Assembly (NCBI GenBank): GCA_002416285.1
Contig: DICM01000019.1
Location: forward strand, 1,632-65,631
Direction of reading: 5' to 3'
DNA length: 64,000 nucleotides
Source: Bacillales bacterium UBA5026
GTDB lineage: Bacteria > Bacillota_I > Bacilli_A > RF39 > UBA660
This document shows, one piece after another, positions 1 through 64,000 of the stretch. Within the stretch, counting starts at the first letter, position 1, and each line of letters begins with the position of its first letter. The notes below the pieces were generated by a model. That model made no database searches, had not been told where the DNA came from, and saw nothing but the letters and a program-made list of their open reading frames with translations. The position numbers and the translations under genes are program-made.

Positions 1-686
1 GTCATGATTTTGTTGCATATTTATATGATGACCAAAAATTAAATTCTTATCGACTAAATTTAAATATCAAATATGTAGATAGCCCAATTGTACGTGTTAT
101 TGATGATAGTATTCGGGTATCTTATTTGGAAACACCAATTGGGTTAAGCCTTTTTGGTAATTCATTAACGACAGGACTAAAAATAAAATTAGTAAACAAT
201 AAGAATCAAACTTTTAAGATTATTGAAGAGCATATTAAAGAAAATGATTTACAAAACTTAATTAGTATTAATAATTTTATGACTTTCCAAGAATACTTTA
301 GTAATGAAATTAATATAGCTACAACAATGACAGCAATTCTCATTTTAGCAATTGGCATTATACTTTCTATATACATTATTATATCATTGCAAGTAGCTTC
401 ATTGTATGTAAAAAGTGAACAACAGAAAGTTATCATTAAATATCTATTAGGATTTGAAAAAGAAGATATCTTTCGCTCTATTATCAATCACAATAGAATC
501 GAAAATATGACTGCATTTGTCCTTACATTATTGTTTTTAATATTGATTAGGCAATTAAATATAGTACTATTTTTAATATCTGTATCAGTCTTTATAATAA
601 TTGATTTTATTGTATTATTTTTAATTATAAAATTTTATCGTTTTTCTAAAATTTATGAGCAATTAAAAGGAGGAAATTATGATTAA
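1..686 (+). CDS. ABC transporter permease, FtsX-like, C-terminal part (5' end lies outside the window)
   Basis: The frame of listed ORF 126..686 stays open back to base 3 (HDFVAYLYDDQKLNSYRLNL...), so the listed TTG start is a window-edge artefact. The last ~120 aa show a TM / ~35-aa loop / 2 TM pattern. Stop TAA 684-686 overlaps ATG 679 of the ATPase gene. Confidence 0.6.
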   Translation, partial: HDFVAYLYDDQKLNSYRLNLNIKYVDSPIVRVIDDSIRVSYLETPIGLSLFGNSLTTGLKIKLVNNKNQTFKIIEEHIKENDLQNLISINNFMTFQEYFSNEINIATTMTAILILAIGIILSIYIIISLQVASLYVKSEQQKVIIKYLLGFEKEDIFRSIINHNRIENMTAFVLTLLFLILIRQLNIVLFLISVSVFIIIDFIVLFLIIKFYRFSKIYEQLKGGNYD

Positions 687-1332
687 AATAGAGTCTTTGA
701 CTAAATCATTTGGCGAGAAAAAAATATTTCAGGATTTTGATTATGAAATACCAGATCAAGCTATGATTGCCATTATTGGCCCAAGCGGGTGTGGAAAATC
801 AACACTATTAAATATGATAGGATTATTGGATTTAGATTACGATGGGAATATTCATTATGATGGAGAAATTATCTCTAAACAAAAAGAAAAAAATCGAATA
901 AAATATATTCGAAATAATATTAATTATTTATTTCAAAACTATGCTTTAATTGATGATGAAACAGTCGAATTTAATCTCTCGTTAGCGCTTACTTATGAAA
1001 CAATAGATAAAAAAACAAAAACAAATAAGATAAATGAAGTCCTAGAAAAAGTTGGGCTAGAAAGCTATAATAATAAAAAAATATATACCCTTAGTGGTGG
1101 AGAGCAACAACGGATTGCACTAGCTAGAGTAATGCTTAAAAAGGGGAATATTGTATTAGCTGATGAACCAACAGGGAATCTGGATGAAGAAAATAGTAAG
1201 CAAGTAATTCACATATTAAGGGAGTTACAAAAATTAGGAAAGACCATTATTGTCGTAACACATAGTATCGATGTTGCACAAGAATGTGATTTGATTGTTA
1301 ATTTAGAAGATGCTAGAATTCTAAAAAAATAG
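679..1332 (+). CDS. ABC transporter ATP-binding protein (MacB/LolD-like)
   Basis: Walker A GPSGCGKST, signature LSGGEQQR, Walker B VLADEPTGNLD, H-loop VTHS. Translationally coupled to the upstream permease. Confidence 0.9.
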   Translation: MIKIESLTKSFGEKKIFQDFDYEIPDQAMIAIIGPSGCGKSTLLNMIGLLDLDYDGNIHYDGEIISKQKEKNRIKYIRNNINYLFQNYALIDDETVEFNLSLALTYETIDKKTKTNKINEVLEKVGLESYNNKKIYTLSGGEQQRIALARVMLKKGNIVLADEPTGNLDEENSKQVIHILRELQKLGKTIIVVTHSIDVAQECDLIVNLEDARILKK

Positions 1333-1375
1333 TACAAGTTTCATAATTTGTCATATTTTTTTCGTAAAAAAAATA

Positions 1376-1404
1376 TTGACATGAAAAACAATATCCTCTA
1401 TAAT
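1376..1404 (+). promoter_or_regulatory. sigma-A type promoter, TTGACA-17 nt-TATAAT
   Basis: Perfect consensus hexamers at 1376-1381 and 1399-1404 with a 17-nt spacer, directly upstream of the T-box leader. Confidence 0.6.
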
Positions 1405-1410
1405 CTAACT

Positions 1411-1672
1411 ATCGACTATGAAAGAGAGAAGTATTATATATCACTATATACAAGCGAGTTAGAACTGGTGAGAGCTAACAATATACATATATAAGAAGAA
1501 CACTCTGGAGTTGCTTAAATGAAATTAGTAGTTTAAGCCGGCATGTAATCCGTTATCTTATTACTAGATTTTATTAGAAATCAATGAGAGATCATATTAA
1601 TGATAAATAGGGTGGTACCGCGGATACAAACAGTAATTCGTCCCTTTTGTGGGATGAGTTGCTGTTTTTTTT
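1411..1672 (+). promoter_or_regulatory. T-box leader (transcription attenuation riboswitch), probable Asn specifier
   Basis: AGAGA (GA/K-turn) motif near 1421. Distal stem GTTAG/CTAAC with a TGGTGAGAG loop. Conserved T-box core AGGGTGGTACCGCG at 1608-1622. Terminator hairpin followed by T8 at 1665-1672. Candidate specifier AAC (1499-1501) is followed by A and then CTCT, which pairs with the upstream AGAG. Confidence 0.75.
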
Positions 1673-1693
1673 GTACAAAAAGGAGGAATCAAT

Positions 1694-1987
1694 ATGAAGT
1701 TTACAAAGGAAGTTGTAAATGATTTAGCAGACAAATTATTAATTGGTCTGACAGAAGAAGAAAACAAGATGGTTTTAGATGAATTTGAAATTATCGATAA
1801 AAATATTAATCTCATTAATGAAATTGAAGGAATTGATGAAATTGAACCAATGACACATTGTCTTGACAATTTTGATTATGAACTTAGAGAAGATGAAGAA
1901 GAAGAATCTACTCCAATTGAAGATGCGTTAGCAAACTGTGACGATTATTTGGGTAGAGAAGTTAGAGTACCAAAGGTGGTGAAATAA
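1694..1987 (+). CDS. gatC: Asp-tRNA(Asn)/Glu-tRNA(Gln) amidotransferase subunit C
   Basis: 97 aa. RBS AGGAGG 8 nt upstream. Position and TAATG overlap with gatA. Typical GatC length and acidic C-terminal half. Confidence 0.85.
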   Translation: MKFTKEVVNDLADKLLIGLTEEENKMVLDEFEIIDKNINLINEIEGIDEIEPMTHCLDNFDYELREDEEEESTPIEDALANCDDYLGREVRVPKVVK

Positions 1988-3450
1988 TGAGTTATATGGA
2001 AAAAGGTATTGAGGAAATACATCAAGCATTAAAAGAAGGAAAAGTTACTTCCAAAGAATTAATTAAAGAAGCATTAGAAAAATCACATGAAGTGCAAGAA
2101 AAATACAATGCTTTTGTGACAATTTTAGATGATGCGAAAGAAGCAGAAGTCACGGATCATCTATTATCAGGAATACCATATGGTATTAAGGATAACTATA
2201 GTACAAAGGGAATTTTAAGTACTGGTTCAAGCAATACCCTAAAGGATTATATTCCATTCTTTACTGCAACCGCTATTGAAAAGTTAGAAAAAGAGGGTGC
2301 TATAGCAGTTAATAAAACCGTTTTAGATGAATTTGGAATGGGTGGAACGGGAACAACTGGACATACTGGTATTGTTAGGAATCCTTGGAATAGTAAAAGA
2401 ATGTGTGCAGGATCAAGTGCAGGTTCAGCATGTGCTGTAGCTGCTGGTGTGTATCCTTATGCAACTGGAAGTGATACTGGTGATTCTATTCGAAAGCCTG
2501 CAGCATACTGTGGAGTCGTCGGTTATAAACCAACTTATGGAATGATTTCTAGATATGGTTTATTTCCATTTGCCTCTAGTTTAGATCACTGTGGTGTAAT
2601 AACCAGATCAGTAAAAGATGCTGCTATTGTAGTAGATACAATGAAGGGAATCGATAAAAATGATATGACAACTTGGGACTCAAAAGACATTCATCTATAT
2701 GATTCCATTACTGGGGATATAAAAGGAAAAAAATTATGTACTATTAAGGAAATTTCAAATATTGAAACATATCCAAATGCTTCTCCTGAATTAAAAGAAC
2801 ATTTAGAAAATTTTAAAAAAGCATTGGATAAAGCGAAAGAGCTCGGAATGGAAGTTGAGGAAGTATCAATCGATACTAAATTATTAAATGCAGTTGCTTC
2901 TGTTTATGTAGTAATTTCATGCGCTGAAGCAACTTCTAACATGTCAAATTTAACAGGAATCATCTTTGGACCAAGAGGAGAGGGGAAAGACTATATCGAT
3001 ATGATGAAAGATTATCGTACTAAGGGTTTCTCTCCGCTAATTAAAAGACGTTTTGTAATTGGATCTTATGTTTTACAAGCAGCAAATAAGAATCGCTATT
3101 TCCATAATGCACAACGAGTAAGAAGATTATTAGTAGATGAATGGAATAAATTATTTGAAACTTATGATGCTGTAATCTTGCCAGTAGGAAGTGGACCAGC
3201 TAAACATTTAGACGGATCCAAAAACATACTAGATGAAAATACACAAATATTAGAAGAACATTTACAAATTGGAAATTTTGGTGGATTTCCCTCTATTACC
3301 ATCCCAGATGGATTTGTAGATGAACTTCCAGTTGGTCTCAATCTTACTGGGAAATGTTATGATGATGAGAATATATTAAATATTGCTTATGCTTTAGAAA
3401 GTAAAATGAATTATAAAAATCAAATAGCAAAGGAGGTTCATCATGGATAA
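1987..3450 (+). CDS. gatA: Asp-tRNA(Asn)/Glu-tRNA(Gln) amidotransferase subunit A
   Basis: Amidase signature GGTGTTGH...GSSAGSA...GSDTGDSIRKPA. 487 aa. Sits between gatC and gatB. Confidence 0.95.
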   Translation: MSYMEKGIEEIHQALKEGKVTSKELIKEALEKSHEVQEKYNAFVTILDDAKEAEVTDHLLSGIPYGIKDNYSTKGILSTGSSNTLKDYIPFFTATAIEKLEKEGAIAVNKTVLDEFGMGGTGTTGHTGIVRNPWNSKRMCAGSSAGSACAVAAGVYPYATGSDTGDSIRKPAAYCGVVGYKPTYGMISRYGLFPFASSLDHCGVITRSVKDAAIVVDTMKGIDKNDMTTWDSKDIHLYDSITGDIKGKKLCTIKEISNIETYPNASPELKEHLENFKKALDKAKELGMEVEEVSIDTKLLNAVASVYVVISCAEATSNMSNLTGIIFGPRGEGKDYIDMMKDYRTKGFSPLIKRRFVIGSYVLQAANKNRYFHNAQRVRRLLVDEWNKLFETYDAVILPVGSGPAKHLDGSKNILDENTQILEEHLQIGNFGGFPSITIPDGFVDELPVGLNLTGKCYDDENILNIAYALESKMNYKNQIAKEVHHG

Positions 3451-4903
3451 ATATAAAGTATTGATCGGATTAGAAATGCACTGTGAAATTAGTGAAACTA
3501 ACACAAAAGTATTTTCAGGGGCAAGAAATACCTTTAGTGAAGAACCAAACTCAAATATTAGACCAGTTGATATGGGATTTCCCGGAACTTTACCGGTAGT
3601 GAATAAAGAAGCAGTACGAAAAGCATTAATGGCGAGCATGATTTTAAATTGTCAACAGCCTGAGTATCTTTACTTTGAACGTAAAAATTACTACTATCCC
3701 GATTTACCCAAAGGATATCAGATTACTCAGGAAACAAAGCCAGCTCCCGTTGGTATCTATGGAAGTTTAACATTCGATTTTAATGGGCAAGAGAAAACGA
3801 TACGTATCAATAATATTCACTTAGAAGAAGATGCAGCCTCTACCGATCATTTTTCTTCATATTCAACAATCGACTATAACCGAGCGGGGGTTCCATTGTT
3901 AGAACTTGTCACCGAACCAGATCTGCATTCAGCAGAAGAAGCAGTCGCATTTTTGGAAACAATGAGATCAGTTTATCAATATGCAGGAATTAGTGAAGCT
4001 GACAGTAAAAAAGGACAGATTCGCTGTGATGTCAATGTTTCAATCATGGGATACGATTTAGATGAAATGGACCCAAACAATTGGGGAACGAAAATTGAAA
4101 TCAAGAATGTCAATTCTTTCGGTGGTGTCAGAGATGCAATTAATTATGAAATAGAACGTCAGATAGAAGCGAAAGAAAATGGGACTTATGATCAAATGGA
4201 ACAACAAACTCGTCGCTTTGACGAAGAAACAGGAACAACCATCTACATGAGAAGTAAGGTGGATGCGATTGATTATAAATATTTTGTAGAACCCAATATT
4301 CCAAAACTTAAGATTTCAAAAGACTGGTTAGAGAAAATTCGTAGTGAAATTCCCGAATTAGCTCCCGAGAGGAAACTAAAATATATGGAACAGTATGGAC
4401 TATCTGATTATGATGCGACAATCTTAGTAAAAGAGAAAAATGTTTCCGATTATTATGAACAAACAATTAAAGACAATGTCGATCCAAAAGAAGTATCCAA
4501 TTGGATTACTAGTATCGTACTTGGGTATTTAAATAAAAATAATCTGCTAATTGAAACATTCTTCCTTACTCCGAAAATGCTTTCAAGTTTAATTCAGCTT
4601 GTCAATGAGGGAAAGATATCATCAAAACAGGCAAAAGAGGTATTCTACAAATCTTTAGAAGAAGAAAAAGAGCCAATAAAAATCGTGGAAGCATCAGGAA
4701 TGAAACAAATTGGGTCAAGTGATGAAATCTTAAAGGTAATTGAGGAAGTATTAACAGAACAACCACAAGGAGTTGAACAATATAAAGCAGGTAGAACTAA
4801 TATTGTAGATTTCCTAGTTGGACAAGTTATGAAAAAAACAAAAGGGCAAGCTAATCCTGCTATGGCTCGTAGCATGATGATTGAAGAAATTGAGAAAAGA
4901 TAA
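3443..4903 (+). CDS. gatB: Asp-tRNA(Asn)/Glu-tRNA(Gln) amidotransferase subunit B
   Basis: N-terminus KVLIGLEMHCEI, RKNYYYPDLPKGYQITQ, HLEEDA. C-terminal YqeY-like tail GQVMKKTKGQANP. Confidence 0.95.
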   Translation: MDKYKVLIGLEMHCEISETNTKVFSGARNTFSEEPNSNIRPVDMGFPGTLPVVNKEAVRKALMASMILNCQQPEYLYFERKNYYYPDLPKGYQITQETKPAPVGIYGSLTFDFNGQEKTIRINNIHLEEDAASTDHFSSYSTIDYNRAGVPLLELVTEPDLHSAEEAVAFLETMRSVYQYAGISEADSKKGQIRCDVNVSIMGYDLDEMDPNNWGTKIEIKNVNSFGGVRDAINYEIERQIEAKENGTYDQMEQQTRRFDEETGTTIYMRSKVDAIDYKYFVEPNIPKLKISKDWLEKIRSEIPELAPERKLKYMEQYGLSDYDATILVKEKNVSDYYEQTIKDNVDPKEVSNWITSIVLGYLNKNNLLIETFFLTPKMLSSLIQLVNEGKISSKQAKEVFYKSLEEEKEPIKIVEASGMKQIGSSDEILKVIEEVLTEQPQGVEQYKAGRTNIVDFLVGQVMKKTKGQANPAMARSMMIEEIEKR

Positions 4904-4913
4904 AGGAGAATTT

Positions 4914-6653
4914 ATGACAGATAAATATCGTACAGCATACCCAGGAAAAGTTGATGAAGCATTTATTGGAAAAGATATCATGCTAGCAGGATGGGTAGAA
5001 AATATTCGCGACCATGGTGGAGTTATCTTCGTTGACTTGAGAGATGAAACAGGGGTTATGCAGTTAGTAAGTAATGATGATTCGATTTTTAATGGGTTAT
5101 CCAAAGAATCAACAATTACGATCAAAGGAATGGTAAGAAAAAGAGATGAGGATGACTATAATCCCAATATTTCAACAGGTACTATCGAAGTATTAATTAG
5201 TACACTTAAGATATTAGGTAAAGCTGTGAATGTCCTTCCTTTTGATATTAAAATTTCTCATGAGGTGAATGAAGAATTAAGATTAAAATATCGCTATTTA
5301 GATTTAAGAAATAAAAAAGTACACGATAATATTGTTTTTCGAAGTACATTATTAAAATTCTTAAGAAACAAAATGGATCAATTGAAATTTACTGAGGTCC
5401 AAACACCCATTATTTCTGCTTCCTCACCAGAGGGAGCTCGCGATTTTTTAATTCCATCTAGAAAATACAAGGGAAAATTCTATGCATTACCACAAGCACC
5501 ACAGATTTACAAACAGTTACTAATGGTATCTGGATTTGATAGATATTATCAAATTGCACCGTGTTTTCGTGATGAGGATGGCAGAAGTGATCGAAGTCTA
5601 GAATTTTATCAATTAGATTTTGAAATGAGTTTTGCAACCGAAGAAGATGTCTATCAGATTGGTGAGGAAATCTTCTATGATACTTTTAAGACATTAGGAG
5701 AAAAAGAAGTAAGCCCAAGACCATTTCGTAGGATATCCTATAAAGAATCGATGTTGAAATATGGAACAGATAAACCTGATTTAAGAAATCCATTAGAAAT
5801 TATAGATATAAGTTCGATTTTTACAGAGTCAGAATTTAAGCCATTTAGAGGGAGTACCGTTCGAGCAATTAAAATAGATGGAATCGCAGATAGATCGAAC
5901 TCATGGTTTAATGGAATTGTAGATTATGCTTCCAGTATTGGAATGCCAGGAATAGGATATGTTACTTATTTGGAAGATGGCACTTTTAAAGGACCAATTG
6001 ATAAATTTTTAACTGCTGAAGAAAGAACTAATATGATTAAAGTAGCTAAGTTAACTGCTAACAGTGTATTGTTCTTTATTGCATCTAGAGATGAAAAAAT
6101 AGCAGTAAAACAAGCAGGAATGATCCGTACATTTCTAGGAAATAAATTAGAATTAATTGATAAAAATAAATTTGAATTTTGTATTATTAATGATTTCCCA
6201 ATGTACGAATTAAACGACGATGGTAAATTTGATTTTAGTCATAATCCATTTAGTATGCCAAAAGGTGGAATGGATGCTCTAAATAATGATGAAATTGAAA
6301 ACATTATTGCCTATCAATATGATTTTGTATGCAATGGATATGAAATGGCAAGTGGAGCTGTTCGCAATCATGACATTGAAATTATGAAGCGAGTCTTTGC
6401 GATTGCAGGATATAGTGAAGAAGAAGTAAAAGAAAGATTTAAATCTCTTTACACTGCATTTCAATATGGTGTACCTCCACATGCTGGTATGGCACCTGGT
6501 ATTGATCGTATGGAGATGCTACTTAGGGATGAACCAAATCTAAGAGAAGTACAAGCATTCCCTGTGAGTGTAAGTGGTATTGATCAACTAATGGGAAGTC
6601 CTTGTGAAGTTAGTGAAGAACAACTTCGGGAAATACATCTAAAAGTAAGATAA
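4914..6653 (+). CDS. aspS: aspartate--tRNA ligase (bacterial type)
   Basis: Class II motifs FYALPQAPQIYKQLLM, QIAPCFRDED, GYEMASGAVRNH, PPHAGMAPGIDR. ATG 4914 preceded by AAAGGAG is preferred over the listed TTG 4881, which lies inside gatB. Confidence 0.95.
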   Translation: MTDKYRTAYPGKVDEAFIGKDIMLAGWVENIRDHGGVIFVDLRDETGVMQLVSNDDSIFNGLSKESTITIKGMVRKRDEDDYNPNISTGTIEVLISTLKILGKAVNVLPFDIKISHEVNEELRLKYRYLDLRNKKVHDNIVFRSTLLKFLRNKMDQLKFTEVQTPIISASSPEGARDFLIPSRKYKGKFYALPQAPQIYKQLLMVSGFDRYYQIAPCFRDEDGRSDRSLEFYQLDFEMSFATEEDVYQIGEEIFYDTFKTLGEKEVSPRPFRRISYKESMLKYGTDKPDLRNPLEIIDISSIFTESEFKPFRGSTVRAIKIDGIADRSNSWFNGIVDYASSIGMPGIGYVTYLEDGTFKGPIDKFLTAEERTNMIKVAKLTANSVLFFIASRDEKIAVKQAGMIRTFLGNKLELIDKNKFEFCIINDFPMYELNDDGKFDFSHNPFSMPKGGMDALNNDEIENIIAYQYDFVCNGYEMASGAVRNHDIEIMKRVFAIAGYSEEEVKERFKSLYTAFQYGVPPHAGMAPGIDRMEMLLRDEPNLREVQAFPVSVSGIDQLMGSPCEVSEEQLREIHLKVR

Positions 6654-6814
6654 TACTATACAGTATTATTTTTTGTTTTAAATACTTTTAGATTAATTAG
6701 GAGAATAACAATTAAAACATAACTTTTCAAAAAATGTTGATTTATGTTCAGAAAAGTAGTATTCTTAAATTGTACAGGTGATAGCTATTAGCACTATGTA
6801 AAGGAGGAGAAAGA

Positions 6815-7228
6815 ATGAAAAAAAATGTAGTTTTTGCTTTGCTTGGTATTTTTGCTGTGTTGGGGTCAATAGGTTATGTAAAAGCTCATGGGCAATCATC
6901 ATTAATATCATTTACGCTGCCACTCTATGGAGGAAAATTATATAATTCAAATGTGGGTGTTATGAAGGATTCAAATGATGATTATAGTACATTTACAACA
7001 GTATATACAAAAACATCTTTAAAACCTCAAGGAATTCTAGCAACTAATGAGCACGATCCTAGAAGTGAGTGGACAACATTGCGTGAAAGTAGTGTTTCCT
7101 ATGCAAAAAACGACGCTAAGACAGTTAAAGGAAAAGTATATTATTCAGGAGCAAAATCCCATAATTTTGAACCTACTGATCAAACACTAGTAAAATATTA
7201 TTTTAGTCCTGATGACTTTAGATCTTGA
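6815..7228 (+). CDS. small secreted protein, unknown function
   Basis: RBS AAGGAGGAG. Sec-type signal MKKNVVFALLGIFAVLGSIGYVKA|HG. No recognisable domain. Confidence 0.55.
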   Translation: MKKNVVFALLGIFAVLGSIGYVKAHGQSSLISFTLPLYGGKLYNSNVGVMKDSNDDYSTFTTVYTKTSLKPQGILATNEHDPRSEWTTLRESSVSYAKNDAKTVKGKVYYSGAKSHNFEPTDQTLVKYYFSPDDFRS

Positions 7229-8046
7229 TAATTAATCATTGGAAAAAAATAGCAATACCATGTATTACAGTTTTTGTAATATATGGTATTGTTTCTAGTG
7301 TTTATCAGGAATTTAACTATCATGCATTTGAGCATCATTTAACATTAGGAATGGACGTATTTTATAGGATACAGCAACCCGGGCTACATATATGGTATTT
7401 TCTTATATTAAGTTGTACAATTCCGATTGTTAGTTCTTTAACTTATTTTGTTGCAAGAAAGTCAAAACATCAAAATTATATTATTTGCAGAATTGGTTAT
7501 AAGAATTACGTAAAGAAGAATATTATTTCTATTTTTATTTTTACTTTTTTCTTTCGTTTATTCTGCAGCGTTGTCCTTTTACTAATTATAAATTTTTTCT
7601 TTAGCCCAATTCACTTTGTGAATGGTTCTGTAATATATGAGCCTACAATTTATGCTTACTCTAATAATATGTTAATATCCTTATTAACTTATTTATTATA
7701 TTCGTGTTTAGGAACAGCTATTTTTGGAATATTCATTTATAGTCTTGGTTATTTCATCAAAAACTTATATTTATATTTAGTTACAGGTTTATTATGTGCA
7801 ATTATAGGTATTGTTGGAGTATCGTTATTTATGGGAGTATTGGGCTTTTTACCCGAGGTTCTCACAAATATCATTGGAGCTATGTTCTTTTCCGAGACTC
7901 TATTAGTTCCTGGAGTAGAACTGATAGGGACTATTGATAGCTATTTTAATTGTCACATTATTTTCTTGATTACGTCTTTTGGATATACACTACTTACGAT
8001 AATTCTTCTTCATTTTGGTATCTCTAAGGAGTATCGTCGTGGGTAA
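7225..8046 (+). CDS. polytopic membrane protein (candidate permease of the adjacent ABC ATPase)
   Basis: About 6-7 hydrophobic spans. Start overlaps the stop of 6815..7228. No recognisable motif. Confidence 0.45.
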   Translation: MIINHWKKIAIPCITVFVIYGIVSSVYQEFNYHAFEHHLTLGMDVFYRIQQPGLHIWYFLILSCTIPIVSSLTYFVARKSKHQNYIICRIGYKNYVKKNIISIFIFTFFFRLFCSVVLLLIINFFFSPIHFVNGSVIYEPTIYAYSNNMLISLLTYLLYSCLGTAIFGIFIYSLGYFIKNLYLYLVTGLLCAIIGIVGVSLFMGVLGFLPEVLTNIIGAMFFSETLLVPGVELIGTIDSYFNCHIIFLITSFGYTLLTIILLHFGISKEYRRG

Positions 8047-8542
8047 ACTATTTTTAAAAAGTATTTCCAAGGTAAATTTTGCTGTTCTTATTGTTGGAAC
8101 AATGGTGTTATTGCAATTAGTTAATCTTGATAGCGATATTTTAACGATTTCCTATATCAATAATTACATCCCACTAATATTAAACAATATTTATATTTGG
8201 ATAATATATGAAAGAATTAATCGAATTAATTTAGTTTACGATAAAATTGTATGTCGTATTTCTAAAGATAAACTGACGATAGGATATTTTTTCTATGTGG
8301 TTATCACAATTATTCTTTATCATATATTAATTTATGGTTCTGTTATTTTAAAAATCGGGTTTCAATCTTCCGAATTACGACCATTCTTATTCTTTTTGTT
8401 TCTTAATTTTTCCTCACTTTTTATACAGGAGTTAATCAGTTCATTTATGGTCGGAAATTGTAGATTAAATAAAATTGTTGTAATTCCAGTTTTAATTAAT
8501 TTGATATTTCATTATGTTATAATTCCAGGATTAACAAATTAA
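8039..8542 (+). CDS. polytopic membrane protein
   Basis: GTG 8039 lies 7 nt after AAGGAG (8026-8031) and is preferred over the listed upstream start 8015. About 5 hydrophobic spans. Confidence 0.45.
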   Translation: MGKLFLKSISKVNFAVLIVGTMVLLQLVNLDSDILTISYINNYIPLILNNIYIWIIYERINRINLVYDKIVCRISKDKLTIGYFFYVVITIILYHILIYGSVILKIGFQSSELRPFLFFLFLNFSSLFIQELISSFMVGNCRLNKIVVIPVLINLIFHYVIIPGLTN

Positions 8543-8564
8543 TTTTATAGAAGAGGTGTTTCAT

Positions 8565-9170
8565 ATGATTGAATTAAAAAATATATCAAAAAAATTTGGA
8601 AAACATACTATTTTTGAAAATGTTAATTTAAAAATAAAAGAAGGACAGTTAATTCATTTGCAAGGAATTAATGGAAGTGGAAAATCTACCTTATTTAAAA
8701 TTATTTGTGATATTATGGAGCCAACATCTGGCGAAGTAGTGAAAAGAAAAGATTTACACATTGGAGCAGTAATTGAAAATTCGGGGTTTATTGAAAATGA
8801 GAATTTGGAATTTAATTTAAAATATTTATATAATTTAAAAAATAAATTTAACGAGCAAAAGGTAAAAAAATTATGTTCTAATTTTCATCTAGATCTATAT
8901 AGCAAAGAAAAATTAAAAAATTATTCTGTTGGAATGAGACAGAAGGTTGCTATTATCCAAGCGGTTATGGAAGATCAAGCTTTGATTTTACTGGATGAGC
9001 CAACAAGAGGGATTGATCAAGAGGGAATTATATCATTTTATGAACTATTAAAGTTATTAAAAGAAGAAAATAAAACGATTATTATTGCATCACATGATTT
9101 AGAAAAAGAATTGCCATTTGATTTATTTTTAAAGCTAGAGAATCAGAAATTGATATGCGAAAAGAACTAA
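8565..9170 (+). CDS. ABC transporter ATP-binding protein (ABC-2/immunity-type)
   Basis: Walker A GINGSGKST, divergent signature YSVGMRQK, Walker B LILLDEPTRGID, H-loop ASHD. ATG 8565 follows AGAGGTG. Confidence 0.85.
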   Translation: MIELKNISKKFGKHTIFENVNLKIKEGQLIHLQGINGSGKSTLFKIICDIMEPTSGEVVKRKDLHIGAVIENSGFIENENLEFNLKYLYNLKNKFNEQKVKKLCSNFHLDLYSKEKLKNYSVGMRQKVAIIQAVMEDQALILLDEPTRGIDQEGIISFYELLKLLKEENKTIIIASHDLEKELPFDLFLKLENQKLICEKN

Positions 9171-9640
9171 AACAATTTTTCAAATGGGGAATATACTTTT
9201 CTATATTAGGTTTTCTTTTATTATATATAAGTAAAGGAGGACCAGAATTCTATTTTCGTATAAAATATGGAATATCAAAAAGAAGTATTGAGATAATGTG
9301 GAGCATATTATTTTCTTTTTCATTTCTAGAATATTTTTTTGACTGTTTTTATTTTTACGTTCTCAGTAGAAATCAGATTATTGTTCGGATAGGTAGAATT
9401 GCTTATTATCGATTGATTCAAAAACGTATTTTTCTTTGTGGCTTGTTTTTTCTGGTTTTTAATTTAATACTAGATTTTTTTATTATTGAAAGTAGCCATT
9501 TAGATTATTTACTAGGAACAACCATGTTTATGATTATTCTGTTTCTTTTGTTGCCCAAGAGAAGAGAGTACACAATGGAATTACTAATATCCTTAATACT
9601 ATCTTTTGTCGTTAGGTTAATGTTGTATCATTTATTTTAG
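9155..9640 (+). CDS. membrane protein, unknown function
   Basis: Start overlaps the end of the ATPase gene. About 4-5 hydrophobic spans. Confidence 0.45.
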   Translation: MRKELKQFFKWGIYFSILGFLLLYISKGGPEFYFRIKYGISKRSIEIMWSILFSFSFLEYFFDCFYFYVLSRNQIIVRIGRIAYYRLIQKRIFLCGLFFLVFNLILDFFIIESSHLDYLLGTTMFMIILFLLLPKRREYTMELLISLILSFVVRLMLYHLF

Positions 9641-9674
9641 ACGTATTGAAAAAGGAACAGGATAATTGTTCCTT

Positions 9675-10379
9675 TTATGTATTAATATTTTTTTCTTTTG
9701 CAAGTCTACATAAATCTCTCGTCTTTAAGTAGTATATTTTGCCATCATCAATAAAATGAGTCCCACATTGTCGGAATTCAAATTTAGTATGTTGTCTTTG
9801 ACATTGATTTCTAATGTTTAATACCCAATCATAATTGAGTGGTCTAGCATTATAATCGGATTCTCCACCGACAACAACTAATTCGATGTTATCTAAATAT
9901 TTTTCTATTTGAATGTTTTCTAAAAGTGGTTGAGCAGTAATACATTTATGTTTAATTGGAAGACTTTTAAATATGGATAACCGATAGTCAGCATTTTTTT
10001 GATTTTCAATCGTACAACAGACAATGACATTATCATAGCCATCGTTCCAATCATCTGGAATGCAATTCATAAAACGCTCTATTCTTTTGGTGAGAAATAA
10101 AAAATTCAAATCTGATCGTTCCTTTATCATTTCCCAACATTCATTTCTCCACTTATCCGCATCCTCAATCAAAAAATCAGTAGAAAAACAGAGATAAACA
10201 ATTCCTGATTTTATTTTATATTCACCATTTTTCAACTTTTCCACTGGTTTGTAGAAGTCTTTGGTCTTTATAACATTATTTGTGTCTAGATTTCGTTTGA
10301 AATCTCCCTTATGAATATAGCAGAACTTACATCCTTCACTATATTTCTTGCACCCTCTCCATGGATTCCACATTGCCAT
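9675..10379 (-). CDS. DUF5131 (phage Gp37/Gp68-like) family protein
   Basis: Characteristic N-terminus WNPWRGCKKYSEGCKFCY. About 234 aa, typical for the family. Confidence 0.65.
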   Translation of the reverse strand: MAMWNPWRGCKKYSEGCKFCYIHKGDFKRNLDTNNVIKTKDFYKPVEKLKNGEYKIKSGIVYLCFSTDFLIEDADKWRNECWEMIKERSDLNFLFLTKRIERFMNCIPDDWNDGYDNVIVCCTIENQKNADYRLSIFKSLPIKHKCITAQPLLENIQIEKYLDNIELVVVGGESDYNARPLNYDWVLNIRNQCQRQHTKFEFRQCGTHFIDDGKIYYLKTRDLCRLAKEKNINT

Positions 10380-10388
10380 AATTAATAC

Positions 10389-10841
10389 CTAAAATTTTGA
10401 TTTCTCGTAGTTGTAAGGAATGCTAGTTCCTACTACGACGTCTTCAATTTTTTCAATAATTAGCCAATCATCCATATTATTTTGATGATCAAAGTCTAAA
10501 GGCTCAATTTTTTCTACTTCATGAAACTCAACCAAACATAAACATTTTTTATGCCATCTATCTTTTTGCTTCTCCGTCAATAGCAACTTATCATTATTTT
10601 CTTCTATTATTTTTGTTATTTCATCATCAATAAGTTTTATAAAATTAGATACATTCTCTACTACTGCTTTAGCTGTTATTTTTTTTGTTCCTTTTTCCAT
10701 AAAATATAAAATTTCATTTTCAAAAACTCGACTGTGTGGTATTTTTCGACCAGCAGCTCCGCGAATGATCATTGTTTTGCTTCCATCCAAAATTCTATTT
10801 ATTTCTTTTGATTGGTCATCACAATAAACTAAATGAACCAT
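10389..10841 (-). CDS. ASCH/PUA-like domain protein (tentative)
   Basis: ILDGSKTMIIRG motif resembling the ASCH beta-barrel start. 9-nt gap to the downstream DUF5131 gene, so an apparent bicistron. Confidence 0.4.
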   Translation of the reverse strand: MVHLVYCDDQSKEINRILDGSKTMIIRGAAGRKIPHSRVFENEILYFMEKGTKKITAKAVVENVSNFIKLIDDEITKIIEENNDKLLLTEKQKDRWHKKCLCLVEFHEVEKIEPLDFDHQNNMDDWLIIEKIEDVVVGTSIPYNYEKSKF

Positions 10842-11041
10842 ATTGTTCCTCCTTATTCAATAATCTTATTGTAACATAATAATATCCACCTCACAATAAA
10901 AACGCGAACATATGTGTTTAAAAAATCTTTCTCTTCATATATTCAATTCCAAAAACTCTTTACACTAACCCCAATATTTTAAATTTGACTTTTTTTATAT
11001 TTTAATATAATTATAGTACATTACTTGAGGGGGGATATGTT

Positions 11042-11377
11042 ATGTCAAGTGACAATAATGAAAAGAAGAGGTTTATTACTAATATTAGAGAAATGACTAA
11101 TGATGAAAAGCTAAATTTAGGAGTCGAAGGCTTATGCTACGTTATAGGTGCAGTCGCTTTTGGTCTGGGTGTAGCAATGTTTATTGAGGGAGATTATGTT
11201 GGTACTATGATTTCAGGAATCCAAGTAGCAAGTTTTGGACTCTCTAGTCGTGTTCTTAGATCCAGTCGAAATATAAGTAAAATGAATAGAGAAACCATGC
11301 AAATAAATAGGCAAACAAATCAAATTTTAAATGATTTAGGTCAGCAGAAAACCAAGACAATGCAGAAAGATAAATAG
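11042..11377 (+). CDS. small membrane protein, unknown function
   Basis: RBS GAGGGGGG upstream. Two hydrophobic spans (LCYVIGAVAFGLGVAMFI, MISGIQVASFGL). Confidence 0.4.
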   Translation: MSSDNNEKKRFITNIREMTNDEKLNLGVEGLCYVIGAVAFGLGVAMFIEGDYVGTMISGIQVASFGLSSRVLRSSRNISKMNRETMQINRQTNQILNDLGQQKTKTMQKDK

Positions 11378-11383
11378 AAAAAT

Positions 11384-11659
11384 ATGTTAAATAAAGGTAT
11401 GGCGGTAACTTTAGATGATGGTCAAGAATATGGTGTTATCGAAATAGAAACTGTTGATAATATTCAGTATTGTTTGTTGATAAATATTAAAGATAAACAA
11501 GAAATTAAAATATGCAAAGTATCAAAAGAAGATTCTGGTATAGCTCTTATTGAACTTGAAAATGATGAGTTAACAAAAATATATCCAAAATTTTATGTGA
11601 AAGCCAAAAAATATTTAAAGAGTCTTGAAATAGACACAACAAACCAATTTGAAGGGTAA
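11384..11659 (+). CDS. hypothetical protein
   Basis: ORF followed by hairpin GAAGGG-N9-CCCTTC plus a T-run (about 11650-11678). Confidence 0.4.
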   Translation: MLNKGMAVTLDDGQEYGVIEIETVDNIQYCLLINIKDKQEIKICKVSKEDSGIALIELENDELTKIYPKFYVKAKKYLKSLEIDTTNQFEG

Positions 11660-11890
11660 TAATATCCCTTCTTTTTTATTGCCACATAAAAAAGTCATAT
11701 TTATACCGCAATGGAAGAGCACGGCAAAGTTTATGAATCCAATCTGATTTATTCTATAATGGATAATCTATTAAATGATGTTTTCTAGTCTCATTGGTAT
11801 ATATGAATTATAATTATTTTTCTTCAAATAAATTAGGAGATATTTAATTTAACAAAAAACTAACTATCTCTAGTTAGTTAAATTTTAATA

Positions 11891-11967
11891 TGGTGGAGAA
11901 TAAGGGATTCGAACCCTTGACCCCCTGCGTGCAGGGCAGGTGCTCTAGCCAGCTGAGCTAATTCCCC
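11891..11967 (-). tRNA. tRNA-Ala (anticodon UGC)
   Basis: Reverse complement GGGGAATTAGCTCAGCTGGCTAGAGCACCTGCCCTGCACGCAGGGGGTCAAGGGTTCGAATCCCTTATTCTCCACCA folds as a cloverleaf. Anticodon loop CCTGCAC, G3:U70 identity pair, encoded CCA. Confidence 0.9.
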
Positions 11968-11987
11968 AATTTGCTGACAACGTATTG

Positions 11988-12017
11988 ATTATAGCATAGC
12001 TCCTTTTTAATTGTCAA
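11988..12017 (-). promoter_or_regulatory. promoter of tRNA-Ala (TTGACA-18 nt-TGcTATAAT on the minus strand)
   Basis: Read on the minus strand: TTGACA (12017-12012), then TATAAT (11993-11988) with an upstream TG. Lies about 20 nt upstream of the tRNA 5' end. Confidence 0.55.
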
Positions 12018-12120
12018 CTCCTTTTTCGTTAAATTTAAAAATTAATAGAAAGAAATATATATAACAAAATAGTCATGATATCTAGAATATAGTATGCTAA
12101 AATTATCATAAGGTGATGAG

Positions 12121-12816
12121 ATGAAAAAACTAATTCGGGATATAATTATTATTCTATGTAGCTTTATAATTAGTATCCTAACATTCTTTTCTGGTATCAA
12201 ACTTTATATGTATGTTAATACTAAAAACTTTATTTATGAATTAGAAGAATTAAATAAAACATATGATTACGTAATTGTACCAGGAGCACAGATCAAGAAA
12301 AATGGCCCGACCAAAGTATTAAAAGATCGTTTAGACATGGCAGTTATGCTCTACCAAAAAGAAGTTTCAAGGAAGATTATTGTATCAGGAGCTTATGAAA
12401 AGTCTTTAAAAAAATATGAATCTGAAACTATGAAAGAATATTTAATAGAACAAGGAATTCCTAGCAATGTAATTATTGAAGATAGAGCTGGAGTAACTAC
12501 ATATGATACGATGATTCGAGTCTATAATTTCGCTAAAGATCAAACTGCTATTATCAGCACTCAAACAATGTATGCATCAAGAAGTATTTATTTGGCCCAT
12601 CAGGTAGGTTTAAAAGCCGATGCTGTAACTTCTGATTTAACTTATAAAAATCAAAATCTATTCGCTTATATTCGGGAATTTTTTGCTCCAACCAAAGCAT
12701 TCTATTATGGTGAAATTTTAAATCCATTACCAAAATGTTCTCTAGATAATTGTCCTTTCATCATAGAAAAACCGCTAGCATGCGGTTTTATTTGTTTACC
12801 AATCGGTATAAATTAA
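12121..12816 (+). CDS. SanA/YdcF (DUF218) family membrane protein
   Basis: N-terminal TM, then YDYVIVPGAQIKKNGPTKVLKDRLDMAVMLYQ...IIVSG, typical of DUF218. Confidence 0.7.
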   Translation: MKKLIRDIIIILCSFIISILTFFSGIKLYMYVNTKNFIYELEELNKTYDYVIVPGAQIKKNGPTKVLKDRLDMAVMLYQKEVSRKIIVSGAYEKSLKKYESETMKEYLIEQGIPSNVIIEDRAGVTTYDTMIRVYNFAKDQTAIISTQTMYASRSIYLAHQVGLKADAVTSDLTYKNQNLFAYIREFFAPTKAFYYGEILNPLPKCSLDNCPFIIEKPLACGFICLPIGIN

Positions 12817-13678
12817 AAGATGGACGATTGTTAAAACGGAACTTCATGTCAGTTGTACCGATTCCACTAGATACAAATAATTTAGTATGATCTATTTGAT
12901 AAAAAGCATTTGGATATTTCTTTGCCCCCTGTGAGGTAAACAGACCACCTAAGTAAGGAATACGAATTAACCCACCATTGCTGTGTCCAGCTAAAGCTAA
13001 GTCAAAATAAGAAAGATCAACATCACCAACATAATCTGGCTCATGGAGGAGCAAAATTCTATAAGATGGCTTAATTGCATCCTCTCCAAGTGAATTTAAA
13101 TAATCAATCGTGGAAGCAATTCGTTTATCAATTGTTTCACTTGCTTTTAAATTTGAATTTAATCCAGCGATCAATAACGGAATATTATTTTCTTTGTATA
13201 CTAAATCATAGGTATCAGTTAAAATATTAAAATTACTATTGGAAAGCACTACTGAGAAGCGGTCTTGATCCTGATCACCGGCAACCGCATATTTTCCAAT
13301 TGTCGCATTCATATTTTGAAATGCTTCTGTTAAAGCCTCTAAATCTGAATTTTCAACTTTCGCATTTTTATCAATTAAATCACCAGTAAAAACGATAATA
13401 TCAGGTTTTGTTAAATTTACTTTTTCTGTCAATTCTTTTAGATCATCTTTTGAAAATGTTGTACCATAATGAAGATCAGAAAGATGAGCGATTTTAATAC
13501 CGTAGAAATTATCAGATAGTTTCGAATCTACAATTCGGTACTCTTTAATAATTAATCCTTTGGTAGCAACAAATCTACTATATAGTAAAAGAATTAGAAT
13601 GATGATGAACAAAATAAAGAATATGAAGAAAAATCTTTTTAACCATTTATGATTCTTTTTACTTTCTATTTCTTTCAT
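12788..13678 (-). CDS. membrane-anchored metallophosphoesterase (YkuE/YaeI-like)
   Basis: N-terminal TM. Motifs HLSDLHYG, FTGDLID, LLHEPD, GHSNGG. Confidence 0.8.
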   Translation of the reverse strand: MKEIESKKNHKWLKRFFFIFFILFIIILILLLYSRFVATKGLIIKEYRIVDSKLSDNFYGIKIAHLSDLHYGTTFSKDDLKELTEKVNLTKPDIIVFTGDLIDKNAKVENSDLEALTEAFQNMNATIGKYAVAGDQDQDRFSVVLSNSNFNILTDTYDLVYKENNIPLLIAGLNSNLKASETIDKRIASTIDYLNSLGEDAIKPSYRILLLHEPDYVGDVDLSYFDLALAGHSNGGLIRIPYLGGLFTSQGAKKYPNAFYQIDHTKLFVSSGIGTTDMKFRFNNRPSFNLYRLVNK

Positions 13679-13729
13679 AGTGACCTCCTATTTTTTCCAT
13701 TATATCATGAAAAAAGATGAACAAGTCAT

Positions 13730-14446
13730 CTATCCGAAAAATAATAATACAAATTGTAAAGCCATTAGAATGCCATTATGCATAAAATGGAATCCCATTG
13801 AAACAAAAATATTATCTGTTTTCGCAAGCATATATGCAAATACAATACCAGGAGTACAATAAGGAATTAAATAGAATAAATCAAATGTGGAGTTCATGGA
13901 TAATACGACATGCATCCCACCAAATACAATTCCTGATACTAATATAAACAATATTTTATTTGGAATTAAATTACGAATACCTTGACGGAATAGTAACTCT
14001 TCAACAACTGGCGCGATAAATACAGCGGAAAAATAAACATAAAAAGGATTAATTCCAAATGCATCACGAATTGTTTTTTCGTTATTTGGAAGTTGTCCAT
14101 TAGCTATACTACTTAAAATCATATTGCTAAGCATCATAATTGCTAAAGCAATTAGCCAATATTTTAAATATTCTCCATAATACTCTTTATGATGTTCTTT
14201 TAAATCTTTAAAATCCTGTTCCAGCTTTTTATGGAATAAAAGCATAATACTAGTTAATAATAAAACATTGCACATTACCATATAGAAGATTTTAACGCCA
14301 CTATTTAAGGTATCGACATCTAGACCAAATAACGTTAAAAATGGTTCTTCAAAAATAGAAATACCAAAATAAATTAGAAAAGCGATAAGAGCAATTCCAG
14401 CATTCTTTATATATGCTTCAGTAGTGATTTTAGATTTGTCCTTCAT
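13730..14446 (-). CDS. CPBP family intramembrane glutamic endopeptidase
   Basis: Multi-TM protein with EELLFRQG, FGGMH and FHFMHN motifs. Confidence 0.8.
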   Translation of the reverse strand: MKDKSKITTEAYIKNAGIALIAFLIYFGISIFEEPFLTLFGLDVDTLNSGVKIFYMVMCNVLLLTSIMLLFHKKLEQDFKDLKEHHKEYYGEYLKYWLIALAIMMLSNMILSSIANGQLPNNEKTIRDAFGINPFYVYFSAVFIAPVVEELLFRQGIRNLIPNKILFILVSGIVFGGMHVVLSMNSTFDLFYLIPYCTPGIVFAYMLAKTDNIFVSMGFHFMHNGILMALQFVLLFFG

Positions 14447-14638
14447 ATTACCATCTCCTATTCTACATTATAACATGCAATATCAGAATTTGACTATAAT
14501 TTTTATTAATCGTGTATTATAAAATCAAGAAAATATTATAAAAAAGGTGTTAAAATAGGAAAAAATATGATATACTAAGACTAGTTGATGCAAAAAAAGA
14601 GTGGGACAGCCCACTCTTTCATTTAAAATGGAGGTATT

Positions 14639-14893
14639 ATGGAAATAGCAAAAACAGTTCGAGAACTAATTGAACCAATTATTACAGAAAATCATTACCA
14701 TCTAGAAAATGTCGAATATGTAAAAGAAGGAAAAGTTTATTTTCTAAGAGTTGTCATTTCGAAACAAGGTATTTTAGATGTTGAAGATTGTGTAACCGTT
14801 AGTCAACTAATTAATCCTATTCTTGATGAAAAGGATCCGATTGCCGAAAATTATATCTTGGACGTATGTTCAAAAGAGGGGGACAGTGAATAA
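14639..14893 (+). CDS. rimP: ribosome maturation factor RimP, N-terminal domain only (84 aa)
   Basis: Position directly upstream of nusA. Similarity to the RimP N-domain (VEYVKEGKVYFLRVVI...DPIAENYILDV). The ORF stops where the SSPG motif and C-terminal domain normally follow. Confidence 0.6.
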   Translation: MEIAKTVRELIEPIITENHYHLENVEYVKEGKVYFLRVVISKQGILDVEDCVTVSQLINPILDEKDPIAENYILDVCSKEGDSE

Positions 14894-14894
14894 A

Positions 14895-16055
14895 ATGGAT
14901 AACAAGGCATTCAAAAAAGCAGTAGATCTTCTTGTGAAAGAAAAGGGGATCAAGGAAGATGTCATCTATGATGCAATGGAATTAGCCCTGACATCAGCTT
15001 ATAAAAAAAATTATAATTCACTTGCTAATGTACGTGTTAGTGTTGATCGTAATAATGGAGATATTCATGTATATTCTTTTAAAACTGTAGTAGATCGTTC
15101 TGAAGAAGACAAATATCAAAAGTTTTCAGATATTGATTTTTCTACAATTAATGAAGAAGATGAAGAGGATGATGGTGGTGAAGTTCTCCCATTTGTATAT
15201 GATGAGAGAATTCATTTAACATTGGAAGAAGCTCGTAAAATCGTTCCTGGTATTAATGTAGGAGAGACGATTGAAGAGGAGATTACACCAACAGACTTCG
15301 GACGCGTTGCAGCAGCAACAGCAAAACAAGTTGTCGTTCAAAAAATCCGTGAAGCAGAGCGTAATGTGATTATTGAAGAATTTAATGATAAACAAGATGA
15401 GATGGTTGTTGGACAAGTAGCTATGGAAGATGTTCGAAACTATTATATCGATCTTGGAAAAACACAAGGAATTTTGCCAAAGACAGAGATTATTCCAGGC
15501 GAAATAATAAAAATGGGAGCGAATCTCAAAGTTTATATTACAAAAGTAGAAAATAATACAAAGGGACCTTTAATACTTCTTTCAAGAAGTCATTATGGAC
15601 TTGTAAAGAGATTATTTGAACTTGAAATACCAGAAATTAACGATGGAACAATTTTAGTTTATAGTGTAGCCAGAGAAGCTGGTGTTAGAACGAAAATTGC
15701 AGTTTACTCTGAGAATTCAAATGTTGATCCTGTTGGAGCTTGTATTGGAGAAAAGGGAACTAGAATAAGTCGTATTATTAAAGAATTAAATGGAGAAAAA
15801 ATCGATGTTATTCCATTTGAGAATGCTCCAGCTAAATTTATTGAAAATGCACTAAGTCCAGCAAAAAATCTCAATGTATTAATTACAGATGAGAAAAAGA
15901 GAGAGGCTTATGTGGTAGTGGATCAAGATAACTTTTCTCTAGCAATAGGAAAAAGAGGACTTAATGTTAAATTAGCAGCTCGTTTGACGCACTACAAAAT
16001 TGATGTAAAAACAAGAGAGCAAGCAAGAGAAGATGGCATTAACATTATCGGATAG
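14895..16055 (+). CDS. nusA: transcription termination/antitermination factor NusA
   Basis: MDNKAFKKAVDLLVKEKGI..., S1 and two KH regions (GACIGEKGTRI, AIGKRGLNVKLA). ATG 14895, right after the rimP stop, is preferred over listed start 14823. Confidence 0.95.
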   Translation: MDNKAFKKAVDLLVKEKGIKEDVIYDAMELALTSAYKKNYNSLANVRVSVDRNNGDIHVYSFKTVVDRSEEDKYQKFSDIDFSTINEEDEEDDGGEVLPFVYDERIHLTLEEARKIVPGINVGETIEEEITPTDFGRVAAATAKQVVVQKIREAERNVIIEEFNDKQDEMVVGQVAMEDVRNYYIDLGKTQGILPKTEIIPGEIIKMGANLKVYITKVENNTKGPLILLSRSHYGLVKRLFELEIPEINDGTILVYSVAREAGVRTKIAVYSENSNVDPVGACIGEKGTRISRIIKELNGEKIDVIPFENAPAKFIENALSPAKNLNVLITDEKKREAYVVVDQDNFSLAIGKRGLNVKLAARLTHYKIDVKTREQAREDGINIIG

Positions 16056-16065
16056 AGGTGATTAG

Positions 16066-16323
16066 ATGCGTGTTAAAAAAATACCGATGAGAACTTGTGT
16101 GGCAACGAAAGAAAAGTTACCAAAGCAAGAGTTAATTCGTATTGTTAGGACTCCAGAAGGAGAAGTAATAATTGATGAATCTGGTAAAGCTAATGGTAGA
16201 GGAGCTTATTTAAAAAAATCACTAGAAGCGATTGAAAAAGCAAAAAAGACAAAAGCGTTGAGTCATCATCTAGAGATTGAAATACCAGAACAAATTTTTG
16301 AAGAATTGAAAAACTTAGTTTAA
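16066..16323 (+). CDS. ylxR: YlxR/RnpM (DUF448) family RNA-binding protein
   Basis: RTCVATKEKLPKQELIRIV...GRGAYL. Canonical position after nusA. Confidence 0.85.
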   Translation: MRVKKIPMRTCVATKEKLPKQELIRIVRTPEGEVIIDESGKANGRGAYLKKSLEAIEKAKKTKALSHHLEIEIPEQIFEELKNLV

Positions 16324-16344
16324 TTTTCAGACAGGGGGAAAATT

Positions 16345-17013
16345 ATGCCAGGTGCAAGAGAAAATAGACTGACATGGGATGAATACTTTATGGGATTGGC
16401 TGTATTTACAATGGGAAGAAGTCCGGATCCTAGTACTAGAGTGGGAGCTTGTGTTGTAAGTTCTGATAATCGAATTTTATCACTAGGATATAATGGAGCG
16501 CCGACAGGTATGCCAGTCCATGAAGTTTCATGGGATGATATTGGTGAGAAAACAGGGAATATTTTAGAACAGAAAAATATCTATACTTGTCATGCAGAAG
16601 CTAATGCAATTGATGGATTCATGGGAGATAAATCAAATTTTAGAGGAGCTACAATATATACAGTACTGTTTCCATGTACCGAATGTGCAAAAAAGATTGT
16701 ACAAAATGGAATTAAAAAAGTAGTTTACTGCAATACTTATCCCTATCCGGAATTTGTTGAAGCAACAATGAAAATGTTTCAATATGCAGGGGTAACGGTA
16801 GAGTCTTATAAAGGAACCTTAGATAATTTAGTATCTCAAATGGATAGTGCCATAACAGAACTAGAAATCAAGCGAAAAAAATATGATGCTAAAATTAATA
16901 AACTTATAAAAGATTTTATTGAAACAGAAGAATTAAAAGAATCCTATGAGAGAAGTCTTATTGTAAAAAAGAGTTCATATGATAAATATGTGAAAATAAA
17001 AAGAAAGAGGTGA
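16345..17013 (+). CDS. dCMP deaminase with ~65-aa coiled-coil-like C-terminal extension
   Basis: CHAEANAI and PCTECAKKI zinc motifs. WDEYFMGLA N-terminus. Lys/Glu-rich tail. Confidence 0.85.
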   Translation: MPGARENRLTWDEYFMGLAVFTMGRSPDPSTRVGACVVSSDNRILSLGYNGAPTGMPVHEVSWDDIGEKTGNILEQKNIYTCHAEANAIDGFMGDKSNFRGATIYTVLFPCTECAKKIVQNGIKKVVYCNTYPYPEFVEATMKMFQYAGVTVESYKGTLDNLVSQMDSAITELEIKRKKYDAKINKLIKDFIETEELKESYERSLIVKKSSYDKYVKIKRKR

Positions 17014-17018
17014 CAATT

Positions 17019-19115
17019 ATGATGTCTGTACAAGAATATGCAAATGATGTCAATAAGAGTTTGGAAGCGATTTTAAAAAAATGTAAGGAGTTAGGTATCT
17101 CTGTCAAGGGAGCTGACGATACGCTTAATGAAGAAGATATTATCGAACTAGATAATGCTTTAGATGAGATAGTTGATGATGATCAAATTGATGAGCTAGC
17201 TTCAACGGTAGCAGAAGCATCAAAAATAGAACTAGATCATGTAGTTAAGAAACAAAAAGTAGGTAAAAAACCAGCTTCAAACAAATTGAGTAAAAAAGAT
17301 TTTGCAACGAAAAAGAAAGAAATGTACAAGAATAAAGAAAAATTAATTTCTAACACTCCAAATGAAGATGAAAATGTTATTCTTTACAAAGAGAATATGA
17401 CAATTGGAGATCTTGCAACTAAATTAGATGTAGCAGGAGCTGAAATTGTAAAAAAATTATTTATGTTAGGAATTATGGCAACTGTTAATAACAGTATTAG
17501 CTTTGAAAATGCTGAACTTATTGTTAACGATTATGGAAAAGAGTTACATAAAGAAGAAACAGCAGATGTTGCGAATTTCGAAGAATTCATTGTAAATGAT
17601 AGAGAGGAAGATTTGACCGTTCGTCCTGCTGTAGTAACAATTATGGGACATGTCGATCATGGAAAAACAACTTTATTAGATGCAATTCGTAAGACAAATG
17701 TAGCTGGTGGAGAAGCCGGCGGAATTACTCAGGCAATTAGTGCATATCAAATAAATTATAATGGTCAACCAATTACCTTTATTGATACTCCAGGGCATGC
17801 GGCATTCACAGAAATGCGTGCACGTGGAGCCAGTATTACTGATATCGTAATTATTATTGTTGCAGCCGATGATGGTGTCATGCCACAAACCAGAGAGGCC
17901 ATTGACCATGCGAAAGCAGCAGGTGTTCCAATTATGGTTGTTATTAATAAAATGGATAAGCCAGGAGCAAATCCGGACCGTATTATGACAGCTCTTTCTG
18001 AATGTGGACTTACACCAGATACATGGGGTGGAGACACTCTTTATAGTAAAATATCAGCCATGACGGGTGATGGAATCCCAGAAGTATTAGAAAATATTTT
18101 ATTAATTGCGGAAATGCAAAACTATCGAGCAAACTCAAATCGTTATGCATTGGGTTCTGTAATTGAATCAAGATTAGATAAACAAGTTGGGCCAGTTGTA
18201 ACAATTTTAATTCAAAACGGTACACTACGTCTTGGTGATCCTGTTGTTGTAGGAACATCATTTGGTAAAGTTCGTACCATGAAAAATGATCGTGGCGAAG
18301 AAATTACTGAAGCTGGTCCATCTAGACCGGTAGAAATAACCGGATTAAATGAAACACCAATTGCTGGTGATAAATTTATGGCTTTTGAAAATGAGAAACA
18401 AGCACGTAGTATCGCTGAACAACGTGCAGCTTCCCAAAAAGAAAAAGAGTCAAAGACATCTGGAACAGTAACATTAGACGAACTATTCTCAAAAATTGGA
18501 GAAGGATTAAAAGAACTTAATATTATTATTAAAGCCGATGTAAATGGTAGTAGCGAAGCTGTAAAAAACACACTTGAAAAGATTGATATTGAAGGTGTTC
18601 GTGTAAACGTTATTCGCAGTAGTGTTGGATCAATTACAGAGAGTGATATCGTTCTTGCTAAAGCATCTAATGCAATTATCGTTGGATTTAATATTCGTCC
18701 AAATAATACAATTCGTGATTATGCAAAAGAAAATGGTGTTGAAATCCGCCTTTATAATATCATCTATAAACTAGTAGAAGATATTGAAGCAGCAATGAAA
18801 GGTATGCTTGAGCCAATCTATGAAGAAAAAATTATCGGTAGTGCAGAAGTACGACAATTATTTAAATTTTCAAAAGTTGGAATTATTGCTGGTTGTTATG
18901 TAACAGACGGAATTATGAAAAGAGATGCGAAAGCACGTGTTATTCGTGATAGCATCGTATTATATGATGGAAATGTAAATTCCCTTCAACGTGAAAAAGA
19001 TTCTATCAAAGAAGTTAAAAAAGGATTTGAATGTGGAATTACCGTTGAAAACTTTAATGATTTAAAAGTAGGAGACGTTATTGAAGCATATGAAATGGTA
19101 GAAATTAAGCGATAA
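17019..19115 (+). CDS. infB: translation initiation factor IF-2
   Basis: G domain [22 protein letters not shown]-terminal domains present. ATG 17019 follows AAAGAGGTG. Confidence 0.95.
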
Positions 19116-19141
19116 TCTAATATTTAAACAACGCAATTAGA

Positions 19142-19167
19142 AAAGAAACGTGAGTTTCTTTTTTTGT
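19142..19167 (+). terminator. rho-independent terminator after infB
   Basis: AAAGAAAC-GTGA-GTTTCTTT followed by a T-run. Confidence 0.6.
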
Positions 19168-19247
19168 AGAGAATTAGTAAATATTGGAGCAGTAATGCTT
19201 TTCTTTCTACTAGAATTTGGTATAATAGAAGTAGAAAGAGGGATATT

Positions 19248-19595
19248 ATGAGTATTAAAATAGAACGTATTGCAAGTAATATGATAAAAGAAATCAGTTA
19301 TATTTTAATGACTGAAATAAAAGATCAAGATATTAAATTTGTAACCATCACTGACTGTAAAGTAACAAATGACCTTAGTTTTGCCAAAGTTTACTATACT
19401 ATTCTAAATGATGATCGAAAATTAGAGACGGAAAAAGCACTAAAAAGTGCATCAGGATATATACGCAGACAACTTGCGGAGAGAATTGATATTCGCCATA
19501 TTCCGGAATTGCAATTTGTCTATGATGAATCAATTGCCTATGGAAAAAAGATTGAAAACATTATAGAAAAGATGCACGATGACGAGGAATCATAA
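19248..19595 (+). CDS. rbfA: ribosome-binding factor A
   Basis: 115 aa. RIASNMIKEISYIL...VTITDCKVTNDLSFAKVYY...IRHIPEL. Confidence 0.9.
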   Translation: MSIKIERIASNMIKEISYILMTEIKDQDIKFVTITDCKVTNDLSFAKVYYTILNDDRKLETEKALKSASGYIRRQLAERIDIRHIPELQFVYDESIAYGKKIENIIEKMHDDEES

Positions 19596-19612
19596 TTTTA
19601 TTTTTAAAACAC

Positions 19613-19641
19613 TTGTCAACTAAAAACATATACTGTATAAT
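19613..19641 (+). promoter_or_regulatory. sigma-A type promoter TTGTCA-17 nt-TGTATAAT
   Basis: Hexamers at 19613-19618 and 19636-19641 with an extended -10 TG at 19634-19635. Confidence 0.55.
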
Positions 19642-19647
19642 AACATT

Positions 19648-19853
19648 ACAATTAACTAAGACGAAAAAACAGTAGTACTTTGCTTTTGAATTGAGAAAGT
19701 TCATGGATGATGAAAATGAACCAAAGAAAAGTATGAATTACAATTTCTGAGTTAAAACGTGTCCTCGCGTTAAGAGAGAAAGTGCATAGTCATTATGAAA
19801 TAAGGTGGTACCGCGGAACAATTCGTCCTTATAATTCATAGTGGCTTTTTTTT
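19648..19853 (+). promoter_or_regulatory. T-box leader, probable Tyr specifier
   Basis: T-box core AAGGTGGTACCGCGG at 19802-19816. Distal stem GTTCAT/ATGAAC. Terminator ending in T8 (19846-19853). Candidate specifier TAC (19739-19741) followed by A. tyrS lies downstream. Confidence 0.75.
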
Positions 19854-19870
19854 GGAAAGGGAGAAAAATT

Positions 19871-20491
19871 ATGGAATTTAATCATTATATAGATGCGACA
19901 TTATTAGAAAATAATACAACCATGAAAGAAATTGAAACATTATGTGAAAATGCGAAGAAGTATCATTATGCGAGTGTTTGTGTAACGCCATATTACACTT
20001 CTTTAGCAGCTGAATTACTAGAAGACAGCAATGTTGCTGTTACAACTGTAATAGGTTATCCATATGGCATGAATACGACTGAGGTAAAGTCTTATGAAGC
20101 AATTGATGCAGTGAACAATGGAGCTACAGAAATAGATTATTTTGTTAATATTGCAGCGTTAAAAAATAAAGAATATGAAAGTGTTAAAGATGAGATTGAA
20201 GAAATAAGAGATTCAATTGATGGAAAGACTTTGAAAGTGATTATAAATGGTCCTCTTACTGAAGATGAATTAATAAAATTAGTAGAATTGTGCAATGATA
20301 CTTTTGTACATTATATTGGTATTATGGAAACAACCAACGAAAAAACAAGAGAGACTATCGAAACAATAAAACAATATAGTAACGGTGTATTAGAAATAAA
20401 AGTATTTACTGATAGTTGTGAAAATGAAAAATTAATATCTTATATCGAAGCGGGTGTAACTCGTATCAGTACGTTATTGGAGGAGAGATAA
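19871..20491 (+). CDS. DeoC (deoxyribose-phosphate aldolase)-like protein, catalytic-lysine motif not recognisable
   Basis: IDATLL, ASVCVTP, TVIGYPYGMNTTEVK, GATEIDYFVNIAALK and LKVIIN match DeoC. ATG 19871 after GGGAGAAAAA is preferred, because listed start 19841 lies inside the T-box terminator. Confidence 0.6.
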   Translation: MEFNHYIDATLLENNTTMKEIETLCENAKKYHYASVCVTPYYTSLAAELLEDSNVAVTTVIGYPYGMNTTEVKSYEAIDAVNNGATEIDYFVNIAALKNKEYESVKDEIEEIRDSIDGKTLKVIINGPLTEDELIKLVELCNDTFVHYIGIMETTNEKTRETIETIKQYSNGVLEIKVFTDSCENEKLISYIEAGVTRISTLLEER

Positions 20492-20492
20492 A

Positions 20493-21719
20493 ATGAAATT
20501 ATTTGATGAATTAAAATGGAGAGGATTAATCAATGATGTAAGTAGTCCAGAATTAGAAGAGAAACTCAATCAAGGGGGACTAACATTCTATATTGGTACC
20601 GATCCAACTGGGGACAGCATGCATATTGGTCATTATTCATCTTTCTCTGTTGCGAAAAGGTTAAAAGATGCAGGACATCATCCTATTTTATTAGTAGGTG
20701 GAGCAACCGGATTAATTGGAGATCCAAAACCAAGTGCTGAACGTCCAATGATCACGAAAGAACAATTAGATCAAAATTATAAAAAATTAAGAAAACAAGT
20801 TGAAGATATTTTTGGATTTGAAGTAGTAAATAACTATGATTGGTCAAAAGATATTAATTTTATTGATTATTTAAGAGATTATGGGAAGTATTTTAATCTT
20901 AATTACATGTTAGCGAAAGAAACGGTAAAGAGTCGTTTAGATGTTGGAATTACTTATACAGAATTCTCTTATATGATTATGCAAGCATTAGATTATCTTC
21001 ATCTTTATGAATATAAAAATTGTACACTTCAAATTGGTGGACAGGATCAATGGGGAAATATTACTTCTGGTATTGAACTAATTCGTAAGAAAAAAAGTGC
21101 AGAAGCTTATGCTTTTACGATGCCTCTTTTAACGAAGGCCGATGGAACAAAGTTTGGGAAATCTGAGGGGAATGCTATTTGGTTAGATAAGGAAAAGACT
21201 TCAAGCTATGAAATGTATCAATTCTTTTTAAATGTAGAAGATGAAAAAGTAATTGATTATCTAAAATATTTAACATTCTTATCAAAAGAAGAAATAGAAG
21301 AATTAGAAAAGAAACATAATGAAAAACCACATTTAAGAGAAGCGAATAAAGCTTTAGCAAAAGATGTAATTACTTTCTTACATGGTGCTGAAGAGTATGA
21401 GAAAGCAGTACAAATCAGTGAAGCCTTATTTAGTGGTGATATTAAATCACTTACTCTGAAAGATTCAGAAGAAGCATTTAAGGATGTTCCTAACTTTACA
21501 ATTGAAGAGGAATTACCGCTTGTTGATTTTTTAGTGACATATGAAATTGCTGGTAGTAAAAGAGAAGCTAGAGAGTGGATTACTGCTGGTTCTATTACCA
21601 TTAATGGTGATAAAATTACCGATGAGAATTGTGTAATCGATAGAAATATTGCCAAAGAAGGAAAATTAGTTATTATTCGTCGTGGTAAGAAGAAATACTA
21701 CATGGGAATATTTGAATAA
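20493..21719 (+). CDS. tyrS: tyrosine--tRNA ligase
   Basis: HIGH motif (DSMHIGH), KFGKS (KMSKS equivalent), C-terminal S4-like domain. Confidence 0.95.
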   Translation: MKLFDELKWRGLINDVSSPELEEKLNQGGLTFYIGTDPTGDSMHIGHYSSFSVAKRLKDAGHHPILLVGGATGLIGDPKPSAERPMITKEQLDQNYKKLRKQVEDIFGFEVVNNYDWSKDINFIDYLRDYGKYFNLNYMLAKETVKSRLDVGITYTEFSYMIMQALDYLHLYEYKNCTLQIGGQDQWGNITSGIELIRKKKSAEAYAFTMPLLTKADGTKFGKSEGNAIWLDKEKTSSYEMYQFFLNVEDEKVIDYLKYLTFLSKEEIEELEKKHNEKPHLREANKALAKDVITFLHGAEEYEKAVQISEALFSGDIKSLTLKDSEEAFKDVPNFTIEEELPLVDFLVTYEIAGSKREAREWITAGSITINGDKITDENCVIDRNIAKEGKLVIIRRGKKKYYMGIFE

Positions 21720-21720
21720 A

Positions 21721-21746
21721 AAAACAAGGAAAACCCTTGTTTTTAT
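21721..21746. terminator. bidirectional terminator between tyrS and the convergent gene
   Basis: AACAAGG-AAAAC-CCTTGTT flanked by A-run and T-run. Confidence 0.55.
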
Positions 21747-22312
21747 TGTACTATATCACTGGAATATATTTTTTGATAATGTTGTACTTGTTCTTGATAT
21801 TCAATGAGTATTGGATCAAGACTTTTCACTTTTTGTTGATAGTTACATAGCACTTTATATAAATTATCTATTTTTCTTGAATTCTTAAATTTTGATTGAT
21901 TTAGAGTGTTTAAATTATTTTGCCAAGTTTCGAAATCGTTTTTTGATAATAGGTATAAGCTTACTGAGTGTAGTTTTTTTTCTTCAATGCTTATATTTTG
22001 TTGGATTGCTTCTAATAATAATGATAATATAGCTGAATTTTGCAGATCGTTTTCTTGATAATAAAAAGAAAGTAAACCTGCAAATCTTAGTGAATTATAT
22101 ATTTGATCGTAAAAAAATTCCCAATACGGATAAAATAATGATTGATCAAATTCTCGGATATCTGCAGTTTTATCTGCATAAAACAATTCCGGATTATCAA
22201 GTAAAAAAAGATATTTCTTATAAAAGTCAGATTCACATATCGGTTTTGTCCTAATTTCAGAATCAGGTGATTCATTCATTTTATTTAGTATTTCATCATA
22301 AATATTATCCAT
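21743..22312 (-). CDS. hypothetical protein
   Basis: 189-aa ORF with no recognisable motif. Confidence 0.4.
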   Translation of the reverse strand: MDNIYDEILNKMNESPDSEIRTKPICESDFYKKYLFLLDNPELFYADKTADIREFDQSLFYPYWEFFYDQIYNSLRFAGLLSFYYQENDLQNSAILSLLLEAIQQNISIEEKKLHSVSLYLLSKNDFETWQNNLNTLNQSKFKNSRKIDNLYKVLCNYQQKVKSLDPILIEYQEQVQHYQKIYSSDIVQ

Positions 22313-22391
22313 TTCTGTTCTCTCTCCCTATATAAGATACTATTATATAGAAAAAATAAAAAAAATCAACAAAAAAAGAGTCTAATGACTC

Positions 22392-22994
22392 TTATCTGTT
22401 GTAGAATTCAACGATTAATGATTCGTTAATGTCAGCATTCAATTCACTACGTTCAGGATATCTTACATAAGTACCAGCCATTTTTGACTCGTCGTAAGTA
22501 ACAAATTCAACACGGTTATGAATTGCTTCTAAAGCAGCCTTAATAGCAGGATGATTTTTAGAAGTTTCTTTCACACTGATAACATCACCTGGTTTAACAC
22601 GGTAAGATGGGATATTAACTTTAGAACCATTTACTGTGATATGACCATGGTTAACAATTTGTCTTGCACCTTTACGAGTAGCTGCAAAACCAAGACGGTA
22701 AACTAGGTTATCTAGACGGCTTTCTAGTAATTTTAAGAAATCCTCACCTAACACACCTTTTAATTTACCAGCTGCTAAGAATGTTTTATGGAATTGTTTT
22801 TCACTTACTCCATACATAAAACGCACTTTTTGTTTTTCTTGTAATTGTAGCCCATAGTTAGAAAGTTTTTTTTGTCTTCCTTGACCATGTTGTCCTGGTG
22901 CGTAAGGACGTTTTGCTAATTCTTTTCCATTTTCTAATACAGAGAAGCCTAAACGGCGAGATTTTCTGTAAGTAGATCCTGTGTATCTTGACAT
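22392..22994 (-). CDS. rpsD: 30S ribosomal protein S4
   Basis: [16 protein letters not shown]... and an S4 domain. ATG at 22994 with GAGGAGG 7 nt upstream. Listed start 23033 is rejected. Confidence 0.95.
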
Positions 22995-23314
22995 ATATTT
23001 CCTCCTCTTGCTTAAGAATCGAAGGCAACTCATCTAATATTAGGGTGAGGGAATCAATATCTTCGCTTTGCAGCAAAAGTTACACGATAACCCCTATAGG
23101 GAACCTTCACGTTAATATAATTGAATTGCGCTGCTAGATGCATAAGCACCTATAATTATAATATGAAATGAGAGAATAGTCAAGAATATTTTTCAACAAA
23201 AAGCTTATATTTTCAGGCATATTTATTTACTGTGTCGAATAATCTCGAAAAGAAGTATAAAAAGATGTAAAAAAAATACGAAGTGTGATAGAATGTTAAT
23301 ATAGAGGTGAGTAT

Positions 23315-25039
23315 ATGGACGCAATTGTTTTATTTATGATAACCTTGTTTACTGTAGCAGCGATCTTGATTGCGGTCGTATTGAATGTCATCCAATCTAA
23401 AAAGAACAAAGTCCTAAAAAATCAATTAGAACAATTAGAAGTGGAAAAGAATAAAATTGATAGTGCACCGATTATTCCAGAACTATCAAAAATAGAAAAT
23501 TTAAACAAGACAGAGAAATTAGAATCAATGTATAACAATTGGAAAGATCGATTAGATGTTATTCGAACGAATCAAATTCCTAAAATAACGGATATGTTGA
23601 TTGAAGCAGATTATTCTTTATCAAAAATGGATTATAAAAGTACGCTTTATAAAATTGCAAGATTAGAGATGGAAATTTATAAGGTTAGAACAAATTCGGA
23701 ATTCTTATTAAATGAGATTAAAGAAATTACTAGTAGTGAAGAACGAAATAGAGCATTAATTACCAATCTTAAAGCATCTTATCGACAATTGTATCAAAAA
23801 TTTACAGACTCTAAAGATGGGTATGGTGATCTTGCAGAACCTGTAACATTACAGTTTGAAACGATCGCTAAAAGATTTGAAGATTTTGAAATATTAATGG
23901 AACAAAACCAATTTTCAGAAATTAGTGCATTGATTAAAGCAATCGATGATATGCTAAAGCATATGTCGGTGGTTATTGAGGAAATGCCTTCTATCTATTT
24001 ATTAGCTACAAGTATTTTGCCGAAAAAGATAGCCGATGTAGAAAATGAATATCATCAGATGATTGAAGAGGGATATCCATTAGACTATCTAAATATAGAA
24101 TACAATATTGAAGAGGCAAATAAAAAAATCAGCGATATTTTAAATCGTAGTCGCGTACTTAATCTAGAAGATAGTTTACTAGAATTAAAAGTTCTAACAG
24201 ATTATTTTGATTCGGTATTTACTGATTTTGAAAAAGAAAAAGTAGAGCGTTTTCACTATGAAGAAAATAACCGTGTCTTTTATCGAAAGTTAGAAAAGAT
24301 AAATAGTTTAATGACCGAAATTTTTACAAGTCTCGACGATATTAAAAGAGCATACAGCTTATCTGATGATGCAATTAAACAATTGAGTTTACTTGGAAAT
24401 GATCTTGATGGGTTAAATGCTGATTATAAGACATTGATTGATCATACAGGCAACAATACATTTGCTTATTCGAAGTTAACAAAAGAAATAGAAGGATTGG
24501 CTCTTAGACTTTCAAGATTGGAAGAAAGTGTCGATGAAGTTTTAAATTCGATTGGTAACATGAAGGAAGATGAAGTTAGAGCGAGACAACAACTAGAAGA
24601 GATTAAATTGATTTTAAAAGATGCGAAAACTAAAATTAGAGAGTATAATCTTCCAATTATTCCACAAACTTACTATGTAGAATTAAGTGAAGCACAGGTT
24701 GCTATTAAAGAAATAGTCAAAGAATTAAATAAAAAACCTATTACCATTGAAGTATTAAACACGCGTGTAGATACAGCTCGTGATCTTGTTTTAAAACTAT
24801 TTGGTACTACTAAAGAAATGATGAAGACGGCGATGTTTGCCGAAATGGCAATTGTCTATGGCAATCGTTATCGTAGCGACTCTTATGAATTAGACAAAGC
24901 ACTTCGCTATGCAGAAAAATTATTCTATACTGGTGAGTATCAAAAGTCGCTGGAAGTAACAATCAATTCACTTAATAGAGTTGAAGAAGGAATCTACGAT
25001 AAATTATTAAATTTTTATGCAGAAAAAAGAGAAGTTTGA
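23315..25039 (+). CDS. ezrA: septation ring formation regulator EzrA
   Basis: 574 aa. Single N-terminal TM followed by long coiled-coil repeats. Size and architecture typical of EzrA. Confidence 0.7.
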   Translation: MDAIVLFMITLFTVAAILIAVVLNVIQSKKNKVLKNQLEQLEVEKNKIDSAPIIPELSKIENLNKTEKLESMYNNWKDRLDVIRTNQIPKITDMLIEADYSLSKMDYKSTLYKIARLEMEIYKVRTNSEFLLNEIKEITSSEERNRALITNLKASYRQLYQKFTDSKDGYGDLAEPVTLQFETIAKRFEDFEILMEQNQFSEISALIKAIDDMLKHMSVVIEEMPSIYLLATSILPKKIADVENEYHQMIEEGYPLDYLNIEYNIEEANKKISDILNRSRVLNLEDSLLELKVLTDYFDSVFTDFEKEKVERFHYEENNRVFYRKLEKINSLMTEIFTSLDDIKRAYSLSDDAIKQLSLLGNDLDGLNADYKTLIDHTGNNTFAYSKLTKEIEGLALRLSRLEESVDEVLNSIGNMKEDEVRARQQLEEIKLILKDAKTKIREYNLPIIPQTYYVELSEAQVAIKEIVKELNKKPITIEVLNTRVDTARDLVLKLFGTTKEMMKTAMFAEMAIVYGNRYRSDSYELDKALRYAEKLFYTGEYQKSLEVTINSLNRVEEGIYDKLLNFYAEKREV

Positions 25040-25068
25040 TTCTCTTTTTTTCAATTTTGGAGGCTATT

Positions 25069-26202
25069 ATGAAAAAATTAATGATTGTTTTACTAGTATT
25101 ATGTGTTGGTTGTGGTATTCAAAAAAAGAATGAACCACCATATCCAAATGAAAAGAATGAACCATTATATCCGAGTGATTGGCAAGATAATGGAATTTTT
25201 AAATCGTATTATGATAAATCTTATCAAACGTTAGAAACAATGTCACTTGAAGAAAAGATTGGACAAATATTACTTGTACGTCTACCAAGTGAGGATATTA
25301 CAAAAACAATTTCAGAATATCATTTTGGAGGAGTTATTTTATTTGCAAAAGATTTTGAAAATAAAACAAAAGCGGAAGTACAAACGGAATTAAAAGAATA
25401 TCAACAAGTAAGTAATATTCCAATGTTAATTGCAACAGATGAAGAAGGCGGGTCTGTTATTCGCATTAGTAAAAATTCAAATTTATATCCTGAACCGTTT
25501 TTATCTCCAAGAGAGATTTATGAAACTAGCGGAATGGATGGAATTATAAGAGATACGAAAGAAAAAATAACATTATTTAAAGAACTTGGATTAAATCTTA
25601 ATTTATCGCCAGTAGTTGATCTATCAGACGATCCTAATGATTTTATCTATAAACGTAGTTTTAGCGGGGATGTAAACAGAACATCAGAATATACTCAAAA
25701 AGTAGTATCACTCTATCAAAAAGAGAAGATTGGATCAGCTTTAAAACATTTTCCAGGATATGGAGATAATAAGGATACACATACTGGAATCGCAATTGAT
25801 AACCGTAATTACAATCAATTTTTAAACTATGATTTTCTTCCATTTAAAGCTGGTATTGAAGTTGGCGCCCCAAGTGTTTTAGTTTCACATAATATTGTCA
25901 ACGCGATTGATAAAACAAATCCCGCATCACTTTCTATCAATATTCATCGAATTCTTAGAAATGAACTTAAATTTACCGGAGTAATTATGACTGATGATCT
26001 ATCCATGGGTGCGATATCAAGTATTGAATCAAGTGTAATAAAGGCATTTCAAGCAGGCAACGATATTTTAATAGTCACCAATTATCAGGAGGCATATAGT
26101 TCATTATTAAATGCCATTAAAACAGAAGAGATTTCCATAGATGATTTAAATCATGCTGTATTTCGCATTCTGTCATGGAAGCAACAACTACAATTAATGT
26201 AA
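25069..26202 (+). CDS. glycoside hydrolase family 3 lipoprotein (NagZ-like beta-N-acetylhexosaminidase)
   Basis: Lipobox LVLCVGC|G. KIGQILLV, ATDEEGGSVIR, KHFPGYGD, GVIMTDDLSM. ATG 25069 after GGAGG. Confidence 0.8.
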   Translation: MKKLMIVLLVLCVGCGIQKKNEPPYPNEKNEPLYPSDWQDNGIFKSYYDKSYQTLETMSLEEKIGQILLVRLPSEDITKTISEYHFGGVILFAKDFENKTKAEVQTELKEYQQVSNIPMLIATDEEGGSVIRISKNSNLYPEPFLSPREIYETSGMDGIIRDTKEKITLFKELGLNLNLSPVVDLSDDPNDFIYKRSFSGDVNRTSEYTQKVVSLYQKEKIGSALKHFPGYGDNKDTHTGIAIDNRNYNQFLNYDFLPFKAGIEVGAPSVLVSHNIVNAIDKTNPASLSINIHRILRNELKFTGVIMTDDLSMGAISSIESSVIKAFQAGNDILIVTNYQEAYSSLLNAIKTEEISIDDLNHAVFRILSWKQQLQLM

Positions 26203-26247
26203 TTCACAAATAGGATTTATTTTGGTATGATTAAAGTAGGTGGTACT

Positions 26248-27963
26248 ATGAGTCAATTGTGGATGTCATTTGGATATTTAAAAAAATATAAGAAATGGAC
26301 AATATTAGGAATTGTATTAATATTTTTTGAGATATTGTTAGATTTATTATTACCCAATATTATGTCTAATATGATCAATATTGGAATTGGAAAGCAGGAT
26401 ACCGAATATTTAATCATTCATATTCTTTTGATGATTATTTTAACGATAGTAGGGATTATTGGCGGAATTGGAAGCACTTATTATGCTTCTAAGGCAAGCG
26501 GATATGTCAGTATGGATATGAGATATAATTTGTTTCAAAAAATCACTTCTTTTTCTTTTACTCAATTAGACAAAACAAATATCGGAAACACCATCACAGT
26601 TCTAACGAATGATATTACTACTATTGGTAGTATTATGATGTTTACAATTCGAATTTTGATTCGAATTCCCTTTGTATTTTTAGGTAGCATCATCATGGCC
26701 GTTTTAATTAGTCCGACATTATCACTCTCCCTCATCATTCTTCTTCCACTTATGTGTTTCATCATGTTTATTTTGATGCGAAAGGCTTTTCCCTATTTTG
26801 ATTTAACACAAGAACGATTAGATGATGTAAATAAACAAGTTCGAGAACTAGTTGGTGGTATTCGCGTAGTGAAATCAACCACGAATGAATCATATGAAAA
26901 AGCAAAGTTTAAAAAAGTTAATCAAAATTTAAAAGAGACCAATTTAAAAGCAATATATTTACTGATTACAGCAATGCCAGTTATGATGTTATTAATAAAT
27001 ATTACAGTCATTTTTGTTCTATGGTATGGTGGAAGTAATGTCATCAATCATTCTTTTGAGATTGGGAGTATAATGGCCTTTATTCAATATTTAAACAATA
27101 TTTTAGGGGCAATTGTTATGGGATCTGTTATGATTGTCATGATTGCTAGAAGTTGTACGAGTGCAAGAAGATACTATAAATTTATAGAAGAAGAAACAAG
27201 TTCTAATACTGGTACGATAAATTTAAACATTTTGGGAAATATAGAATTTCAAAATGTTAATTTTGCTTACTCTGAAGGAAGTGGAGATTATGTTTTAAAA
27301 GATATCAATGTTTCTATAAAAGAACATGATATTATAGGAATTATTGGAAGTACTGGATCTGGAAAAAGTACATTTGCTAATCTGATAGCGGGAAATTATT
27401 TCCCTACTGAAGGAGACATCCTTCTAGATGGAAAAACCATTCGTGACTATCAAACTAAAGTTATAAAAAGCCAAATTGGAATTTGTTTTCAAAATCCTAC
27501 CATTTTTAAAGGTACAATCCGAAGTAATTTAAAGCTTGCTGGTAAGTTTACAAAAAAAGAATTAGAAGAAGCAAGTAAGATTGCTTGTTCTTATACTTTC
27601 ATTATGGATAAACCAAATAAATGGAACTATCAAATTGAGCAATTGGGAACGAATTTAAGCGGTGGACAGAAACAACGTTTAGCACTTACAAGAACATTAC
27701 TGCAAAAGCCAAGAATATTAATTTTAGATGATAGTACAAGTGCAGTAGATGCAGCGACAGAGCAGCAAATAATCAATAATTTAATCCATTATAAACAGCA
27801 CACCTTAATTATTATTAGTAATAAAATAAGTACGTTAAAGTGGTGTAACAGAATTTATGTTTTTGATGATGGAAGAATTATTGATAGTGGTACTCATGAG
27901 GCACTATTAGACAGTTGTTCTTTTTATAAAACGATAGCGGATGCTCAAATGAGAGGAAATTAA
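26248..27963 (+). CDS. ABC exporter, fused permease/ATPase, subunit 1 (degenerate Walker B)
   Basis: 6-TM domain plus NBD. Walker A GSTGSGKST, signature LSGGQKQR. Walker B ILILDDSTSAVD has Asp where the catalytic Glu normally sits. Confidence 0.9.
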   Translation: MSQLWMSFGYLKKYKKWTILGIVLIFFEILLDLLLPNIMSNMINIGIGKQDTEYLIIHILLMIILTIVGIIGGIGSTYYASKASGYVSMDMRYNLFQKITSFSFTQLDKTNIGNTITVLTNDITTIGSIMMFTIRILIRIPFVFLGSIIMAVLISPTLSLSLIILLPLMCFIMFILMRKAFPYFDLTQERLDDVNKQVRELVGGIRVVKSTTNESYEKAKFKKVNQNLKETNLKAIYLLITAMPVMMLLINITVIFVLWYGGSNVINHSFEIGSIMAFIQYLNNILGAIVMGSVMIVMIARSCTSARRYYKFIEEETSSNTGTINLNILGNIEFQNVNFAYSEGSGDYVLKDINVSIKEHDIIGIIGSTGSGKSTFANLIAGNYFPTEGDILLDGKTIRDYQTKVIKSQIGICFQNPTIFKGTIRSNLKLAGKFTKKELEEASKIACSYTFIMDKPNKWNYQIEQLGTNLSGGQKQRLALTRTLLQKPRILILDDSTSAVDAATEQQIINNLIHYKQHTLIIISNKISTLKWCNRIYVFDDGRIIDSGTHEALLDSCSFYKTIADAQMRGN

Positions 27964-27964
27964 T

Positions 27965-29701
27965 ATGAAAGATAGTAATATGAAAGAGACGATTATTCGC
28001 TTATGGTCCTATTTAAAAAAAGAAAAAAAGAATATTATTGTCGTGGTTATTTTGACGATATTATCAACCTTTGCCAGTATTTTATCACCATTTTTATTAA
28101 GTAAAATTATTGATGAAGCTATTCCTAATGCTAATTATAAAAAATTACTATTTTTTCTATCCATGCTTCTATTCACCTATCTTATCCATTCTCTATTCAC
28201 ATGGATTACAAACCATATTATGACTTATGTTTCAGAACAGACGTTGTATCTTATTCGAAAAGATCTATTTGAGCATTTGGAAGGGCTACCGCTTTCTTAT
28301 TTTGACAACCAAAAAAAGGGCGATATTATGAGCCGCTTTACCAATGATATTTCTGTAATTAGTGATACTCTTTCTGATTTTGTCATCGATATTGTAAATA
28401 GTATTATTACTCTAATTGGTGTAACTATAATGATGTTATGGATGAGCATTCCATTATTTATTACGGTTATTATTACTGTTCCACTCTTTTTTCTATTAGT
28501 TTATAAAATAGGAATGAAAGTAAATCGCTATTTTACAGAGCAACAAGATAACATTGGTGAGATTACCGGGTATGCAGAAGAATATATCAGTGGAATGAAA
28601 CTTATAAAAAGTGTACAAAAGGAAGAAGAAATTTTAAAAGAATTTCAGATATGGAACCAAAAACTATGTGATAGTTCTGTAAATGCACAAACTTATGCGA
28701 GTATGATTATTCCTGCTAATGCTGTCATTACGAATATTGGGAATATTTTATTAATTGGTGTCGGTGCATTTCTCGTATTAAAAGGAAAAACGACTTTAGG
28801 TAGTATTTTAGCATTTTTAAATTATGCATCAATGTTTCGTAATCCTATCAATAGTTTAGCGAGTTTATTTGCAAATATGCAATCCGCAATAGCAGGAGCA
28901 AAGCGAGTATTTGAAGTTATCGATATTCCATCTGAATTTAGGAATGAAGCTATTGAAATAGAGGAAAATATAAAAGGAGAGATTATTTTTGACGAAGTTA
29001 CATTTGAATATGAATATGGAAAACCAATACTAAAAAATATTAGTTTTCAAGTTCATCCTGGAGAAAAAGTAGCAATTGTTGGTCCAACTGGATCTGGGAA
29101 GACTACATTAATCAATCTTTTAAATCGCTTTTATGAAGTTAATATTGGCAATATTATAATTGATGGAAAACCAATTACAGATATCTCTAAAAAAATACTT
29201 CGTAAAAAAATAGGACTAGTATTACAGGATACCTATTTATTTCAAACGAGTGTACTGGAAAACATTCGATATGGTCATTTAGAGGCGACCGAAAGCGATG
29301 TGATTGAAGCAAGTAAAAAAGCGATGGCTCATGCTTTTATTCATCGCCTCCCAGATGAATATAAATCGACCGTTGAAGAAGAGGGAAATAATTTCTCACA
29401 AGGCGAGAGGCAACTGTTATCAATTGCAAGAACAATTTTAGAGGATCCTAAGATATTGATTTTGGATGAAGCAACTAGCAATATTGATACTAGAACGGAA
29501 CAATTAGTTCAAAAAGGAATGATCGAACTTATGAAGGATAAAACCTGTTTCATTATCGCTCATCGGCTATCCACTATTCGTGATGCTGATAGGATTATTG
29601 TTTTAAAAGATGGATGTATTGTCGAAACTGGAACTCATGTGGAATTAATACAAAAAAGGCAGTTTTATTATGAACTTTACAATAGTCAGTTTAATAATTG
29701 A
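27965..29701 (+). CDS. ABC exporter, fused permease/ATPase, subunit 2 (degenerate signature)
   Basis: Walker A GPTGSGKTT, Walker B ILILDEATSNID. Signature is FSQGERQ instead of LSGGQ. 1-nt gap from subunit 1. Confidence 0.9.
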   Translation: MKDSNMKETIIRLWSYLKKEKKNIIVVVILTILSTFASILSPFLLSKIIDEAIPNANYKKLLFFLSMLLFTYLIHSLFTWITNHIMTYVSEQTLYLIRKDLFEHLEGLPLSYFDNQKKGDIMSRFTNDISVISDTLSDFVIDIVNSIITLIGVTIMMLWMSIPLFITVIITVPLFFLLVYKIGMKVNRYFTEQQDNIGEITGYAEEYISGMKLIKSVQKEEEILKEFQIWNQKLCDSSVNAQTYASMIIPANAVITNIGNILLIGVGAFLVLKGKTTLGSILAFLNYASMFRNPINSLASLFANMQSAIAGAKRVFEVIDIPSEFRNEAIEIEENIKGEIIFDEVTFEYEYGKPILKNISFQVHPGEKVAIVGPTGSGKTTLINLLNRFYEVNIGNIIIDGKPITDISKKILRKKIGLVLQDTYLFQTSVLENIRYGHLEATESDVIEASKKAMAHAFIHRLPDEYKSTVEEEGNNFSQGERQLLSIARTILEDPKILILDEATSNIDTRTEQLVQKGMIELMKDKTCFIIAHRLSTIRDADRIIVLKDGCIVETGTHVELIQKRQFYYELYNSQFNN

Positions 29702-29761
29702 AATTTTTGTTTTAAAAATCCAATTTATTTGATATAATAGTTAATAATAGGAGAGATGTTT

Positions 29762-30388
29762 ATGAATAAAGACAATAATGTAGAAGTGTTGGATGACTTT
29801 GATGATTTATTAGATGAAGAAATGAGTGAAAAAGCATTTGAAGAAAATTCTAATGCAACAGCAGTAGAAGTTCCTGCAGAAACAAATATCTTTAATCAAC
29901 CAATCGAAGACACTACTGTTCGAGAGATGAACAATGTAGAACAACCCATTGAAGTAGAACCAGTAGCACCAGTGATTCCTGTGGTTGAACCAACAGTATC
30001 TGTAGAACCTTCCATATCTGCACCAATGTCAGAAGTGCCACCTGTAGAACCAGTTGTTACTATGCCAGAAGTAGTTGCAGTAGAGTCATCTGCTACACCA
30101 GCTGCGACTGATATGCCAGAGCCAGTTTCTATGGATACAGTACCACCAGTTCCAACAGTTGAACCAGTAGAAATAGTTTCAGAAGAAGAACTAGTTGGAC
30201 CTTCATATGCTTTTGTTGATCCATTAGCGGGAACAGTAGCAGAAGAACAAACAAAAAAAGTTGAAAAGAAAAAAGAAAAAAAATCAAGTATTCAACTTGA
30301 TCAAGGAACAAAGAAAAATTTAACATTTATTATTATAATAGGAGTTATTTTACTAGCAGTAGTAATTTTGTTACCATTCTTCATTTAA
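29762..30388 (+). CDS. acidic Pro/Val/Glu-rich protein with C-terminal membrane anchor
   Basis: Low-complexity VEP/PVxP tract (about 29930-30190), a KKxEKKKEKK patch, and a terminal TM LTFIIIIGVILLAVVILLPFFI. Confidence 0.5.
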   Translation: MNKDNNVEVLDDFDDLLDEEMSEKAFEENSNATAVEVPAETNIFNQPIEDTTVREMNNVEQPIEVEPVAPVIPVVEPTVSVEPSISAPMSEVPPVEPVVTMPEVVAVESSATPAATDMPEPVSMDTVPPVPTVEPVEIVSEEELVGPSYAFVDPLAGTVAEEQTKKVEKKKEKKSSIQLDQGTKKNLTFIIIIGVILLAVVILLPFFI

Positions 30389-30712
30389 ATAAGGAAATCT
30401 TAAGATCTCCTTATTTTTTGTGGATAAGTTGATAATTGCTAACATATCATCATCCTCTGCCATAATATTCTTATGTAATTGTCCACATTTTTCACATTTA
30501 TAAATAATTTTATAGGTATTTTTAAACTTTTCCACATCGATTGGCTTTAATAATCCTTGACAGGTGTTCTCTCGGTCGCCTGGGAAGATATCAACATGTT
30601 TGGAATAAAGACAAATTGGACAATGATCTCTAGCTGTTTTGGTAGCTTTTTCTATATGTGCACCACAATTTTCACAAATAAATCCTTCATTACGCATATG
30701 AAATTGTTTCAT
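30371..30712 (-). CDS. RNHCP domain-containing zinc-ribbon protein
   Basis: CENCG...ARDHCPICLYSKHVD...CEKCG pattern. Confidence 0.65.
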   Translation of the reverse strand: MKQFHMRNEGFICENCGAHIEKATKTARDHCPICLYSKHVDIFPGDRENTCQGLLKPIDVEKFKNTYKIIYKCEKCGQLHKNIMAEDDDMLAIINLSTKNKEILRFPYLNEEW

Positions 30713-30819
30713 AGTACCCCTCCGTCTTATAATGTTATCATTGTTTCTTCAAAAAAGTCAAATAAAAAATTAGCAAAATAAAATAGTCCATGATATAATA
30801 TCAATGCGGATGTGAGAAC

Positions 30820-31533
30820 ATGGAATATAAAGTAACAATACAAGATTTTGAAGGACCAATGGATTTGCTCCTTCATTTAATAAAAAAATCAGAAATTGAT
30901 ATTTTTGATGTCAACCTTTGTGAAATTACTGATCAATATATGGACTATTTAAAGCAGATGGAGAAACTTGAGTTGGATATTGCGAGCGAATATTTAACAC
31001 TAGCGGCGGAGCTTATGGAAATCAAATCTTACATGTTACTTCCAAGACATGAAAGTGATGAAATCGAAGAGGAAGATCCAAGAGAAAGACTTCTTGGAAA
31101 ATTGGTTGAATATCAGCAGTACAAAGAAATAACAGAGAAGTTTAAAGATTTAGAATTAGAACGAAAAGAATATTTTACAAAAGAGGTAAGTGATCTTAGA
31201 GAATACCAGGAAGAAAAAGAAATTGAATTTGATTTTTGCTTAGATGATTTAACAAAAGCTTTTGCCGAGTTTTTAAAAAGAGCAGAAGAAAGCAAACCAC
31301 TTAATACAAAAATAGCAAAAAAAGAATATTCCGTTAGTAGACGAAATGAAGAGATTCGCTCATTATTAAAGGAAAAGAAAAAGGTTCAATTAGAAGAACT
31401 ATTCGATATTTATAGTCGAGATTATGTTGTAGTAACTTTTTTATCTATTTTGGATTTAACGAGAAAACAGGAAATCTTACTAGAACAAGAGCAAAATTTT
31501 TGTTGTATTAATTTATTATGGAGGGAGGATTAA
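30820..31533 (+). CDS. scpA: segregation and condensation protein A
   Basis: FEGPMDLLLHLIKKSEIDIFDV...ITDQY. Followed by scpB. Confidence 0.9.
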   Translation: MEYKVTIQDFEGPMDLLLHLIKKSEIDIFDVNLCEITDQYMDYLKQMEKLELDIASEYLTLAAELMEIKSYMLLPRHESDEIEEEDPRERLLGKLVEYQQYKEITEKFKDLELERKEYFTKEVSDLREYQEEKEIEFDFCLDDLTKAFAEFLKRAEESKPLNTKIAKKEYSVSRRNEEIRSLLKEKKKVQLEELFDIYSRDYVVVTFLSILDLTRKQEILLEQEQNFCCINLLWRED

Positions 31534-31534
31534 A

Positions 31535-32089
31535 ATGAATTTGAAGGCAGTATTAGAAGGTCTTTTATTTGTTACAGGAGAAGATGGATTAACCTTTGGA
31601 CAAGCAAAAGATATTTTGGATATTTCTAGTGATGATTTAATTGAATTAATTAAGGATTTGCAAAATTTATATTTGAATGAAGATCGAGGAATCCGATTAG
31701 ATATTCTAGGTGATCATTTAAAATTAACTACAAAAAAAGAACATAAACAGTATTATCAAGCTTTGCTGGATCATGATGATAATCCACTTTCTCAAGCAGC
31801 ATTAGAAACTTTAGCAATCGTTGCTTATAATGAACCAGTTACGAGAGTTCAAGTAGATGAGATAAGAGGAATTAGTAGTAGTCATATGATTCGAAAATTA
31901 GTTGCCAAAGATCTTGTAAAGGAACTTGGAAGATCTGAATTACCTGGTCGACCATTATTATATGGTGTAACCGATCAATTTTTAGATTATTTCGGTTTGG
32001 CTAGTACTGCTGAACTTCCTACAATAGAATTACCGAAAGAGGAAGACAAAGAAACTGATCTTTTTGAATCGAAGTATAAAGAGGATTAA
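31535..32089 (+). CDS. scpB: segregation and condensation protein B
   Basis: LEGLLFVTGEDGLT, ALETLAIVAYNEPVTRVQVDEIRG, GRPLLYGVT. Confidence 0.9.
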   Translation: MNLKAVLEGLLFVTGEDGLTFGQAKDILDISSDDLIELIKDLQNLYLNEDRGIRLDILGDHLKLTTKKEHKQYYQALLDHDDNPLSQAALETLAIVAYNEPVTRVQVDEIRGISSSHMIRKLVAKDLVKELGRSELPGRPLLYGVTDQFLDYFGLASTAELPTIELPKEEDKETDLFESKYKED

Positions 32090-32118
32090 TAAAATATATT
32101 CTTATGAAACATTTTTAC

Positions 32119-32146
32119 TTGAAATGAGTTTAATGTATGTTATAAT
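32119..32146 (+). promoter_or_regulatory. promoter of tRNA-Leu (TTGAAA-16 nt-TGtTATAAT)
   Basis: Hexamers at 32119-32124 and 32141-32146, about 15 nt before the tRNA 5' end. Confidence 0.5.
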
Positions 32147-32160
32147 AAGAATGTATTCTT

Positions 32161-32246
32161 GCTGGCCTGGCGGAATGGTAGACGCGATGGACTCAAAATC
32201 CATTGGTGGTAACACTGTGAGGGTTCAAGTCCCTCGGCCAGCACCA
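32161..32246 (+). tRNA. tRNA-Leu (anticodon CAA)
   Basis: GCTGGCC acceptor stem paired with GGCCAGC. Anticodon loop CTCAAAA. Long variable arm TGGTGGTAACACTGT. T-loop GGTTCAAGTCC. Encoded CCA. Followed by hairpin AAACTTTCTTC/GAGGAAAGTTT plus a T-run. Confidence 0.9.
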
Positions 32247-32377
32247 TAAGGAAATTAAAACTTTCTTCAAAATGAGGAAAGTTTTTTGTTGAATATTTTT
32301 CATAAAAAAGTGCCCAAAAAGTGTCCAAATATTAAATGTTAATAAATATTAATTGAATTTCGAGGTAGTAAAGTAAG

Positions 32378-32590
32378 ATGTATTCATATGAAATAAGAGA
32401 TTTATTAGCATTCAGAAATTATATTATATTTGCTTCAGAATATATGAAAGCATTTAATACTTATATAAGTACACAAATTGTACTTATAAGATATGATAAA
32501 GATCATAATAATTTTTTCGCGAAAACAAATGATGGTTATGAGTTTCATTTTAAAGTGATTCCTGATAAAGTATATATGAAGAATAAGTAA
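32378..32590 (+). CDS. hypothetical small protein
   Basis: 70-aa ORF with a weak RBS. No motif. Confidence 0.3.
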   Translation: MYSYEIRDLLAFRNYIIFASEYMKAFNTYISTQIVLIRYDKDHNNFFAKTNDGYEFHFKVIPDKVYMKNK

Positions 32591-32686
32591 CATTATTTTC
32601 GTACTAATTTGATGATAATCTTTAATATTCTTGACAAATCAATTTAGTATATATACAATATCATCTACATGAAATGAGGAATTATA

Positions 32687-33529
32687 ATGATTGATATTGG
32701 TATATCTGAAAAAGACTTTGTCGATATATTGAAAGTTACTCAATCAATTAATACATTATATAATATAATTGAAGAACCAAGGATAAATCAGATAAAAAAA
32801 GAACAATATATAGAATATTTAAAGATAGCTTTAGAGGTAGAAAATAGTATTTATAAAAGATTAGAGTTAACCTATATAAAAGTGTATAAATTATTGAAAT
32901 TTTTAAAAGAATTTGACCTTTTTGGAGAAAACGTATCAAACGTTCAAAACCATGTATTAGATCCTGTCTGTTCTAGAATGGATGGTAGAATTGTAAATCA
33001 ATTACAATCTCACTTAAGAAATTTGAATAAACAGAATGAATCACAACATAGAAATTGTCGTTATCAAAATAATATTAATAAAATATTTTTAGTAGCTTTA
33101 GCTAAAAAAATTAGTTCAACCCCTAATTCTAATAGTTGCAAAGGATTATTAAACGCTATTTATAATCTTTCTTTTGTCGATAGTGAGATAGAACAAATAT
33201 TAGTGAATTGTAAATTTAACCTTGATTTCTTAGTGATTTCTGACTCAGTTTGCCATCCTAATCTTTTTAGTAAAAAAAGCAAAAATATTATAAAAGAATA
33301 TATAGACAAGTTAATGGATTGTCCCACTAATCAGGAAGAGAACATAAATTTAGAATTGAGAAGATTATATATTGAGATGCATCTATCCTTTCTTAATAGT
33401 AAAATGATACAAGAGGTTGATTCTAATCTTTGTAAATTTATTGAAAAAGAAACACTCAGCGATACAAATAATCAACTGATTAAAGAATATATAGGATATA
33501 TAAGACAATATAAAAGAATCATTTTTTAA
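32687..33529 (+). CDS. hypothetical protein, paralogue of 33612..34796
   Basis: Preceded by TTGACA-17-TACAAT (32631-32659). Shares LK(V/I)TQSI..LY, YLKIALEVE and YK(R/K)L.LTY blocks with the next gene. Confidence 0.45.
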   Translation: MIDIGISEKDFVDILKVTQSINTLYNIIEEPRINQIKKEQYIEYLKIALEVENSIYKRLELTYIKVYKLLKFLKEFDLFGENVSNVQNHVLDPVCSRMDGRIVNQLQSHLRNLNKQNESQHRNCRYQNNINKIFLVALAKKISSTPNSNSCKGLLNAIYNLSFVDSEIEQILVNCKFNLDFLVISDSVCHPNLFSKKSKNIIKEYIDKLMDCPTNQEENINLELRRLYIEMHLSFLNSKMIQEVDSNLCKFIEKETLSDTNNQLIKEYIGYIRQYKRIIF

Positions 33530-33611
33530 AATCATTTTTTTATTAATGAAATTGACAAAATAATAATATTAATATACTATAACTTTAATTAATGCAGTAA
33601 GGGGATTTTGT

Positions 33612-34796
33612 ATGAATAGAAGTATGTTAACAGAAAAGGATAAAATAAATTTAGCAGATTTATTAAAAATCACTCAGTCGATTAGAGTTTTATATGATCG
33701 ATTATATAAATTAGAATTATCTGGGAAATTGCAAGGGAAACAAGTTCAAACTATTATATATTATTTAAAAATAGCTTTAGAAGTAGAAGATAGGGTTTAT
33801 AAAAAATTAAATTTAACATATGATAAATGTATTGAAATAATGAAGCTTTTGACTGCTCAAAAATATGTTGATGACGATATTTTTTACACAGAAAATGCTT
33901 TGTTTAAAGAGACTAACAGTGCGAGTGATAACGATGCTTTTTACACAGAAAAAGCTTTGTTTAAAGATACTTACAGTATGAATGATGATGATGTCTTTTA
34001 CACAGAAAATACTTTTCATAGGGGTATTTATAGCATAATTGATGATCGAATTTTAAGCCGATTAAAAAACTTTATAATAGATAGTAAACATGATTTTCAT
34101 CCTGAATTTTTCCCTTCACTAAAATCTGAAATGGAAGAGGAATTAGAAAATGATAATGAAGATTATATGCTCCAGGGTGTTCTCGTAGATGAAACTGCAG
34201 TATATGAATTTTTGGATTCTATAACAGATGATAACAAAAAGGATGCGATACGATTGGATGAATTATTGCATTTCTATATAGAACAGAACTTTTTGTTTTT
34301 TGCACAAAGAATGATTGATCGTAGGAAAAATAAAAAAGTTACTGCTCATCTTTTAAAAAGTAAATATAAATTGTCTTTTACCAACCAAAAACTCGAACAA
34401 AATCTATTACAGAAAAATTTTGAGATTTCAAAACGCGACATTTTTGGACGACAATTTTCCGATTGTGTATCTACACTTAGAAGCGACCCAATGGATGATA
34501 GTTATAAAAAAAATCTCAATTCCCTAGTTTATATCTGTGTTGAAGATTTGTTAAAAATTACAAACGATCAATATTATAAATATGAGGACGTGAAAATGAA
34601 TGCGCTCGTAAATATGCTCTATTTAAAGTCAGTTTTGTATCTTTGTGATAAAAAGAGTGTGTTCGACTTAGATAAAGTATGTATGGAATTAATTAATATG
34701 GAACCAACGAAAACATTTGTTACACGACAAAGTTATGAATTAGTGAAAAAAGCTTTTGAGACAGCTAAAAGATACAAAGAGACCTCTCAATTATAA
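33612..34796 (+). CDS. hypothetical protein with internal 19-aa triplicated repeat, paralogue of 32687..33529
   Basis: Preceded by TTGACA (33552-33557) and a TATACT/TACTAT -10. RBS AAGGGGA. Shares N-terminal blocks with the previous gene. Confidence 0.45.
   Translation: MNRSMLTEKDKINLADLLKITQSIRVLYDRLYKLELSGKLQGKQVQTIIYYLKIALEVEDRVYKKLNLTYDKCIEIMKLLTAQKYVDDDIFYTENALFKETNSASDNDAFYTEKALFKDTYSMNDDDVFYTENTFHRGIYSIIDDRILSRLKNFIIDSKHDFHPEFFPSLKSEMEEELENDNEDYMLQGVLVDETAVYEFLDSITDDNKKDAIRLDELLHFYIEQNFLFFAQRMIDRRKNKKVTAHLLKSKYKLSFTNQKLEQNLLQKNFEISKRDIFGRQFSDCVSTLRSDPMDDSYKKNLNSLVYICVEDLLKITNDQYYKYEDVKMNALVNMLYLKSVLYLCDKKSVFDLDKVCMELINMEPTKTFVTRQSYELVKKAFETAKRYKETSQL
33870..34040 (+). repeat. 3 x 57-nt in-frame tandem repeat (DDDIFYTENALFKETNSAS / DNDAFYTEKALFKDTYSMN / DDDVFYTENTFHRGIYSII)
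   Basis: Unit boundaries at 33870, 33927 and 33984 read directly from the sequence. The third copy is the most diverged. Confidence 0.85.
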
Positions 34797-35219
34797 GAGG
34801 TCTTTTTTATATTTTTTCATATATTCTATATATTTCTCTTTTAAATCGGAATGTTCCTCTAATATGGTTGTGAAAAAAGGAATATATCCGTTTCTTGGTT
34901 GATTTAAATGACAATTGATTTGATTTTTCCAATCGAGCAAATCAGTTAGGTAATCATAGCTTTTTTCTAATAGATTGTAATCTGTCTTTATTAGTTTGTA
35001 ATACATAGCATAATATAATTTTAAAAAATTTAAAATCTCCATTTGAATGAAATTACAAACAATAATACATTCTTTAGAGTCTAAATAATTATCTAAAGTC
35101 TGTTTTTCTAAGTTTTGATAATTGAGCAGTACTGCTTCTTTGGTGATAAATAAAAATTCTTCTAAAATATAAACAATATCAATTTTTTCAAAAATCCTAT
35201 TTGTAGAATCGGATTTCAT
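34791..35219 (-). CDS. hypothetical protein
   Basis: 142-aa ORF convergent with 33612..34796. Both stops lie inside hairpin AGACCTCT-N8-AGAGGTCT (34780-34803). Confidence 0.4.
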   Translation of the reverse strand: MKSDSTNRIFEKIDIVYILEEFLFITKEAVLLNYQNLEKQTLDNYLDSKECIIVCNFIQMEILNFLKLYYAMYYKLIKTDYNLLEKSYDYLTDLLDWKNQINCHLNQPRNGYIPFFTTILEEHSDLKEKYIEYMKKYKKDLL

Positions 35220-35311
35220 ATATTCTCACCCTTTTAAAGCTTATTATAAAGGTGAAAAAATTATTTGTCAATGAAATAAAAAGTATGTTATAATCGAAAG
35301 CAGGTGATTAT

Positions 35312-36490
35312 ATGAATCGTTTAATTTTAATTAAATATGGAGAACTAACTACGAAAAAATCAAATCGAAAAATGTTTATTCAAATGCTTGAAAATAATAT
35401 TATAAAAATATTGAATAATTTTGATTTTAAAATAAAAAAAGATCGTGTTCGTATGTACATTGAATGTAACGAATTAGATTTAAATAATATTGTTCAAAAA
35501 TTAAAAAAAATATTTGGAATTCATGGTATAGTTGTTGCTCATAAAGTTGATACTAATAAAGAAGCCATCGAACAAAAAGCTTTAGAATTAATTCAAAATA
35601 TCGAAGCTTCTACATTTAAAGTTGATACCAAAAGAGCGGATAAAACATTTGAAATTCACAGTATGGATTTTAATTGTCTTATTGGCGGATATATTTTAAA
35701 AAATACAACATTAAAAGTAGATGTTCATAATCCTGATATTCATTTATATATTGAAATTAGACCAGAAGGAACTTTCTTATATACAGATGAAGAAAAAGGA
35801 AATGGAGGATACCCAGTTGGTATCCAAGGAAAAGGAATGTTGATGCTCTCAGGTGGAATTGATTCGCCAGTAGCTGGATATCTCTCTTTAAAAAGAGGTG
35901 TAGATCTAGAATGTTTGTATTTTGAATCGCCACCACATACTAGTTTAGAAGCAAAAAACAAAGTAATTGAACTAGCAAACATCATCAATCAATATTCTGG
36001 TAATATTAAAGTTAATGTTGTGCCTTTTACGAAATTACAAGAGACAATCTATAAAAATGTTCCTGATAGTTATATTATTACCATCATGAGAAGAATGATG
36101 TATCGAATTGCTGAAGCAGTTGCAAAAAAACACAAGTGTAAAATTATTTTAAATGGCGAATCCATTGGGCAAGTTGCAAGTCAAACCTTAGATAGTATGG
36201 TGGTTATTAACAATGTAACTACTATGCCTGTAATAAGACCTGTTGCTTGTATGGATAAGTTAGAAATTATTGAATTAGCAAAAAAAATTGGAACATATGA
36301 AACAAGCATTCTACCATTTGAAGATTGCTGCACAATTTTTTTACCAAAACATCCAGTAATTCGACCTGTTTTAGAAAAGTGTATCGAATTTGAAAGTAAG
36401 TTTGATTATCAAAGTTTAGTTGAAGAATGTGTTAACAATATTGAAACCATAACAAAACTAGAAAAACAACAATATATAGATTTATTATAA
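35312..36490 (+). CDS. thiI: tRNA 4-thiouridine(8) synthase ThiI (no rhodanese domain)
   Basis: [14 protein letters not shown]-terminus, THUMP region, PP-loop SGGIDSPVA. Confidence 0.9.
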
Positions 36491-36514
36491 CCATAAATTA
36501 CCAAACAAAAATTT

Positions 36515-36543
36515 GTATGAAAAAAACTTCCTAGCGCATGATA
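36515..36543 (+). promoter_or_regulatory. candidate forespore sigma-G type promoter (GTATG-17 nt-CATGATA)
   Basis: Matches the remembered sigma-G consensus GHATR-17/18-CATXHTA. Lies about 24 nt upstream of the SASP start codon. Confidence 0.45.
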
Positions 36544-36566
36544 TTAGTGTACAGGAGGTGAAACAT

Positions 36567-36788
36567 ATGAATAACAAAATGACTGGATCTAGCTCTAACA
36601 AATTAGTTGCTCCAGGTGCAAAACAAGCAATTGAACAAATGAAATACGAAATTGCTAATGAACTTGGGGTTAATATGGGACCAGACGCTACTAGCCGTGC
36701 AAATGGATCAGTTGGTGGAGAAATCACTAGACGTTTAGTTCAAATGGGTGAACAACATTTAGGTGGATCAAATTACCAAGCTAAATAA
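36567..36788 (+). CDS. alpha/beta-type small acid-soluble spore protein
   Basis: [25 protein letters not shown]...GGEITRRLV signature. ATG 36567 after AGGAGGTG. Terminator at about 36801-36827. Confidence 0.9.
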
Positions 36789-36921
36789 TCTATATAAAAT
36801 GGACAGTTTCCGGGCTGTCTTTTTTTATAACATTCAAGCTATAATATGGCAAAATTCCATTTTTTAGTAGTAATAATTTTGTCATAATTAGGGAGAATAT
36901 TAGTATAAGGTGGTGAAGTAT

Positions 36922-37128
36922 ATGAACAGTAACAATAAATTAGTTGCTCCAGGTGCAAAACAAGCAATCGAACAGATGAAGTACGAGATTGCTCGTGAAT
37001 TTGGAATAACTTTAGGTGCCGATACCACAAGCCGTTTAAACGGAACTGTTGGTGGGGAAATGACAAGACGTTTAGTTGAACTCGGTGAACAATCACTAAG
37101 CAATAAACAATCATTTAATAAACAATAA
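36922..37128 (+). CDS. alpha/beta-type small acid-soluble spore protein
   Basis: [24 protein letters not shown]...[12 protein letters not shown] 36922 after AAGGTGGTG. Terminator AAGGAATC-CACT-GATTCCTT at 37127-37149. Confidence 0.9.
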
Positions 37129-37204
37129 GGAATCCACTGATTCCTTTTTCATTGACGAAACTATTATTTTATTATAAAATGATAACAGAATAGAGGCGGT
37201 TTTA

Positions 37205-38611
37205 ATGAATGAAAAGGGTTTTGCAGTTTCAGGTATTTTATATTCTATTTTATTACTATTCATGATTATTGTAATTAGTGTAATAACAATGCTTGGAGAT
37301 CGCCGTACAGTACTAGAGAGAATCAAAAGAGAAGTCTTAGGAGAGCTTAGTGAAAATATAAGTGATTTTTATGATGAGGCAAAAGGTGTAAATAAACCGC
37401 AACTTTCTAGTGGGATGACACCGATTAAATGGGTTGGTGGAGTGGAAACGGTAACTACAGTAGATGATCCAGATTGGTATAATTACTCTAATAAATTATG
37501 GGCTAATGTTAAGACTGCTGATGGATCATATTGGGTATGGATACCAAGATACGCATATAAGATAACCAGTGGATATCACAGTAGTACAACGGGTACAATT
37601 GATGTTAAATTTTTAAAAGGAAGTTCCAATTTAACTGCTGATGGAACAACGATTGAAAGTAATGGATACTTTGCTGGAAGTAATGATACTTCAATGCATT
37701 ATTTTGTTCATCCTACTTTTCAAAATAATATTAACAAATATGGGTTTTGGGTAGCAAAATTTGAACCAACTGCTGCAGAGGGTGTAGCAAATGGATATCG
37801 TTCTGATTGGACATGTCCAACAATAGGAGATGATGTCACAACTAAAACAATTAAAGTCGTACCAAATGTTCAAAGCTGGAGATGTATTAGTATTTCAAAT
37901 GCTTATAATGCGAGTTTATCTATGAAAATGAAGACAATTTATGGATGGGAATTAAATAGTGTTGATTCCCATATGATGACAAACTTAGAATGGGGATCAA
38001 CGTATTATTTAACTTTATCAAAATACGGAGCTAATACAAATGAGGTATATATCAATAATAGTCAAACTTATATAACAGGATGTGCAGGAAATACAGCTTC
38101 TGAAACCTCTTATAATGGGTGTCAGAATGCCTATAATACTGCAATAGGTGTGAAAGCAAGTACGACATGGAATATTACGGGAATTTATGATATGAGCGGC
38201 GGAGCTTGGGAAAGAATGATGGGAGTTTACAATGATGTAATAGAGTCTAGTGGATTTACTACAAATGAGTTAACTAGTATTCCATCTAAATATATTACAA
38301 AATATACAACACCAACTTCTAATTTATTAAACAATGTAGGAATGGATTATGATGCAACCATCTATGGTGATGGAATCTATGAAACAAGTACAGGGGCATT
38401 CCGCTATAATGGTACAATATGGGCTGGAAATTCTCAAGGAGGTTGGGGAAATGAAATAACTTATCTTCCAACGGTTACTGGAGCATGGTTTAGTCGTGGA
38501 ACACATTTTGATTATACAGGTTTTGCAGGACTGGGTAGTTTTAGTGGGTACTATGGTAGTAAAGCGTATAGTTACGGTACCTTTCGTCCAATTGTTTCTA
38601 TAATAAAATAA
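37205..38611 (+). CDS. membrane-anchored protein with ComGG-like pseudopilin N-terminus and FGE/SUMF1-like C-terminal domain (tentative)
   Basis: N-terminus MNEKGFAVSGILYSILLLFMIIV (pilin-like, but no Glu at +5). From KGVNKPQL onward it is roughly 70% identical, by eye, to the C-terminal 400 aa of 51285..52940. Motif order WVWIPRYAYK, HPTFQ, WVAKFEP, YDMSGGAWER, SRG..F, FRPIV resembles FGE-sulfatase domains. Confidence 0.55.
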   Translation: MNEKGFAVSGILYSILLLFMIIVISVITMLGDRRTVLERIKREVLGELSENISDFYDEAKGVNKPQLSSGMTPIKWVGGVETVTTVDDPDWYNYSNKLWANVKTADGSYWVWIPRYAYKITSGYHSSTTGTIDVKFLKGSSNLTADGTTIESNGYFAGSNDTSMHYFVHPTFQNNINKYGFWVAKFEPTAAEGVANGYRSDWTCPTIGDDVTTKTIKVVPNVQSWRCISISNAYNASLSMKMKTIYGWELNSVDSHMMTNLEWGSTYYLTLSKYGANTNEVYINNSQTYITGCAGNTASETSYNGCQNAYNTAIGVKASTTWNITGIYDMSGGAWERMMGVYNDVIESSGFTTNELTSIPSKYITKYTTPTSNLLNNVGMDYDATIYGDGIYETSTGAFRYNGTIWAGNSQGGWGNEITYLPTVTGAWFSRGTHFDYTGFAGLGSFSGYYGSKAYSYGTFRPIVSIIK

Positions 38612-38680
38612 AAATGATATAATGTAATTGGATTTTATAAAATAGAAAGTAATAAATGTAAATATTATAGAGGAATTGGT

Positions 38681-39849
38681 GTGAAAGAGCGAGATGGTCA
38701 TAAAGATTTAATTGAATTTGGAGATAGATACAAAACTAGAATTGAATCTTTTCTATCATCTAATCCAGAAACAAGAGTAATTTTTCTAAATGCTGATTAT
38801 GGATGGGGAAAACAACTTTTATAAAGGAAGTTTTGAACATTCAAGAAAATAATAGGTATTCTCCATGGATGAATGAAACAGATAATTATATTGAAGAGTT
38901 ATATTTTCATGTTATGAAAAAAGATAAAAGTAAGATAAGCTCAACTATTATCTTGTTAACTGTTGTATTTGCTATATTAGGTACTTCCTTTGGGACGATA
39001 ATATCAATATTGTTAGATTTATTACAAACTAATAATTATACTTGCATCATTGCTGAAAATATGCAGTTATTATGTAATAATAATGGTGATTCTAGTATCT
39101 TGATCCTTTTAACTGCGGTTTCAGCAGTAATAATAATAATAATAATAATAATATTTATTTTAGGGTGTGTAATAAAACGGAGTCCAGTTCCATTTATTAA
39201 TTTGTATAAATGTGAACACGGAAAATATTATGAAAATAAACTCATAGAAAAAATCGTTGATAAAATCGATATTGCGCTTGTTATTGAAGATGTAGATAGA
39301 ATAGATGATATAGAATCATTACTTTTAGCTGTTAATAAGATATCTGAATATATTGAGCAAGCTGATCGGAAAAAATATATATTAATAACTGGTGATTACA
39401 ATTGAACAATAAGAAGAATTCATCAAAAGGATAACTTTGATAATAAAAGCATTTATTTAAATACTACCGAAAAAGGACCATATGTAATTGAAAAAATAAT
39501 ATCATTAAAAATTGATTTTGCTTCAATTAAAGATCGTGTCTATAATTTGTTAAACGAAAAAGAAATAAAAAATAATCTTTGTAATATTGAAAACGATGAA
39601 ATAATTAACTTTATTAGAACAAAATATTTAAGTTTAAGATTTTTTAATCATTTTTTAACTGATTATAAAAAGAGTATAGAATCAGGAGAAAGTGTTTTTC
39701 ATTTGTTATTAAAATATTATCAACAAGAAAAATTTTATAATATTGATCCATCAACTATTGAAGATTCTGTCTTTAATATATCACGTTTTCCTAATTGTTT
39801 AAATGATTGGGAGCTCCTACTACAAAAGAAAAAAGTAAATGTAAGTTAA
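38681..39849 (+). pseudogene. KAP-family P-loop NTPase gene disrupted by one frameshift and one in-frame TGA
   Basis: Fragment 38681..38824 ends ...FLNADYGWGKQLL*. ORF 38803..39405 starts MGKTTFIKEV. One extra base in the G4A4 run (38805-38812) would restore GWGKTTF (Walker A). Two TM helices are inserted after the P-loop, and LVIEDVDRIDD serves as Walker B, as in KAP NTPases. ORF 39547..39849 is in the same frame, and only TGA 39403-39405 interrupts it. Confidence 0.55.
39130..39153 (+). repeat. (ATA)8 trinucleotide microsatellite encoding Ile8 inside a TM helix
   Basis: Read directly: eight consecutive ATA codons. Confidence 0.9.
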
Positions 39850-39894
39850 ATTTGAAAGTGCAAAATTGTTGTGCAGGTAGTTTTGTAATTTTAT

Positions 39895-39942
39895 TAATTG
39901 TCAATGGCGAGCTTGCGAGTTCATTTATACCATTGACAATTA
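39895..39942. repeat. 13-bp perfect inverted repeat TAATTGTCAATGG / CCATTGACAATTA separated by 22 nt, in non-coding DNA
   Basis: Arms at 39895-39907 and 39930-39942, read directly. Confidence 0.85.
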
Positions 39943-39963
39943 GTTCATAGTTGTAATTATCTT

Positions 39964-39996
39964 AGCATTAAGTCAATGAAAATTTGACTTAATGCT
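39964..39996. other. 13-bp stem hairpin AGCATTAAGTCAA-TGAAAAT-TTGACTTAATGCT (no clear T-run)
   Basis: Perfect complementary arms at 39964-39976 and 39984-39996. Confidence 0.7.
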
Positions 39997-40158
39997 TATT
40001 TACTATATAATATACTTTGGTTTAAATGATAAATACAGGATGTGTAGTTACTTTTTGAAATTGCTTCTGCTGTATCTTTTAGTCGTGATTATATATTAAA
40101 ATGATAGACTTTTTTTGTTTTATTTTCTACCATTTTCAATGTTCTACTATGATTTTTT

Positions 40159-40935
40159 GTGCACTTTTTATTGAAACTACACTTTCTTTATTATTTCGTA
40201 CTCAATTGTGCACTTTACTTAGAATTCAACGAGAAAAAAGTAAAAATTAACAATGTAATTTATTCTATTGAAAAATTGAAAAAAAACTTTGAAAACAGTA
40301 AAGAGGAAAGTAAAAATGATATATTGAATAATAAATTTTTACAAACTATGTTTATTTATAATGAGGAACTAAAAGAAATATTTCAAGAGTATTTCAGCAC
40401 TAACAAATATCCTAGATTGAAAAAAGATCGCTTTACTAGTAATAACTATGATAATATCTATATGATTGGTAATAGTTTAAAACCTGATGGTATAAAAACA
40501 AATTTAGAAAAGTTTTTAGTAGGTGATAGCAACAATGAAGTATTGGCTGAGGGGTATCTTTTGAATAAAAGATGTTATTTTCAAAGTTTGACTTCTTCGA
40601 ATAATTATGAAAATTATAAATATAACAATGTAAAACATGATGATACAAATGAAATTGCAAGCAATAATTTTTATACAGCATACTTTGCTTGTTTTTTTAG
40701 AGATAATATAAAGGAAATTAAAAGAAATTATCCTAAAATATACTCGCAGATTTTTAAAATATTAGATATGAAAAAACAAAATAGCATCACCAGTGCTATT
40801 TTTTTTCATCAATTAATATTTTATCTACAATACCATATTTTAAAGCCTCTTCAGCATCAAGAAAGTAATCTCGCTCTGTATCTTGTTCTACAATTTTCAA
40901 ATCTTTTCCAGTTGTTTTTGCTAAAATTTTATTAA
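40159..40935 (+). CDS. doubtful ORF / gene remnant
   Basis: GTG start without a convincing RBS. The last ~50 codons run through the bidirectional terminator and antisense into clpP. At most the part up to about 40780 is likely meaningful. Confidence 0.2.
40778..40808. terminator. bidirectional terminator at the clpP 3' end
   Basis: AAAATAGCA-N7-TGCTATTTT with T8 on the plus strand and TTTGTTTTTT on the minus strand. Confidence 0.5.
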
Positions 40936-41380
40936 TTTTATCTTTAATTTTTAAAATATGTTCAGCAGCAATTTTAATTTCTGTTGCTTGACCTTGGGCT
41001 CCACCTAAAGGTTGATGAATCATAACTTCACTATTTGGTAGACAGCAACGCTTTCCTTTCGCTCCACAAGTAAGTAGGAACGCTCCCATACTCGCTGCCA
41101 TACCTAGGCAAATGGTCGACACATCACTTTTAATAAAATTCATCGTATCTAAAATCGCCATTCCGGCAGTAACACTACCTCCTGGAGAATTAATATAAAG
41201 ACTAATATCATCATGATTCAGTGAATCCAAATATAATAATTGGGCTACAATCGTATTTGAATTAATATCATCAATTTCTCCACATAAAATAATAATACGA
41301 TCCTTTAATAATCTAGAATAAATATCATATGCTCGCTCTCCACCACTACTTTTTTCAATAACTGTTGGAACTAAACTCAC
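40796..41380 (-). CDS. clpP: ATP-dependent Clp protease proteolytic subunit
   Basis: VPTVIE...[39 protein letters not shown] (Ser), MIHQPLGG (His). Confidence 0.95.
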
Positions 41381-41497
41381 AGAATCACCCTTTCTAGAAT
41401 TATCATAGCCGTAAAGGATTCAAAATATTCAAGAAATGTTGTGACAAAATGTTCATTTTTTGGTAAAATGAGAATAGTAAAAGAATAGAGGGATAAA

Positions 41498-43156
41498 ATG
41501 GCAAAGAAAATAAAAATTAATTTTAGAGAGAAGATATACGAATTTGAATCAGGAACACCACTTGTTGAAATTGGAAAAGTATGTCAAATGTATTTTAACT
41601 ATCCAATTTTAGTAGGTAAAGTTGATAATAATATTACTGCCTTAAATGAACCTATCACGAGAAGTGCAACGGTTGAATTCTATGATCGAAGTGATGGAAC
41701 TGGAAATAGTATTTACGGTCGAACTGCACAATTTATTTTAATTGTGGCAGTTAAAAAATTATTAGGTGAAGAAGCAGAGGTAATTATTGAACACTCTATT
41801 GATAAAGGATTTTACTGTGAAATTGAAGGTGTACAAATTGATAAACCAGTTGTACAAAAATTAGAACAAAAAATGAAAGAGATCTCCAAACAGGACTATA
41901 TTATTAACAAATTAGGAGTATCTCGTTTTGACGCAATTAAATATTTCACAAAGAAAAAACAAAAAGATAAAGTGAATGTATTAAAATATATCAGTAATAC
42001 TTATGTTAACCTTTATCGTATTGATGATATTTATGATTATTTCTATGGTGAACTTGCATATTCAACTGGTCAAATTGATGATTTTAAATTAACTTATATC
42101 AAAGATAATGGATTTGTATTAAGTTATCCTAGTAGTTATAATCCTGAAATGACCTTAGATTATGTTCATCATAGTATGTTGTTTCAAGCCTTTTTGGATT
42201 ATACAAAATGGGGTAAAGTTTTAAAAATTGAAAATGCAGCAGATTTAAATGGTGTCATTGCTACAGGACGATCTGATGAATTAGTTCGCTTATCTGAGAC
42301 ATACTATAATCAACAGCTAGCAGCGATTGCAGAAAAAATATACAATCAAAAAGATACTGTTAAATTAGTACTAATTGCTGGACCTTCCTCATCTGGAAAA
42401 ACCACCTCAGCAAAAAAATTACAAATTTATCTACAAAGTAAAGGAATTAATGTTCATCAAATTTCCATTGATGACTATTTCTTAGATCGAGCTAAAACGC
42501 CACGTTTAGAAAATGGTGAATTAGACACAGAATCACTTAATTCTCTTGATTTAACCTTATTTAATAAACATTTAACAGAATTATTAGAGGGAAATACAGT
42601 AGAACTACCTGAATATAATTTTGTACTAGGAAAAAGAGAATATAAAGGGAAAAAATTAAAAATTGGATCAAACGATATGATTGTAATAGAAGGATTACAC
42701 GGATTAAATGATGATCTTACAATTTCTGTTGAAAGAAAAAATAAGTTTAAAATATATATTAGTCCATTAACACAACTAAATATTGATAATCACAACCGTA
42801 TTCATACAAGTGATACAAGAAAATTAAGAAGAATTGTTCGCGATAATAAATATCGCGGTTACAATGCTGCTCAAACCTTAAATATGTGGAAACAGATTCG
42901 TGAAGGCGAAGAAAAATATATTTTCCCATTCCAAGATGACGCAGACGCTTTAATTAATTCATCGTTGATTTATGAACTTTCTGTATTAAAAACATATGCG
43001 GAGCCACTATTATTTGCTGTTGATGAAGATGATTCAATGTATCCAGAGGCTTTGCGTTTAATTAATTTCTTAAGAAATTTCTTACCGATGCCAAGCGAGG
43101 ATGTTCCACATGATTCGGTACTTCGAGAATTTATCGGAGGAAGTTGTTTCAAATAG
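41498..43156 (+). CDS. uridine kinase-family nucleoside kinase with N-terminal TGS-like extension
   Basis: 552 aa. P-loop AGPSSSGKTTSAKKL in the C-terminal half. Architecture seen in clostridial Udk-like proteins. Confidence 0.7.
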   Translation: MAKKIKINFREKIYEFESGTPLVEIGKVCQMYFNYPILVGKVDNNITALNEPITRSATVEFYDRSDGTGNSIYGRTAQFILIVAVKKLLGEEAEVIIEHSIDKGFYCEIEGVQIDKPVVQKLEQKMKEISKQDYIINKLGVSRFDAIKYFTKKKQKDKVNVLKYISNTYVNLYRIDDIYDYFYGELAYSTGQIDDFKLTYIKDNGFVLSYPSSYNPEMTLDYVHHSMLFQAFLDYTKWGKVLKIENAADLNGVIATGRSDELVRLSETYYNQQLAAIAEKIYNQKDTVKLVLIAGPSSSGKTTSAKKLQIYLQSKGINVHQISIDDYFLDRAKTPRLENGELDTESLNSLDLTLFNKHLTELLEGNTVELPEYNFVLGKREYKGKKLKIGSNDMIVIEGLHGLNDDLTISVERKNKFKIYISPLTQLNIDNHNRIHTSDTRKLRRIVRDNKYRGYNAAQTLNMWKQIREGEEKYIFPFQDDADALINSSLIYELSVLKTYAEPLLFAVDEDDSMYPEALRLINFLRNFLPMPSEDVPHDSVLREFIGGSCFK

Positions 43157-43172
43157 AAAAGGAGAAATAAAT

Positions 43173-44198
43173 ATGAGAAGAATAGCAATAAATGGATTTG
43201 GCCGTATTGGGCGTTTAGTTTTTCGTTTAATTGAACAATTACCTGATATGGAAGTAGTAGCAATCAATGACTTGACAGATGCAGAACAACTAGCTTATCT
43301 ATTAAAATATGATACATCACATCGGACTTATCGCACTTCTGAAATTCGTGCCGAGGGAGATGAGATTATTGTTGGAGATCATCGTGTGAAAGTATATGCT
43401 GAGATGGATCCTAAAAACTTACCATGGAATGAATTAACAATCGATGAGGTAATGGAATGTACTGGTCATTTTACAGACAAAGATAAAGCCATGGCACATA
43501 TCGAAGCTGGTGCCAAACACGTTATTATTTCAGCACCCGCTAAAGGAGATTTAAAAACAATTGTCTATAATGTTAATGAAAAAATATTAGATGGATCAGA
43601 ACAAGTCATCAGTGCCGCTAGTTGTACTACGAACTGTCTTGCTCCAGTATTAGATCTTTTAAATAAAGAATTTGGTGTAAAATCAGGATATATGACTACA
43701 ATACACGCCTATACAGGAGATCAAGCAGTACTTGATGTTGCCCATAAAAAAGGTATTTATACAAGAAGAGGAAGAGCAGCTGCCGCCAATATTGTTCCAA
43801 CCTCAACTGGTGCTGCAAGTGCAATCGGTGCTGTAATTCCTGAACTAAAAGGAAAAATGGACGGGAATGCTGTACGTGTTCCAACAACAACTGGATCAAT
43901 GATTGATTTGACACTTCGCTTAGATAAAAATACGACCGTTGAAGAAATCAACCAACTGTTTAAAGAAAATCAAAATGAAACAATTAAATATACAGAAGAT
44001 CCAATTGTATCAAGTGATATTATCGGGTCTCATGTTGGTGCTTTAGTTGATGGCTTACTTACTGATATTTTAGAAGTAGATGGCGAGCAATTAGTTAAAA
44101 TAGTTGCTTGGTATGATAACGAAATGGGGTATAGTACCCAAATGGTAAGAACAGCAGCTTATTTTGCTCACTTAGATGCGACTGAAACCAATGAATGA
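43173..44198 (+). CDS. gap: glyceraldehyde-3-phosphate dehydrogenase
   Basis: INGFGRIGR, SCTTNCLAP, WYDNEMGYS. ATG 43173 after AAGGAGAAA. Listed start 43101 is rejected. Confidence 0.95.
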   Translation: MRRIAINGFGRIGRLVFRLIEQLPDMEVVAINDLTDAEQLAYLLKYDTSHRTYRTSEIRAEGDEIIVGDHRVKVYAEMDPKNLPWNELTIDEVMECTGHFTDKDKAMAHIEAGAKHVIISAPAKGDLKTIVYNVNEKILDGSEQVISAASCTTNCLAPVLDLLNKEFGVKSGYMTTIHAYTGDQAVLDVAHKKGIYTRRGRAAAANIVPTSTGAASAIGAVIPELKGKMDGNAVRVPTTTGSMIDLTLRLDKNTTVEEINQLFKENQNETIKYTEDPIVSSDIIGSHVGALVDGLLTDILEVDGEQLVKIVAWYDNEMGYSTQMVRTAAYFAHLDATETNE

Positions 44199-44202
44199 TA
44201 GG

Positions 44203-44238
44203 AAAAAGAGTTGAAAAACAAATAAAAACTCTTTTTTT
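44203..44238 (+). terminator. rho-independent terminator after gap
   Basis: 10-bp stem AAAAAGAGTT / AACTCTTTTT followed by T residues. Confidence 0.6.
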
Positions 44239-44321
44239 ATTTGTTTCAATTTTCTTTTTTATAATAACCTTGAAAAACGATAAGAAAAATTATACAATAG
44301 TAACAGAGAATAGGTGAAAAT

Positions 44322-46016
44322 ATGAAAGAAATAAAAAGGGAAAATGCTTTTACTTTAGTTGAACTACTAGGTGTTTTTACATTGATTGGAGTAATATTAC
44401 TAGTTGTTGTTCCAAATGTAACACAGTTACTAACAAAATCAAAAGGTCAGGATTACGAACGCTTTTTGAATGATATCTATTTGGCAACGGAAGCATATAT
44501 TCAAGGAAAGGGAAAAGAGTACTCAACTCTTGATACCGTGAGTGGAAAAGCTTTTGTACAAGTAAGAGAACTAGTTGATAACGGTTACTTAACAAGTACT
44601 AAAGTAAATCCTCAAACTAATCAAAAAATAAATTTGGATGCTACAGTAGTCGCGTTAAAAACGCCATCAGGAAATATTACATATGATTTTGTAAATTCAG
44701 ATATTACTATTAATGCATATAAAAAAACAGGTTTATTATTAAGTTATAGTATTGATTCAAAACCAACTACAATCTGGAAAGATCAAAGCGGAAGTGAACT
44801 CGGAAATGATGGTCAATTAATGGGATTTACTGCAAATAATGGATTTCAAGGGAACTCTGTTTATTTAGATGGAACAAACTATATTTTATCGAATGTCATT
44901 AATCCTGTTCAAGTGACTCTAAGTACCTATATAATGGTTCCAGAATTTAGTTCTGCAGAGCAAGTTTTAATGTCAAATTATGAAGGTGGAGGATATGGCT
45001 TTGTAGTAGATCAAAGTGGAAATCGTAAAATAGCTTTTCAAATCAATGTCAATGGAACTTACTATCAAATTAATTCTACAAAAAACTATGAGACAAATCG
45101 CTATTATCAACTAGTTGGTACTTACGATGGAACTACTATGAAATTTTATCTTGATGGAGTATTGCAAGGAACTAAAACAGTCGCTGGAAATATTACAGCA
45201 CCACAGAACTCTACTCATTTTATGGTGGGAGGAAATCCCAATGGAACCGTAGCCACTACAAAAACGAAATCTTATGTAAGTTCTGTTAAAATTTACAATC
45301 ATGCTTTAACAGAACAAGAAATAATGAACGATTATCAATTAGATAAAGCACGTTATAGTAGTCAACAGGAAAACTATGTAGAAGGATTACTTGCCCAATA
45401 TGATAGTTATAGTAAACCTATGAATAATGTTTGGAACGATTTGACTGGAAACGGGAAACATGCAACCATGAGCGGTTTTAATAACACTGTATCCAGTGGT
45501 TGGAATCAATTTAAATTAACATTAGATGGAATCGATGATTATATACAGACACCTAATGTTTTAACAACTAATAAAAATTATACTATTCAAATTGTATTTC
45601 AAACAGAGACGACGGCTGCTTGGGCTGACATTATGACATTTAATAGTGGAAACGTCTCAAATGATATGAATGGTCGTATCGAAATAGTTGCAGATTTGAA
45701 AAAGTATTATTGGTATGGTCCTGGCCCTATTCCTACTGGAACATCTATATTTGAAATGAATAATAAAATTCCGGCAACCATAACAATGTCAGTTGGAAAT
45801 GAAAAAACGATAGTTTATGTAGATAATGAGGTTACATATCAAGGAGCTACACAAGAATATAATAATGGGCAGTATGCATCGATTAATTTTGGTAAGCGAA
45901 TTGAAGGTGGCAATATGAACTGTACTATTTATGCGATTCGTATCTATAACAAAGCCCTAACAAAAGAAGAAATAATGAAAAATCATCAATTGGATCATTT
46001 CCGTTTTGGAATCTAA
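44322..46016 (+). CDS. prepilin-signal protein carrying two LamG (concanavalin A-like lectin) domains
   Basis: N-terminus MKEIKRENAFTLVELLGVFTLIGVILLVVVP (class III signal with Glu5). Two LamG_3-like units end in VKIYNHALTEQEIMNDYQLD and IRIYNKALTKEEIMKNHQLD. Own promoter TTGAAA...TATACAAT upstream. Confidence 0.7.
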   Translation: MKEIKRENAFTLVELLGVFTLIGVILLVVVPNVTQLLTKSKGQDYERFLNDIYLATEAYIQGKGKEYSTLDTVSGKAFVQVRELVDNGYLTSTKVNPQTNQKINLDATVVALKTPSGNITYDFVNSDITINAYKKTGLLLSYSIDSKPTTIWKDQSGSELGNDGQLMGFTANNGFQGNSVYLDGTNYILSNVINPVQVTLSTYIMVPEFSSAEQVLMSNYEGGGYGFVVDQSGNRKIAFQINVNGTYYQINSTKNYETNRYYQLVGTYDGTTMKFYLDGVLQGTKTVAGNITAPQNSTHFMVGGNPNGTVATTKTKSYVSSVKIYNHALTEQEIMNDYQLDKARYSSQQENYVEGLLAQYDSYSKPMNNVWNDLTGNGKHATMSGFNNTVSSGWNQFKLTLDGIDDYIQTPNVLTTNKNYTIQIVFQTETTAAWADIMTFNSGNVSNDMNGRIEIVADLKKYYWYGPGPIPTGTSIFEMNNKIPATITMSVGNEKTIVYVDNEVTYQGATQEYNNGQYASINFGKRIEGGNMNCTIYAIRIYNKALTKEEIMKNHQLDHFRFGI

Positions 46017-46072
46017 CAAAATTGTAATAAATATAAATGAAAAAATATGGTAAAATAAAAAAGGAGGGAACT

Positions 46073-47257
46073 ATGAAAAAAAGCATTCGCGATTTTGAAT
46101 TAAAAGGAAAAAAAGTAATTATTCGAGTTGATTTTAATGTTCCAATGGAAAATGGAATCATAACTGATGACAATCGAATCAGAGAAAGTTTAGAAACAAT
46201 CGAATATGCAGTAGATCATGGAGCGAAAGTTATTTTGCTATCGCATTTAGGAAGAATTAAAACTGAAGAAGATAAAAAAGGACATTCTTTAAAACCGATC
46301 GCTGATCGATTACAAGGTCTTATAACATCTAAAGTAATATTTGTTCCAGAGACACGAGGAGCATTGGTAGAAGAAAAAATTAATGAATTAAAATCAGGTG
46401 AAATATTATTATTAGAAAATACTAGATTTGAAGATGTAGTAGATTTAAAAGAATCGAATGATGATACGGAACTTGGTGTTTATTGGGCAAGCTTAGGTGA
46501 AATATTTATCAATGATGCTTTTGGAACTGCTCATAGAACTCATGCTTCCAATGTAGGAATTGCTCGCAATCTTCCAAGTGGAATTGGGTTTTTAATCGAA
46601 AAAGAATTAAAAGCTTTTGAACCTCTGCTAGAGAATCCGGAACATCCATTTACCATTATTCTAGGCGGAGCAAAAGTAAAAGATAAAATTGGTGTAATAT
46701 CTAATTTAGTAGAAAAAGCCGATCAAATTTTAATTGGTGGAGGAATGGCTTATACATTCTTAAAAGCTACAGGGATAGAAGTTGGATCATCTTTAGTGGA
46801 CGATTCGAGTTTAGACTTTTGTAAAAAGATACTGGAAGAATACGATCAAAAAATTATTCTTCCAATTGATTCTGTTAATGCTGATGAAATAAGTTCTAAT
46901 ACTATTCCTAATGAATGTTTTATTAGCGATATTAAACAAGGTGAGATGGGATTAGATATCGGACATAATACAGTCAAATTATTTGGACAGTATTTACGAG
47001 ATAGTAAAACGATATTATGGAATGGACCAGTCGGAGTTTTTGAATATGATAATTTTTCGAGTGGGACAGAAGGTATTTGTCAGATTTTAAATGATGTTGA
47101 CGCTAATATAATTATCGGTGGTGGGGACACTGTGGCAGCTGTTAAAAAGTTGGGTTATGAAAAGGCCATGAGCTTTTTATCAACTGGTGGCGGTGCAGCT
47201 TTAGAACTATTAGAAGGAAAAACATTGCCAGGAATTGCAGCAATAGATGACTTATGA
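46073..47257 (+). CDS. pgk: phosphoglycerate kinase
   Basis: KKVIIRVDFNVP, LSHLGR, GGGDTVAA. ATG 46073 after AAGGAGGGA. Confidence 0.95.
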   Translation: MKKSIRDFELKGKKVIIRVDFNVPMENGIITDDNRIRESLETIEYAVDHGAKVILLSHLGRIKTEEDKKGHSLKPIADRLQGLITSKVIFVPETRGALVEEKINELKSGEILLLENTRFEDVVDLKESNDDTELGVYWASLGEIFINDAFGTAHRTHASNVGIARNLPSGIGFLIEKELKAFEPLLENPEHPFTIILGGAKVKDKIGVISNLVEKADQILIGGGMAYTFLKATGIEVGSSLVDDSSLDFCKKILEEYDQKIILPIDSVNADEISSNTIPNECFISDIKQGEMGLDIGHNTVKLFGQYLRDSKTILWNGPVGVFEYDNFSSGTEGICQILNDVDANIIIGGGDTVAAVKKLGYEKAMSFLSTGGGAALELLEGKTLPGIAAIDDL

Positions 47258-48261
47258 AAATACAAAAACAACTAATTAATTTTATTGTTCTAGTTGTAAT
47301 TACCGTAGCTGTTCTTTATTTCTCTTTGAAGGATCATTTTAGAGAGATCATTCATGAAATTTTAAACTTAAATCCATTATGGTTTATATTAGCTATTTTC
47401 TTAGCTTTAGGTTATTGGCTGTTTAAATCAATTGAGTTTTGTATAGCTACCAGAAGATTCAAAAAAGAATTCACATTTCGGGAAGCAATCCGCATGACTT
47501 TATCCACTTCATTTTTTAATGCGATTACACCATTTGCTACTGGTGGACAACCCTTTCAAATCTATATGCTTAAAAAGTCGGGACTTAAACTTACGGATAG
47601 TACCAATGTCATTATTGAAAACTTTATTGTTTATCAAATTGCTCTGGTGCTATTAGGAAGCGTTGCAATTATATCTAATTTTTTCTGTCGTTTTTACAAA
47701 GAAGCTATTTTACTTAGAAATTTAGTAACACTTGGTTTTTTTATCAACACAGTTGTTGTGATAGGATTATTCCTAATTGCTTTTAATCCTAAGTTTAATC
47801 GGTGGGTTAGCAATACAGTGATTCATTTATTAGCTAAAATGCATTTTGTAAAAGATGAAAAGAAGAAAAAATCAGAATTTGAAGAATATATTTCACAATT
47901 TCATAAAGGTGCAAAATTATTACTGACAAACAAAAAGCAATTTGCCTTTGCCATTGGATTAAATTTAATAGCACTTACAGCGCAGTATTTAATCCCTGTA
48001 GTGCTACTATATAGCATGGGTGATTACACCAGTTTCGATGGCTTTTTATCAGTTACTACTAGTGCTTATGTAATGTTGATTGGATCATTTGTTCCCATAC
48101 CAGGAGGAACCGGAGGACTTGAATATGGCTTTCTAGCATTCTTCGGGAATTTTATTACAGGAAGTAAATTAAATGCAATTATGTTATTGTGGCGCGGACT
48201 TACTTATTATTTTGGATTAATTGTAGGTGGAATTGCATTTAATATGAAAGGAAAGAATTAA
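47254..48261 (+). CDS. flippase-like / LPG-synthase-TM (UPF0104) family membrane protein
   Basis: About 8 TM spans. VPIPGGTGGLEYGF motif. ATGA overlap with the pgk stop. Confidence 0.65.
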   Translation: MKIQKQLINFIVLVVITVAVLYFSLKDHFREIIHEILNLNPLWFILAIFLALGYWLFKSIEFCIATRRFKKEFTFREAIRMTLSTSFFNAITPFATGGQPFQIYMLKKSGLKLTDSTNVIIENFIVYQIALVLLGSVAIISNFFCRFYKEAILLRNLVTLGFFINTVVVIGLFLIAFNPKFNRWVSNTVIHLLAKMHFVKDEKKKKSEFEEYISQFHKGAKLLLTNKKQFAFAIGLNLIALTAQYLIPVVLLYSMGDYTSFDGFLSVTTSAYVMLIGSFVPIPGGTGGLEYGFLAFFGNFITGSKLNAIMLLWRGLTYYFGLIVGGIAFNMKGKN

Positions 48262-49494
48262 ATGAGAATAGGGATTTTTACGGATACATATCCTCCATAT
48301 ATTAATGGAGTATCAACTAGCATTGCCATGCTTGAAAAAGGACTTCGTGAGAAAGGTCATGAAGTATATATTGTAACAGTCAATCCTGATAATATGGAAT
48401 ATAAGTATGAGGAAAATGATCACATTATTAGAATTCCTGGTATTCCAATTGGAATATATGACTATAGGTTAACCGGTATCTATCCAATTCGAGCGATTAA
48501 TAAGATTAAAAAATGGAATTTAGATATTATTCATTCACATACAGAATTTGGTATTGGAACATTCGCTCGTATTATTGCTAAACAATATGATATTCCACTT
48601 GTCCACACTTATCATACGATGTATGAAGACTATGTTTATTACATTACCAAAGGTTATTTTGATAAATCCAGTAAAAAAATAGTTGAATATTTAACGAAAT
48701 TCTATTGTGACAAGACAACGAAAGAATTAATTGTACCTAGTAAAAAGACATATGATTTATTTACTCAGAAATATAAGGTTGAAAAAACGATTCATTTGGT
48801 TCCAACAGGAATTGATACAGAACGCTTTTACAAAGAGAAATTTAAGGAGTCTGCAATTGATTCTATAAGAGATGAATTAGGAATTAAAAAAGATGACTTT
48901 GTCATTCTCTATGTAGGTCGTTTAGCACATGAAAAAAGTGTAGATTTTTTAATCAAAGCACAAGTCGATCTAGTTAAAAAATATCCGAATTGTAAATTAG
49001 TCGTGGTTGGAAGTGGACCTGATTATGAAAACTTCCTAGAACTTTCAGAGAGTTTAAAATTAGCGAATAACATCATATTTACAAATGCTATTCCATATGA
49101 TGAAGTTCCTTCCTATTATCAATTAGCCAATATATTCGCAACTGCATCAACAACAGAAACACAAGGGTTAACTGTAGTAGAAGCGATGGCGGCTTCAAAG
49201 CCAGTTGTCTGTGTCAATGATGAAAGTTTTAACTGCGTCGTAGTAGATGGTCTAAATGGGCATTTATTTGAAAACAAAAAGGATTACATTGGCTGCGTTA
49301 GTGATTTGATTGAACATCCTCAAAAATGTGCGAAACTGGCAGGTCAAGCGCGGATTGCTGCTGAAAAGTATTCTTTAAAATATTATGCGGAACAAGTATT
49401 GGATGTCTATAAAGCTGCACTAGCTGGCGTGAAGAAAGAGCCTGGACTTTTTGATAAATTAATTCATGCTGTTAAAAAGAGCGACGATGAATAA
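48262..49494 (+). CDS. GT4 glycosyltransferase, diacylglycerol glucosyltransferase-like (glycolipid synthase)
   Basis: MRIGIFTDTYPPYINGVSTSI N-terminus, as in alMGS/CpoA-type enzymes. E..G....EAMA motif (TETQGLTVVEAMAASKPVV). Confidence 0.8.
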   Translation: MRIGIFTDTYPPYINGVSTSIAMLEKGLREKGHEVYIVTVNPDNMEYKYEENDHIIRIPGIPIGIYDYRLTGIYPIRAINKIKKWNLDIIHSHTEFGIGTFARIIAKQYDIPLVHTYHTMYEDYVYYITKGYFDKSSKKIVEYLTKFYCDKTTKELIVPSKKTYDLFTQKYKVEKTIHLVPTGIDTERFYKEKFKESAIDSIRDELGIKKDDFVILYVGRLAHEKSVDFLIKAQVDLVKKYPNCKLVVVGSGPDYENFLELSESLKLANNIIFTNAIPYDEVPSYYQLANIFATASTTETQGLTVVEAMAASKPVVCVNDESFNCVVVDGLNGHLFENKKDYIGCVSDLIEHPQKCAKLAGQARIAAEKYSLKYYAEQVLDVYKAALAGVKKEPGLFDKLIHAVKKSDDE

Positions 49495-50200
49495 GTATAT
49501 TATCGCTAATTTAAAAATGTATCAAATGCCCGACATGATTTCTAATTATCTCGAATCTTTAAAAGAGTTTAATAATGAAAAATTAATACTATGTCCTTCT
49601 AGCGTTTATATTCCTTATTATTTAGAAAAAGGGTATCATGTCGGAATACAGAATATCTACTTTAAGGATGTTGGACCATATACAGGGGAAATTTCTCCAT
49701 TACAGGCAAAACAATTAGGAATATCTTATGTTATAATTGGTCATAATGAGCGAAAGTTATTTGGTGAAACTGATCATCATATTAATCAAAAAGTAACGGC
49801 AGCTCTAGAAAATGATTTGAATATTATCTTGTGTATTGGTGAAACATTAGATGAGAGAAGTAACAAAGAGACAATCTTAAAAAGACAAATTCATTCAGCA
49901 CTTAAAAATATTCCACAGGAAAAAATAAAAAATATATTATTTGCCTATGAACCGATATGGGCGATCGGAACAGGTATCATTCCGGACATTGAAGAAATCG
50001 AAACAATGATTCATTATATTCAAACAGTATGTCATGAATTTTCATCTGATCCTATCAAAATTATCTATGGTGGAAGTGTCGATGAAAAAAATATTTCTAC
50101 TTTAGTTCAAATGAAAAATATTGCGGGATTTTTAATTGGATCTGCAGCAGTAAATCCTGATAAATTAATTAAAATAATAGAAGTTACTCGTGAAAAGTAA
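49487..50200 (+). CDS. tpiA: triosephosphate isomerase (divergent)
   Basis: ANLKMY (Lys), IIGHNERK (His), AYEPIWAIGTG (Glu), YGGSV. ATG 49487 overlaps the GT4 gene end by 8 nt. Confidence 0.85.
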   Translation: MNKYIIANLKMYQMPDMISNYLESLKEFNNEKLILCPSSVYIPYYLEKGYHVGIQNIYFKDVGPYTGEISPLQAKQLGISYVIIGHNERKLFGETDHHINQKVTAALENDLNIILCIGETLDERSNKETILKRQIHSALKNIPQEKIKNILFAYEPIWAIGTGIIPDIEEIETMIHYIQTVCHEFSSDPIKIIYGGSVDEKNISTLVQMKNIAGFLIGSAAVNPDKLIKIIEVTREK

Positions 50201-50250
50201 CTTCTTTATTTCTGTAAAGAAAGTGTTAAAATTTTGGTTTTTTAAAATTC

Positions 50251-50257
50251 TTCGACA
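50251..50257. promoter_or_regulatory. candidate Spo0A box (TTCGACA, reverse complement of TGTCGAA)
   Basis: Exact 7-mer about 90 nt upstream of the spo0A start. A single short match. Confidence 0.3.
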
Positions 50258-50346
50258 AAAATAGATGAATTTTGCTCTAGTAATAGGATACCTGTTTGTA
50301 GTATAATTAAATTCAAGGTAAGCAGTACTTTAGAAAGGGAATCGAT

Positions 50347-51123
50347 ATGGAAAATAGAAAAGTACTTATGGTTGATGATAATGTCAGTTTAATCAACATG
50401 GTAAAGGAGTATTTTGCTAGAAGTGAAGAAGTAAGTATTGTGTTAGAAGCTCATGATGGACAGGAAGGAATTGAATTAATTGAATCAAGACAAGAGGATT
50501 ACGATGTTATTATTCTTGATTTAATTATGCCTAAAAAAGATGGGATGTATGTCCTAGAGGAAATGAAAAAACGAGGGATTAATAAGAAGGTAATTGTAGC
50601 AACCAGTTATAATGCCAGCGATATTATTCGTGAAGTTTCAGAATATGGCGTAAGTTATTTTATTTTGAAACCATTTGAATTATCTGATTTGGAAAAACGA
50701 ATTAAAGAGGCAACTGGAAAGAATGAAAAGGATGGAAAGAATATTGATTTTTATCACAATAATCTACAAATATCAATTACTAATATCCTGCATGAACTAG
50801 GTATTCCATCACATATAAAAGGATATCAATATATCCGTGAGGGAATTGGAATACTATATGAACGTCCAGAGACAATTGGTGGAATTACCAAAGAGTTATA
50901 TCCTGAGTTAGCAGCCAAATTTGATACAACTGTATCAAGAGTAGAAAGAGCAATTCGTCATGCAATTGAGGTTAGCTGGAATCGTGGGAATTGGGATTTG
51001 ATGGAGGAAATTTTCGGACATAGTGTCGATATTGATAAAGCAAAACCAACTAATTCAGAATTTATCGTAACCATTGCTGATAAATTAAGATTAGAGGGAA
51101 ATAAAGTAGGTGCTGTAAGGTAA
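50347..51123 (+). CDS. spo0A: sporulation master regulator Spo0A
   Basis: Receiver domain (VLMVDDN..., DLIMPKKDG). Spo0A-specific C-terminal domain [12 protein letters not shown]...[20 protein letters not shown]. Confidence 0.95.
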
Positions 51124-51129
51124 TATTAC

Positions 51130-51166
51130 AAAGAAATCAGAAAATCAATTTTTTCTGATTTCTTTT
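51130..51166 (+). terminator. rho-independent terminator after spo0A
   Basis: 15-bp perfect stem AAAGAAATCAGAAAA / TTTTCTGATTTCTTT with loop TCAATT. Confidence 0.8.
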
Positions 51167-51284
51167 GTATTTAATATATGAATTTATAAAATTATTCGTT
51201 GAATTTCAAAATTGATTGTGTTAGAATGAAGGAGAATAGGATTGCTCTAGGCAAGCATACTAGATTCTAGAAGGAAGCTTTATT

Positions 51285-52940
51285 ATGAAACAAAAAAATG
51301 GTTTTACGTTGATTGAATTATTAGCGGTTATTGTAATTCTTGCAATTATTGCTTTAATTGCAACACCAATGATTTTAAGTGTAATTGATAGCGCAAAAAA
51401 AGGTGCTGTCGAATCAAGTACCTACGGATACATTGATGCAATTGAGAAATCAGATCTACAAGATATGATCGATACAGGAACTTATCAAACGAAAAAAGAT
51501 GGAACCTACGATTTAAATACGATTGGAACAGTAAACTATAAAGGAAAAAGCCCAGCATTAATTTGTGTACTTATGAAAGATGGGAGTGTTGAATCTGGAT
51601 ATTTTAAATTTGACTCTTATATTGTCGAGTATAAGAATGGAAAAGCAAAAGTAAACAGTGATTTAACAACAGTTGATTGTACGGTGACAGCTAGTGACTC
51701 TGCATTCAATATAACAAAAGGAGTGAATGCCCCACAATTAACAGAAGGTATGACACCGATTAAATGGGTTAATGGGGTGGAGACAGTGACCACAGCTGAT
51801 GATCCAGAATGGTATGACTATAATAATAAATTATGGGCAAATGTAAAGACGAAAGACGGATCTTACTGGGTATGGATACCAAGGTATGCTTATAAAATCA
51901 CAAGTGGATATCATTCTAGTACTAAAGGTACAATTGATGTAAAATTCTTAAAAGGAACAAGTGATATAGCTGTTGATAATACAAAGATTGAAAACAGTGG
52001 ATATGTAGCTGGAACAAAAGATACCTCAATGCATTATTTTACCCATCCAGCATTTCAAAATGATATTAATAGATATGGTTATTGGGTAGCAAAATTTGAA
52101 CCGAGTGTCGCAGATCAAACAGATACGTGTTATACAAGTCCGAGTTCTGCAAATTGTAATAAATCAACTTTAACAATTAAAATAATACCAAATGTAAGTA
52201 GTTACCTTAGTATTAGTGTTAAAAACGCCTATAACACAAGTGTAGCAATGAAAATAAAGAGAAACATTTATGGATGGAATGAAAATCAAGTTGATTCTCA
52301 TATGGTAACAAGCCTAGAATGGGGAGCAATCTATTATTTAACTTTATCGATATATGGAGCGAATACAAATGAGGTTTATATCAATAATAGCAATACATAT
52401 ATAACGGGATGCGCGGGAAATACAGCTTCTGCGACAGCTTATAATGGGTGTCAAAATGCTTATAATACAGAGATAGGAGTAAAAGCAAGTACAACTTGGA
52501 ATATTACAGGAGTTTATGATATGAGTGGTGGAGCTTATGAGAGAACAATGGCAGTCTATAATAACTTATTAGGTATGAGTGAATTTACAGCTGAAGAATA
52601 TAACCGTTTACCTAGTGACCACATTACAAAATATACAACATCTAATGCTAATTTATTGGAAGATAAAGGAATGGATTATGATGCAACAGTGTACGGTGAT
52701 GGAGTATATGAAACAAGTAGTGGTGCATATCGTTTAAGTAGCCAAAGAGGATGGGTTGGAATAGAACAAGGGGAATGGGGTAAAGAAGAGAGTTATCTAC
52801 CATATGTCTATGGACCATGGATTATCCGTGGTGGGTACTTTAATAGCACCACAGGAGCTGGTATTGGAGGATTCAATAATCCAGATGGTAGCACTTTCAG
52901 TTACGCTTCATTTCGCCCTATAGTTTCATCTCTACAATAG
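51285..52940 (+). CDS. prepilin-signal protein with pilin-like stalk and FGE/SUMF1-like C-terminal domain
   Basis: MKQKNGFTLIELLAVIVILAIIALIATP (canonical class III signal). The first ~125 aa are homologous to the N-terminus of the 58484 ORF. The C-terminal ~400 aa are paralogous to 37205..38611 (YDMSGGAYER, IRGGYF, SFRPIV). Confidence 0.7.
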   Translation: MKQKNGFTLIELLAVIVILAIIALIATPMILSVIDSAKKGAVESSTYGYIDAIEKSDLQDMIDTGTYQTKKDGTYDLNTIGTVNYKGKSPALICVLMKDGSVESGYFKFDSYIVEYKNGKAKVNSDLTTVDCTVTASDSAFNITKGVNAPQLTEGMTPIKWVNGVETVTTADDPEWYDYNNKLWANVKTKDGSYWVWIPRYAYKITSGYHSSTKGTIDVKFLKGTSDIAVDNTKIENSGYVAGTKDTSMHYFTHPAFQNDINRYGYWVAKFEPSVADQTDTCYTSPSSANCNKSTLTIKIIPNVSSYLSISVKNAYNTSVAMKIKRNIYGWNENQVDSHMVTSLEWGAIYYLTLSIYGANTNEVYINNSNTYITGCAGNTASATAYNGCQNAYNTEIGVKASTTWNITGVYDMSGGAYERTMAVYNNLLGMSEFTAEEYNRLPSDHITKYTTSNANLLEDKGMDYDATVYGDGVYETSSGAYRLSSQRGWVGIEQGEWGKEESYLPYVYGPWIIRGGYFNSTTGAGIGGFNNPDGSTFSYASFRPIVSSLQ

Positions 52941-53154
52941 TTTCCAAAAGGATCTTTCTGAGTAAATAGATTTTATTCAGTAGTAAAATGACCACACTAG
53001 AGTTTATATTTTTAATAGCAGTACTATTGGTTACTTGCTATTTTTTTGTGAATGAAAACAAAATGTCTAAAAATGAGAAATCCAACCAAATCCATATTAT
53101 TTTTGGTAACAAATATCATATTTTATGGTAAAATATTGAACGGAGATGATTATT

Positions 53155-56007
53155 ATGAAACCGACGATTCTTTGTATTTTAGATGGTGTTGGATTCCGTG
53201 AGGAAATCCATGGAAATGCTGTCAAACAAGCAAATATGAAGACCTTTAATAAATTAATGGAAGAATACCCACATAGTTTGCTAGAAGCAAGTGGTGAATT
53301 AGTGGGATTACCAGCAGGTCAAATGGGCAATAGTGAAGTTGGGCACATGAACATTGGTGCAGGCAGAATTGTGTATCAACCACTACAACTAATTAATGAG
53401 ATGATAAAAGATCAGTCTTTTTATGATAACGAAGAATTAAAAAAGGCTATGAATCATGCAAAGGAAAATCACTCTAGATTACATCTATTTGGATTACTTT
53501 CTGATGGAGGTATTCATTCGAGCATCAACCATTTATTTGCTCTTTTAGATATGTGTAAAAAAGAAGGCGTAGAAGAAGTCTATCTGCATATGTTTATGGA
53601 TGGAAGAGATACTCTTCCTGATGTCGCTTTGACTTACCTAAAACGATTAGAAGAAAAATGTAAGGAATTACATCTTGGTAAGTTAGCATCAATATCAGGG
53701 AGATACTATGCGATGGACCGAGACAATCGTTGGGATCGTATCGAGAAAGCATATCGTGCGATTGTAGATGGTGAAGGAGAAACTTACACAAATTATGAAG
53801 AAGCGATTCGTCATAACTACGAACAAAATAAACTAGATGAGTTTATTATTCCAGCTGTTTTCCACAAAGAAGGAACTGTGCAAGAAAATGACGCGATGAT
53901 TTTATTTAATTTTCGTCCAGATCGCGCAAGAGAATTATTTAAAGCTTTGACAAATCCTGAGTTCAATGAATTTGATCATACAGAATTTCATAATGTCCCA
54001 TTAGTAACGATGATGCCAGTAAGTGATGAGGTGATTGGAGCACCTGCTTTTGAACTTCAAAAATTAACAAACACTTTAGGAGAATATGTAAGTGGATTTG
54101 GTAAAAAGCAGTTACGCATTGCTGAAACAGAGAAATATGCTCACGTTACTTACTTCTTCGATGGAGGAATCGAAAAGGATTTACCAAACTGCAAACGAGT
54201 TTTAATTCCATCACCTAAAGTAGCAACTTACGACCTACAACCAGAAATGAGTGCCAATGAATTAACAGATCAATTAATAAAAGAACTAGATCAAGATTAC
54301 GATCTTGTTATTTTAAACTTTGCTAATGGAGATATGGTTGGACATACAGGTGATATGAATGCAACGATAAAGGCATTGGAAACAGTGGATCAATGTTTAA
54401 GCAGAATCCAAGAAAAAATCGACGAGTTGGGTGGTGTATTAGTTGTTACAGCAGATCATGGAAACAGTGATGTTATGCTGGATGAAGAAGAGCATGTTAT
54501 AACATCACATTCTACAAGCAAAGTTCCATTTATTGTAACGAAGAAAGATATTTCACTCAAAGACGGTAAATTAGGCGATATAGCACCTACCTTATTAACT
54601 TTGATGGAGTTACCTATTCCAAAAGAAATGTCTGGACAAAATTTGATTGAACAACAGGTGTTACCCAGGCGCAAACCATTAAAAAAATTAAGTAAGGAAT
54701 TCATATTTATTGTTTTATCAATCATTTCGATACTTACATTTTTATGTTTTTATGGATATCGTTTTTTTCACTATCGTAATTTAGAACTTCATCCTCCTAA
54801 GACAGATCGTACTCTAGCTACTAAATTACTGGATGCAGAGCATTTGAAAGAAGGAAATTTAGTCAAGGATGGAAAAGATTATCGCTATACTGGAGCTCTG
54901 AATAATAATTATGTTTGGTATTCTGGTAGACTTTGGAGAATTGTAGAGATTTATGAAGATAAAAAGATAAAGTTAGTTAGCGAGGATTCTATAACTTCAC
55001 TGGTTTGGGATTCTTCTAGCAACGATTATTTAACCTCTAATATTCGTTCTTATTTAAATACTACCGACGAACCTAATTCTGGAGTTATCTATCGTAGTCT
55101 TTCAAAACAAGAAATTTATTTAACAACGGCTGATTCCTGTATTGATACTATAAAAGATAGTAAAAGCACGTGTAAAAAAACTGTGAATGATCCCGTTACT
55201 TTATTAACTTATTCAGATTATGTTTTATCTGGAGGGAATGAAGGTTATCTAAATAATGGAAATTATTTTTGGCTATTAAACCCTTCTGAAGATGGAGTAT
55301 GGTATGTCTTTGGAGAAGGTGGAATCAAAAGCAAAAGTAATGATTCGGAAAAGTCTCTTTATGGAATAAGACCTGTTATCTATTTAAATAGTACAGTAAA
55401 CTTTAAAAATGGAGATGGAACAGAATCTAATCCATATACTATCGAAGATATAACTACATCTACTCTAGTTAATAAGAGTATTGGAGAGTATGTATCTTAT
55501 AGTGGTTATCTTTTTCGAATTTTGGCGAAAAATGGCGAAGGCGTAAAATTATTAAAAGAAGAACCTATTTCTTATAATGGTGAATTAGTTTCAAAAGTGT
55601 TTTCTAAAACAAGTACGAGTTATAATCCAAATGAATGGGATAGTATTGCTTACTACTTAAATAAAACCTTTTATAAAGACTTAAAGAACAAAGAATATTT
55701 GATTAAGGGGACTTGGTATAGAGGTGCTTACAATAAAGAAACTGGATATGATTATAAAACAATCTATAGTGATCCTATAAAGGCATATATTGGCCTTCCA
55801 CAATTAGATGAAATTACATTTCATAAAGAAGCCTTATTAACTATGACACAGGTTGATAATGACCTTTTATATGTGGTTAAAAGTAATGGGAGTGGGTATA
55901 CACTATCTTTAGATGAAGAAAGTATCATTTATCCAGCACTTTATTTAAAAAGTGATTTACAAATAACAGGAGGTGACGGAAGTAAGGGGAATCCTTATAC
56001 ATTATGA
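53155..56007 (+). CDS. gpmI: 2,3-bisphosphoglycerate-independent phosphoglycerate mutase fused to a TM segment and two extracytoplasmic 'WRI...RPV...NPY' modules
   Basis: Residues 1-500 are a complete GpmI (ILDGVG, NSEVGHMNIGAGR, ADHGN, ...GDIAPTLLTLMELPIPKEMSGQNLIE). The frame continues without a stop into KKLSKEFIFIVLSIISILTFLCFYGYRFF (TM, 54700-54765) and about 415 further aa. ATG 53155 is preferred. Confidence 0.85.
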   Translation: MKPTILCILDGVGFREEIHGNAVKQANMKTFNKLMEEYPHSLLEASGELVGLPAGQMGNSEVGHMNIGAGRIVYQPLQLINEMIKDQSFYDNEELKKAMNHAKENHSRLHLFGLLSDGGIHSSINHLFALLDMCKKEGVEEVYLHMFMDGRDTLPDVALTYLKRLEEKCKELHLGKLASISGRYYAMDRDNRWDRIEKAYRAIVDGEGETYTNYEEAIRHNYEQNKLDEFIIPAVFHKEGTVQENDAMILFNFRPDRARELFKALTNPEFNEFDHTEFHNVPLVTMMPVSDEVIGAPAFELQKLTNTLGEYVSGFGKKQLRIAETEKYAHVTYFFDGGIEKDLPNCKRVLIPSPKVATYDLQPEMSANELTDQLIKELDQDYDLVILNFANGDMVGHTGDMNATIKALETVDQCLSRIQEKIDELGGVLVVTADHGNSDVMLDEEEHVITSHSTSKVPFIVTKKDISLKDGKLGDIAPTLLTLMELPIPKEMSGQNLIEQQVLPRRKPLKKLSKEFIFIVLSIISILTFLCFYGYRFFHYRNLELHPPKTDRTLATKLLDAEHLKEGNLVKDGKDYRYTGALNNNYVWYSGRLWRIVEIYEDKKIKLVSEDSITSLVWDSSSNDYLTSNIRSYLNTTDEPNSGVIYRSLSKQEIYLTTADSCIDTIKDSKSTCKKTVNDPVTLLTYSDYVLSGGNEGYLNNGNYFWLLNPSEDGVWYVFGEGGIKSKSNDSEKSLYGIRPVIYLNSTVNFKNGDGTESNPYTIEDITTSTLVNKSIGEYVSYSGYLFRILAKNGEGVKLLKEEPISYNGELVSKVFSKTSTSYNPNEWDSIAYYLNKTFYKDLKNKEYLIKGTWYRGAYNKETGYDYKTIYSDPIKAYIGLPQLDEITFHKEALLTMTQVDNDLLYVVKSNGSGYTLSLDEESIIYPALYLKSDLQITGGDGSKGNPYTL

Positions 56008-57020
56008 AAAAGAAAAATAAAATAGCAATTTTTACTTTAATCTTTATTGACCTTTGTATCATGATGTTTCTTTTTTTGAGTTACGGACCAATTAATTATT
56101 TCCGTGATCTTTTGATTACAACAGCGATGTCAACCAAGAGTCATAAGTATCTCGCATATACTCTATATGATGATGGAACAATTCTATCGGTATTAAAAAA
56201 TAATTATACAAAAGAAATAACAGATGATACTGATACAAGTCATATTAAATTAACAGACATTAAAGAACAAGATAATTATGATTCAAAATATGAGGAACAG
56301 ATCTTAAAGAAAGATGAAGAGAATGATCTTTATAAAGTAATTTCACTTAGTGGAAATGGATACAAAGGATATGTAGTAGCAATCTATGATCCCACTAGAA
56401 TATCACTAGTAACTTCAAAATATTTAGGATCAAGTGGTCAGTTTTTAAATACGATGGCAAAAGAACAAAGTGCGAAAGTAGCGATTAATGCTGCTGGATT
56501 TGTCGATATTGGTGGAGCTGGTGATGGAGGAACTCCGACTGGACAAATGATTCAAAATGGTAAACTGATATGGAATGGTGCCGCAACTGGCTGGGGCGGA
56601 GGACTGGCAGGATTTACCAAAGATGGTATTTTGATGCTGACACATAGTAATGCTGCAGAAGCAATCAAATCCGGAATGGTCGATGGTGTTGAATTTGGAC
56701 CATTTCTTGTGGTAAATGGACAAGCTGCTGAGATAAAAGGTAACGGTGGAAGAGGTGTTCATCCACGTACTATTTTAGCGCAACGACAAGATGGTATCGT
56801 TCTATTCTTTATTATCGATGGAAGACAACCTGGTTACAGTATTGGCATTAGTTTAGCTGATATGACAGATTTATTATTAAAATACAAAGCTTATAATGCA
56901 GTAAATTTAGATGGTGGAGCTTCTAGTAGCCTAAATATTAATGGAAAAATAATAAATAAACCATGCGCAGTGAGTGCTACTGGAGAAAGACCAATCCCTG
57001 CTGCTTGGATGTTAAAATAA
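56004..57020 (+). CDS. phosphodiester glycosidase (DUF2233) family protein, membrane anchored
   Basis: N-terminal TM. AINAAGF, GFTKDGILML, FGPFLVVNG, HPRT, IDGRQPGYS, NLDGGASS. ATGA overlap with the upstream stop. Confidence 0.7.
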   Translation: MKKKNKIAIFTLIFIDLCIMMFLFLSYGPINYFRDLLITTAMSTKSHKYLAYTLYDDGTILSVLKNNYTKEITDDTDTSHIKLTDIKEQDNYDSKYEEQILKKDEENDLYKVISLSGNGYKGYVVAIYDPTRISLVTSKYLGSSGQFLNTMAKEQSAKVAINAAGFVDIGGAGDGGTPTGQMIQNGKLIWNGAATGWGGGLAGFTKDGILMLTHSNAAEAIKSGMVDGVEFGPFLVVNGQAAEIKGNGGRGVHPRTILAQRQDGIVLFFIIDGRQPGYSIGISLADMTDLLLKYKAYNAVNLDGGASSSLNINGKIINKPCAVSATGERPIPAAWMLK

Positions 57021-57112
57021 GAGTCAATTGAAGTGATACATTAAAAGTAGACAAGAGAAAAAAACTCAGTCTACTTTTTTGTATGGTAAAATTTTAATAA
57101 GGAGTTGATTTT

Positions 57113-57427
57113 ATGGCAAGACCAAGTGGAACTAAAAATGTAATGAGAACCCCTGAAGAAAAAGAAAAAATAGTACTTGAATATTTAAACACTAAATGTA
57201 GTCAACAAACAATTGCTGAAAAGTATGAAATAATGAGAAGAGTACTGCAACAATGGATACAAAAATATGAACAGTACGGAATTGTTGGATTAAAATCAAA
57301 AACAGGGAAACATCAAAATTCTAATGCAGGAAAATATAATCGACATCCATCTGAAGAAGAAAAATTGAAACAGAAAATAACAAGGTTGGAAATCGAGGTA
57401 GCCCGATTAAAAAAGGTTATCAGGTGA
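57113..57427 (+). CDS. IS3-family transposase OrfA (HTH / leucine zipper)
   Basis: RTPEEKEKIVLEYL...SQQTIAEKYEI...LQQWIQKYEQYG and a C-terminal heptad region ending at the slippery site. Confidence 0.85.
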   Translation: MARPSGTKNVMRTPEEKEKIVLEYLNTKCSQQTIAEKYEIMRRVLQQWIQKYEQYGIVGLKSKTGKHQNSNAGKYNRHPSEEEKLKQKITRLEIEVARLKKVIR

Positions 57428-57530
57428 AAGGAGTTGGGGATCAAAAGGAATACGTTACTATATTCGATGTGAATATGAAATAATTGACTATTTTAGTAAT
57501 AATTATTCTATAACTACTCTTTGTAAGTTA

Positions 57531-58340
57531 ATGTCAGTAAGTAAATCGGGTTTCTATAAATGGAAATATAGGAAATCTAACCCATCAACAAGAGAATTAT
57601 CCAGGCAAGAAAATGTCAGACTGATAAAAGAAGTCCATAATAGACATCCTTCACATGGTTACGGATGGATAAATGCTTTTATTAAAAATAAATACGGAAA
57701 GGTTTTTAGTGATAATTATGTTCATCGAATCTGTAAATATGAAGGTATTCGGTCCCAAGGCAAACATTATCGATGGAAAAATCCAGGAGAAGAACAATAT
57801 AAATCCAATAATTTAATTTGGAATGAGTGGAGTTGTTTAACTAGACCATTAGAGGTAATCGTTTCTGATATGACGGCATTTCGTGTAAAAGGAATTTACT
57901 ATGAATTAGCATTGTACTTTGATGCATGGAACAAAGAAATCATTGGTTATGGTCTTGATTCCAGAAAAGGAAGTACAAAAACATATTATGAAGGCTTGTA
58001 CCAAGTTTTAGACAAAATAAAAGACCAAACCACTGATCTAGTAATTCTACACACAGATCAAGGATCGGTCTACGCATCGAAGTCATACAATGACCTCGTA
58101 GAAAATTATAACATAGAAAGGTCTATGAGTCGAGCTGGAACTCTAACTGATAATCCCGTTAACGAATCCTTAAATGGTTGGATTAAAGAGGAGTTGTATA
58201 TTGATTTTGATTTAAAACATTGTAATAATGTATCAAGATTAATTGAAAAATATATTTACTATTTTAATAATGAACGGCCTTCCTATGCCTTAAACTATAA
58301 AACCCCAATTCAATTTAAACATGAATTAGGGTTTCTATGA
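57531..58340 (+). CDS. IS3-family transposase OrfB (DDE/rve core), apparently not reachable by the canonical -1 frameshift
   Basis: VSKSGFYKW, VSDMTAF (D), LHTDQGSVY (D), NPVNESLNGWIKEE (E). See the IS finding for the extra frame disruption at about 57463-57470. Confidence 0.8.
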   Translation: MSVSKSGFYKWKYRKSNPSTRELSRQENVRLIKEVHNRHPSHGYGWINAFIKNKYGKVFSDNYVHRICKYEGIRSQGKHYRWKNPGEEQYKSNNLIWNEWSCLTRPLEVIVSDMTAFRVKGIYYELALYFDAWNKEIIGYGLDSRKGSTKTYYEGLYQVLDKIKDQTTDLVILHTDQGSVYASKSYNDLVENYNIERSMSRAGTLTDNPVNESLNGWIKEELYIDFDLKHCNNVSRLIEKYIYYFNNERPSYALNYKTPIQFKHELGFL

Positions 58341-58483
58341 GTTTTTTATAAACTGTCTACTTTTGCTTGACTAGTTCAATTGACTCTTTTTTACTTTTCT
58401 TTTAAACCCTAAATTGGTCTATAAATGTTGTTTTTCATACTAGAAAATGGTATCATAAAGAAGTATAGGGTAAGGTGTCAAGT

Positions 58484-61400
58484 ATGAAGAAAAATGGATT
58501 TACATTAATTGAATTGTTAGCGGTAATTGTGATAGTAGGAGTGTTATCCTTAATCGCAACTCCAGTTATTTTAGGAGTGATTGAGAGTGCTCGAAGAGGA
58601 GCAGCTGTCAATAGTACTTACGGTTATGTGGAGGCAATTGAAAAGTCTAGTCTTCAAGATATGATTGATAAAAGTGAATATATCACGAAGAAAGATGGAA
58701 CCTATAGTGCAGAGACAATTAAACCTGTAAAATATAAGGGAAACGATCCAGTCGATGTATGTGTAACCATTCAAAATGGAGAAGTTTACTCTGGTTCATT
58801 TCAGTTTGGCAAATATGTTGTTGATTATGAAGATGGAAAAGCAGCGATTAATGATGAAAAAGAAAATGCAGGTTGTGGAGGAAATAGTGAGAATCCAGAA
58901 GAGAAACCAAAAGATAGTGATGATTTAAAAGAAGACACCAAAGTAAAAAATGGAGAGAATTATTATATCGGAGCAAACCCAAAGAACTGGGTCTTATTTG
59001 GTAGGGCCGATGAGAGTGATAGTAGTAGTCTACTAATGTGGCGAATTATCAAGATTGATAAAAACGGAATTAAGATGGTCTATGAAGGAATCCAAAATGG
59101 AGAGAATGTACCGTTAGAGGATGGAAGAGCATTGTTAAATGGAACGATGGGAGTTGCTTGGAATAGTAATGGTACAAACCTTTGGAATGAGAGTGATTTA
59201 AAAGAGAAACTAACTAGTTGGTTATCCAGAATTGCAGTAGTAGATATGAGTAAATATGTTGAAAGTACAACATGGAATATTGGAGGAATACCTGATCTTA
59301 ATCCAACGACATTAAGAACCTTTTTAGAGTATGGGAATATTGATAGTAATGGATTAGGAGGAACATATCAAGGAATCACGGATACGAAAAGTCCAATTGG
59401 AATGATAAGTCCATGGGATTATATGTATACGAGTAGTAATGAGGAATGTAGTAAGAGTTATGTATCAGCAGGAACAAGTAATGAGTGTTCACTTGATAGT
59501 GAAGGAAGATTAAATAACTTTTTATATAAAAACAAATATTCTTATTGGACGATGAATGCAGTAAATAGTGCAAGTGATCAAGCATGGAATATCACGAATT
59601 CAGGAATTATTGCCAGTAGACAAGTGAACTATAGTATTTATTCTGTAAGACCAGTATTAAATTTAAAACTTGATACGAAGTTTGTTACTGGCGATGGAAG
59701 TATTGAAAATCCATATATCGTAGAAGATTATCTAGCAAATCTATTCGTGAAACCAGAAATCAAATTAAATGGAGAGAAAACAGTTGTTCTTTACCAAGGA
59801 GAACAATATGTTGATGCCGGAGCAACGGCATACGACGAACAAGATGGAGATATTAGTAATAAAATTACGACCGAAAGCAATCTGGATGTGAACAAAGTAG
59901 GAAGTTACACAATTACATATAATGTAACCGATAGTGATGGGAATAAGGCAATACCGGTAACTAGAATCGTGAAAGTAGTAGAAAAAGATACCCCAAGAAT
60001 TACCTTGAATGGAGAAAATCCTAGTTATATAACAGTTGGAAATACCTATACTGAATTAGGAGCCAAAGCGATGGATCCAAACTATGGAGACATTAGTAGT
60101 TCGATTGTTATTAATGGAATTGTAGATACGAATACACTTGGAACTTATTATTTAACGTATCATGTAACGAATCAAGATGGACTAGAGGCAATACCAGTAG
60201 AACGAAGAGTGGTGGTGAAGGCATCTACTCCTAAAATTACCCTAAATGGAAGTAGCTTAGCTTTAGTAGAGGTTGGAGCTTCTTATATGGAAGAAGGAGC
60301 AATCGCTAGTGACTCAGTGGAAGGTGATTTAACAGATCGAATTAGAATCACTGGAAATGTAGATACCAGTATGGTTGGCATCTATCAAATCCGCTATTCT
60401 GTAACAAACTTTTATGGTGCGAATGCATATGTAGATAGAAGAATCAATGTCGTTGGGGTAGCAGGTCCCGAAATTACTTATACACCAAATGAAGAAGAAA
60501 GTGCGAAAGTAGGACAAAGTACTACAATTGAAGTAAAAAAGAAAAGTTATGATATTGATTCGAAGACACTAAAATATTTTACTTATAATAAGGTATCAGG
60601 AGCTTTGCCTAGCTATGAGACAATAGAAGAGTTTGAACGTCTTTTTCGGACAAGTTATAAAGATAGAGAAATATTAAAAATTGGAAAAGGAACAGGAGAA
60701 TACTATTTCTATGCAATGGCAAAAGATGTCTATAAAGATACAACTTATAAAGAATCAGGATTATTCCGTTTAGATAATTTTGCTCCTATCATTACATTAA
60801 ATACTGGGGCAAATAGAATTTTAATTAATAGCACATATATAGATCCAGGAGCGACAGCATATGATGCCTATTTTGATGGAGATTTAACGAATCAAATAAC
60901 AGTTCAAAATAAAGTCAACACGAGTAAAGAGGGGATTTATCAAGTAATTTATAAGGTAAGTGATAGTGTTGGAAATGAAACAAAAAAAGTCCGTAATATC
61001 GAAGTCTATCATTCTGTTCCAACCATTGGGCTAATTGGAGGAAGTAAAATAAAAGTACGCTATGGTAGCAGTTACATAGATCCAGGGTATACAGCAATGG
61101 ATGAGATTGATGGTGATTTAACAAGTCAGGTGAAAGTAACTGGAACTGTCGATACTTCGAGAGAAGGAAGTTATGAAGTTATATATCAAGTAAAAAACTC
61201 GTTAGGATATGAAACAACGAAGACTAGAATTGTTGAAGTATATATTCCAAGTCCAGTGATTACAATCAGAGGGGCAAATCCAGCGAAAGTGAGAGTAACG
61301 AGTACTTATAATGATGCTGGAGCAACTGCTCTTGATGAAATCGATGGGGATCTTACTAATAAGATTACTGTAATTAGTAATATTAATACTATGGTAGAAG

Positions 61401-64000
61401 GAACGTATGAGGTAGTTTATCATGTTACTAACAGTTTAGGAAAGACAACTACAGCAACAAGAATTGTTCAAACTTATGCAGAAATGCCAGTAATTACGTT
61501 AAAAGGAGACAATCCGACAATTCTATATAAAGGGGCTACATACACCGAAGCAGGAGCAATCGCGACGGATCCAGTAGAAGGAGATATTAGTTCTAATATT
61601 ACAATTAGTGGAATAGTAGATACAAAAAAAGCAGGAAATTATATAATCACTTATGAAGTGACCAATAGTTATGGAAAGAAAGTAAAAATAGAGCGCTCAG
61701 TAATTGTTCGAGCTTCAGCTATTCGAATTGCACTAAAAGGAGAAAGTATTGTAACATTACTTCGAGGAACACAGTATGTCGAAGCGGGATATAGTGCAGT
61801 GGATGAGATTGATGGGGATATTACAAGTAGTATAGTAATCGACTTAGGGGGACTCAATATTAATAAAGCAGGAACCTATACGATTACTTATACTGCTACG
61901 AATCCTAGCGGAGATAAAGCTACGGTGAAGCGTACCATAATTATCAGAGATCCAAAAGTAGAAATCACATTAAATGGAAATAGTGTGGTAGAAGTGCCAA
62001 TTGGATACCCCTATAGTGACCTAGGAGCAACGGCAATGGATGAGTTACTTGGAGATGTTAGTTCAACCATTACAGTAGAACACAATATCAATACCAATGT
62101 ACTAGGTATTTATCAAGTTACTTATAGAGTGGTTAGTAGTGGAGTAATTGCTACCAAAGAACGAACGGTTAAAGTAGTCGCTCTTTCTGGACCAACTGTA
62201 ACGTTTGAAACGAATGGAAACGGAAGTTATTTGAAAGAGAATCAAACAAAAGTAACCGTATCGAAAAATAACTATGATTTCGTAGTCGATTCCATTTTCT
62301 ACCAGTGGACGACCAGTTTGAGTCGACCAAGTGAATCAAGCTTTCAAACACACTTTGCTTCAGGAGATATAGTTAAAACCCCAGAGCAAGCAACTGGAAA
62401 GTATTACCTATGGATACTAGCCAAAGATACGTATGGAAATACAACAGTCGTACCAAGTAATGCATTCCATCTAGATAATACTGCACCAGTCTTAACCTTA
62501 AAAGGAAAGAACCTAATCGAAGTACCAGCGGATGGAACGTATCAAGATCCAGGAGTAACGGTAGTAGAAAATGATAGTGGATTAGATAGCAATGGAGTAG
62601 TCATTACATCAAATGTGATTTCTGGAGTAATTGGAACGTATCAAGTTGTTTATACAGCAACCGATAAAGTAGGAAATGTAGCAGAGCCTGTAAAACGTAC
62701 GGTGTCAATTATTGAAGCACGATTACAAGATGCCCCAGGAGAAGGATATGTCAAGAAATATGATACTTCGTACTTTGTTGGAGAGAATCCAAATAATTAT
62801 GTAGTCTTTGGAAATGCAGCAACAAATGACTATGATTATATTCCGATTTTATGGAGAATCATTAAGGCTGACGATAATGGGATTAAGATTATCTATGAAG
62901 GAGTAAAACAAGGAACCGGAACCAAAGAGAATGGAACGATTGGAAGTTCTAGTTATGATTCTACTAACAATAACTATAACCGACCAGCAGATATCATAAG
63001 TATTTTAAATAATTTCTATAATAATTTAAAAGAGGAAGATAAGGCAAGTTTAACAAAAGCGATCAATTGGTGTGTTGGAGCAACGAGTAGTCCATATAAT
63101 ATTGATGCCTTTCGAACAGATGAATGTAATACGTTATCGACAAACAAGAGTGTGATTGGATTGGTGAGTGGGTTAGATTACCTATTTACAACCGGATCTG
63201 CATGTGATGCTTATAATCAAGCTTCCTGTGGAAATCAAAACTTCTTAAAGAAGAGTTATAATTATTTCACAATGAGTAGTGATATTGAAAGTCAAGTATC
63301 ACAGTTTATTGCAAACAGTAATGGTGCATTAACAAGAACTGAAGTAACAAGCAAACAAGAAATTCGCCCAGTGATTAATCTTCGCCCAGATGTGTTAATC
63401 AAAGGTGGAGAAGGAACGTATGAAAAACCATACCAGTTAAATAATCGTGTACCAGTAGAAGACACGAAAGCACCAACGGTAAAGTTCTCACCAAATGAGG
63501 CAACGGGAAACTTAGACGGAGTAGAAGTATTAGTGAGTGATGACATCACTGGAGTGGACAACAATAGTTTAAAATATGTATGGACAACGAATACGACCCA
63601 ACCGAGTGTTGATAAGTTTGTGAACAATTTCTCAAATGGAGATAAAGTTCTAGTACCAACAGAACAGTCAGCAACCTACTATTTATGGATTCTAGCGAAA
63701 GATCGAAAAGGGAATCAGAGTATTACGAGAAGTGGACTTTATAAGATTGATAATGTACCACCAGTGATCACAATTAAAGGAGATAATCCCTATTCACAGA
63801 AACCAGGACTAACTTATGTCGATGCTGGAGCAACGGCAGTGGATGCGATTGATGGGGCAGTATCTGTTCAAACAACAACAAATGTAAATCCAAATATCGA
63901 AGGAACATATCAAGTAACGTATACAGCAGTGGATAAAACAGGGAATAAAGCAACGGCAGTAAGAACTGTTGTGATCGGATATTTAGAGATACGAACACCA
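58484..64000 (+). CDS. giant prepilin-signal surface protein (at least 1,839 aa, 3' end outside the window) with Ig-like (DUF5011-type) repeat array
   Basis: ATG 58484 lies 6 nt after AAGGTG. My hand translation of this frame found no stop up to base 64000. N-terminus MKKNGFTLIELLAVIVIVGVLSLIATP. Not in the ORF track (no stop in the window), and the track lists only short minus-strand ORFs across this region. Confidence 0.85.
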   Translation, partial: MKKNGFTLIELLAVIVIVGVLSLIATPVILGVIESARRGAAVNSTYGYVEAIEKSSLQDMIDKSEYITKKDGTYSAETIKPVKYKGNDPVDVCVTIQNGEVYSGSFQFGKYVVDYEDGKAAINDEKENAGCGGNSENPEEKPKDSDDLKEDTKVKNGENYYIGANPKNWVLFGRADESDSSSLLMWRIIKIDKNGIKMVYEGIQNGENVPLEDGRALLNGTMGVAWNSNGTNLWNESDLKEKLTSWLSRIAVVDMSKYVESTTWNIGGIPDLNPTTLRTFLEYGNIDSNGLGGTYQGITDTKSPIGMISPWDYMYTSSNEECSKSYVSAGTSNECSLDSEGRLNNFLYKNKYSYWTMNAVNSASDQAWNITNSGIIASRQVNYSIYSVRPVLNLKLDTKFVTGDGSIENPYIVEDYLANLFVKPEIKLNGEKTVVLYQGEQYVDAGATAYDEQDGDISNKITTESNLDVNKVGSYTITYNVTDSDGNKAIPVTRIVKVVEKDTPRITLNGENPSYITVGNTYTELGAKAMDPNYGDISSSIVINGIVDTNTLGTYYLTYHVTNQDGLEAIPVERRVVVKASTPKITLNGSSLALVEVGASYMEEGAIASDSVEGDLTDRIRITGNVDTSMVGIYQIRYSVTNFYGANAYVDRRINVVGVAGPEITYTPNEEESAKVGQSTTIEVKKKSYDIDSKTLKYFTYNKVSGALPSYETIEEFERLFRTSYKDREILKIGKGTGEYYFYAMAKDVYKDTTYKESGLFRLDNFAPIITLNTGANRILINSTYIDPGATAYDAYFDGDLTNQITVQNKVNTSKEGIYQVIYKVSDSVGNETKKVRNIEVYHSVPTIGLIGGSKIKVRYGSSYIDPGYTAMDEIDGDLTSQVKVTGTVDTSREGSYEVIYQVKNSLGYETTKTRIVEVYIPSPVITIRGANPAKVRVTSTYNDAGATALDEIDGDLTNKITVISNINTMVEGTYEVVYHVTNSLGKTTTATRIVQTYAEMPVITLKGDNPTILYKGATYTEAGAIATDPVEGDISSNITISGIVDTKKAGNYIITYEVTNSYGKKVKIERSVIVRASAIRIALKGESIVTLLRGTQYVEAGYSAVDEIDGDITSSIVIDLGGLNINKAGTYTITYTATNPSGDKATVKRTIIIRDPKVEITLNGNSVVEVPIGYPYSDLGATAMDELLGDVSSTITVEHNINTNVLGIYQVTYRVVSSGVIATKERTVKVVALSGPTVTFETNGNGSYLKENQTKVTVSKNNYDFVVDSIFYQWTTSLSRPSESSFQTHFASGDIVKTPEQATGKYYLWILAKDTYGNTTVVPSNAFHLDNTAPVLTLKGKNLIEVPADGTYQDPGVTVVENDSGLDSNGVVITSNVISGVIGTYQVVYTATDKVGNVAEPVKRTVSIIEARLQDAPGEGYVKKYDTSYFVGENPNNYVVFGNAATNDYDYIPILWRIIKADDNGIKIIYEGVKQGTGTKENGTIGSSSYDSTNNNYNRPADIISILNNFYNNLKEEDKASLTKAINWCVGATSSPYNIDAFRTDECNTLSTNKSVIGLVSGLDYLFTTGSACDAYNQASCGNQNFLKKSYNYFTMSSDIESQVSQFIANSNGALTRTEVTSKQEIRPVINLRPDVLIKGGEGTYEKPYQLNNRVPVEDTKAPTVKFSPNEATGNLDGVEVLVSDDITGVDNNSLKYVWTTNTTQPSVDKFVNNFSNGDKVLVPTEQSATYYLWILAKDRKGNQSITRSGLYKIDNVPPVITIKGDNPYSQKPGLTYVDAGATAVDAIDGAVSVQTTTNVNPNIEGTYQVTYTAVDKTGNKATAVRTVVIGYLEIRTP
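59750..62715 (+). repeat. array of ten ~78-aa (~234-nt) coding repeats of DUF5011/Ig-like type (an eleventh lies at about 63760-63985)
   Basis: Each unit fits P.I.L.G.n....G..Y.d.GA.A.D...GD(I/L)(S/T)..I.....(V/I)(D/N)T...G.Y...Y.V....G.......R.V.V. Units start near 59750, 59988, 60226, 60790, 61012, 61244, 61479, 61713, 61951 and 62485. The array is interrupted by ~105-aa modules at 60463-60790 and 62182-62490. Confidence 0.8.

Follow-up and report, generated by a model that had tools for sequence, protein, structure and literature searches.

The 64-kb stretch of DNA analysed here, which we call the window, encodes proteins that join a type IV pilin module to large C-terminal modules, and with a rough probability of 0.6 the products of the genes starting at 51285 and 58484, and probably that starting at 44322, are modular type IV pilins that display modules of ligand-binding type on a filament. 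The source is an uncultured gut organism of ~30% GC, labelled as Bacilli and carrying sporulation genes; the four candidate genes, the GpmI fusion, the glycosidase gene and the insertion element described below lie on the plus strand, and statements about the same genome refer to the metagenome-assembled GCA_032085635.1. The kind of system is not new. An earlier note on this DNA had taken it to be an undescribed family that uses a pilin as a carrier for surface display; a pilin module bearing interchangeable C-terminal modules of binding type is indeed what we find, but this is the modular type IV pilin of Raynaud et al. 2021 (PMC8179133), among which N_methyl combined with LamG is one of the commonest architectures, and the window provides a further, large example of that design. 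What is added here is the predicted FGE-type fold of one cargo module, more pilins in the same genome, the scatter of such genes across a clade, and PilC-PilD(-PilB) clusters in related contigs; the understanding of pili is unchanged, the published concept being extended to a new clade and to new modules.

Pilin modules in the window

We took as a type IV prepilin (PF07963, TIGR02532) a protein with a short basic leader, Gly at −1, Phe at +1, Glu at +5 and ~20 hydrophobic residues that scored above the curated cut-off, and as a modular pilin, following Raynaud et al. (PMC8179133), a pilin module joined by a linker to at least one domain that is not pilus-specific. Four proteins of the window had been proposed to carry pilin signals; we found the prepilin signal in two of them, 51285 and 58484. 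The 551-residue protein encoded at 51285..52940 scored 32.8 bits against Pfam N_methyl (cut-off 21.2) and 32.4 bits against TIGR02532 (cut-off 16.3). Its class III signal and pilin module (residues 1–135, nt 51285-51689) are followed by a short linker and a cargo of ~400 residues (residues 145–551, nt 51717-52937), to which Foldseek comparison assigned an FGE-type C-type-lectin fold, making 51285 a pilin plus an FGE-type CLec domain. The AlphaFold model (pLDDT 91.4, and 80–93 in the pilin part) has a 56-residue alpha-1 (helix 9–64), then a four-strand sheet (strands within 73–123) and then the separate 400-residue domain, so that the pilin part is predicted to have the long alpha-1 on an antiparallel beta-sheet that marks the pilin fold.

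The second gene, 58484, encodes a giant modular pilin of 2,979 residues, of which the 5' 1,839 codons lie in the window (58484..64000), the gene running past its end. It scored 27.4 bits against N_methyl and 30.7 bits against TIGR02532, and its pilin module (58484-58888) is followed by a DUF6273-like module (58901-59743) and a second such module (62681-63463), with an array of Ig-like repeats (11 stretches of PF16403) between the two, and by GLUG repeats close to the C-terminus; it thus combines a pilin with DUF6273-like, Ig-like and GLUG domains.

The third candidate, the 564-residue 44322 (44322..46016), is inserted between gap and pgk, where a syntenic strain (L176) also has its orthologue, and bears two LamG domains (Laminin_G_3, E-value 4e-31 in two stretches), a pair that, as had been claimed, occurs by Pfam only in this protein of the window. 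Its signal is borderline: N_methyl gave 18.9 bits, below the cut-off of 21.2, and the ComGC model a weak 27 bits, also below the model cut-off. The N-terminus, NAFTLVELLG with Ala at −1, is of another type than those of 51285 and 58484 and resembles ComGC or a minor pilin. With its LamG pair, 44322 is probably a modular pilin.

The fourth, the 468-residue 37205 (37205..38611), only resembles a pilin-signal protein and should not be counted as one. Its N-terminus, MNEKGFAVSG, has a KGF motif in a hydrophobic helix but no Glu5, no Pfam or NCBIfam model matched the protein, those for pilins included, and a pilin head is lacking, residue 60 onwards already aligning with the cargo of 51285. A six-frame motif scan of the window revealed no other pilin-like N-termini.

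Modules shared between carriers

Alignment bore out every sharing of modules that had been claimed. The stalk of ~125 residues common to 51285 and 58484 aligned over 130 residues with 58% identity (E-value 5e-44), and the ~400-residue cargo common to 37205 (residues 60–468, nt 37382-38608) and 51285 with 66% identity over 412 residues. The 'WRI..RPV..GDG..NPY' module is present, by BLAST, in two copies in 58484 (29% identity, 4e-27) and two in a GpmI fusion (26%, 4e-7), and also matched between these two proteins (24%, 6e-8). Against DUF6273 (PF19789, gathering score 23.5 bits), module 1 of 58484 gave 22.9 and 20.8 bits, and module 2 and both modules of the GpmI fusion gave no match; PF19789 was matched by homologs of the C-terminal half of the fusion and by five of 71 clade pilins, the best E-value being 5e-20.

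The GpmI fusion itself (53155..56007) is a 950-residue protein that was called as a single gene in two independent assemblies (AlphaFold pLDDT 88). Its N-terminal part (53155 to ~54650) is an intact cofactor-independent phosphoglycerate mutase, matching TIGR01307 over residues 5–501 with 670.8 bits (equivalog cut-off 330.65) and having, as judged by eye alone, the catalytic motifs GNSEVGH, DMVGH and ADHGN. A long, largely hydrophobic helix (~54694-54789), predicted and read as a membrane span, leads to the two DUF6273-like modules (54799-55470 and 55471-56004), and this C-terminal half is homologous to standalone proteins of ~450 residues, in which this hydrophobic segment comes first.

Sequence comparison supports module shuffling as real. 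A strain variant of 37205 at the same locus in a syntenic strain (P0033) is identical over the first 60 residues, which are followed by LamG and then by the cargo, and the same genome encodes proteins of N_methyl+LamG+cargo and N_methyl+Ig+cargo architecture and, on another contig, at least three more modular pilins. As the cargo modules are common to pilins and to apparent plain anchors (37205 and the GpmI fusion), the modules appear to move between carriers. We also considered a TasA/SipW-type carrier for cargo proteins of ~600 residues with '..SFAYFTANITG..' N-termini; no Pfam or NCBIfam model matched, so that the resemblance found no support and the idea was dropped.

Pilins and assembly machinery in the clade and its relatives

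The clade contains 142 ORFs with pilin signals in 95 loci, 84 of them longer than 300 residues; N_methyl matched 70 of 71 large pilins, whose cargo includes LRR, DUF285, DUF6273, Ig, Fib_succ_major and F5/8-C domains. The stalk of 51285 and 58484 is ~50% identical to many standalone pilins of 130–170 residues, and in an alignment with these short pilins G6-I18 and L24-P28 are invariant and the N-terminal ~45 residues nearly identical. The clade's pilin genes, including those for the short pilins, are scattered among housekeeping genes.

The window had been said to encode no PilB, PilC or PilD, and our searches agree: no ORF of at least 90 residues matched Pfam T2SSE, T2SSF or Peptidase_A24, and tblastn with PilB, PilC, PilD and TadA from relatives found none in the DNA examined for this genome and species, namely the window, ~46 kb more of the genome (~3 kb past the right end of the window together with 20.8 + 22.1 kb from another contig), and, as concerns PilB, PilC and PilD, 10 kb of left flank seen only through near-identical contigs of other assemblies. 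This gap in 64 kb is not remarkable, since pilin genes of the clade sit among housekeeping genes and related contigs have PilC-PilD(-PilB) clusters. Low-GC metagenome contigs, which come from related organisms and not from the window's own, yielded Peptidase_A24 in 80 loci, PilC in 53 and PilB in 22. In one locus (L156) the genes run PilC, PilD (7359-8168), modular pilin, PilB, pilin, minor pilin, its PilB matching PilF/GspE/PilB at E-values of ~1e-100 and its PilC at 1e-52; in another locus (L090) a Peptidase_A24 fragment (PF01478, 34.3 bits) lies ~10 kb upstream of a 617-residue pilin bearing the same cargo.

No PilB was found among the first 95 loci, which amount to 1.48 Mb from ~50 genomes of ~1–1.5 Mb; this weighs little, as a single-copy gene placed at random should turn up only about once in that much DNA, in line with the two TadA genes and the single A24 gene seen in these loci. 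Our first PilB screen, by regular expression, was too narrow and missed PilB in the A24 loci; for the negative results obtained afterwards we rely on tblastn. The only secretion-type ATPase seen beside the pilins of close relatives is of the Tad type, with its own Flp pilin. We rejected an equivalence between this Tad locus and the pilus cluster of TANB77 (PMC11680825), content and protein sizes being different (TadA 441 vs 640 residues, TadBC 504 vs 693); the clade is therefore not assigned to TANB77.

A proposed filament with modular tip subunits, or anchors without a filament

From the signals, the predicted fold, the module homology and the machinery of relatives we infer cleavage, filament assembly, a tip location and ligand binding, as follows. 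A PilD/ComC-type peptidase would cut after Gly(−1); the short clade pilins of ~130–170 residues would be polymerised by a PilB/PilC-type machine into a pilus or pseudopilus; modular pilins would enter, at the tip most likely, by way of the N-terminal helix, which is nearly invariant; and binding modules would thereby be positioned beyond the cell wall. In 37205 and the GpmI fusion the same cargo modules stand behind hydrophobic helices that resemble plain membrane anchors. Against this reading speak the negative searches for PilB, PilC and PilD in the DNA examined, the origin of the machinery-bearing contigs in related organisms, and the Tad type of the only secretion ATPase seen beside the pilins of close relatives, as do 37205, without Glu5 and pilin head, and 44322, below the cut-off. 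It is also unclear how a pilus machine would handle a subunit of 2,979 residues.

Subunits of that size seem poorly suited to polymerisation, and this is among the points that speak for anchoring without a filament, in which a class III-type N-terminus, cleaved or not, would serve only as a membrane anchor, or the proteins would form a very short, wall-spanning pseudopilus or bindosome-like layer. They would then be ordinary surface adhesins with a borrowed pilin helix, and no extended pilus would exist. The same cargo does occur on apparent plain anchors (37205, the GpmI fusion, P0047 and the ~600-residue forms with another N-terminus), no assembly ATPase other than the Tad type was found near ~140 pilin genes in a screen that included the narrow regular-expression search, and sugar-binding proteins of Sulfolobus, with class III signals and dependent on the bindosome, offer a precedent (PMC3047682). 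We nevertheless think this explanation rather unlikely, for it is the whole pilin head with its four-strand sheet that is kept, together with Pro22, and not the helix alone; ~45 N-terminal residues are nearly identical to those of short pilins, for which no other role suggests itself; and relatives conserve a PilB-type extension ATPase and PilC beside PilD, with a modular pilin inside one of these clusters.

If the filament mechanism holds, these proteins would represent a natural extreme of the grafting of modules onto pilins and could show how a type IV filament machine deals with very bulky subunits; in the ~400-residue FGE-type domain one would have a candidate receptor for glycans or host ligands in abundant uncultured gut organisms, and the swapping of modules between strains at a fixed locus would indicate that adhesion specificity is under selection. 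More speculatively, and we regard this as doubtful, a clade of uncultured, Bacilli-like gut bacteria with small genomes may devote a sizeable share of them to a repertoire of modular pilins that trade their modules from locus to locus and strain to strain, a single, simple PilB/PilC/PilD machine presenting them interchangeably as tip adhesins on a common filament. Were that so, the repertoire would be a pilus-based counterpart to the variable surface proteins of mycoplasmas, and would include an undescribed family of FGE-type lectin-fold domains, found on other carriers as well, and pilins of nearly 3,000 residues.

Comparison with known systems

Raynaud et al. defined modular pilins and counted >1,200 of these proteins in 264 architectures; they found PF13385 (LamG-type) among the commonest modules and expected that numerous others exist which lack a database signature (PMC8179133). 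The concept was established for PilB and PilC of Streptococcus sanguinis (PMC8179133), which agrees with the statement in the earlier note that modular type IV pilins exist in that species. Like the proteins described here, S. sanguinis PilB (vWA) and PilC (concanavalin-A-like lectin) consist of a class III signal, a small pilin module, a linker and a bulky module foreign to pili; the occurrence on a pilin of a lectin module of LamG/ConA type (PF13385) recalls 44322, and display of binding modules by the filament, probably at its tip, is the role proposed in both cases. The S. sanguinis pilins, however, are encoded in a pil locus with the machinery and have been demonstrated in filaments, whereas ours are predicted pilins encoded by genes scattered among housekeeping genes; they also differ in having an FGE-type cargo without a database signature, many paralogs per genome and one subunit of 2,979 residues.

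In the Sulfolobus bindosome (PMC3047682), functional proteins that are not pilin-like carry a prepilin-type signal and become surface-exposed through the pilus-like Bas system. That system is archaeal, its cargo consists of solute-binding proteins of ABC transporters and its genes lie near those for transporters, whereas the cargo here is lectin- or adhesin-like and we saw no link to transporters. Large minor pilins and pseudopilins such as CofB, GspK and ComZ, and subunits of the ComGG type, also have bulky extra domains on a pilin, but these retain the pilin head and are encoded in machinery operons, whereas 37205 is a helix plus cargo that matches no pilin model. Tip subunits of the ComGG type that lack Glu5 we take to be a possible parallel for 37205. 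For this parallel we draw also on the discussion in PMC8179133.

The FGE-type cargo

The description of the ~400-residue cargo as FGE/SUMF1-like is supported by structure comparison, which predicts an FGE-type C-type-lectin-like fold. For the cargo of 51285, the best PDB match in Foldseek was TaqVP (5vf4, a variable protein of a diversity-generating retroelement, DGR; E-value 1e-8), and a phage SUMF-like protein (1.5e-8) and phage tail fibres were among the best matches. The cargo has no Pfam model and falls into ~3,200 clusters at 50% identity. Neither 37205 nor 51285 matched the FGE-sulfatase/SUMF1 model (PF03781), and three cargo homologs (P0045, P0062, P0097) scored 16–18 bits, below its cut-off of 23.3, so the kinship to FGE-sulfatase is one of predicted fold only. 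Between paralogs, conservation is lowest in the C-terminal ~80 residues (45–58% identity vs 60–95% elsewhere).

One might suppose that the cargo is an exported enzyme of FGE/SUMF1 type, active in sulfatase maturation or in EgtB/OvoA-like C-S chemistry, and not a binding module. The FGE-type fold itself, the sub-threshold PF03781 scores, a weak structural match to OvoA (rank 9) and the nearly invariant Cys376 and Cys389 are consistent with this; these cysteines appear to lie elsewhere in the domain than the catalytic triad of FGE, which in the human enzyme is Ser-Cys-Cys (PMC6328139). We judge an enzymatic role very improbable: no protein of the window reaches an FGE model, the structures that match best, TaqVP and phage tail fibres, are binding proteins and not enzymes, the authors of the TaqVP study considered FGE activity unlikely in such proteins (PMC6328139), no sulfatase gene lies nearby, and the part that diverges most between paralogs corresponds to the C-terminal region that holds the binding site of TaqVP (PMC6328139).

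That the cargo genes are DGR targets with hypervariable receptors at their C-termini, an idea prompted by the TaqVP match and the divergent C-terminal ~80 residues, is scarcely credible and was abandoned, as the ORFs scanned with Pfam included no reverse transcriptase, RT-like motifs were absent from the first 95 loci (L001-L095), the window had no template/variable repeat pair, and a 98%-identical strain variant of 51285 (P0001) had 12 differences, none of them in residues 371–551. The DGR variable proteins (TaqVP, TvpA, Mtd) and phage tail-fibre tips are nonetheless the best structural matches, and the putative C-terminal binding surface of the former coincides with the most divergent end of the cargo (PMC6328139); adenine-type hypervariation is absent here, and the cargo is carried by a pilin or membrane anchor, not by a phage fibre or lipoprotein.

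Gene surroundings

Each pilin-like gene had been credited with promoter-like hexamers of its own, which proved close to chance (46 vs 43±7 expected, and 82 vs 61±8), and scans for promoters and terminators are of little help in DNA this AT-rich. Terminators had been proposed ahead of three of the genes: the second SASP gene, ahead of 37205, is followed by a terminator-like hairpin (37127-37146), as is spo0A, ahead of 51285 (51130-51165 for the hairpin), but none was detected between gap and 44322. As had been noted, 58484 follows an insertion element, which is of the IS3 family (57113..58340; orfA 57113-57427, orfB 57531-58340; HTH_28/HTH_Tnp_1 and rve domains) and adjoins the giant pilin gene upstream, in a position unchanged in a second assembly (L013). 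Downstream of the GpmI fusion lies a gene for a NAGPA-type phosphodiester glycosidase (56004..57020; PF09992, E-value 2e-38), a conserved downstream partner of the double-DUF6273 gene that is also found directly 3' of its homolog in L005-L008.

Probable modular pilins and shared modules

The best-supported interpretation of 51285 and 58484, and probably of 44322, is that they are modular type IV pilins sensu Raynaud et al. 2021, a class for which that paper counts over 1,200 proteins and 264 architectures; PF13385 ranks among the commonest modules, and further modules without signatures are expected (PMC8179133). The finding itself is real and its class is already described, contrary to the earlier note, which had recognised no described system; what is added is a large family of cargo domains not described before, the dispersal of many pilin genes across the genomes of an uncultured gut clade whose strains exchange modules, and an unusual GpmI fusion. 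Of the four pilin-signal N-termini proposed from the sequence, those of 51285 and 58484 were firm in both Pfam and NCBIfam and that of 44322 was a borderline prepilin signal (below the model cut-off, Ala at −1), whereas 37205, which has neither Glu5 nor a pilin head, matched no pilin model in either database and was lost from the set; a six-frame motif scan found no further pilin-like N-termini in the window. The AlphaFold model of 51285 (pLDDT 91.4) predicts a pilin module composed of a helix (residues 9–64) and a four-strand sheet (73–123), followed by a separate domain of ~400 aa.

Every module similarity claimed for the window held up on proper alignment: the stalk, or pilin module, is common to 51285 and 58484 (58% identity over 130 aa), and the cargo, the ~400-aa FGE-type domain, to 37205 and 51285 (66% over 412 aa). 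The DUF6273-like module occurs twice in the 2,979-aa product of 58484 (internal alignment E 4e-27) and twice in the GpmI fusion (E 4e-7), the modules of the two proteins being homologous (E 6e-8), and within the window the LamG pair is found in 44322 only. The stalk is ~50% identical to many standalone pilins of 130–170 aa, and the N-terminal ~45 residues are near-invariant between the short and the modular pilins of the clade; the short ones lie in tandem amid housekeeping genes, away from machinery.

Scanning species-representative genomes yielded over 389 confirmed matches. In 95 loci we counted 142 pilin-signal ORFs, 84 of them longer than 300 aa, and 70 of 71 large pilin-signal proteins matched N_methyl; most cargo on these 71 had no Pfam match, the recognisable part including DUF285, DUF6273, LRR, Ig-like, Fib_succ_major and F5/8-C domains. 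The same genome encodes three further modular pilins on another contig, namely an N_methyl+LamG+cargo protein (773 aa), its neighbour (552 aa) and an N_methyl+Ig+cargo protein (712 aa). At the position of 37205, a syntenic strain encodes a 689-aa protein with identical first 60 residues, then a LamG domain and then the cargo, so that the gain or loss of a module at one fixed locus can be seen directly. In a related MAG, three A_ENA (endospore appendage) domain genes adjoin tandem short pilins (L010 7109–9793).

The cargo domain

The best PDB matches of the cargo were three chains of the DGR variable protein TaqVP (E ~1e-8, probability 1.0), whose fold is the FGE subtype of the C-type-lectin fold (PMC6328139), and its best viral matches were a phage "sulfatase-modifying factor enzyme-like" protein and tail and tail-collar fibre proteins. 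Because of these structural matches, and of sub-threshold FGE-sulfatase matches among cargo homologues, the label "FGE/SUMF1-like" is valid at the level of fold; membership of the FGE family did not follow, and an enzymatic, FGE-like role for the cargo is unlikely. A DGR role is likewise unlikely, the TaqVP matches notwithstanding, as no reverse transcriptase was found among the Pfam-scanned ORFs or in loci L001–L095, no template repeat was found in the window, and a 98%-identical variant had none of its 12 differing positions in the last 180 residues.

No Pfam model exists for this domain, which forms 3,236 clusters at 50% identity (E ≤ 1e-3) and is also held in tandem copies by giant proteins. 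P0045, P0053, P0062, P0067 and ~40 others carry FGE-type cargo on ~600-aa proteins with another conserved N-terminus (a signal/anchor, then '..SFAYF(S/T)ANITGTE..', then ~190 more residues) for which no family was matched; the start of a 1,316-aa protein in L102 resembles it.

Assembly machinery

As the earlier note had it, the window encodes no machinery: no ORF of ≥ 90 aa matched T2SSE, T2SSF or Peptidase_A24, and tblastn with clade PilB, PilC, PilD and TadA was negative. Neither were PilB, PilC or PilD found in the DNA of the same genome that was examined (the 64-kb window and about 46 kb more). The main rival explanation is that the proteins might serve in anchoring without a filament, by analogy with the archaeal bindosome (PMC3047682).

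Machinery was found in relatives. The genome of L090 encodes a 617-aa pilin with the cargo (32% identity, E 6e-34), and at the start of the locus is the C-terminal end of a Peptidase_A24 gene, a fragment that we used as query to fetch 80 metagenome loci; PilC was present in 53 and PilB in 22. Low-GC contigs among them have a conserved order: PilC (~595 aa) comes first, followed by PilD, in many cases a PilB-type ATPase encoded on the other strand, and then minor pilins. PilD and PilB flank a 389-aa modular pilin in L156, where the ATPase matches PilF/GspE/PilB at E 1e-99 to 1e-107, much more strongly than PilT, and the platform protein matches Myxococcus PilC (1e-52). If they are modular pilins, the window proteins would be cleaved as prepilins and would polymerise together with short pilins, perhaps at the filament tip, where the grafted modules may bind ligands.

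In L102 (7714–11826) and L110 the PilC-PilD pair is directly upstream of an unfused gpmI, the place taken in the window by a modular pilin, and upstream of pilC, L102 encodes a protein of 1,316 aa that has two DUF6273-like modules. A Tad-type locus that includes its own Flp pilin is also present in closer relatives (L004 17513–21659, L024 6724–10510): the pilin, which has G/QALVEY, is accompanied by two TadE-like genes, a ParA/TadZ-like gene and TadA, and L004 has TadBC after these. One base past the tadA stop of L024 begins a 172-aa GFTLIELL-type pilin gene, and in L103 a TadA-type ATPase lies ~3 kb downstream of PilC-PilD.

The GpmI fusion

The GpmI fusion (53155–56007, 950 aa) is one gene in two assemblies and its enzyme part is full-length GpmI; it shares modules with the giant pilin 58484, yet is itself no pilin. 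Its C-terminal 450 aa have homologues among standalone proteins that open with the same hydrophobic helix and carry two DUF6273 modules, and should this helix span the membrane, the enzyme would be cytoplasmic and the modules external. The predicted model of the double DUF6273-like region (pLDDT 88) had the Thomasclavelia ramosa IgA peptidase as its sole significant structural match; matches to C-type-lectin-like domains were non-significant.

A NAGPA-type gene lies directly 3' of the standalone or fused double-DUF6273 gene in all four neighbourhoods inspected. In L005–L007 a trio of CotH, VTC and DUF4956 genes precedes the standalone gene with its NAGPA partner, and the pair faces a cell-wall polysaccharide gene set; this neighbourhood is a hint that they may act in the handling of envelope glycopolymers. 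The fusion recurs in syntenic relative L008 with a degenerate-looking GpmI part (P0145, 10001–12298), in which by eye the GNSEVGH serine motif is absent; a small His_Phos_1 gene lies ~6 kb downstream.

Genomic setting

The window (~30% GC) corresponds to about positions 1665–65664 of the 98,925-bp contig DAMCXE010000002.1 (MAG GCA_032085635.1), and its genes are largely housekeeping (gatCAB, aspS, nusA, infB, tyrS, ezrA, scpAB, thiI, clpP, gap, pgk, tpi, spo0A, gpmI), with two SASP genes in tandem. The relatives, which have sporulation genes, are MAGs from the gut that bear the labels Bacilli, Tenericutes, Mollicutes or Bacillales, e.g., Candidatus Fimihabitans. Of the terminators proposed before pilin-like genes, those after the second SASP gene and after spo0A have a matching terminator-like hairpin, but no such hairpin was detected downstream of gap; the promoter-like hexamers proposed for each pilin-like gene occur at a frequency near chance level. 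The IS3-type element upstream of 58484 was confirmed and is also in the second assembly.

Unrelated genes split up the glycolytic ones at 43101–56007, in the order gap, LamG pilin, pgk, LPG_synthase_TM, GT4 glycosyltransferase, tpi, spo0A, modular pilin and gpmI fusion, of which the LPG_synthase-GT4-tpi-spo0A block is kept in L008. Between 37205 and clpP, a ~2.2-kb stretch (38803–40935) holds three ORFs without Pfam match and a 13-pair hairpin (39964–39996) overlapping a near-consensus promoter-like site; it is missing from the syntenic strain (L176), where clpP is directly 3' of the 689-aa gene. Adjoining ORFs of 280 and 394 aa without Pfam match (32687–34796) have a common 96-nt repeat (75% identity), the latter also containing three tandem 57-nt units (33869–34039). 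Small ORFs without Pfam match form a conserved cluster around an ABC ATPase gene (window 6815–9640, L002 3861–8039); the cluster recurs in relatives, adjoining modular pilin genes.

What the first reader, a model, noticed from the sequence alone, without database searches (positions are those of the whole stretch)
53155..56007. Glycolytic enzyme GpmI fused in frame to a TM helix and two extracellular adhesin-type modules
Seen in sequence: a complete GpmI (residues 1-500) ends with the usual ...PKEMSGQNLIE tail. It runs on without a stop into QQVLPRRKPLKKLSKE, a hydrophobic helix FIFIVLSIISILTFLCFYGYRFF (54700-54765), and about 415 further residues.

Those residues form two tandem modules:
- YRYTGALNNNYVWYSGRLWRIVEI...YGIRPVIYLNSTVNFKNGDGTESNPYTIED.
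- GEYVSYSGYLFRILAK...IYPALYLKSDLQITGGDGSKGNPYTL.

The same module type occurs in the giant pilin-like ORF. An A7 run lies at 54681-54687, just before the TM, so a 1-nt sequencing or assembly error cannot be excluded. However, the junction has no stop in the gpmI frame, and I saw no independent RBS or ATG for a separate downstream gene.

Inference: either a real fusion that tethers GpmI to the membrane, or loss of the gpmI stop merging it with a neighbouring surface-protein gene.
Basis: partly seen in the sequence, partly recalled or inferred. Interest (0 to 1): 0.7.

Follow-up and report, generated by a model that had tools for sequence, protein, structure and literature searches.

The report
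Membrane-tethered glycolytic enzyme, conserved gene fusion
In a group of uncultured gut bacteria, the glycolytic enzyme phosphoglycerate mutase is permanently joined, through one membrane-spanning helix, to a lectin-like surface protein; this is a real gene fusion conserved across many species, not a sequencing error.

Summary
One ORF (53155-56007, 950 aa) encodes a complete iPGM/GpmI, a 16-residue basic linker, a single TM helix and two homologous ectodomain modules.

It is not an A7-run or lost-stop artefact. The junction DNA is identical in two independent assemblies. 56 protein clusters at 44-100% identity, from NCBI, ENA, Logan and JGI, share the same architecture with no stop.

Relatives show the intermediate stages:
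- gpmI and the 445-460 aa membrane protein ("X") as separate genes with a ~60-nt spacer and a Shine-Dalgarno site;
- TAAnATG or overlapping stop/start;
- the fused gene;
- in two relatives, a decayed GpmI relic still in frame ahead of X.

All 16 iPGM active-site residues checked are retained. The ectodomain is a tandem DUF6273 fold (described in the literature as C-type-lectin-like). X is followed by a NAGPA-family gene in 51 of 58 loci, whatever the state of gpmI.

Most likely reading: a bitopic N-in/C-out protein with an active cytoplasmic PGM tethered to the membrane and a ligand-binding ectodomain that works with NAGPA. The fusion probably arose by stop loss between translationally coupled neighbours.

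No description was found in the literature searched. I rate it a new variant of a known kind, of moderate interest.

The parts
53106..53134 (+). Promoter-like site (GTAACA-17-TAAAAT with TG before the -10) just upstream of the fused gene; tentative
   Evidence: Consensus scan. The number of such sites in the region is not above the shuffled expectation, so this is only a candidate.
53141..53144 (+). Shine-Dalgarno-like GGAG, 10 nt upstream of ATG 53155
   Evidence: Sequence read. Gene callers in public assemblies also start the protein at this ATG (950 aa).
53155..56007 (+). Fused CDS gpmI::X, 950 aa (stop codon included in the coordinates)
53155..54651 (+). Complete cofactor-independent phosphoglycerate mutase (iPGM/GpmI) domain; predicted cytoplasmic
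   Evidence: Pfam PF06415 and PF01676. End-to-end alignment to 1EJJ, E 3.8e-175. All 16 active-site residues checked are present. AF2 pLDDT is mostly above 90. No N-terminal signal peptide.
54652..54699 (+). Basic linker QQVLPRRKPLKKLSKE. It contains CAA 54652 and CAG 54655 (where the ancestral stop would lie), the in-frame GTG 54658, and the A7 run 54681-54687
   Evidence: This is the only low-confidence stretch in the full-length AF2 model (aa 506-515 in 953-aa numbering, 54661-54690). The 15 residues preceding the hydrophobic peak carry net charge +5.
54700..54768 (+). Single transmembrane helix FIFIVLSIISILTFLCFYGYRFF (signal-anchor, N-in/C-out predicted)
   Evidence: KD19 maximum of 2.52, and the only segment above 1.6. 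AF2 places a long helix at 54694-54789. The segment aligns with the N-terminal TM of stand-alone homologues.
54769..54858 (+). Juxtamembrane helix extension and short stalk
   Evidence: AF2 secondary structure.
54859..55446 (+). Ectodomain module 1 (DUF6273-like fold), ending ...YGIRPVIYLNSTVNFKNGDGTESNPYTIE
   Evidence: Homologues hit PF19789 over this module. A nearly invariant Cys pair lies in this module.
55447..56004 (+). Ectodomain module 2 (divergent copy of module 1), ending ...IYPALYLKSDLQITGGDGSKGNPYTL
   Evidence: 26% identity to module 1, E 3e-7. AF2 pLDDT is about 90.
56004..57020 (+). Downstream partner gene: TM-anchored NAGPA-family phosphodiester glycosidase, overlapping the fused gene's stop by 4 nt (ATGA)
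   Evidence: Pfam PF09992, E 2.2e-38. It lies directly downstream of X in 51 of 58 related loci regardless of gpmI state.

Best explanation
The ORF is a real, evolutionarily conserved gene fusion, predicted to encode a bitopic membrane protein.

**Predicted layout.** The N-terminal 499 residues are a complete, apparently catalytically competent iPGM that folds in the cytoplasm. A short K/R-rich linker and one signal-anchor helix hold it at the inner face of the membrane. The C-terminal ~410 residues are two tandem DUF6273 modules (a fold the literature describes as C-type-lectin-like) displayed outside the cell.

**Origin.** In this lineage of uncultured gut Bacilli, the membrane protein X and its partner NAGPA came to lie directly downstream of gpmI, inside a glycolytic gene cluster that is interleaved with envelope genes. 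The spacer then shrank to a coupled or overlapping stop/start, and loss of the stop merged the two genes. In the window, CAA/CAG sit exactly where TAA/TAG would end a normal GpmI.

**What is shown.** The fusion is real. It is conserved across divergent lineages. The intermediate states exist in relatives. The catalytic residues are intact. There is a single TM with positive-inside charge bias. The ectodomain has the DUF6273 fold. X and NAGPA are syntenic.

**What is inferred.** The two halves keep their separate jobs: PGM in glycolysis, and the ectodomain with NAGPA binding or processing a cell-surface or environmental glycan or other ligand. The fusion then mainly provides X's translation start and expression, and incidentally tethers PGM to the membrane.
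For: **Reality of the fusion**
- 56 clusters of 842-959 aa cover 100% of the query at 44-100% identity.
- Aligned junctions all run ...PKEMTGxxLI[KEQ], then a mostly 4-15-residue basic linker (~80 in P0176), then the TM, with no stop.
- 14 GTDB species-representative MAG loci are fused at the DNA level.
- All six members of the window's own 90% cluster are 950 aa.
- The junction DNA, including the A7 run, is identical in L091; the encoded protein is identical in L088.

**Origin**
- Separate adjacent genes occur in L004, L006, L027-L029, L033, L041, L042, L046 and L047.
- Their spacers range from ~60 nt with a Shine-Dalgarno site, to TAAnATG, to an 11-nt overlap.
- The fused state is phylogenetically clustered: 4-9 Fitch changes against 21-33 with shuffled labels.

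**Translation as one chain (indirect)**
- No conserved internal Met/Val or Shine-Dalgarno site at the junction in fused homologues.
- Decayed GpmI relics of 345 aa (P0025/L001) and ~165 aa (L016) remain open and in frame ahead of X.

**Enzyme intact**
- Alignment to 1EJJ.
- 16 of 16 active-site residues are conserved in the window and in 56-57 of 58 fused proteins.

**Topology**
- A single TM, no signal peptide, and charge of +5 on the N-side against +2 on the C-side.
- 46 of 56 fused proteins obey the positive-inside rule.
- Stand-alone X proteins start about 10 residues before the same TM.
- Full-length AF2 has pLDDT 89 with only the linker disordered.

**Ectodomain**
- AF2 pLDDT 88, pTM 0.84.
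- Foldseek matches the DUF6273-bearing T. ramosa IgA peptidase 9qa6 at E 4e-6.
- Foldseek matches phage DUF6273 proteins down to E 3.4e-11.
- 17 of 40 family members hit PF19789.

**Partner**
- NAGPA lies directly downstream in 51 of 58 loci.
Against: - No expression, proteomic or topology data exist, so a single 108-kDa polypeptide is inferred, not shown.
- The window has an in-frame GTG (54658) where stand-alone homologues begin, so some internal initiation cannot be excluded.
- I could not check whether these genomes carry a second PGM, so 'housekeeping glycolytic enzyme' is inferred from conserved residues and from its place in the gap-pgk-tpiA cluster.
- The window's own ectodomain does not reach any Pfam threshold.
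- The ligand of the ectodomain and the substrate of NAGPA are unknown.
- Monophyly of the main fused clade has weak bootstrap support, so the number of fusion events (one, two or more) is unsettled.
- Retention across a whole clade could reflect a selected functional coupling rather than a neutral ratchet.
Confidence: 0.72

Rival explanations
1. Sequencing or assembly artefact: a 1-nt indel in the A7 run, or a miscalled stop codon, falsely merges two genes in this assembly.
For: An A7 homopolymer lies at 54681-54687. Some relatives have two separate genes.
Against: - The same junction DNA is found in an independent assembly (L091), and the identical protein in another (L088).
- All six members of the 90% cluster are 950 aa.
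- 56 divergent clusters and 14 species-representative MAG loci are fused, with quite different linker sequences.
- The A7 run lies downstream of where GpmI should already have stopped, so an indel there could not explain the missing stop.
Confidence: 0.01
2. One ORF but two products: X is still made separately, by internal initiation at GTG 54658 or by proteolytic cleavage in the basic linker. Most GpmI would then be soluble and the fusion would have little physiological consequence.
For: An in-frame GTG sits at the position where stand-alone X proteins start. The linker is basic and predicted to be disordered, so it could be protease-accessible.
Against: - No Shine-Dalgarno-like sequence precedes the GTG.
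- Fused homologues have no conserved Met/Val or start codon at the junction.
- In L001 and L016 a non-functional GpmI relic stays open and in frame ahead of X. This is expected only if translation of X depends on the upstream start.
- Internal initiation could not release GpmI from the membrane in any case, because the upstream ORF has no stop.
Confidence: 0.12
3. Functional coupling across the membrane. The protein would be a receptor-like enzyme, analogous in layout to PknB/PrkC kinases. Ligand binding or clustering of the ectodomain would modulate PGM activity or localisation, or membrane-localised PGM would serve a local need such as a glycolytic metabolon at the membrane or supply for envelope synthesis. 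Selection would then be for the fusion itself.
For: - The fusion is retained with an intact active site across lineages that have diverged to ~35-40% identity in the ectodomain.
- A second, long-linker group of fused proteins (P0171/P0173/P0176/P0180) never joins the main fused group in bootstrap trees, which hints at recurrence.
- The whole glycolytic cluster is interleaved with envelope genes.
Against: - The conserved partner of X is NAGPA, not GpmI: 51 of 58 loci, most of them without gpmI nearby.
- Some lineages let the GpmI part decay while keeping X.
- Others have tpiA-spo0A-X-NAGPA with no gpmI between.
- The linker is short, variable and disordered, with no conserved coupling element.
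- iPGM is a monomer with no known allosteric regulation (my own knowledge of the family).
Confidence: 0.1
4. GpmI is displayed on the cell surface as an anchored version of the 'moonlighting' surface glycolytic enzymes, i.e. the opposite topology or export of the N-terminal domain.
For: Glycolytic enzymes, including PGM, are often reported on bacterial surfaces (a literature class seen, e.g. PMC4481411).
Against: - No signal peptide at the N-terminus, and only one TM.
- The charge bias places the N-side inside.
- Stand-alone X proteins have the same TM as an N-terminal signal-anchor, with the lectin-like modules as the exported part.
- The nearly invariant Cys pair is in the ectodomain modules.
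- The DUF6273 proteins matched are a secreted IgA peptidase and phage receptor-binding proteins.
Confidence: 0.03

Closest known systems
Canonical bacterial iPGM / GpmI (e.g. Geobacillus stearothermophilus, PDB 1EJJ)
   Same: The N-terminal 499 residues align over the whole enzyme (E 3.8e-175). Both Pfam domains are present, as are all 16 active-site residues checked. The gene lies in a gap-pgk-tpiA-gpmI cluster.
   Different: Canonical GpmI is a soluble protein of ~510 aa that ends at ...LIK. Here it continues into a linker, a TM helix and a 410-aa ectodomain. Among the best 150 of 9,455 GpmI-like representatives (E <= 1e-10), only one has this architecture.
Stand-alone 'X' proteins of related gut Bacilli (N-terminal TM anchor plus two DUF6273-like modules, 435-460 aa, followed by a NAGPA gene)
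   Same: The C-terminal 449 residues align over 97-100% of their length at up to 38-39% identity. They share the TM, the two modules, the GxGTxxxPY module ends and the NAGPA neighbour.
   Different: In those genomes X has its own start codon and Shine-Dalgarno site. It is either next to a separate gpmI or elsewhere in the genome.
DUF6273 domains: the N-terminal domain of the Thomasclavelia ramosa IgA peptidase (PDB 9qa6; PMC12402451), and phage receptor-binding or DGR-target proteins ('tentaclins', PMC10743442)
   Different: Sequence identity is only 11-17%. The window's own sequence is below the Pfam threshold. I did not look for a DGR. The context differs too: anchored by a TM and fused to a glycolytic enzyme, rather than to a peptidase or a phage tail.
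Bitopic receptor-type enzymes such as PknB/PrkC Ser/Thr kinases (cytoplasmic catalytic domain, one TM, extracellular PASTA repeats); comparison from my own knowledge
   Same: The same layout: an N-terminal cytoplasmic enzyme of several hundred residues, a single TM, and tandem extracellular ligand-binding modules.
   Different: This is an analogy of layout only, with no homology. Nothing indicates that iPGM activity is regulated across the membrane.
Fusions of glycolytic enzymes, e.g. the PGK-TIM fusion protein of Thermotoga maritima; from my own knowledge
   Same: Neighbouring genes of a glycolytic operon merged into one reading frame, with the enzyme retaining activity.
   Different: Those cases join two consecutive soluble pathway enzymes. 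Here the partner is a functionally unrelated, membrane-anchored surface protein.

Membership tests
iPGM / GpmI (cofactor-independent phosphoglycerate mutase) | Both family domains (iPGM_N PF06415 inserted in Metalloenzyme PF01676) score above Pfam gathering scores | tested here: met
   274.7 bits (cut-off 27) and 260.3 bits (cut-off 24.3).
iPGM / GpmI (cofactor-independent phosphoglycerate mutase) | Full-length collinearity with a solved iPGM | tested here: met
   Query 4-501 against 1EJJ residues 3-509 of 511, E 3.8e-175.
iPGM / GpmI (cofactor-independent phosphoglycerate mutase) | Catalytic Ser62, metal ligands (D12, D403, H407, D444, H445, H462) and substrate-binding residues (H66, H123, R153, D154, R185, R191, R261, R264, K336); residue list from my own knowledge of the 1EJJ literature | tested here: met
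   All 16 are present in the window, and in 56-57 of 58 fused homologues. They are lost only in the degenerate P0025.
iPGM / GpmI (cofactor-independent phosphoglycerate mutase) | Mn-dependent 3PG <-> 2PG mutase activity | not testable with these tools
   Needs an enzyme assay or complementation.
DUF6273 (PF19789) | Match to the Pfam HMM at or above the gathering score (23.5 bits) | tested here: not met
   The window's C-terminal 449 aa gave no Pfam match even at E <= 10.
DUF6273 (PF19789) | Clear homologues of the window protein match the HMM | tested here: met
   P0123 (59% identical fused homologue) scores 24.5 bits and P0043 scores 31.6 bits. 17 of 40 family members match at E <= 0.01.
DUF6273 (PF19789) | Fold similarity to DUF6273-containing proteins | tested here: met
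   AF2 model with pLDDT 88.3. Foldseek: 9qa6 at E 4e-6 (its N-terminal domain is annotated DUF6273 in PMC12402451). Several BFVD DUF6273 proteins match at E 3.4e-11 to 7e-5.
C-type lectin-like fold | Significant structural match to solved C-type lectin domains | tested here: inconclusive
   PDB C-type lectin domains (DEC205, Endo180, SP-A/SP-D, CL-K1) appear only at E 0.2-3 with low TM-scores, for a whole two-module query. The C-lec assignment rests on PMC10743442. A per-module search was not run.
Bitopic (type II, N-in/C-out) membrane protein | A single hydrophobic TM segment, no cleavable signal peptide, positive-inside charge bias | tested here: met
   One segment with KD19 > 1.6 (aa 511-520 window starts). 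N-terminal KD maximum is 0.72. Flank charges are +5 (N-side) and +2 (C-side). 46 of 56 fused homologues have the same bias.
Bitopic (type II, N-in/C-out) membrane protein | Experimentally determined topology | not testable with these tools
   Needs PhoA/LacZ or protease-accessibility experiments.
Conserved gene fusion ('Rosetta-stone' type) | The two components exist as separate genes in other genomes | tested here: met
   Separate gpmI (499-501 aa) and X (445-452 aa) in L004 and L006. Eight further species-representative loci have them adjacent but separate. X occurs without gpmI nearby in up to 58 loci.
Conserved gene fusion ('Rosetta-stone' type) | The fused reading frame is maintained across divergent lineages and independent assemblies | tested here: met
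Conserved gene fusion ('Rosetta-stone' type) | Expressed as a single polypeptide | not testable with these tools
   Support is indirect only: no internal start signals, and in-frame GpmI relics in L001 and L016.
X-NAGPA two-gene envelope module | A NAGPA-family gene lies immediately downstream of X | tested here: met
   Window 56004-57020 overlaps the stop by 4 nt. The same adjacency holds in 51 of 58 loci.

The most novel reading that the evidence does not exclude
The fusion is selected for its own sake. It would be a receptor-like, obligately membrane-tethered glycolytic enzyme in which the lectin-like ectodomain (with NAGPA) senses or binds an extracellular or cell-wall glycan. Through clustering or localisation, this would tune PGM activity or place lower glycolysis at the membrane in these reduced-genome gut Bacilli. 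That would be a direct physical link between surface recognition and central carbon flux.
Probability: 0.08. Interest if true: 0.85.

Novelty: new variant of a known kind. Interest (0 to 1): 0.52.

Why it matters
**Central metabolism.** If the fused protein is the only PGM in these organisms, an essential step of glycolysis is carried out by an integral membrane protein. That is an unusual arrangement for central metabolism. It would affect how these abundant but uncultured gut Bacilli are modelled, and how iPGM is viewed as a drug target.

**Gene fusion as a process.** The locus captures a complete natural series in extant genomes:
- separate genes;
- translationally coupled genes;
- fused genes;
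- a fused gene in which the enzyme half has decayed to a relic that appears to be retained only because it carries the translation start.

This makes it a clean case study of fusion as a ratchet.

**Annotation.** Members sampled across several clusters carry no source name. By domain-based annotation they would be labelled simply as phosphoglycerate mutase, which hides a 450-residue surface-exposed DUF6273 ectodomain and its conserved NAGPA partner.

Tried and rejected
- **C-terminal half as query.** The search returned only stand-alone proteins at 38% identity or less, plus one odd 765-aa protein. It missed all the closer fused homologues, presumably a quirk of the word index. On that result alone the window would have looked like a unique merger. 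The full-length query corrected this.
- **Locus search with the divergent alignment A1.** Redone with a closer alignment, A2.
- **Within-species dN/dS.** Only 10 nt differences between the window and L091, so the estimate (overall 0.17) is uninformative.
- **Exact-bipartition bootstrap for one monophyletic fused clade.** Support was only 2 of 100, so I do not claim a single fusion event. I replaced this with a parsimony count of state changes.
- **Regex extraction of other GpmI C-terminal tails.** Mostly failed; redone.
- **Pfam scan of the 118-sequence alignment.** Over the size limit; run on A1 instead.
- **Search for a dPGM (GpmA) or a second gpmI within the 64-kb window.** None found, but 64 kb is too little to conclude anything.
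- **Literature searches (for bacterial NAGPA function).** No description of a membrane-tethered or fused iPGM was found, and nothing useful on NAGPA function.
- **Alternative genetic code.** Considered and rejected as an explanation: no stop codon of any kind is present at the junction.
- **Terminator within the fusion.** Considered and rejected: none predicted between 52800 and 57300.


Full report
**1. The observation**

The window has one open frame from 53146 to the stop at 56007. The probable start is ATG 53155, ten bases after a GGAG, giving the 950-aa protein that public gene calls also report.

Pfam finds only the two iPGM domains, over aa 5-489. This part aligns from end to end with the solved Geobacillus stearothermophilus enzyme (query 4-501 against residues 3-509 of 511, E 3.8e-175). 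The extra sequence therefore begins exactly where a normal GpmI ends.

The junction reads ...aat ttg att gaa | caa cag gtg tta ccc agg cgc aaa cca tta aaa aaa tta agt aag gaa | ttc ata ttt.... There is no stop. The A7 run is at 54681-54687. CAA and CAG sit where a TAA or TAG would terminate a normal GpmI.

A single strongly hydrophobic segment follows, FIFIVLSIISILTFLCFYG (KD19 2.52, the only segment above 1.6). After it come two homologous modules (26% identity, E 3e-7). The same module type occurs twice in the giant prepilin-type ORF that starts at 58484 and runs off the window. Every element of the finder's description is confirmed.

**2. It is not an artefact**

A search with the full-length protein returned 56 clusters of 842-959 aa that cover 100% of the query at 44-100% identity. 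They come from NCBI, ENA, Logan and JGI assemblies. Aligned, all of them run from the GpmI tail (...PKEMTGxxLI[KEQ]) through a lysine/arginine-rich linker into the TM helix without a stop. The linker is 4-15 residues in most (about 80 in P0176), and linker sequences differ widely.

The window's own 90%-identity cluster has six members, all 950 aa. The identical protein is on an independent Logan contig (L088, SRR1749867). A strain variant from another run (L091, SRR31316412) has identical junction DNA, including the A7 run. A 75%-identical relative (L089/L090) has the same fused gene in the same neighbourhood.

At the DNA level, 14 of the 80 GTDB species-representative loci recovered are fused.

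**3. How it arose**

All related loci come from uncultured gut or rumen Bacilli MAGs. These are variously labelled Bacilli, Bacillales, 'Tenericutes', Clostridium sp. CAG:914 and Candidatus Onthousia.

The C-terminal half, here called X, is normally a stand-alone protein of 435-460 aa with an N-terminal signal-anchor about 10 residues from its start. Three locus states exist:
- X with no gpmI within the available upstream flank (up to 58 loci; a few contigs are too short to tell);
- gpmI immediately upstream but separate (8 species representatives, plus L004-L007);
- fused.

The separate-adjacent loci form a graded series:
- L004 and L006 have ~60-nt spacers with a Shine-Dalgarno site.
- L029 has the Shine-Dalgarno site inside the end of gpmI.
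- L028 and L041 read TAAnATG.
- L047 has the X start 11 nt upstream of the gpmI stop, in another frame.

In a neighbour-joining tree of X, most fused sequences group together, next to the clade with tightly coupled separate genes. That clade has 100% bootstrap support. A second group of fused proteins with long linkers (P0171, P0173, P0176, P0180; 95% bootstrap) never joins the main group.

Strict monophyly of the main fused group is not supported by bootstrap (2 of 100). The state is nevertheless strongly clustered: 4-9 parsimony changes, against 21-33 for shuffled labels. The data therefore point to a few events, one or two fusions plus some secondary losses, and not to scattered errors.

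**4. Evidence that the fused frame is used as such**

Fused homologues have no conserved Met/Val codon or Shine-Dalgarno site at the junction. The window's GTG at 54658 is lineage-specific and has no Shine-Dalgarno site.

More telling are two related loci nested among the fused sequences, which carry a decayed GpmI. P0025/L001 keeps 345 aa with most catalytic residues lost. L016 keeps only ~165 aa, with recognisable N-terminal (MKPVVLCIINGD) and C-terminal (TTPTMLEILNIKKAKNIIGSSLF) remnants. Both relics remain open and in frame with TM+X. This is what one expects if X now depends on the upstream start codon. It would be hard to explain if X were translated on its own.

**5. The enzyme half**

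All 16 residues I checked are present in the window and in 56-57 of 58 fused proteins. In 1EJJ numbering they are D12, S62, H66, H123, R153, D154, R185, R191, R261, R264, K336, D403, H407, D444, H445 and H462. The list comes from my own knowledge of the iPGM structural literature.

The gene sits in a glycolytic cluster: gap 43101, pgk 46037, tpiA 49466. No second PGM is present in the window, but the rest of the genome could not be searched.

Full-length AF2 gives pLDDT 89.2, and the only low-confidence stretch is the linker (aa 506-515 of the 953-aa frame). It is followed by a long helix at 517-548. The pTM of 0.54 fits independent domains.

**6. The ectodomain half and its partner**

AF2 on X alone is confident (pLDDT 88.3, pTM 0.84).
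- The only significant PDB match is the Thomasclavelia ramosa IgA peptidase 9qa6 (E 4e-6). Its N-terminal domain is annotated DUF6273 (PMC12402451).
- In the viral library, the best matches are DUF6273 and receptor-binding proteins of gut phages, down to E 3.4e-11.
- PMC10743442 describes this fold as C-type-lectin-like and as a target of diversity-generating retroelements.
- Direct matches to solved C-type lectin domains were weak (E >= 0.2).
- The window's own sequence does not reach the Pfam threshold, but 17 of 40 family members do.

A nearly invariant cysteine pair lies in module 1. The GxGTxxxPY ends of both modules are conserved.

The gene after X is a TM-anchored NAGPA-family phosphodiester glycosidase. 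It overlaps the stop by 4 nt in the window. It follows X directly in 51 of 58 loci, whether or not gpmI is nearby. The functional partner of X is therefore NAGPA, not GpmI.

**7. Mechanism proposed**

Shown:
- a conserved in-frame fusion of a complete iPGM, a basic linker, one TM and a tandem DUF6273 ectodomain;
- positive-inside charge bias (+5 against +2 in the window; 46 of 56 homologues);
- no signal peptide.

Inferred:
- The GpmI domain folds in the cytoplasm.
- The TM acts as a signal-anchor that exports the C-terminal modules, as it does in stand-alone X.
- PGM continues to work in glycolysis while held within a few nanometres of the membrane.
- The ectodomain, with NAGPA, binds or processes a glycan or other surface ligand.
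- The fusion most likely began as stop-codon loss between translationally coupled genes. It then became hard to reverse because X lost its own start signals.

I put about 0.7 on this whole picture, and above 0.95 on the fusion being real.

**8. Rivals**

- Artefact: about 0.01.
- Two products from one ORF, by internal initiation or linker cleavage: about 0.12.
- Selected functional coupling across the membrane, i.e. a receptor-like enzyme or a membrane glycolytic metabolon: about 0.1.
- Surface display of GpmI: about 0.03.

Evidence for and against each is given in the rival entries.

**9. Comparison with what is known**

The N-terminal half is a bona fide member of the iPGM family; all testable defining features are met. 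The C-terminal half belongs to the DUF6273 fold family by homologue transitivity and by structure, but not by its own Pfam score.

The overall layout resembles bitopic receptor enzymes such as PknB/PrkC, by analogy only. As an evolutionary event it resembles operon-neighbour fusions such as Thermotoga PGK-TIM (my own knowledge).

I found no paper describing a membrane-tethered or X-fused iPGM in the held library. Among the best 150 of 9,455 GpmI-like representatives (E <= 1e-10) in a 1.84-billion-protein library, only one has this architecture.

The proteins already sit unannotated in public databases. The novelty is therefore in recognising the architecture: a new variant of known kinds (iPGM; gene fusion), not a new kind of system.

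**10. Verdict**

Interest is moderate (0.52). It is an unusual, apparently undescribed architecture for an essential glycolytic enzyme, with an unusually complete set of evolutionary intermediates. The evidence favours an operon-accident-plus-ratchet origin over a new mechanism. The key functional points remain untested: a single polypeptide, the sole PGM in the genome, and the ligand.

Noticed in passing
window 43101-57020: The glycolytic cluster is interleaved with envelope and surface genes. The order is gap (43101-44198), Laminin_G_3 protein (44322-46016), pgk (46037-47257), LPG_synthase_TM protein (47254-48261), GT4 glycosyltransferase (48262-49494), tpiA (49466-50200), spo0A (50347-51123), pilin-like gene (51285-52940), gpmI::X, NAGPA. 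The same order occurs in a 75%-identical relative (L089), which lacks the pilin-like gene. Parts of it (tpiA-spo0A-...-gpmI-X) recur in many MAGs.
   Followed up: partly
window 58484-64000 (runs off the end): A giant ORF of more than 1,839 aa (at least 1,965 aa on L088). It has a type IV prepilin-like N-terminus (MKKNGFTLIELLAVIV...), two DUF6273-like modules (aa ~154-414 and ~1431-1652) and many Ig-like repeats of the GxxYxDxGAxAxDxxDGDLT type, seen by eye. A second, 551-aa protein with the same N-terminus and the N_methyl motif lies at 51285-52940. Pilin-leader proteins of this size are unusual.
   Followed up: partly
window 57113-58340: IS3-type transposase in two ORFs (HTH_Tnp_1/HTH_28, then rve) between NAGPA and the giant ORF. 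It is present in L088, but in the strain variant L091 the next ORF starts 114 nt after NAGPA, leaving no room for it. It therefore looks like a recent strain-specific insertion.
   Followed up: partly
L001 6001-8298 (P0025) and L016 5518-7287: In two related lineages the GpmI part of the fusion has decayed, to 345 aa (catalytic residues lost) and to ~165 aa (only N- and C-terminal remnants). It stays in frame with TM+X and is followed by NAGPA.
   Followed up: yes
L010, L024, L050, L051: Loci with tpiA-spo0A-X-NAGPA and no gpmI between spo0A and X. In these genomes gpmI has been lost from, or never entered, this position. Where their PGM is encoded is unknown.
   Followed up: no
P0178 (793 aa), P0185/P0186 (727 aa): Other atypical GpmI architectures in the database. 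P0178 has a ~290-aa N-terminal extension that begins with a TM-like segment. P0185 has a partial second GpmI-like repeat after the normal C-terminus.
   Followed up: no
L031 467-3235: A fused locus (UMGS900 MAG) in which the frame stops at 2431 while the X match continues to 3235. This is a frameshift or stop within X: either a pseudogene or an assembly error.
   Followed up: no
window 50347-51123: A full-length Spo0A (receiver domain plus Spo0A_C) lies between tpiA and gpmI. It is 66-84% identical across these MAGs. This high conservation is notable, given that several of the MAGs are labelled 'Tenericutes'.
   Followed up: no
tool behaviour, vs 12: The word-indexed homologue search with the C-terminal half alone did not list any of the 56 closer fused proteins, including the 100%-identical one. 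The full-length query found them. Conclusions drawn from a single such search can be misleading.
   Followed up: yes

What the first reader, a model, noticed from the sequence alone, without database searches (positions are those of the whole stretch)
58484..64000. Giant ORF missing from the ORF track: a prepilin-signal protein of more than 1,839 aa with an Ig-like repeat array
Seen in sequence: my hand translation from ATG 58484 (AAGGTG 6 nt upstream) found no stop through the last base of the window. That is 5,517 nt, or 1,839 codons. The supplied track lists only short minus-strand ORFs here, presumably because an ORF without a stop was not reported.

The product starts with a canonical type IV pilin class III signal, MKKNGFTLIELLAVIVIVGVLSLIATP. 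It then has a ~125-aa stalk homologous to the N-terminus of 51285..52940.

Module order after the stalk:
- 'WRI...RPV...NPY' module 1 (about 58950-59732).
- 3 Ig-like repeats.
- A ~105-aa module ending GEYYFYAMAKD...LDNFAP.
- 6 Ig-like repeats.
- A second such module (GKYYLWILAKD...LDNTAP).
- 1 Ig-like repeat.
- 'WRI' module 2 (about 62740-63440).
- A third such module (ATYYLWILAKD...IDNVPP).
- At least 1 further Ig-like repeat.

Inference: this is a very large surface adhesin carrying a pilin-type export and assembly signal. Pilins are normally 100-200 aa, and known modular pilins carry one grafted domain, so this architecture is well outside what I know to be described.
Basis: partly seen in the sequence, partly recalled or inferred. 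Interest (0 to 1): 0.85.

Follow-up and report, generated by a model that had tools for sequence, protein, structure and literature searches.

The report
Giant 2,979-residue modular type IV pilin
The open frame is a real gene for a 2,979-residue surface protein from an uncultured Bacilli genome (its relatives are mostly gut MAGs): a normal type IV pilin head carries about 2,850 residues of lectin-like, Ig-like and beta-helix modules, about 3.5 times the largest modular pilin named in the 2021 survey I read.

Summary
Window 58484-64000 (+) has 1,839 codons and no stop. The gene runs on to 2,979 aa in the parent contig.

The N-terminus is a canonical class III (prepilin) signal: MKKNG|FTLIELL, with Glu5 and Pro22. 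It passes the Pfam and NCBIfam cut-offs. AlphaFold models aa 1-131 as a pilin fold.

The passenger holds two DUF6273 / C-type-lectin-like modules, 11 DUF5011 Ig-like repeats and three copies of an unassigned ~99-aa module. Beyond the window lie two GLUG beta-helices. There is no LPXTG, no second hydrophobic segment and no HExxH.

At least 22 protein clusters of 2,000-3,100 aa from uncultured Bacilli carry the same signal. Some of these genes sit in tandem.

The same pilin module also occurs alone (124-170 aa) and on hundreds of 300-700-aa modular pilins. Some of those are targets of diversity-generating retroelements; the giant is not.

The kind, a modular pilin, is known (Raynaud 2021; largest cited 860 aa). 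The scale and the family appear undescribed in the literature I could search.

Most likely mechanism: the pilin module is cleaved by a prepilin peptidase, and a type IV filament displays the passenger as an adhesin, probably at its tip. This is inferred. No assembly genes lie in the 77 kb I could see; two related MAGs do carry them.

I rate it a new variant of a known kind, interest about 0.6.

The parts
58472..58477 (+). Shine-Dalgarno-like AAGGTG, 6 nt upstream of the ATG at 58484
   Evidence: Read directly from the sequence.
58484..58498 (+). Class III leader peptide MKKNG (aa 1-5). Predicted prepilin-peptidase cleavage after Gly5.
   Evidence: PF07963 and TIGR02532 hits above cut-off. G-1, F+1 and E+5 are invariant or nearly so in the 41-sequence alignment A1.
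58484..58876 (+). Pilin module (aa 1-131): hydrophobic alpha1N (aa 6-30), Glu5 and Pro22 (mature numbering), and a small beta-sheet with Cys93 and Cys131
   Evidence: AlphaFold gives helix 8-63 followed by strands at 72-122. It is the only hydrophobic segment in the protein. It is 58% identical to the N-terminus of ORF 51285-52940. Homologous stand-alone pilins of 124-170 aa exist. PDB sequence hits include PilA 9laa.
58877..58948 (+). Acidic, low-complexity linker (aa 132-155)
   Evidence: pLDDT below 50 at aa 133-139.
58949..59731 (+).
   Evidence: PF19789 scores 22.9 bits, just under the 23.5 cut-off. pLDDT is about 95. Foldseek matches 9qa6, T. ramosa IgAse, at E = 3e-7; the match most plausibly falls on its NTD, a C-type-lectin-like domain (PMC12237041). 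Phage DUF6273 proteins top the BFVD search.
59744..60472 (+). Ig-like repeats 1-3 (PF16403 / DUF5011), aa 421-663
60467..60787 (+). X module 1 (aa 662-768), an unassigned ~99-107-aa beta-rich module ending ...YYFYAMAKD...LDNFAP
   Evidence: Conserved in 32 family proteins. Only sub-threshold Big_3 and cadherin hits. No profile relation to the Ig repeats.
60779..62197 (+). Ig-like repeats 4-9 (aa 766-1238)
62192..62488 (+). X module 2 (aa 1237-1335)
62480..62737 (+). Ig-like repeat 10 (aa 1333-1418)
62738..63457 (+). DUF6273-like C-type-lectin-like module 2 (aa 1419-1658), 35% identical to module 1
   Evidence: No Pfam hit of its own at E <= 1.
63473..63763 (+). X module 3 (aa 1664-1760)
63752..64000 (+). 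Ig-like repeat 11 (aa 1757-1840), cut by the window end. The gene continues for 3,423 nt: two GLUG beta-helix modules, with the stop at window-equivalent 67423.
57015..58392 (+). IS3-family insertion sequence (orfA 57113-57427, orfB 57531-58340) with 50-nt imperfect inverted repeats. Its right end lies 92 nt upstream of the giant gene's ATG.
51285..52940 (+). Paralogous 551-aa modular pilin: same pilin module plus a ~410-aa C-terminal module with no family hit
44322..46016 (+). 564-aa modular pilin with two Laminin_G_3 (concanavalin-A-like lectin) stretches, the architecture of S. sanguinis PilC
   Evidence: PMC8179133 describes PilC.
37205..38611 (+). 468-aa pilin-like protein. Its leader MNEKG|FAVSG has Gly in place of Glu5. 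Its C-terminal 410 aa are 66% identical to those of the 551-aa pilin.

Best explanation
The frame encodes a genuine 2,979-residue (about 317 kDa mature, pI 4.9) modular type IV pilin.

Shown by sequence or prediction:
- A canonical class III signal: 5-residue basic leader, Gly-1, Phe+1, Glu+5, a ~21-residue hydrophobic alpha1N, and Pro22.
- A 131-aa pilin fold.
- After a short disordered linker, about 2,850 residues of non-pilin modules in this order: CLec/DUF6273, 3 Ig, X, 6 Ig, X, 1 Ig, CLec/DUF6273, X, 1 Ig, then 2 GLUG beta-helices.
- No other membrane anchor, no sortase signal and no catalytic metalloprotease motif.

Inferred mechanism:
1. The Sec system exports the protein, and its alpha1N holds it in the membrane.
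2. A bifunctional prepilin peptidase removes MKKNG and methylates Phe1.
3. A type IV filament machinery encoded elsewhere in the genome loads the pilin module into a filament built from ~140-160-aa major pilins.
4. Because of its bulk, it most likely enters at the start of assembly and ends at or near the tip. The Ig/X array then acts as a long spacer. The lectin-like and beta-helix modules bind ligands, plausibly host or microbial glycans or glycoproteins.

A monoderm has no secretin pore to limit passenger size. That may be why such giants can exist here.
For: Gene reality:
- 1,839 stop-free codons, chance about 1e-68.
- The full-length protein was recovered.
- Collinear orthologues from independent assemblies are 75% and 73% identical (P0002, 3,082 aa; P0003, 2,225 aa).

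Pilin identity:
- PF07963 and TIGR02532 score above their cut-offs.
- F6, T7, L8, E10 and L11-I15 are invariant, and G5 and P27 nearly invariant, in 41 homologues.
- AlphaFold (mean pLDDT 87) gives a 56-residue N-terminal helix plus a beta-sheet.
- The PDB sequence search finds PilA and a geopilin.
- The same module occurs as stand-alone 124-170-aa pilins, including tandem triplets with identical N-termini, the usual look of major pilins.

Single anchor: one hydrophobic segment, no LPXTG, no HExxH.

Family:
- The 20 best full-length homologues, and 22 clusters of at least 2,000 aa in all, begin with G|FTL[IV]E.
- Two or three such genes lie in tandem in L087 and L088.

Binding modules:
- The CLec module matches T. 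ramosa IgAse and phage DUF6273 / tail-fibre proteins.
- The GLUG module is a beta-helix like the accessory domain of S. pneumoniae IgA1 protease and like BACOVA_03286.
- Homologous pilin+DUF6273 proteins are DGR targets. This marks the module as a diversifiable ligand-binding surface.

Machinery in the clade:
- T2SSF platform plus A24 peptidase with its N-terminal domain in L012.
- A Tad-like ATPase/platform locus with an embedded N_methyl gene in L059.

Concept: modular pilins are experimentally established and are argued to be tip-displayed (PMC8179133; PMC10191384).
Against: - No prepilin peptidase, ATPase or platform gene lies in the 77 kb of this contig that I could read. I could not inspect the rest of the genome.
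- Across 1.36 Mb around 86 related pilin loci, only two loci hold machinery genes. The link to a filament therefore rests on homology, not on gene linkage.
- No pilin anywhere near this size has been shown to be polymerised. The passenger is about 22 times the size of the pilin module and would have to cross peptidoglycan.
- The protein keeps Glu5, whereas the capping subunit of a tip complex typically lacks it (PMC10191384).
- An IS3 element ends 92 nt upstream of the ATG, and no convincing promoter was found in between. Expression is unknown.
- Ligands are unknown.
Confidence: 0.55

Rival explanations
1. Pilin-anchored but not polymerised. The class III signal and pilin module serve only as an export-and-tether device. 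After (or even without) cleavage, alpha1N stays in the membrane, and the 2,850-aa array projects through the wall as a cell-bound fibrillar adhesin. In this clade the prepilin N-terminus would replace sortase/LPXTG anchoring. This would be analogous to archaeal non-pilin proteins that carry class III signals.
For: - The giant genes, and most of the 133 prepilin-type ORFs seen in 1.36 Mb of clade DNA, are scattered among housekeeping genes and unlinked to machinery.
- A crude motif scan of the same DNA found no LPXTG tails and no sortase catalytic motif.
- The passenger is far larger than any pilin known to polymerise.
- Among the best 150 relatives of the pilin module, most are 300-700 aa, so they are modular rather than classical.
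Against: - Glu5, Pro22 and the whole globular pilin fold are strictly conserved. A mere anchor should not need them, because Glu5 and the beta-sheet are filament-assembly interfaces.
- Classical stand-alone pilins in tandem, together with peptidase, platform and ATPase genes, exist in the clade.
- The LPXTG/sortase scan used regular expressions on a biased DNA sample.
Confidence: 0.3
2. A DGR variable protein. The two C-type-lectin-like modules would be hypermutated by a diversity-generating retroelement, so the gene would be a mutable receptor.
For: - Homologous 414-aa pilin+DUF6273 genes in L005 sit directly after bAvd and a reverse transcriptase. Their 103-nt TR/VR pair has 15 of 21 mismatches at template adenines.
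- A homologue of the window's 551-aa pilin has a TR/VR pair and an RT in L015.
Against: - No template-repeat copy of either module and no RT lies in the 77 kb available.
- The VR-equivalent segments are more conserved than the protein average among the three orthologues: above 85% there, against 73-74% overall.
Confidence: 0.03
3. An artefact or dead gene: an assembly chimera, a repeat-expansion artefact, or a pseudogene silenced by the upstream IS.
For: - The source is a MAG.
- The out-of-window part contains an 1,830-nt tandem duplication with a 300-nt stretch that is 100% identical. The number of GLUG modules could therefore be mis-assembled.
- An IS3 element lies immediately upstream.
Against: - The 8.9-kb frame is intact.
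- Independent assemblies give collinear orthologues of 2,225-3,082 aa.
- The in-window repeats are too diverged to collapse.
- The IS lies outside the coding sequence.
Confidence: 0.04
4. An IgA-protease-like enzyme, suggested because both non-Ig module types find IgA protease structures as their best PDB matches.
For: Foldseek top hits are T. ramosa IgAse (9qa6) for the CLec module and S. pneumoniae IgA1 protease (6xja, 7uvl) and BACOVA_03286 (3n6z) for the GLUG module.
Against: - For IgAse the CLec-like NTD is a non-catalytic accessory domain, dispensable for its activity (PMC12237041). That the pneumococcal beta-helix domain is also non-catalytic is my own recollection, not a tool result.
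- The protein has no HExxH motif and only 7 His in 2,979 residues.
- No peptidase family hit appears in Pfam or NCBIfam.
Confidence: 0.02

Closest known systems
Streptococcus sanguinis modular minor pilins PilB (pilin + vWA) and PilC (pilin + concanavalin-A-like lectin), Raynaud et al. 2021 PNAS (PMC8179133)
   Same: A class III signal and a small pilin module are joined by a short linker to modules not specific to pilus biology. Both come from monoderm hosts and are proposed to be displayed at the tip as adhesins. The window's 564-aa neighbour (pilin + Laminin_G_3) has the PilC architecture.
   Different: By the paper's description PilB and PilC are bimodular, each with one grafted module, and their genes belong to the pil system. 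This protein has about 20 passenger modules in 2,979 aa. Its gene sits among glycolysis and housekeeping genes, with no machinery nearby.
The most extreme modular pilin in the 2021 InterPro survey: an 860-residue Candidatus Falkowbacteria protein with 12 IPR013211 repeats (PMC8179133)
   Same: A pilin N-terminus followed by a long array of repeats.
   Different: This protein is about 3.5 times longer. It combines four or five different module types (DUF5011 Ig, X, DUF6273/CLec, GLUG beta-helix). It also belongs to a family of at least 22 clusters of 2,000-3,100 aa in Bacilli MAGs.
Large minor pilins with extra structural domains: CofB/TcpB (T4bP), ComZ (Thermus), GspK (T2SS), as discussed in PMC8179133
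   Same: Pilin module plus additional domains, located at the tip, involved in priming.
   Different: As far as I recall, none of these exceeds roughly 600 aa (not checked here). Their extra domains are system-specific rather than generic adhesin modules.
PilY1/PilC tip adhesins of diderm T4aP
   Same: A large modular adhesin presented at the pilus tip, sharing module types with modular pilins (PMC8179133).
   Different: PilY1 is not a pilin. It docks through a beta-propeller onto minor pilins. Here the carrier is a pilin module fused in cis.
Giant fibrillar adhesins with Ig-like stalks (for example SiiE, or the Mobiluncus mulieris 7,651-aa adhesin, PMC10619420; SasG)
   Same: Long tandem Ig-like arrays act as a stalk that projects binding domains. 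All are acidic, repeat-rich surface proteins.
   Different: Those proteins use T1SS, or a Sec signal plus LPXTG/sortase. This one has a class III prepilin signal and no C-terminal anchor.
DGR variable proteins with a C-type-lectin fold (Mtd, TvpA, DUF1566) and DGR-diversified type V pilus adhesins of Bacteroides (bioRxiv 10.1101/2024.11.15.621889)
   Same: The DUF6273 module has a CLec-type fold. Homologous small pilins in L005 and L015 are bona fide DGR targets.
   Different: The giant's own modules show no TR, no RT and no hypervariability.
Archaeal non-pilin proteins with class III signal peptides (for example Sulfolobus sugar-binding proteins, the 'bindosome'). This rests on my own knowledge and reviews such as PMC2910488.
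   Same: A pilin-type signal used on large, functionally diverse surface proteins encoded away from the assembly genes.
   Different: A different domain of life, a different peptidase (PibD) and different N-terminal features. Those proteins are not giants.

Membership tests
Type IV pilin (class III signal peptide; PF07963 / TIGR02532 / IPR012902) | Short hydrophilic leader ending in Gly/Ala, then a ~21-residue hydrophobic stretch with Glu at +5 | tested here: met
   MKKNG|FTLIELLAVIVIVGVLSLIATP. PF07963 scores 27.4-29.5 bits (cut-off 21.2) and TIGR02532 30.1 (cut-off 16.3). The motif residues are invariant in 41 homologues.
Type IV pilin | Alpha-beta pilin fold: a long N-terminal alpha1 helix packed on an antiparallel beta-sheet | tested here: met
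   AlphaFold2 with a 41-sequence alignment gives helix 8-63 and strands 72-75, 91-97, 100-108, 111-116 and 119-122, with block pLDDT mostly 76-92 and a dip to 59 at aa 61-70. This is a prediction, not a solved structure.
Type IV pilin | Leader cleaved and Phe1 N-methylated by an A24 prepilin peptidase | not testable with these tools
   This needs N-terminal proteomics. An A24 peptidase with the A24_N_bact domain exists in a related MAG (L012). None is visible in the 77 kb of this contig.
Type IV pilin | The genome encodes a type IV filament machinery (extension ATPase, platform protein, peptidase) | tested here: inconclusive
   None in window + L001. Present in related MAGs: L012 (T2SSF + A24) and L059 (TadZ-like, T2SSE, T2SSF x2, TadE-like).
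Type IV pilin | Incorporation into a filament | not testable with these tools
   This requires pilus purification or immuno-EM.
Modular pilin sensu Raynaud et al. 2021 | An N-terminal pilin module fused through a linker to one or more domains not specific to type IV pilus biology | tested here: met
   Pilin module aa 1-131, disordered linker aa 132-155, then DUF6273-like, PF16403 x11 and GLUG modules.
DUF5011 / Bact_surface_Ig-like (PF16403) repeat proteins | Tandem ~75-80-aa Ig-like repeats matching PF16403 | tested here: met
   11 stretches, 613 bits against a cut-off of 27.
DUF6273 (PF19789) / C-type-lectin-like fold | Match to the family profile, and a CLec-like fold | tested here: inconclusive
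   By sequence, 22.9 bits against a cut-off of 23.5, and only for module 1. By structure, phage DUF6273 proteins (prob 1.0) and 9qa6 T. ramosa IgAse (E = 3e-7), whose NTD is a C-type-lectin-like domain, are the top matches. Homologues P0070 and others pass the cut-off.
DGR variable protein | A VR paired with a nearby TR that differs at adenines, plus a DGR reverse transcriptase | tested here: not met
   No TR-like copy and no RT in 77 kb. The VR-equivalent segments are conserved among orthologues. The feature is met for homologues in L005 and L015.
Sortase-anchored (LPXTG) Gram-positive surface adhesin | An N-terminal Sec (class I) signal and a C-terminal LPXTG motif, hydrophobic segment and basic tail | tested here: not met
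   No LPxT[GAN] anywhere. The C-terminus is ...IPSQVYIGE. The only hydrophobic segment is aa 6-30.
IgA-specific metallopeptidases (M26 / M64) | A catalytic HExxH zinc site and a peptidase domain | tested here: not met
   No HExxH and no peptidase family hit. Only accessory-domain folds are shared.

The most novel reading that the evidence does not exclude
In this clade of small-genome, spore-forming, uncultured Bacilli (relatives recovered mostly from gut samples), the type IV pilin module may have become the general carrier for the cell's surface proteome. Dozens of unlinked genes per genome would fuse one conserved pilin head to lectins, Ig arrays, beta-helices, DGR-diversified binding domains and passengers of up to 3,000 aa. 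This carrier would functionally replace sortase/LPXTG display. The filament machinery would then be able to present 300-kDa cargos, something not known for any type IV filament.
Probability: 0.25. Interest if true: 0.8.

Novelty: new variant of a known kind. Interest (0 to 1): 0.6.

Why it matters
Type IV filaments are among the most widespread prokaryotic surface machines. How they gain functional versatility is an active question. Modular pilins are the current answer, but every characterised case carries one modest module.

A conserved family of 2,000-3,100-aa pilins stretches that concept by several-fold. It poses a concrete mechanistic question: can an extension ATPase and platform load, and a filament carry, a 300-kDa passenger through a Gram-positive wall? 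Or has the pilin N-terminus been co-opted as a simple anchor?

The finding also points to a large, unannotated adhesin repertoire in uncultured Bacilli, most of whose relatives were recovered from gut samples. Public records call these proteins only 'immunoglobulin-like' or 'DUF5011 domain-containing'. Some relatives are hypermutated by DGRs.

These proteins are candidate determinants of attachment to host mucus, glycoproteins or other microbes.

Tried and rejected
1. DGR target. I was prompted by finding bAvd + RT upstream of homologous pilin+DUF6273 genes. I searched 77 kb for template repeats of both lectin-like modules and compared orthologues. There is no TR, no RT and no hypervariability, so I rejected this for the giant.

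2. Protease. The IgA-protease structural hits concern accessory domains, not a catalytic domain. There is no HExxH.

3. Conserved downstream partner. The small ORFs after the giant genes in L001 and L004 are both lipoproteins but show no evident similarity by eye.

4. Linked machinery. Pfam scans of window ORFs found nothing in the window. Motif and phmmer scans of all 86 loci then held found machinery only in L012 and L059. Candidate 'operons' next to tandem small pilins in L014 and L074 turned out to be unrelated housekeeping genes.

5. X module identity. I tried Pfam, a PDB profile search and an hhalign comparison with the Ig repeats.

6. Promoter. The consensus scan found no plus-strand site between the IS end and the ATG.

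7. Literature. Searches for DUF5011 + pilin, giant + pilin, and DGR + type IV pilin found no description of such proteins. [quoted passage not shown]

8. LPXTG/sortase. The regex scan is crude. I use it only as a hint.
Full report
OBSERVATION

Translating window 58484-64000 (+) gives 1,839 codons without a stop. With this region's base composition the chance of that is about 1e-68. The other five frames of the same stretch stay open for at most 127 codons.

The ATG at 58484 is preceded by AAGGTG with a 6-nt spacer and by an in-frame stop 7 codons upstream. The ORF listing does not report the frame because ORFs that run off the source are not listed.

The protein database holds the complete product, P0001, 2,979 aa and 100% identical over the window part. 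It lies on a 98,925-nt contig, DAMCXE010000002.1 of assembly GCA_032085635.1. Window position 1 corresponds to contig position 1665. The stop codon lies 3,423 nt beyond the window end.

ANATOMY

Signal and pilin module. The N-terminus MKKNG|FTLIELLAVIVIVGVLSLIATP matches PF07963 (27.4-29.5 bits, cut-off 21.2) and TIGR02532 (30.1 bits, cut-off 16.3).
- It has every hallmark of a class III signal: a short basic leader ending in Gly, Phe+1, Glu+5, about 21 hydrophobic residues, and Pro22.
- An AlphaFold2 model of aa 1-425, built on a 41-sequence alignment (mean pLDDT 87.2), shows a 56-residue N-terminal helix (aa 8-63) followed by a four-to-five-stranded sheet (aa 72-122). That is the pilin fold.
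- A disordered linker follows (pLDDT below 50 at aa 133-139), then a compact module with pLDDT about 95.
- Residues 2-131 are 58% identical (E = 2e-37) to the N-terminus of the 551-aa ORF at 51285-52940, including two conserved Cys.

The two 'WRI...RPV' modules (aa ~156-416 and ~1419-1658, 35% identical).
- Module 1 scores just under the DUF6273 cut-off: 22.9 bits against 23.5.
- Structurally, the best PDB match is the Thomasclavelia ramosa IgA peptidase (9qa6, E = 3e-7). Its N-terminal domain is described as an enlarged C-type-lectin-like domain resembling the Legionella Lcl / DUF1566 domain, and it is dispensable for catalysis (PMC12237041). Foldseek does not report which IgAse residues aligned. 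I take the match to fall on that domain because weak CD23 lectin-domain hits appear in the same list and because of the phage result below.
- In the viral structure library the top hits are phage 'DUF6273 domain-containing' proteins and tail-fibre or receptor-binding proteins.

Ig-like repeats. Eleven PF16403 (DUF5011) repeats lie at aa 421-663 (3), 766-1238 (6), 1333-1418 and 1757-1840. They are 28-55% identical to each other. No long DNA repeats occur in the window part, which argues against assembly collapse there.

X modules. Three ~99-107-aa modules (aa 662-768, 1237-1335, 1664-1760; 35-39% identical) are conserved in 32 related proteins. I could not assign them. Pfam gives only sub-threshold Big_3 hits, the PDB profile search only E ~ 0.8 cadherin hits, and hhalign shows no relation to the Ig repeats.

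GLUG modules. Beyond the window lie two GLUG-motif modules, 88% identical. They arise from an 1,830-nt tandem duplication.
- AlphaFold models one as a right-handed beta-helix (pLDDT above 90 for aa ~30-475).
- Its best PDB matches are BACOVA_03286 (3n6z) and the S. pneumoniae IgA1 protease (6xja, 7uvl).

What is absent. The protein has no HExxH and only 7 His. It has no LPXTG. It has a single hydrophobic segment, aa 6-30. The mature protein is about 317 kDa with pI 4.9.

FAMILY AND CONTEXT

The giant family.
- The 20 best full-length homologues (2,025-3,082 aa), plus P0022 and P0039, begin with a leader followed by G|FTL[IV]E. That makes 22 clusters of at least 2,000 aa.
- Orthologues P0002 and P0003 (75% and 73% identical, from independent assemblies) are collinear across the window part. 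They differ in the number of C-terminal GLUG modules.
- Other genomes hold two or three giant prepilin genes in tandem (L087, L088).
- Public names are only 'immunoglobulin-like' or 'DUF5011 domain-containing protein [Bacilli bacterium]'.

Relatives of the N-terminal part.
- The N-terminal 425 aa alone finds 828 proteins at E <= 1e-5. Many are 350-420-aa 'pilin + DUF6273' proteins covering 97% of the query. Others join the same pilin head to Laminin_G_3, DUF285, LRR, Big_2, fn3 or Ig modules.
- An exhaustive search with the pilin module alone finds 8,090 cluster representatives at E <= 1e-3 and 1,461 at E <= 1e-10. The best 150 range from 124 to 1,318 aa and are mostly 300-600 aa.

Taxonomy and density.
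- A scan of one genome per species places the relatives almost entirely in uncultured MAGs labelled Bacilli, Tenericutes, Mycoplasmatota or Erysipelotrichaceae. By their isolate names most appear to come from gut or rumen samples (Hadza and Nepali human cohorts, rabbit, chicken - Candidatus Fimihabitans - mouse, ruminants), though some sources are unclear. Several loci come from the same genome.
- In the 1.3 Mb fetched I counted 133 prepilin-type ORFs. They include tandem triplets of classical 138-159-aa pilins with near-identical N-termini (L011, L014).

The window itself.
- It holds four pilin-like genes interleaved with gap, pgk, tpi, spo0A and gpmI: 44322-46016 (564 aa, Laminin_G_3, the PilC-like architecture), 51285-52940 (551 aa), the giant, and 37205-38611.
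- The last, 468 aa, has the leader MNEKG|FAVSG, with Gly in place of Glu5.
- An IS3-family element (57015-58392, with 50-nt imperfect inverted repeats) ends 92 nt upstream of the giant's ATG.

MACHINERY

No prepilin peptidase, T2SSE ATPase or T2SSF platform gene lies in the window or in the 13 kb downstream. The flanks of homologous giants also lack them.

Related MAGs do encode such genes.
- L012 carries a 731-aa T2SSF protein and a 254-aa A24 peptidase with the A24_N_bact domain, 4-7 kb from a pilin+DUF6273 gene.
- L059 carries a Tad-like locus: two TadE-like genes, a TadZ-like gene, a T2SSE gene, a 341-aa N_methyl protein, and two T2SSF genes.

These were the only two of the 86 loci then held, plus the window, with machinery genes. 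In this clade, pilin genes are thus generally unlinked from assembly genes. Whether this particular genome has a machinery could not be tested.

DGR SIDE-FINDING

In L005, two 414-aa pilin+DUF6273 genes each follow a reverse transcriptase, one of them preceded by bAvd. A 103-nt TR/VR pair differs at 21 positions, 15 of which are template adenines. In L015, a homologue of the window's 551-aa pilin has a TR/VR pair (86% identical over 116 nt) and an RT.

For the giant itself I found no TR and no RT in 77 kb. The VR-equivalent segments are more conserved among orthologues than the protein average. The giant is therefore not DGR-diversified. The association does mark the DUF6273 module as a ligand-binding surface.

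MECHANISM

Shown: a class III signal, a predicted pilin fold, a single anchor, a multi-module passenger made of folds used elsewhere for binding and spacing, and conservation of the whole design across a family.

Inferred: Sec-dependent export, cleavage after Gly5 and N-methylation by a PilD-type peptidase, and loading of the pilin module into a type IV filament built of the clade's small pilins.

Filaments assemble from tip to base, and bulky modular pilins are argued to sit at the tip (PMC8179133; PMC10191384). The most likely position is therefore the tip complex, possibly capped by a Glu5-less subunit such as the 468-aa protein. The Ig/X array would then be a long spacer, and the lectin-like and beta-helix modules would be the binding ends. 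A monoderm has no secretin to restrict cargo size, which may be what permits giants here (inference).

The main rival is that the pilin head is used only as a membrane tether. Three things favour this rival: the lack of gene linkage, the sheer number of such genes, and the absence of LPXTG or sortase motifs in a crude scan. Against it stands the strict conservation of Glu5, Pro22 and the globular pilin fold. I put 0.55 on filament display and 0.30 on tether-only.

COMPARISON WITH WHAT IS KNOWN, AND NOVELTY

Modular pilins are established (S. sanguinis PilB and PilC). A 2021 InterPro survey counted more than 1,200 of them in 264 architectures. Some are multi-domain, the most extreme being an 860-residue protein with 12 repeats (PMC8179133).

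What I could not find described is a pilin of this size, or a family of 2,000-3,100-aa pilins.

The protein meets the sequence and predicted-structure criteria of a type IV pilin and of a modular pilin. It fails those of LPXTG adhesins, DGR variable proteins and IgA proteases. Processing, machinery and polymerisation remain untested.

I rate it a new variant of a known kind, with interest 0.6. It would surprise a pilus specialist and it poses a testable mechanistic question, but it extends an existing concept and rests on prediction only.

Noticed in passing
window 37205-38611 (+): A 468-aa protein with no Pfam or NCBIfam hit. Its N-terminus MNEKG|FAVSGILYSILLLFMIIVISV looks like a class III signal with Gly in place of Glu5. 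Residues 60-468 are 66% identical to the C-terminal module of the 551-aa pilin at 51285-52940. Pilins lacking Glu5 typically cap tip complexes, so this is a candidate capping subunit.
   Followed up: partly
L005:8000-11245 and L005:1-2247; L015:10001-13956: Diversity-generating retroelements target type IV modular pilins. In L005, bAvd + RT precede a 414-aa pilin+DUF6273 gene (TR 9597-9699, VR 11072-11174, 15 of 21 mismatches at TR adenines), and a second RT+target pair lies upstream. In L015, a 543-aa homologue of the window's 551-aa pilin has VR 11514-11629, TR 11881-11996 and an RT. I found only a passing mention of 'G-type pilin' DGR targets in one survey (PMC11661182).
   Followed up: partly
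window 43101-56007: Modular pilin genes and envelope genes (LPG_synthase_TM, GT4) are interleaved within the glycolytic cluster gap-pgk-tpi-gpmI. spo0A sits between tpi and a pilin gene. This is an unusual arrangement for a normally compact operon.
   Followed up: no
window 53146-56007 (+): The gpmI ORF is 953 aa, but the iPGM match covers only aa 5-501. The ~450-aa C-terminal extension has no Pfam hit. It is followed, with a 4-nt overlap, by a NAGPA phosphodiester glycosidase gene (56004-57020).
   Followed up: partly
window 57015-58392: An IS3-family element (orfA/orfB, 50-nt imperfect inverted repeats) sits between the NAGPA gene and the giant gene. A similar IS lies just downstream of the orthologue in L002 (16756-17852, minus strand).
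   Followed up: partly
window 32687-40935: A run of ORFs (280, 394, 468, 200, 100 and 258 aa) has no family hits, in DNA of 25-28% GC, below the window average. ORFs 32687 and 33612 share the N-terminal motif ...YLKIALEVE... SASP-like ORFs lie at 36513-36788 (+) and 36839-37114 (-).
   Followed up: no
L001:15861-17990 (window-equivalent 64344-66473, outside the window): An 1,830-nt tandem duplication inside the giant gene contains a 300-nt stretch that is 100% identical. It produces two GLUG beta-helix modules that are 88% identical. Orthologues have one (P0003) or three (P0002) such modules, so the copy number is evolutionarily labile and could be mis-assembled.
   Followed up: partly
L087:10001-26831; L088:2748-16078: Other Bacilli MAGs carry two or three giant prepilin-signal genes (2,025-2,416 aa and a further one above 2,097 aa) in tandem. 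In L004 and L087 they lie at a conserved site downstream of dnaE-frr-DUF218-DUF8173. Many of them end in a glycine-rich PF12810 module instead of GLUG.
   Followed up: partly
L059:79-7164: A Tad-type locus in an Erysipelotrichaceae MAG: two TadE-like genes, a TadZ-like ATPase, a T2SSE gene and two T2SSF genes. A 341-aa PF07963 (GFTLxE-type) pilin gene is embedded in it, and one T2SSF protein carries a DUF5011 Ig-like domain.
   Followed up: no
all 86 loci then held + window (1.36 Mb): A crude motif scan found 133 prepilin-type ORFs but no LPXTG sorting signal and no sortase TLxTC motif. This hints that the clade may rely on pilin-type rather than sortase-type surface display.
   Followed up: partly
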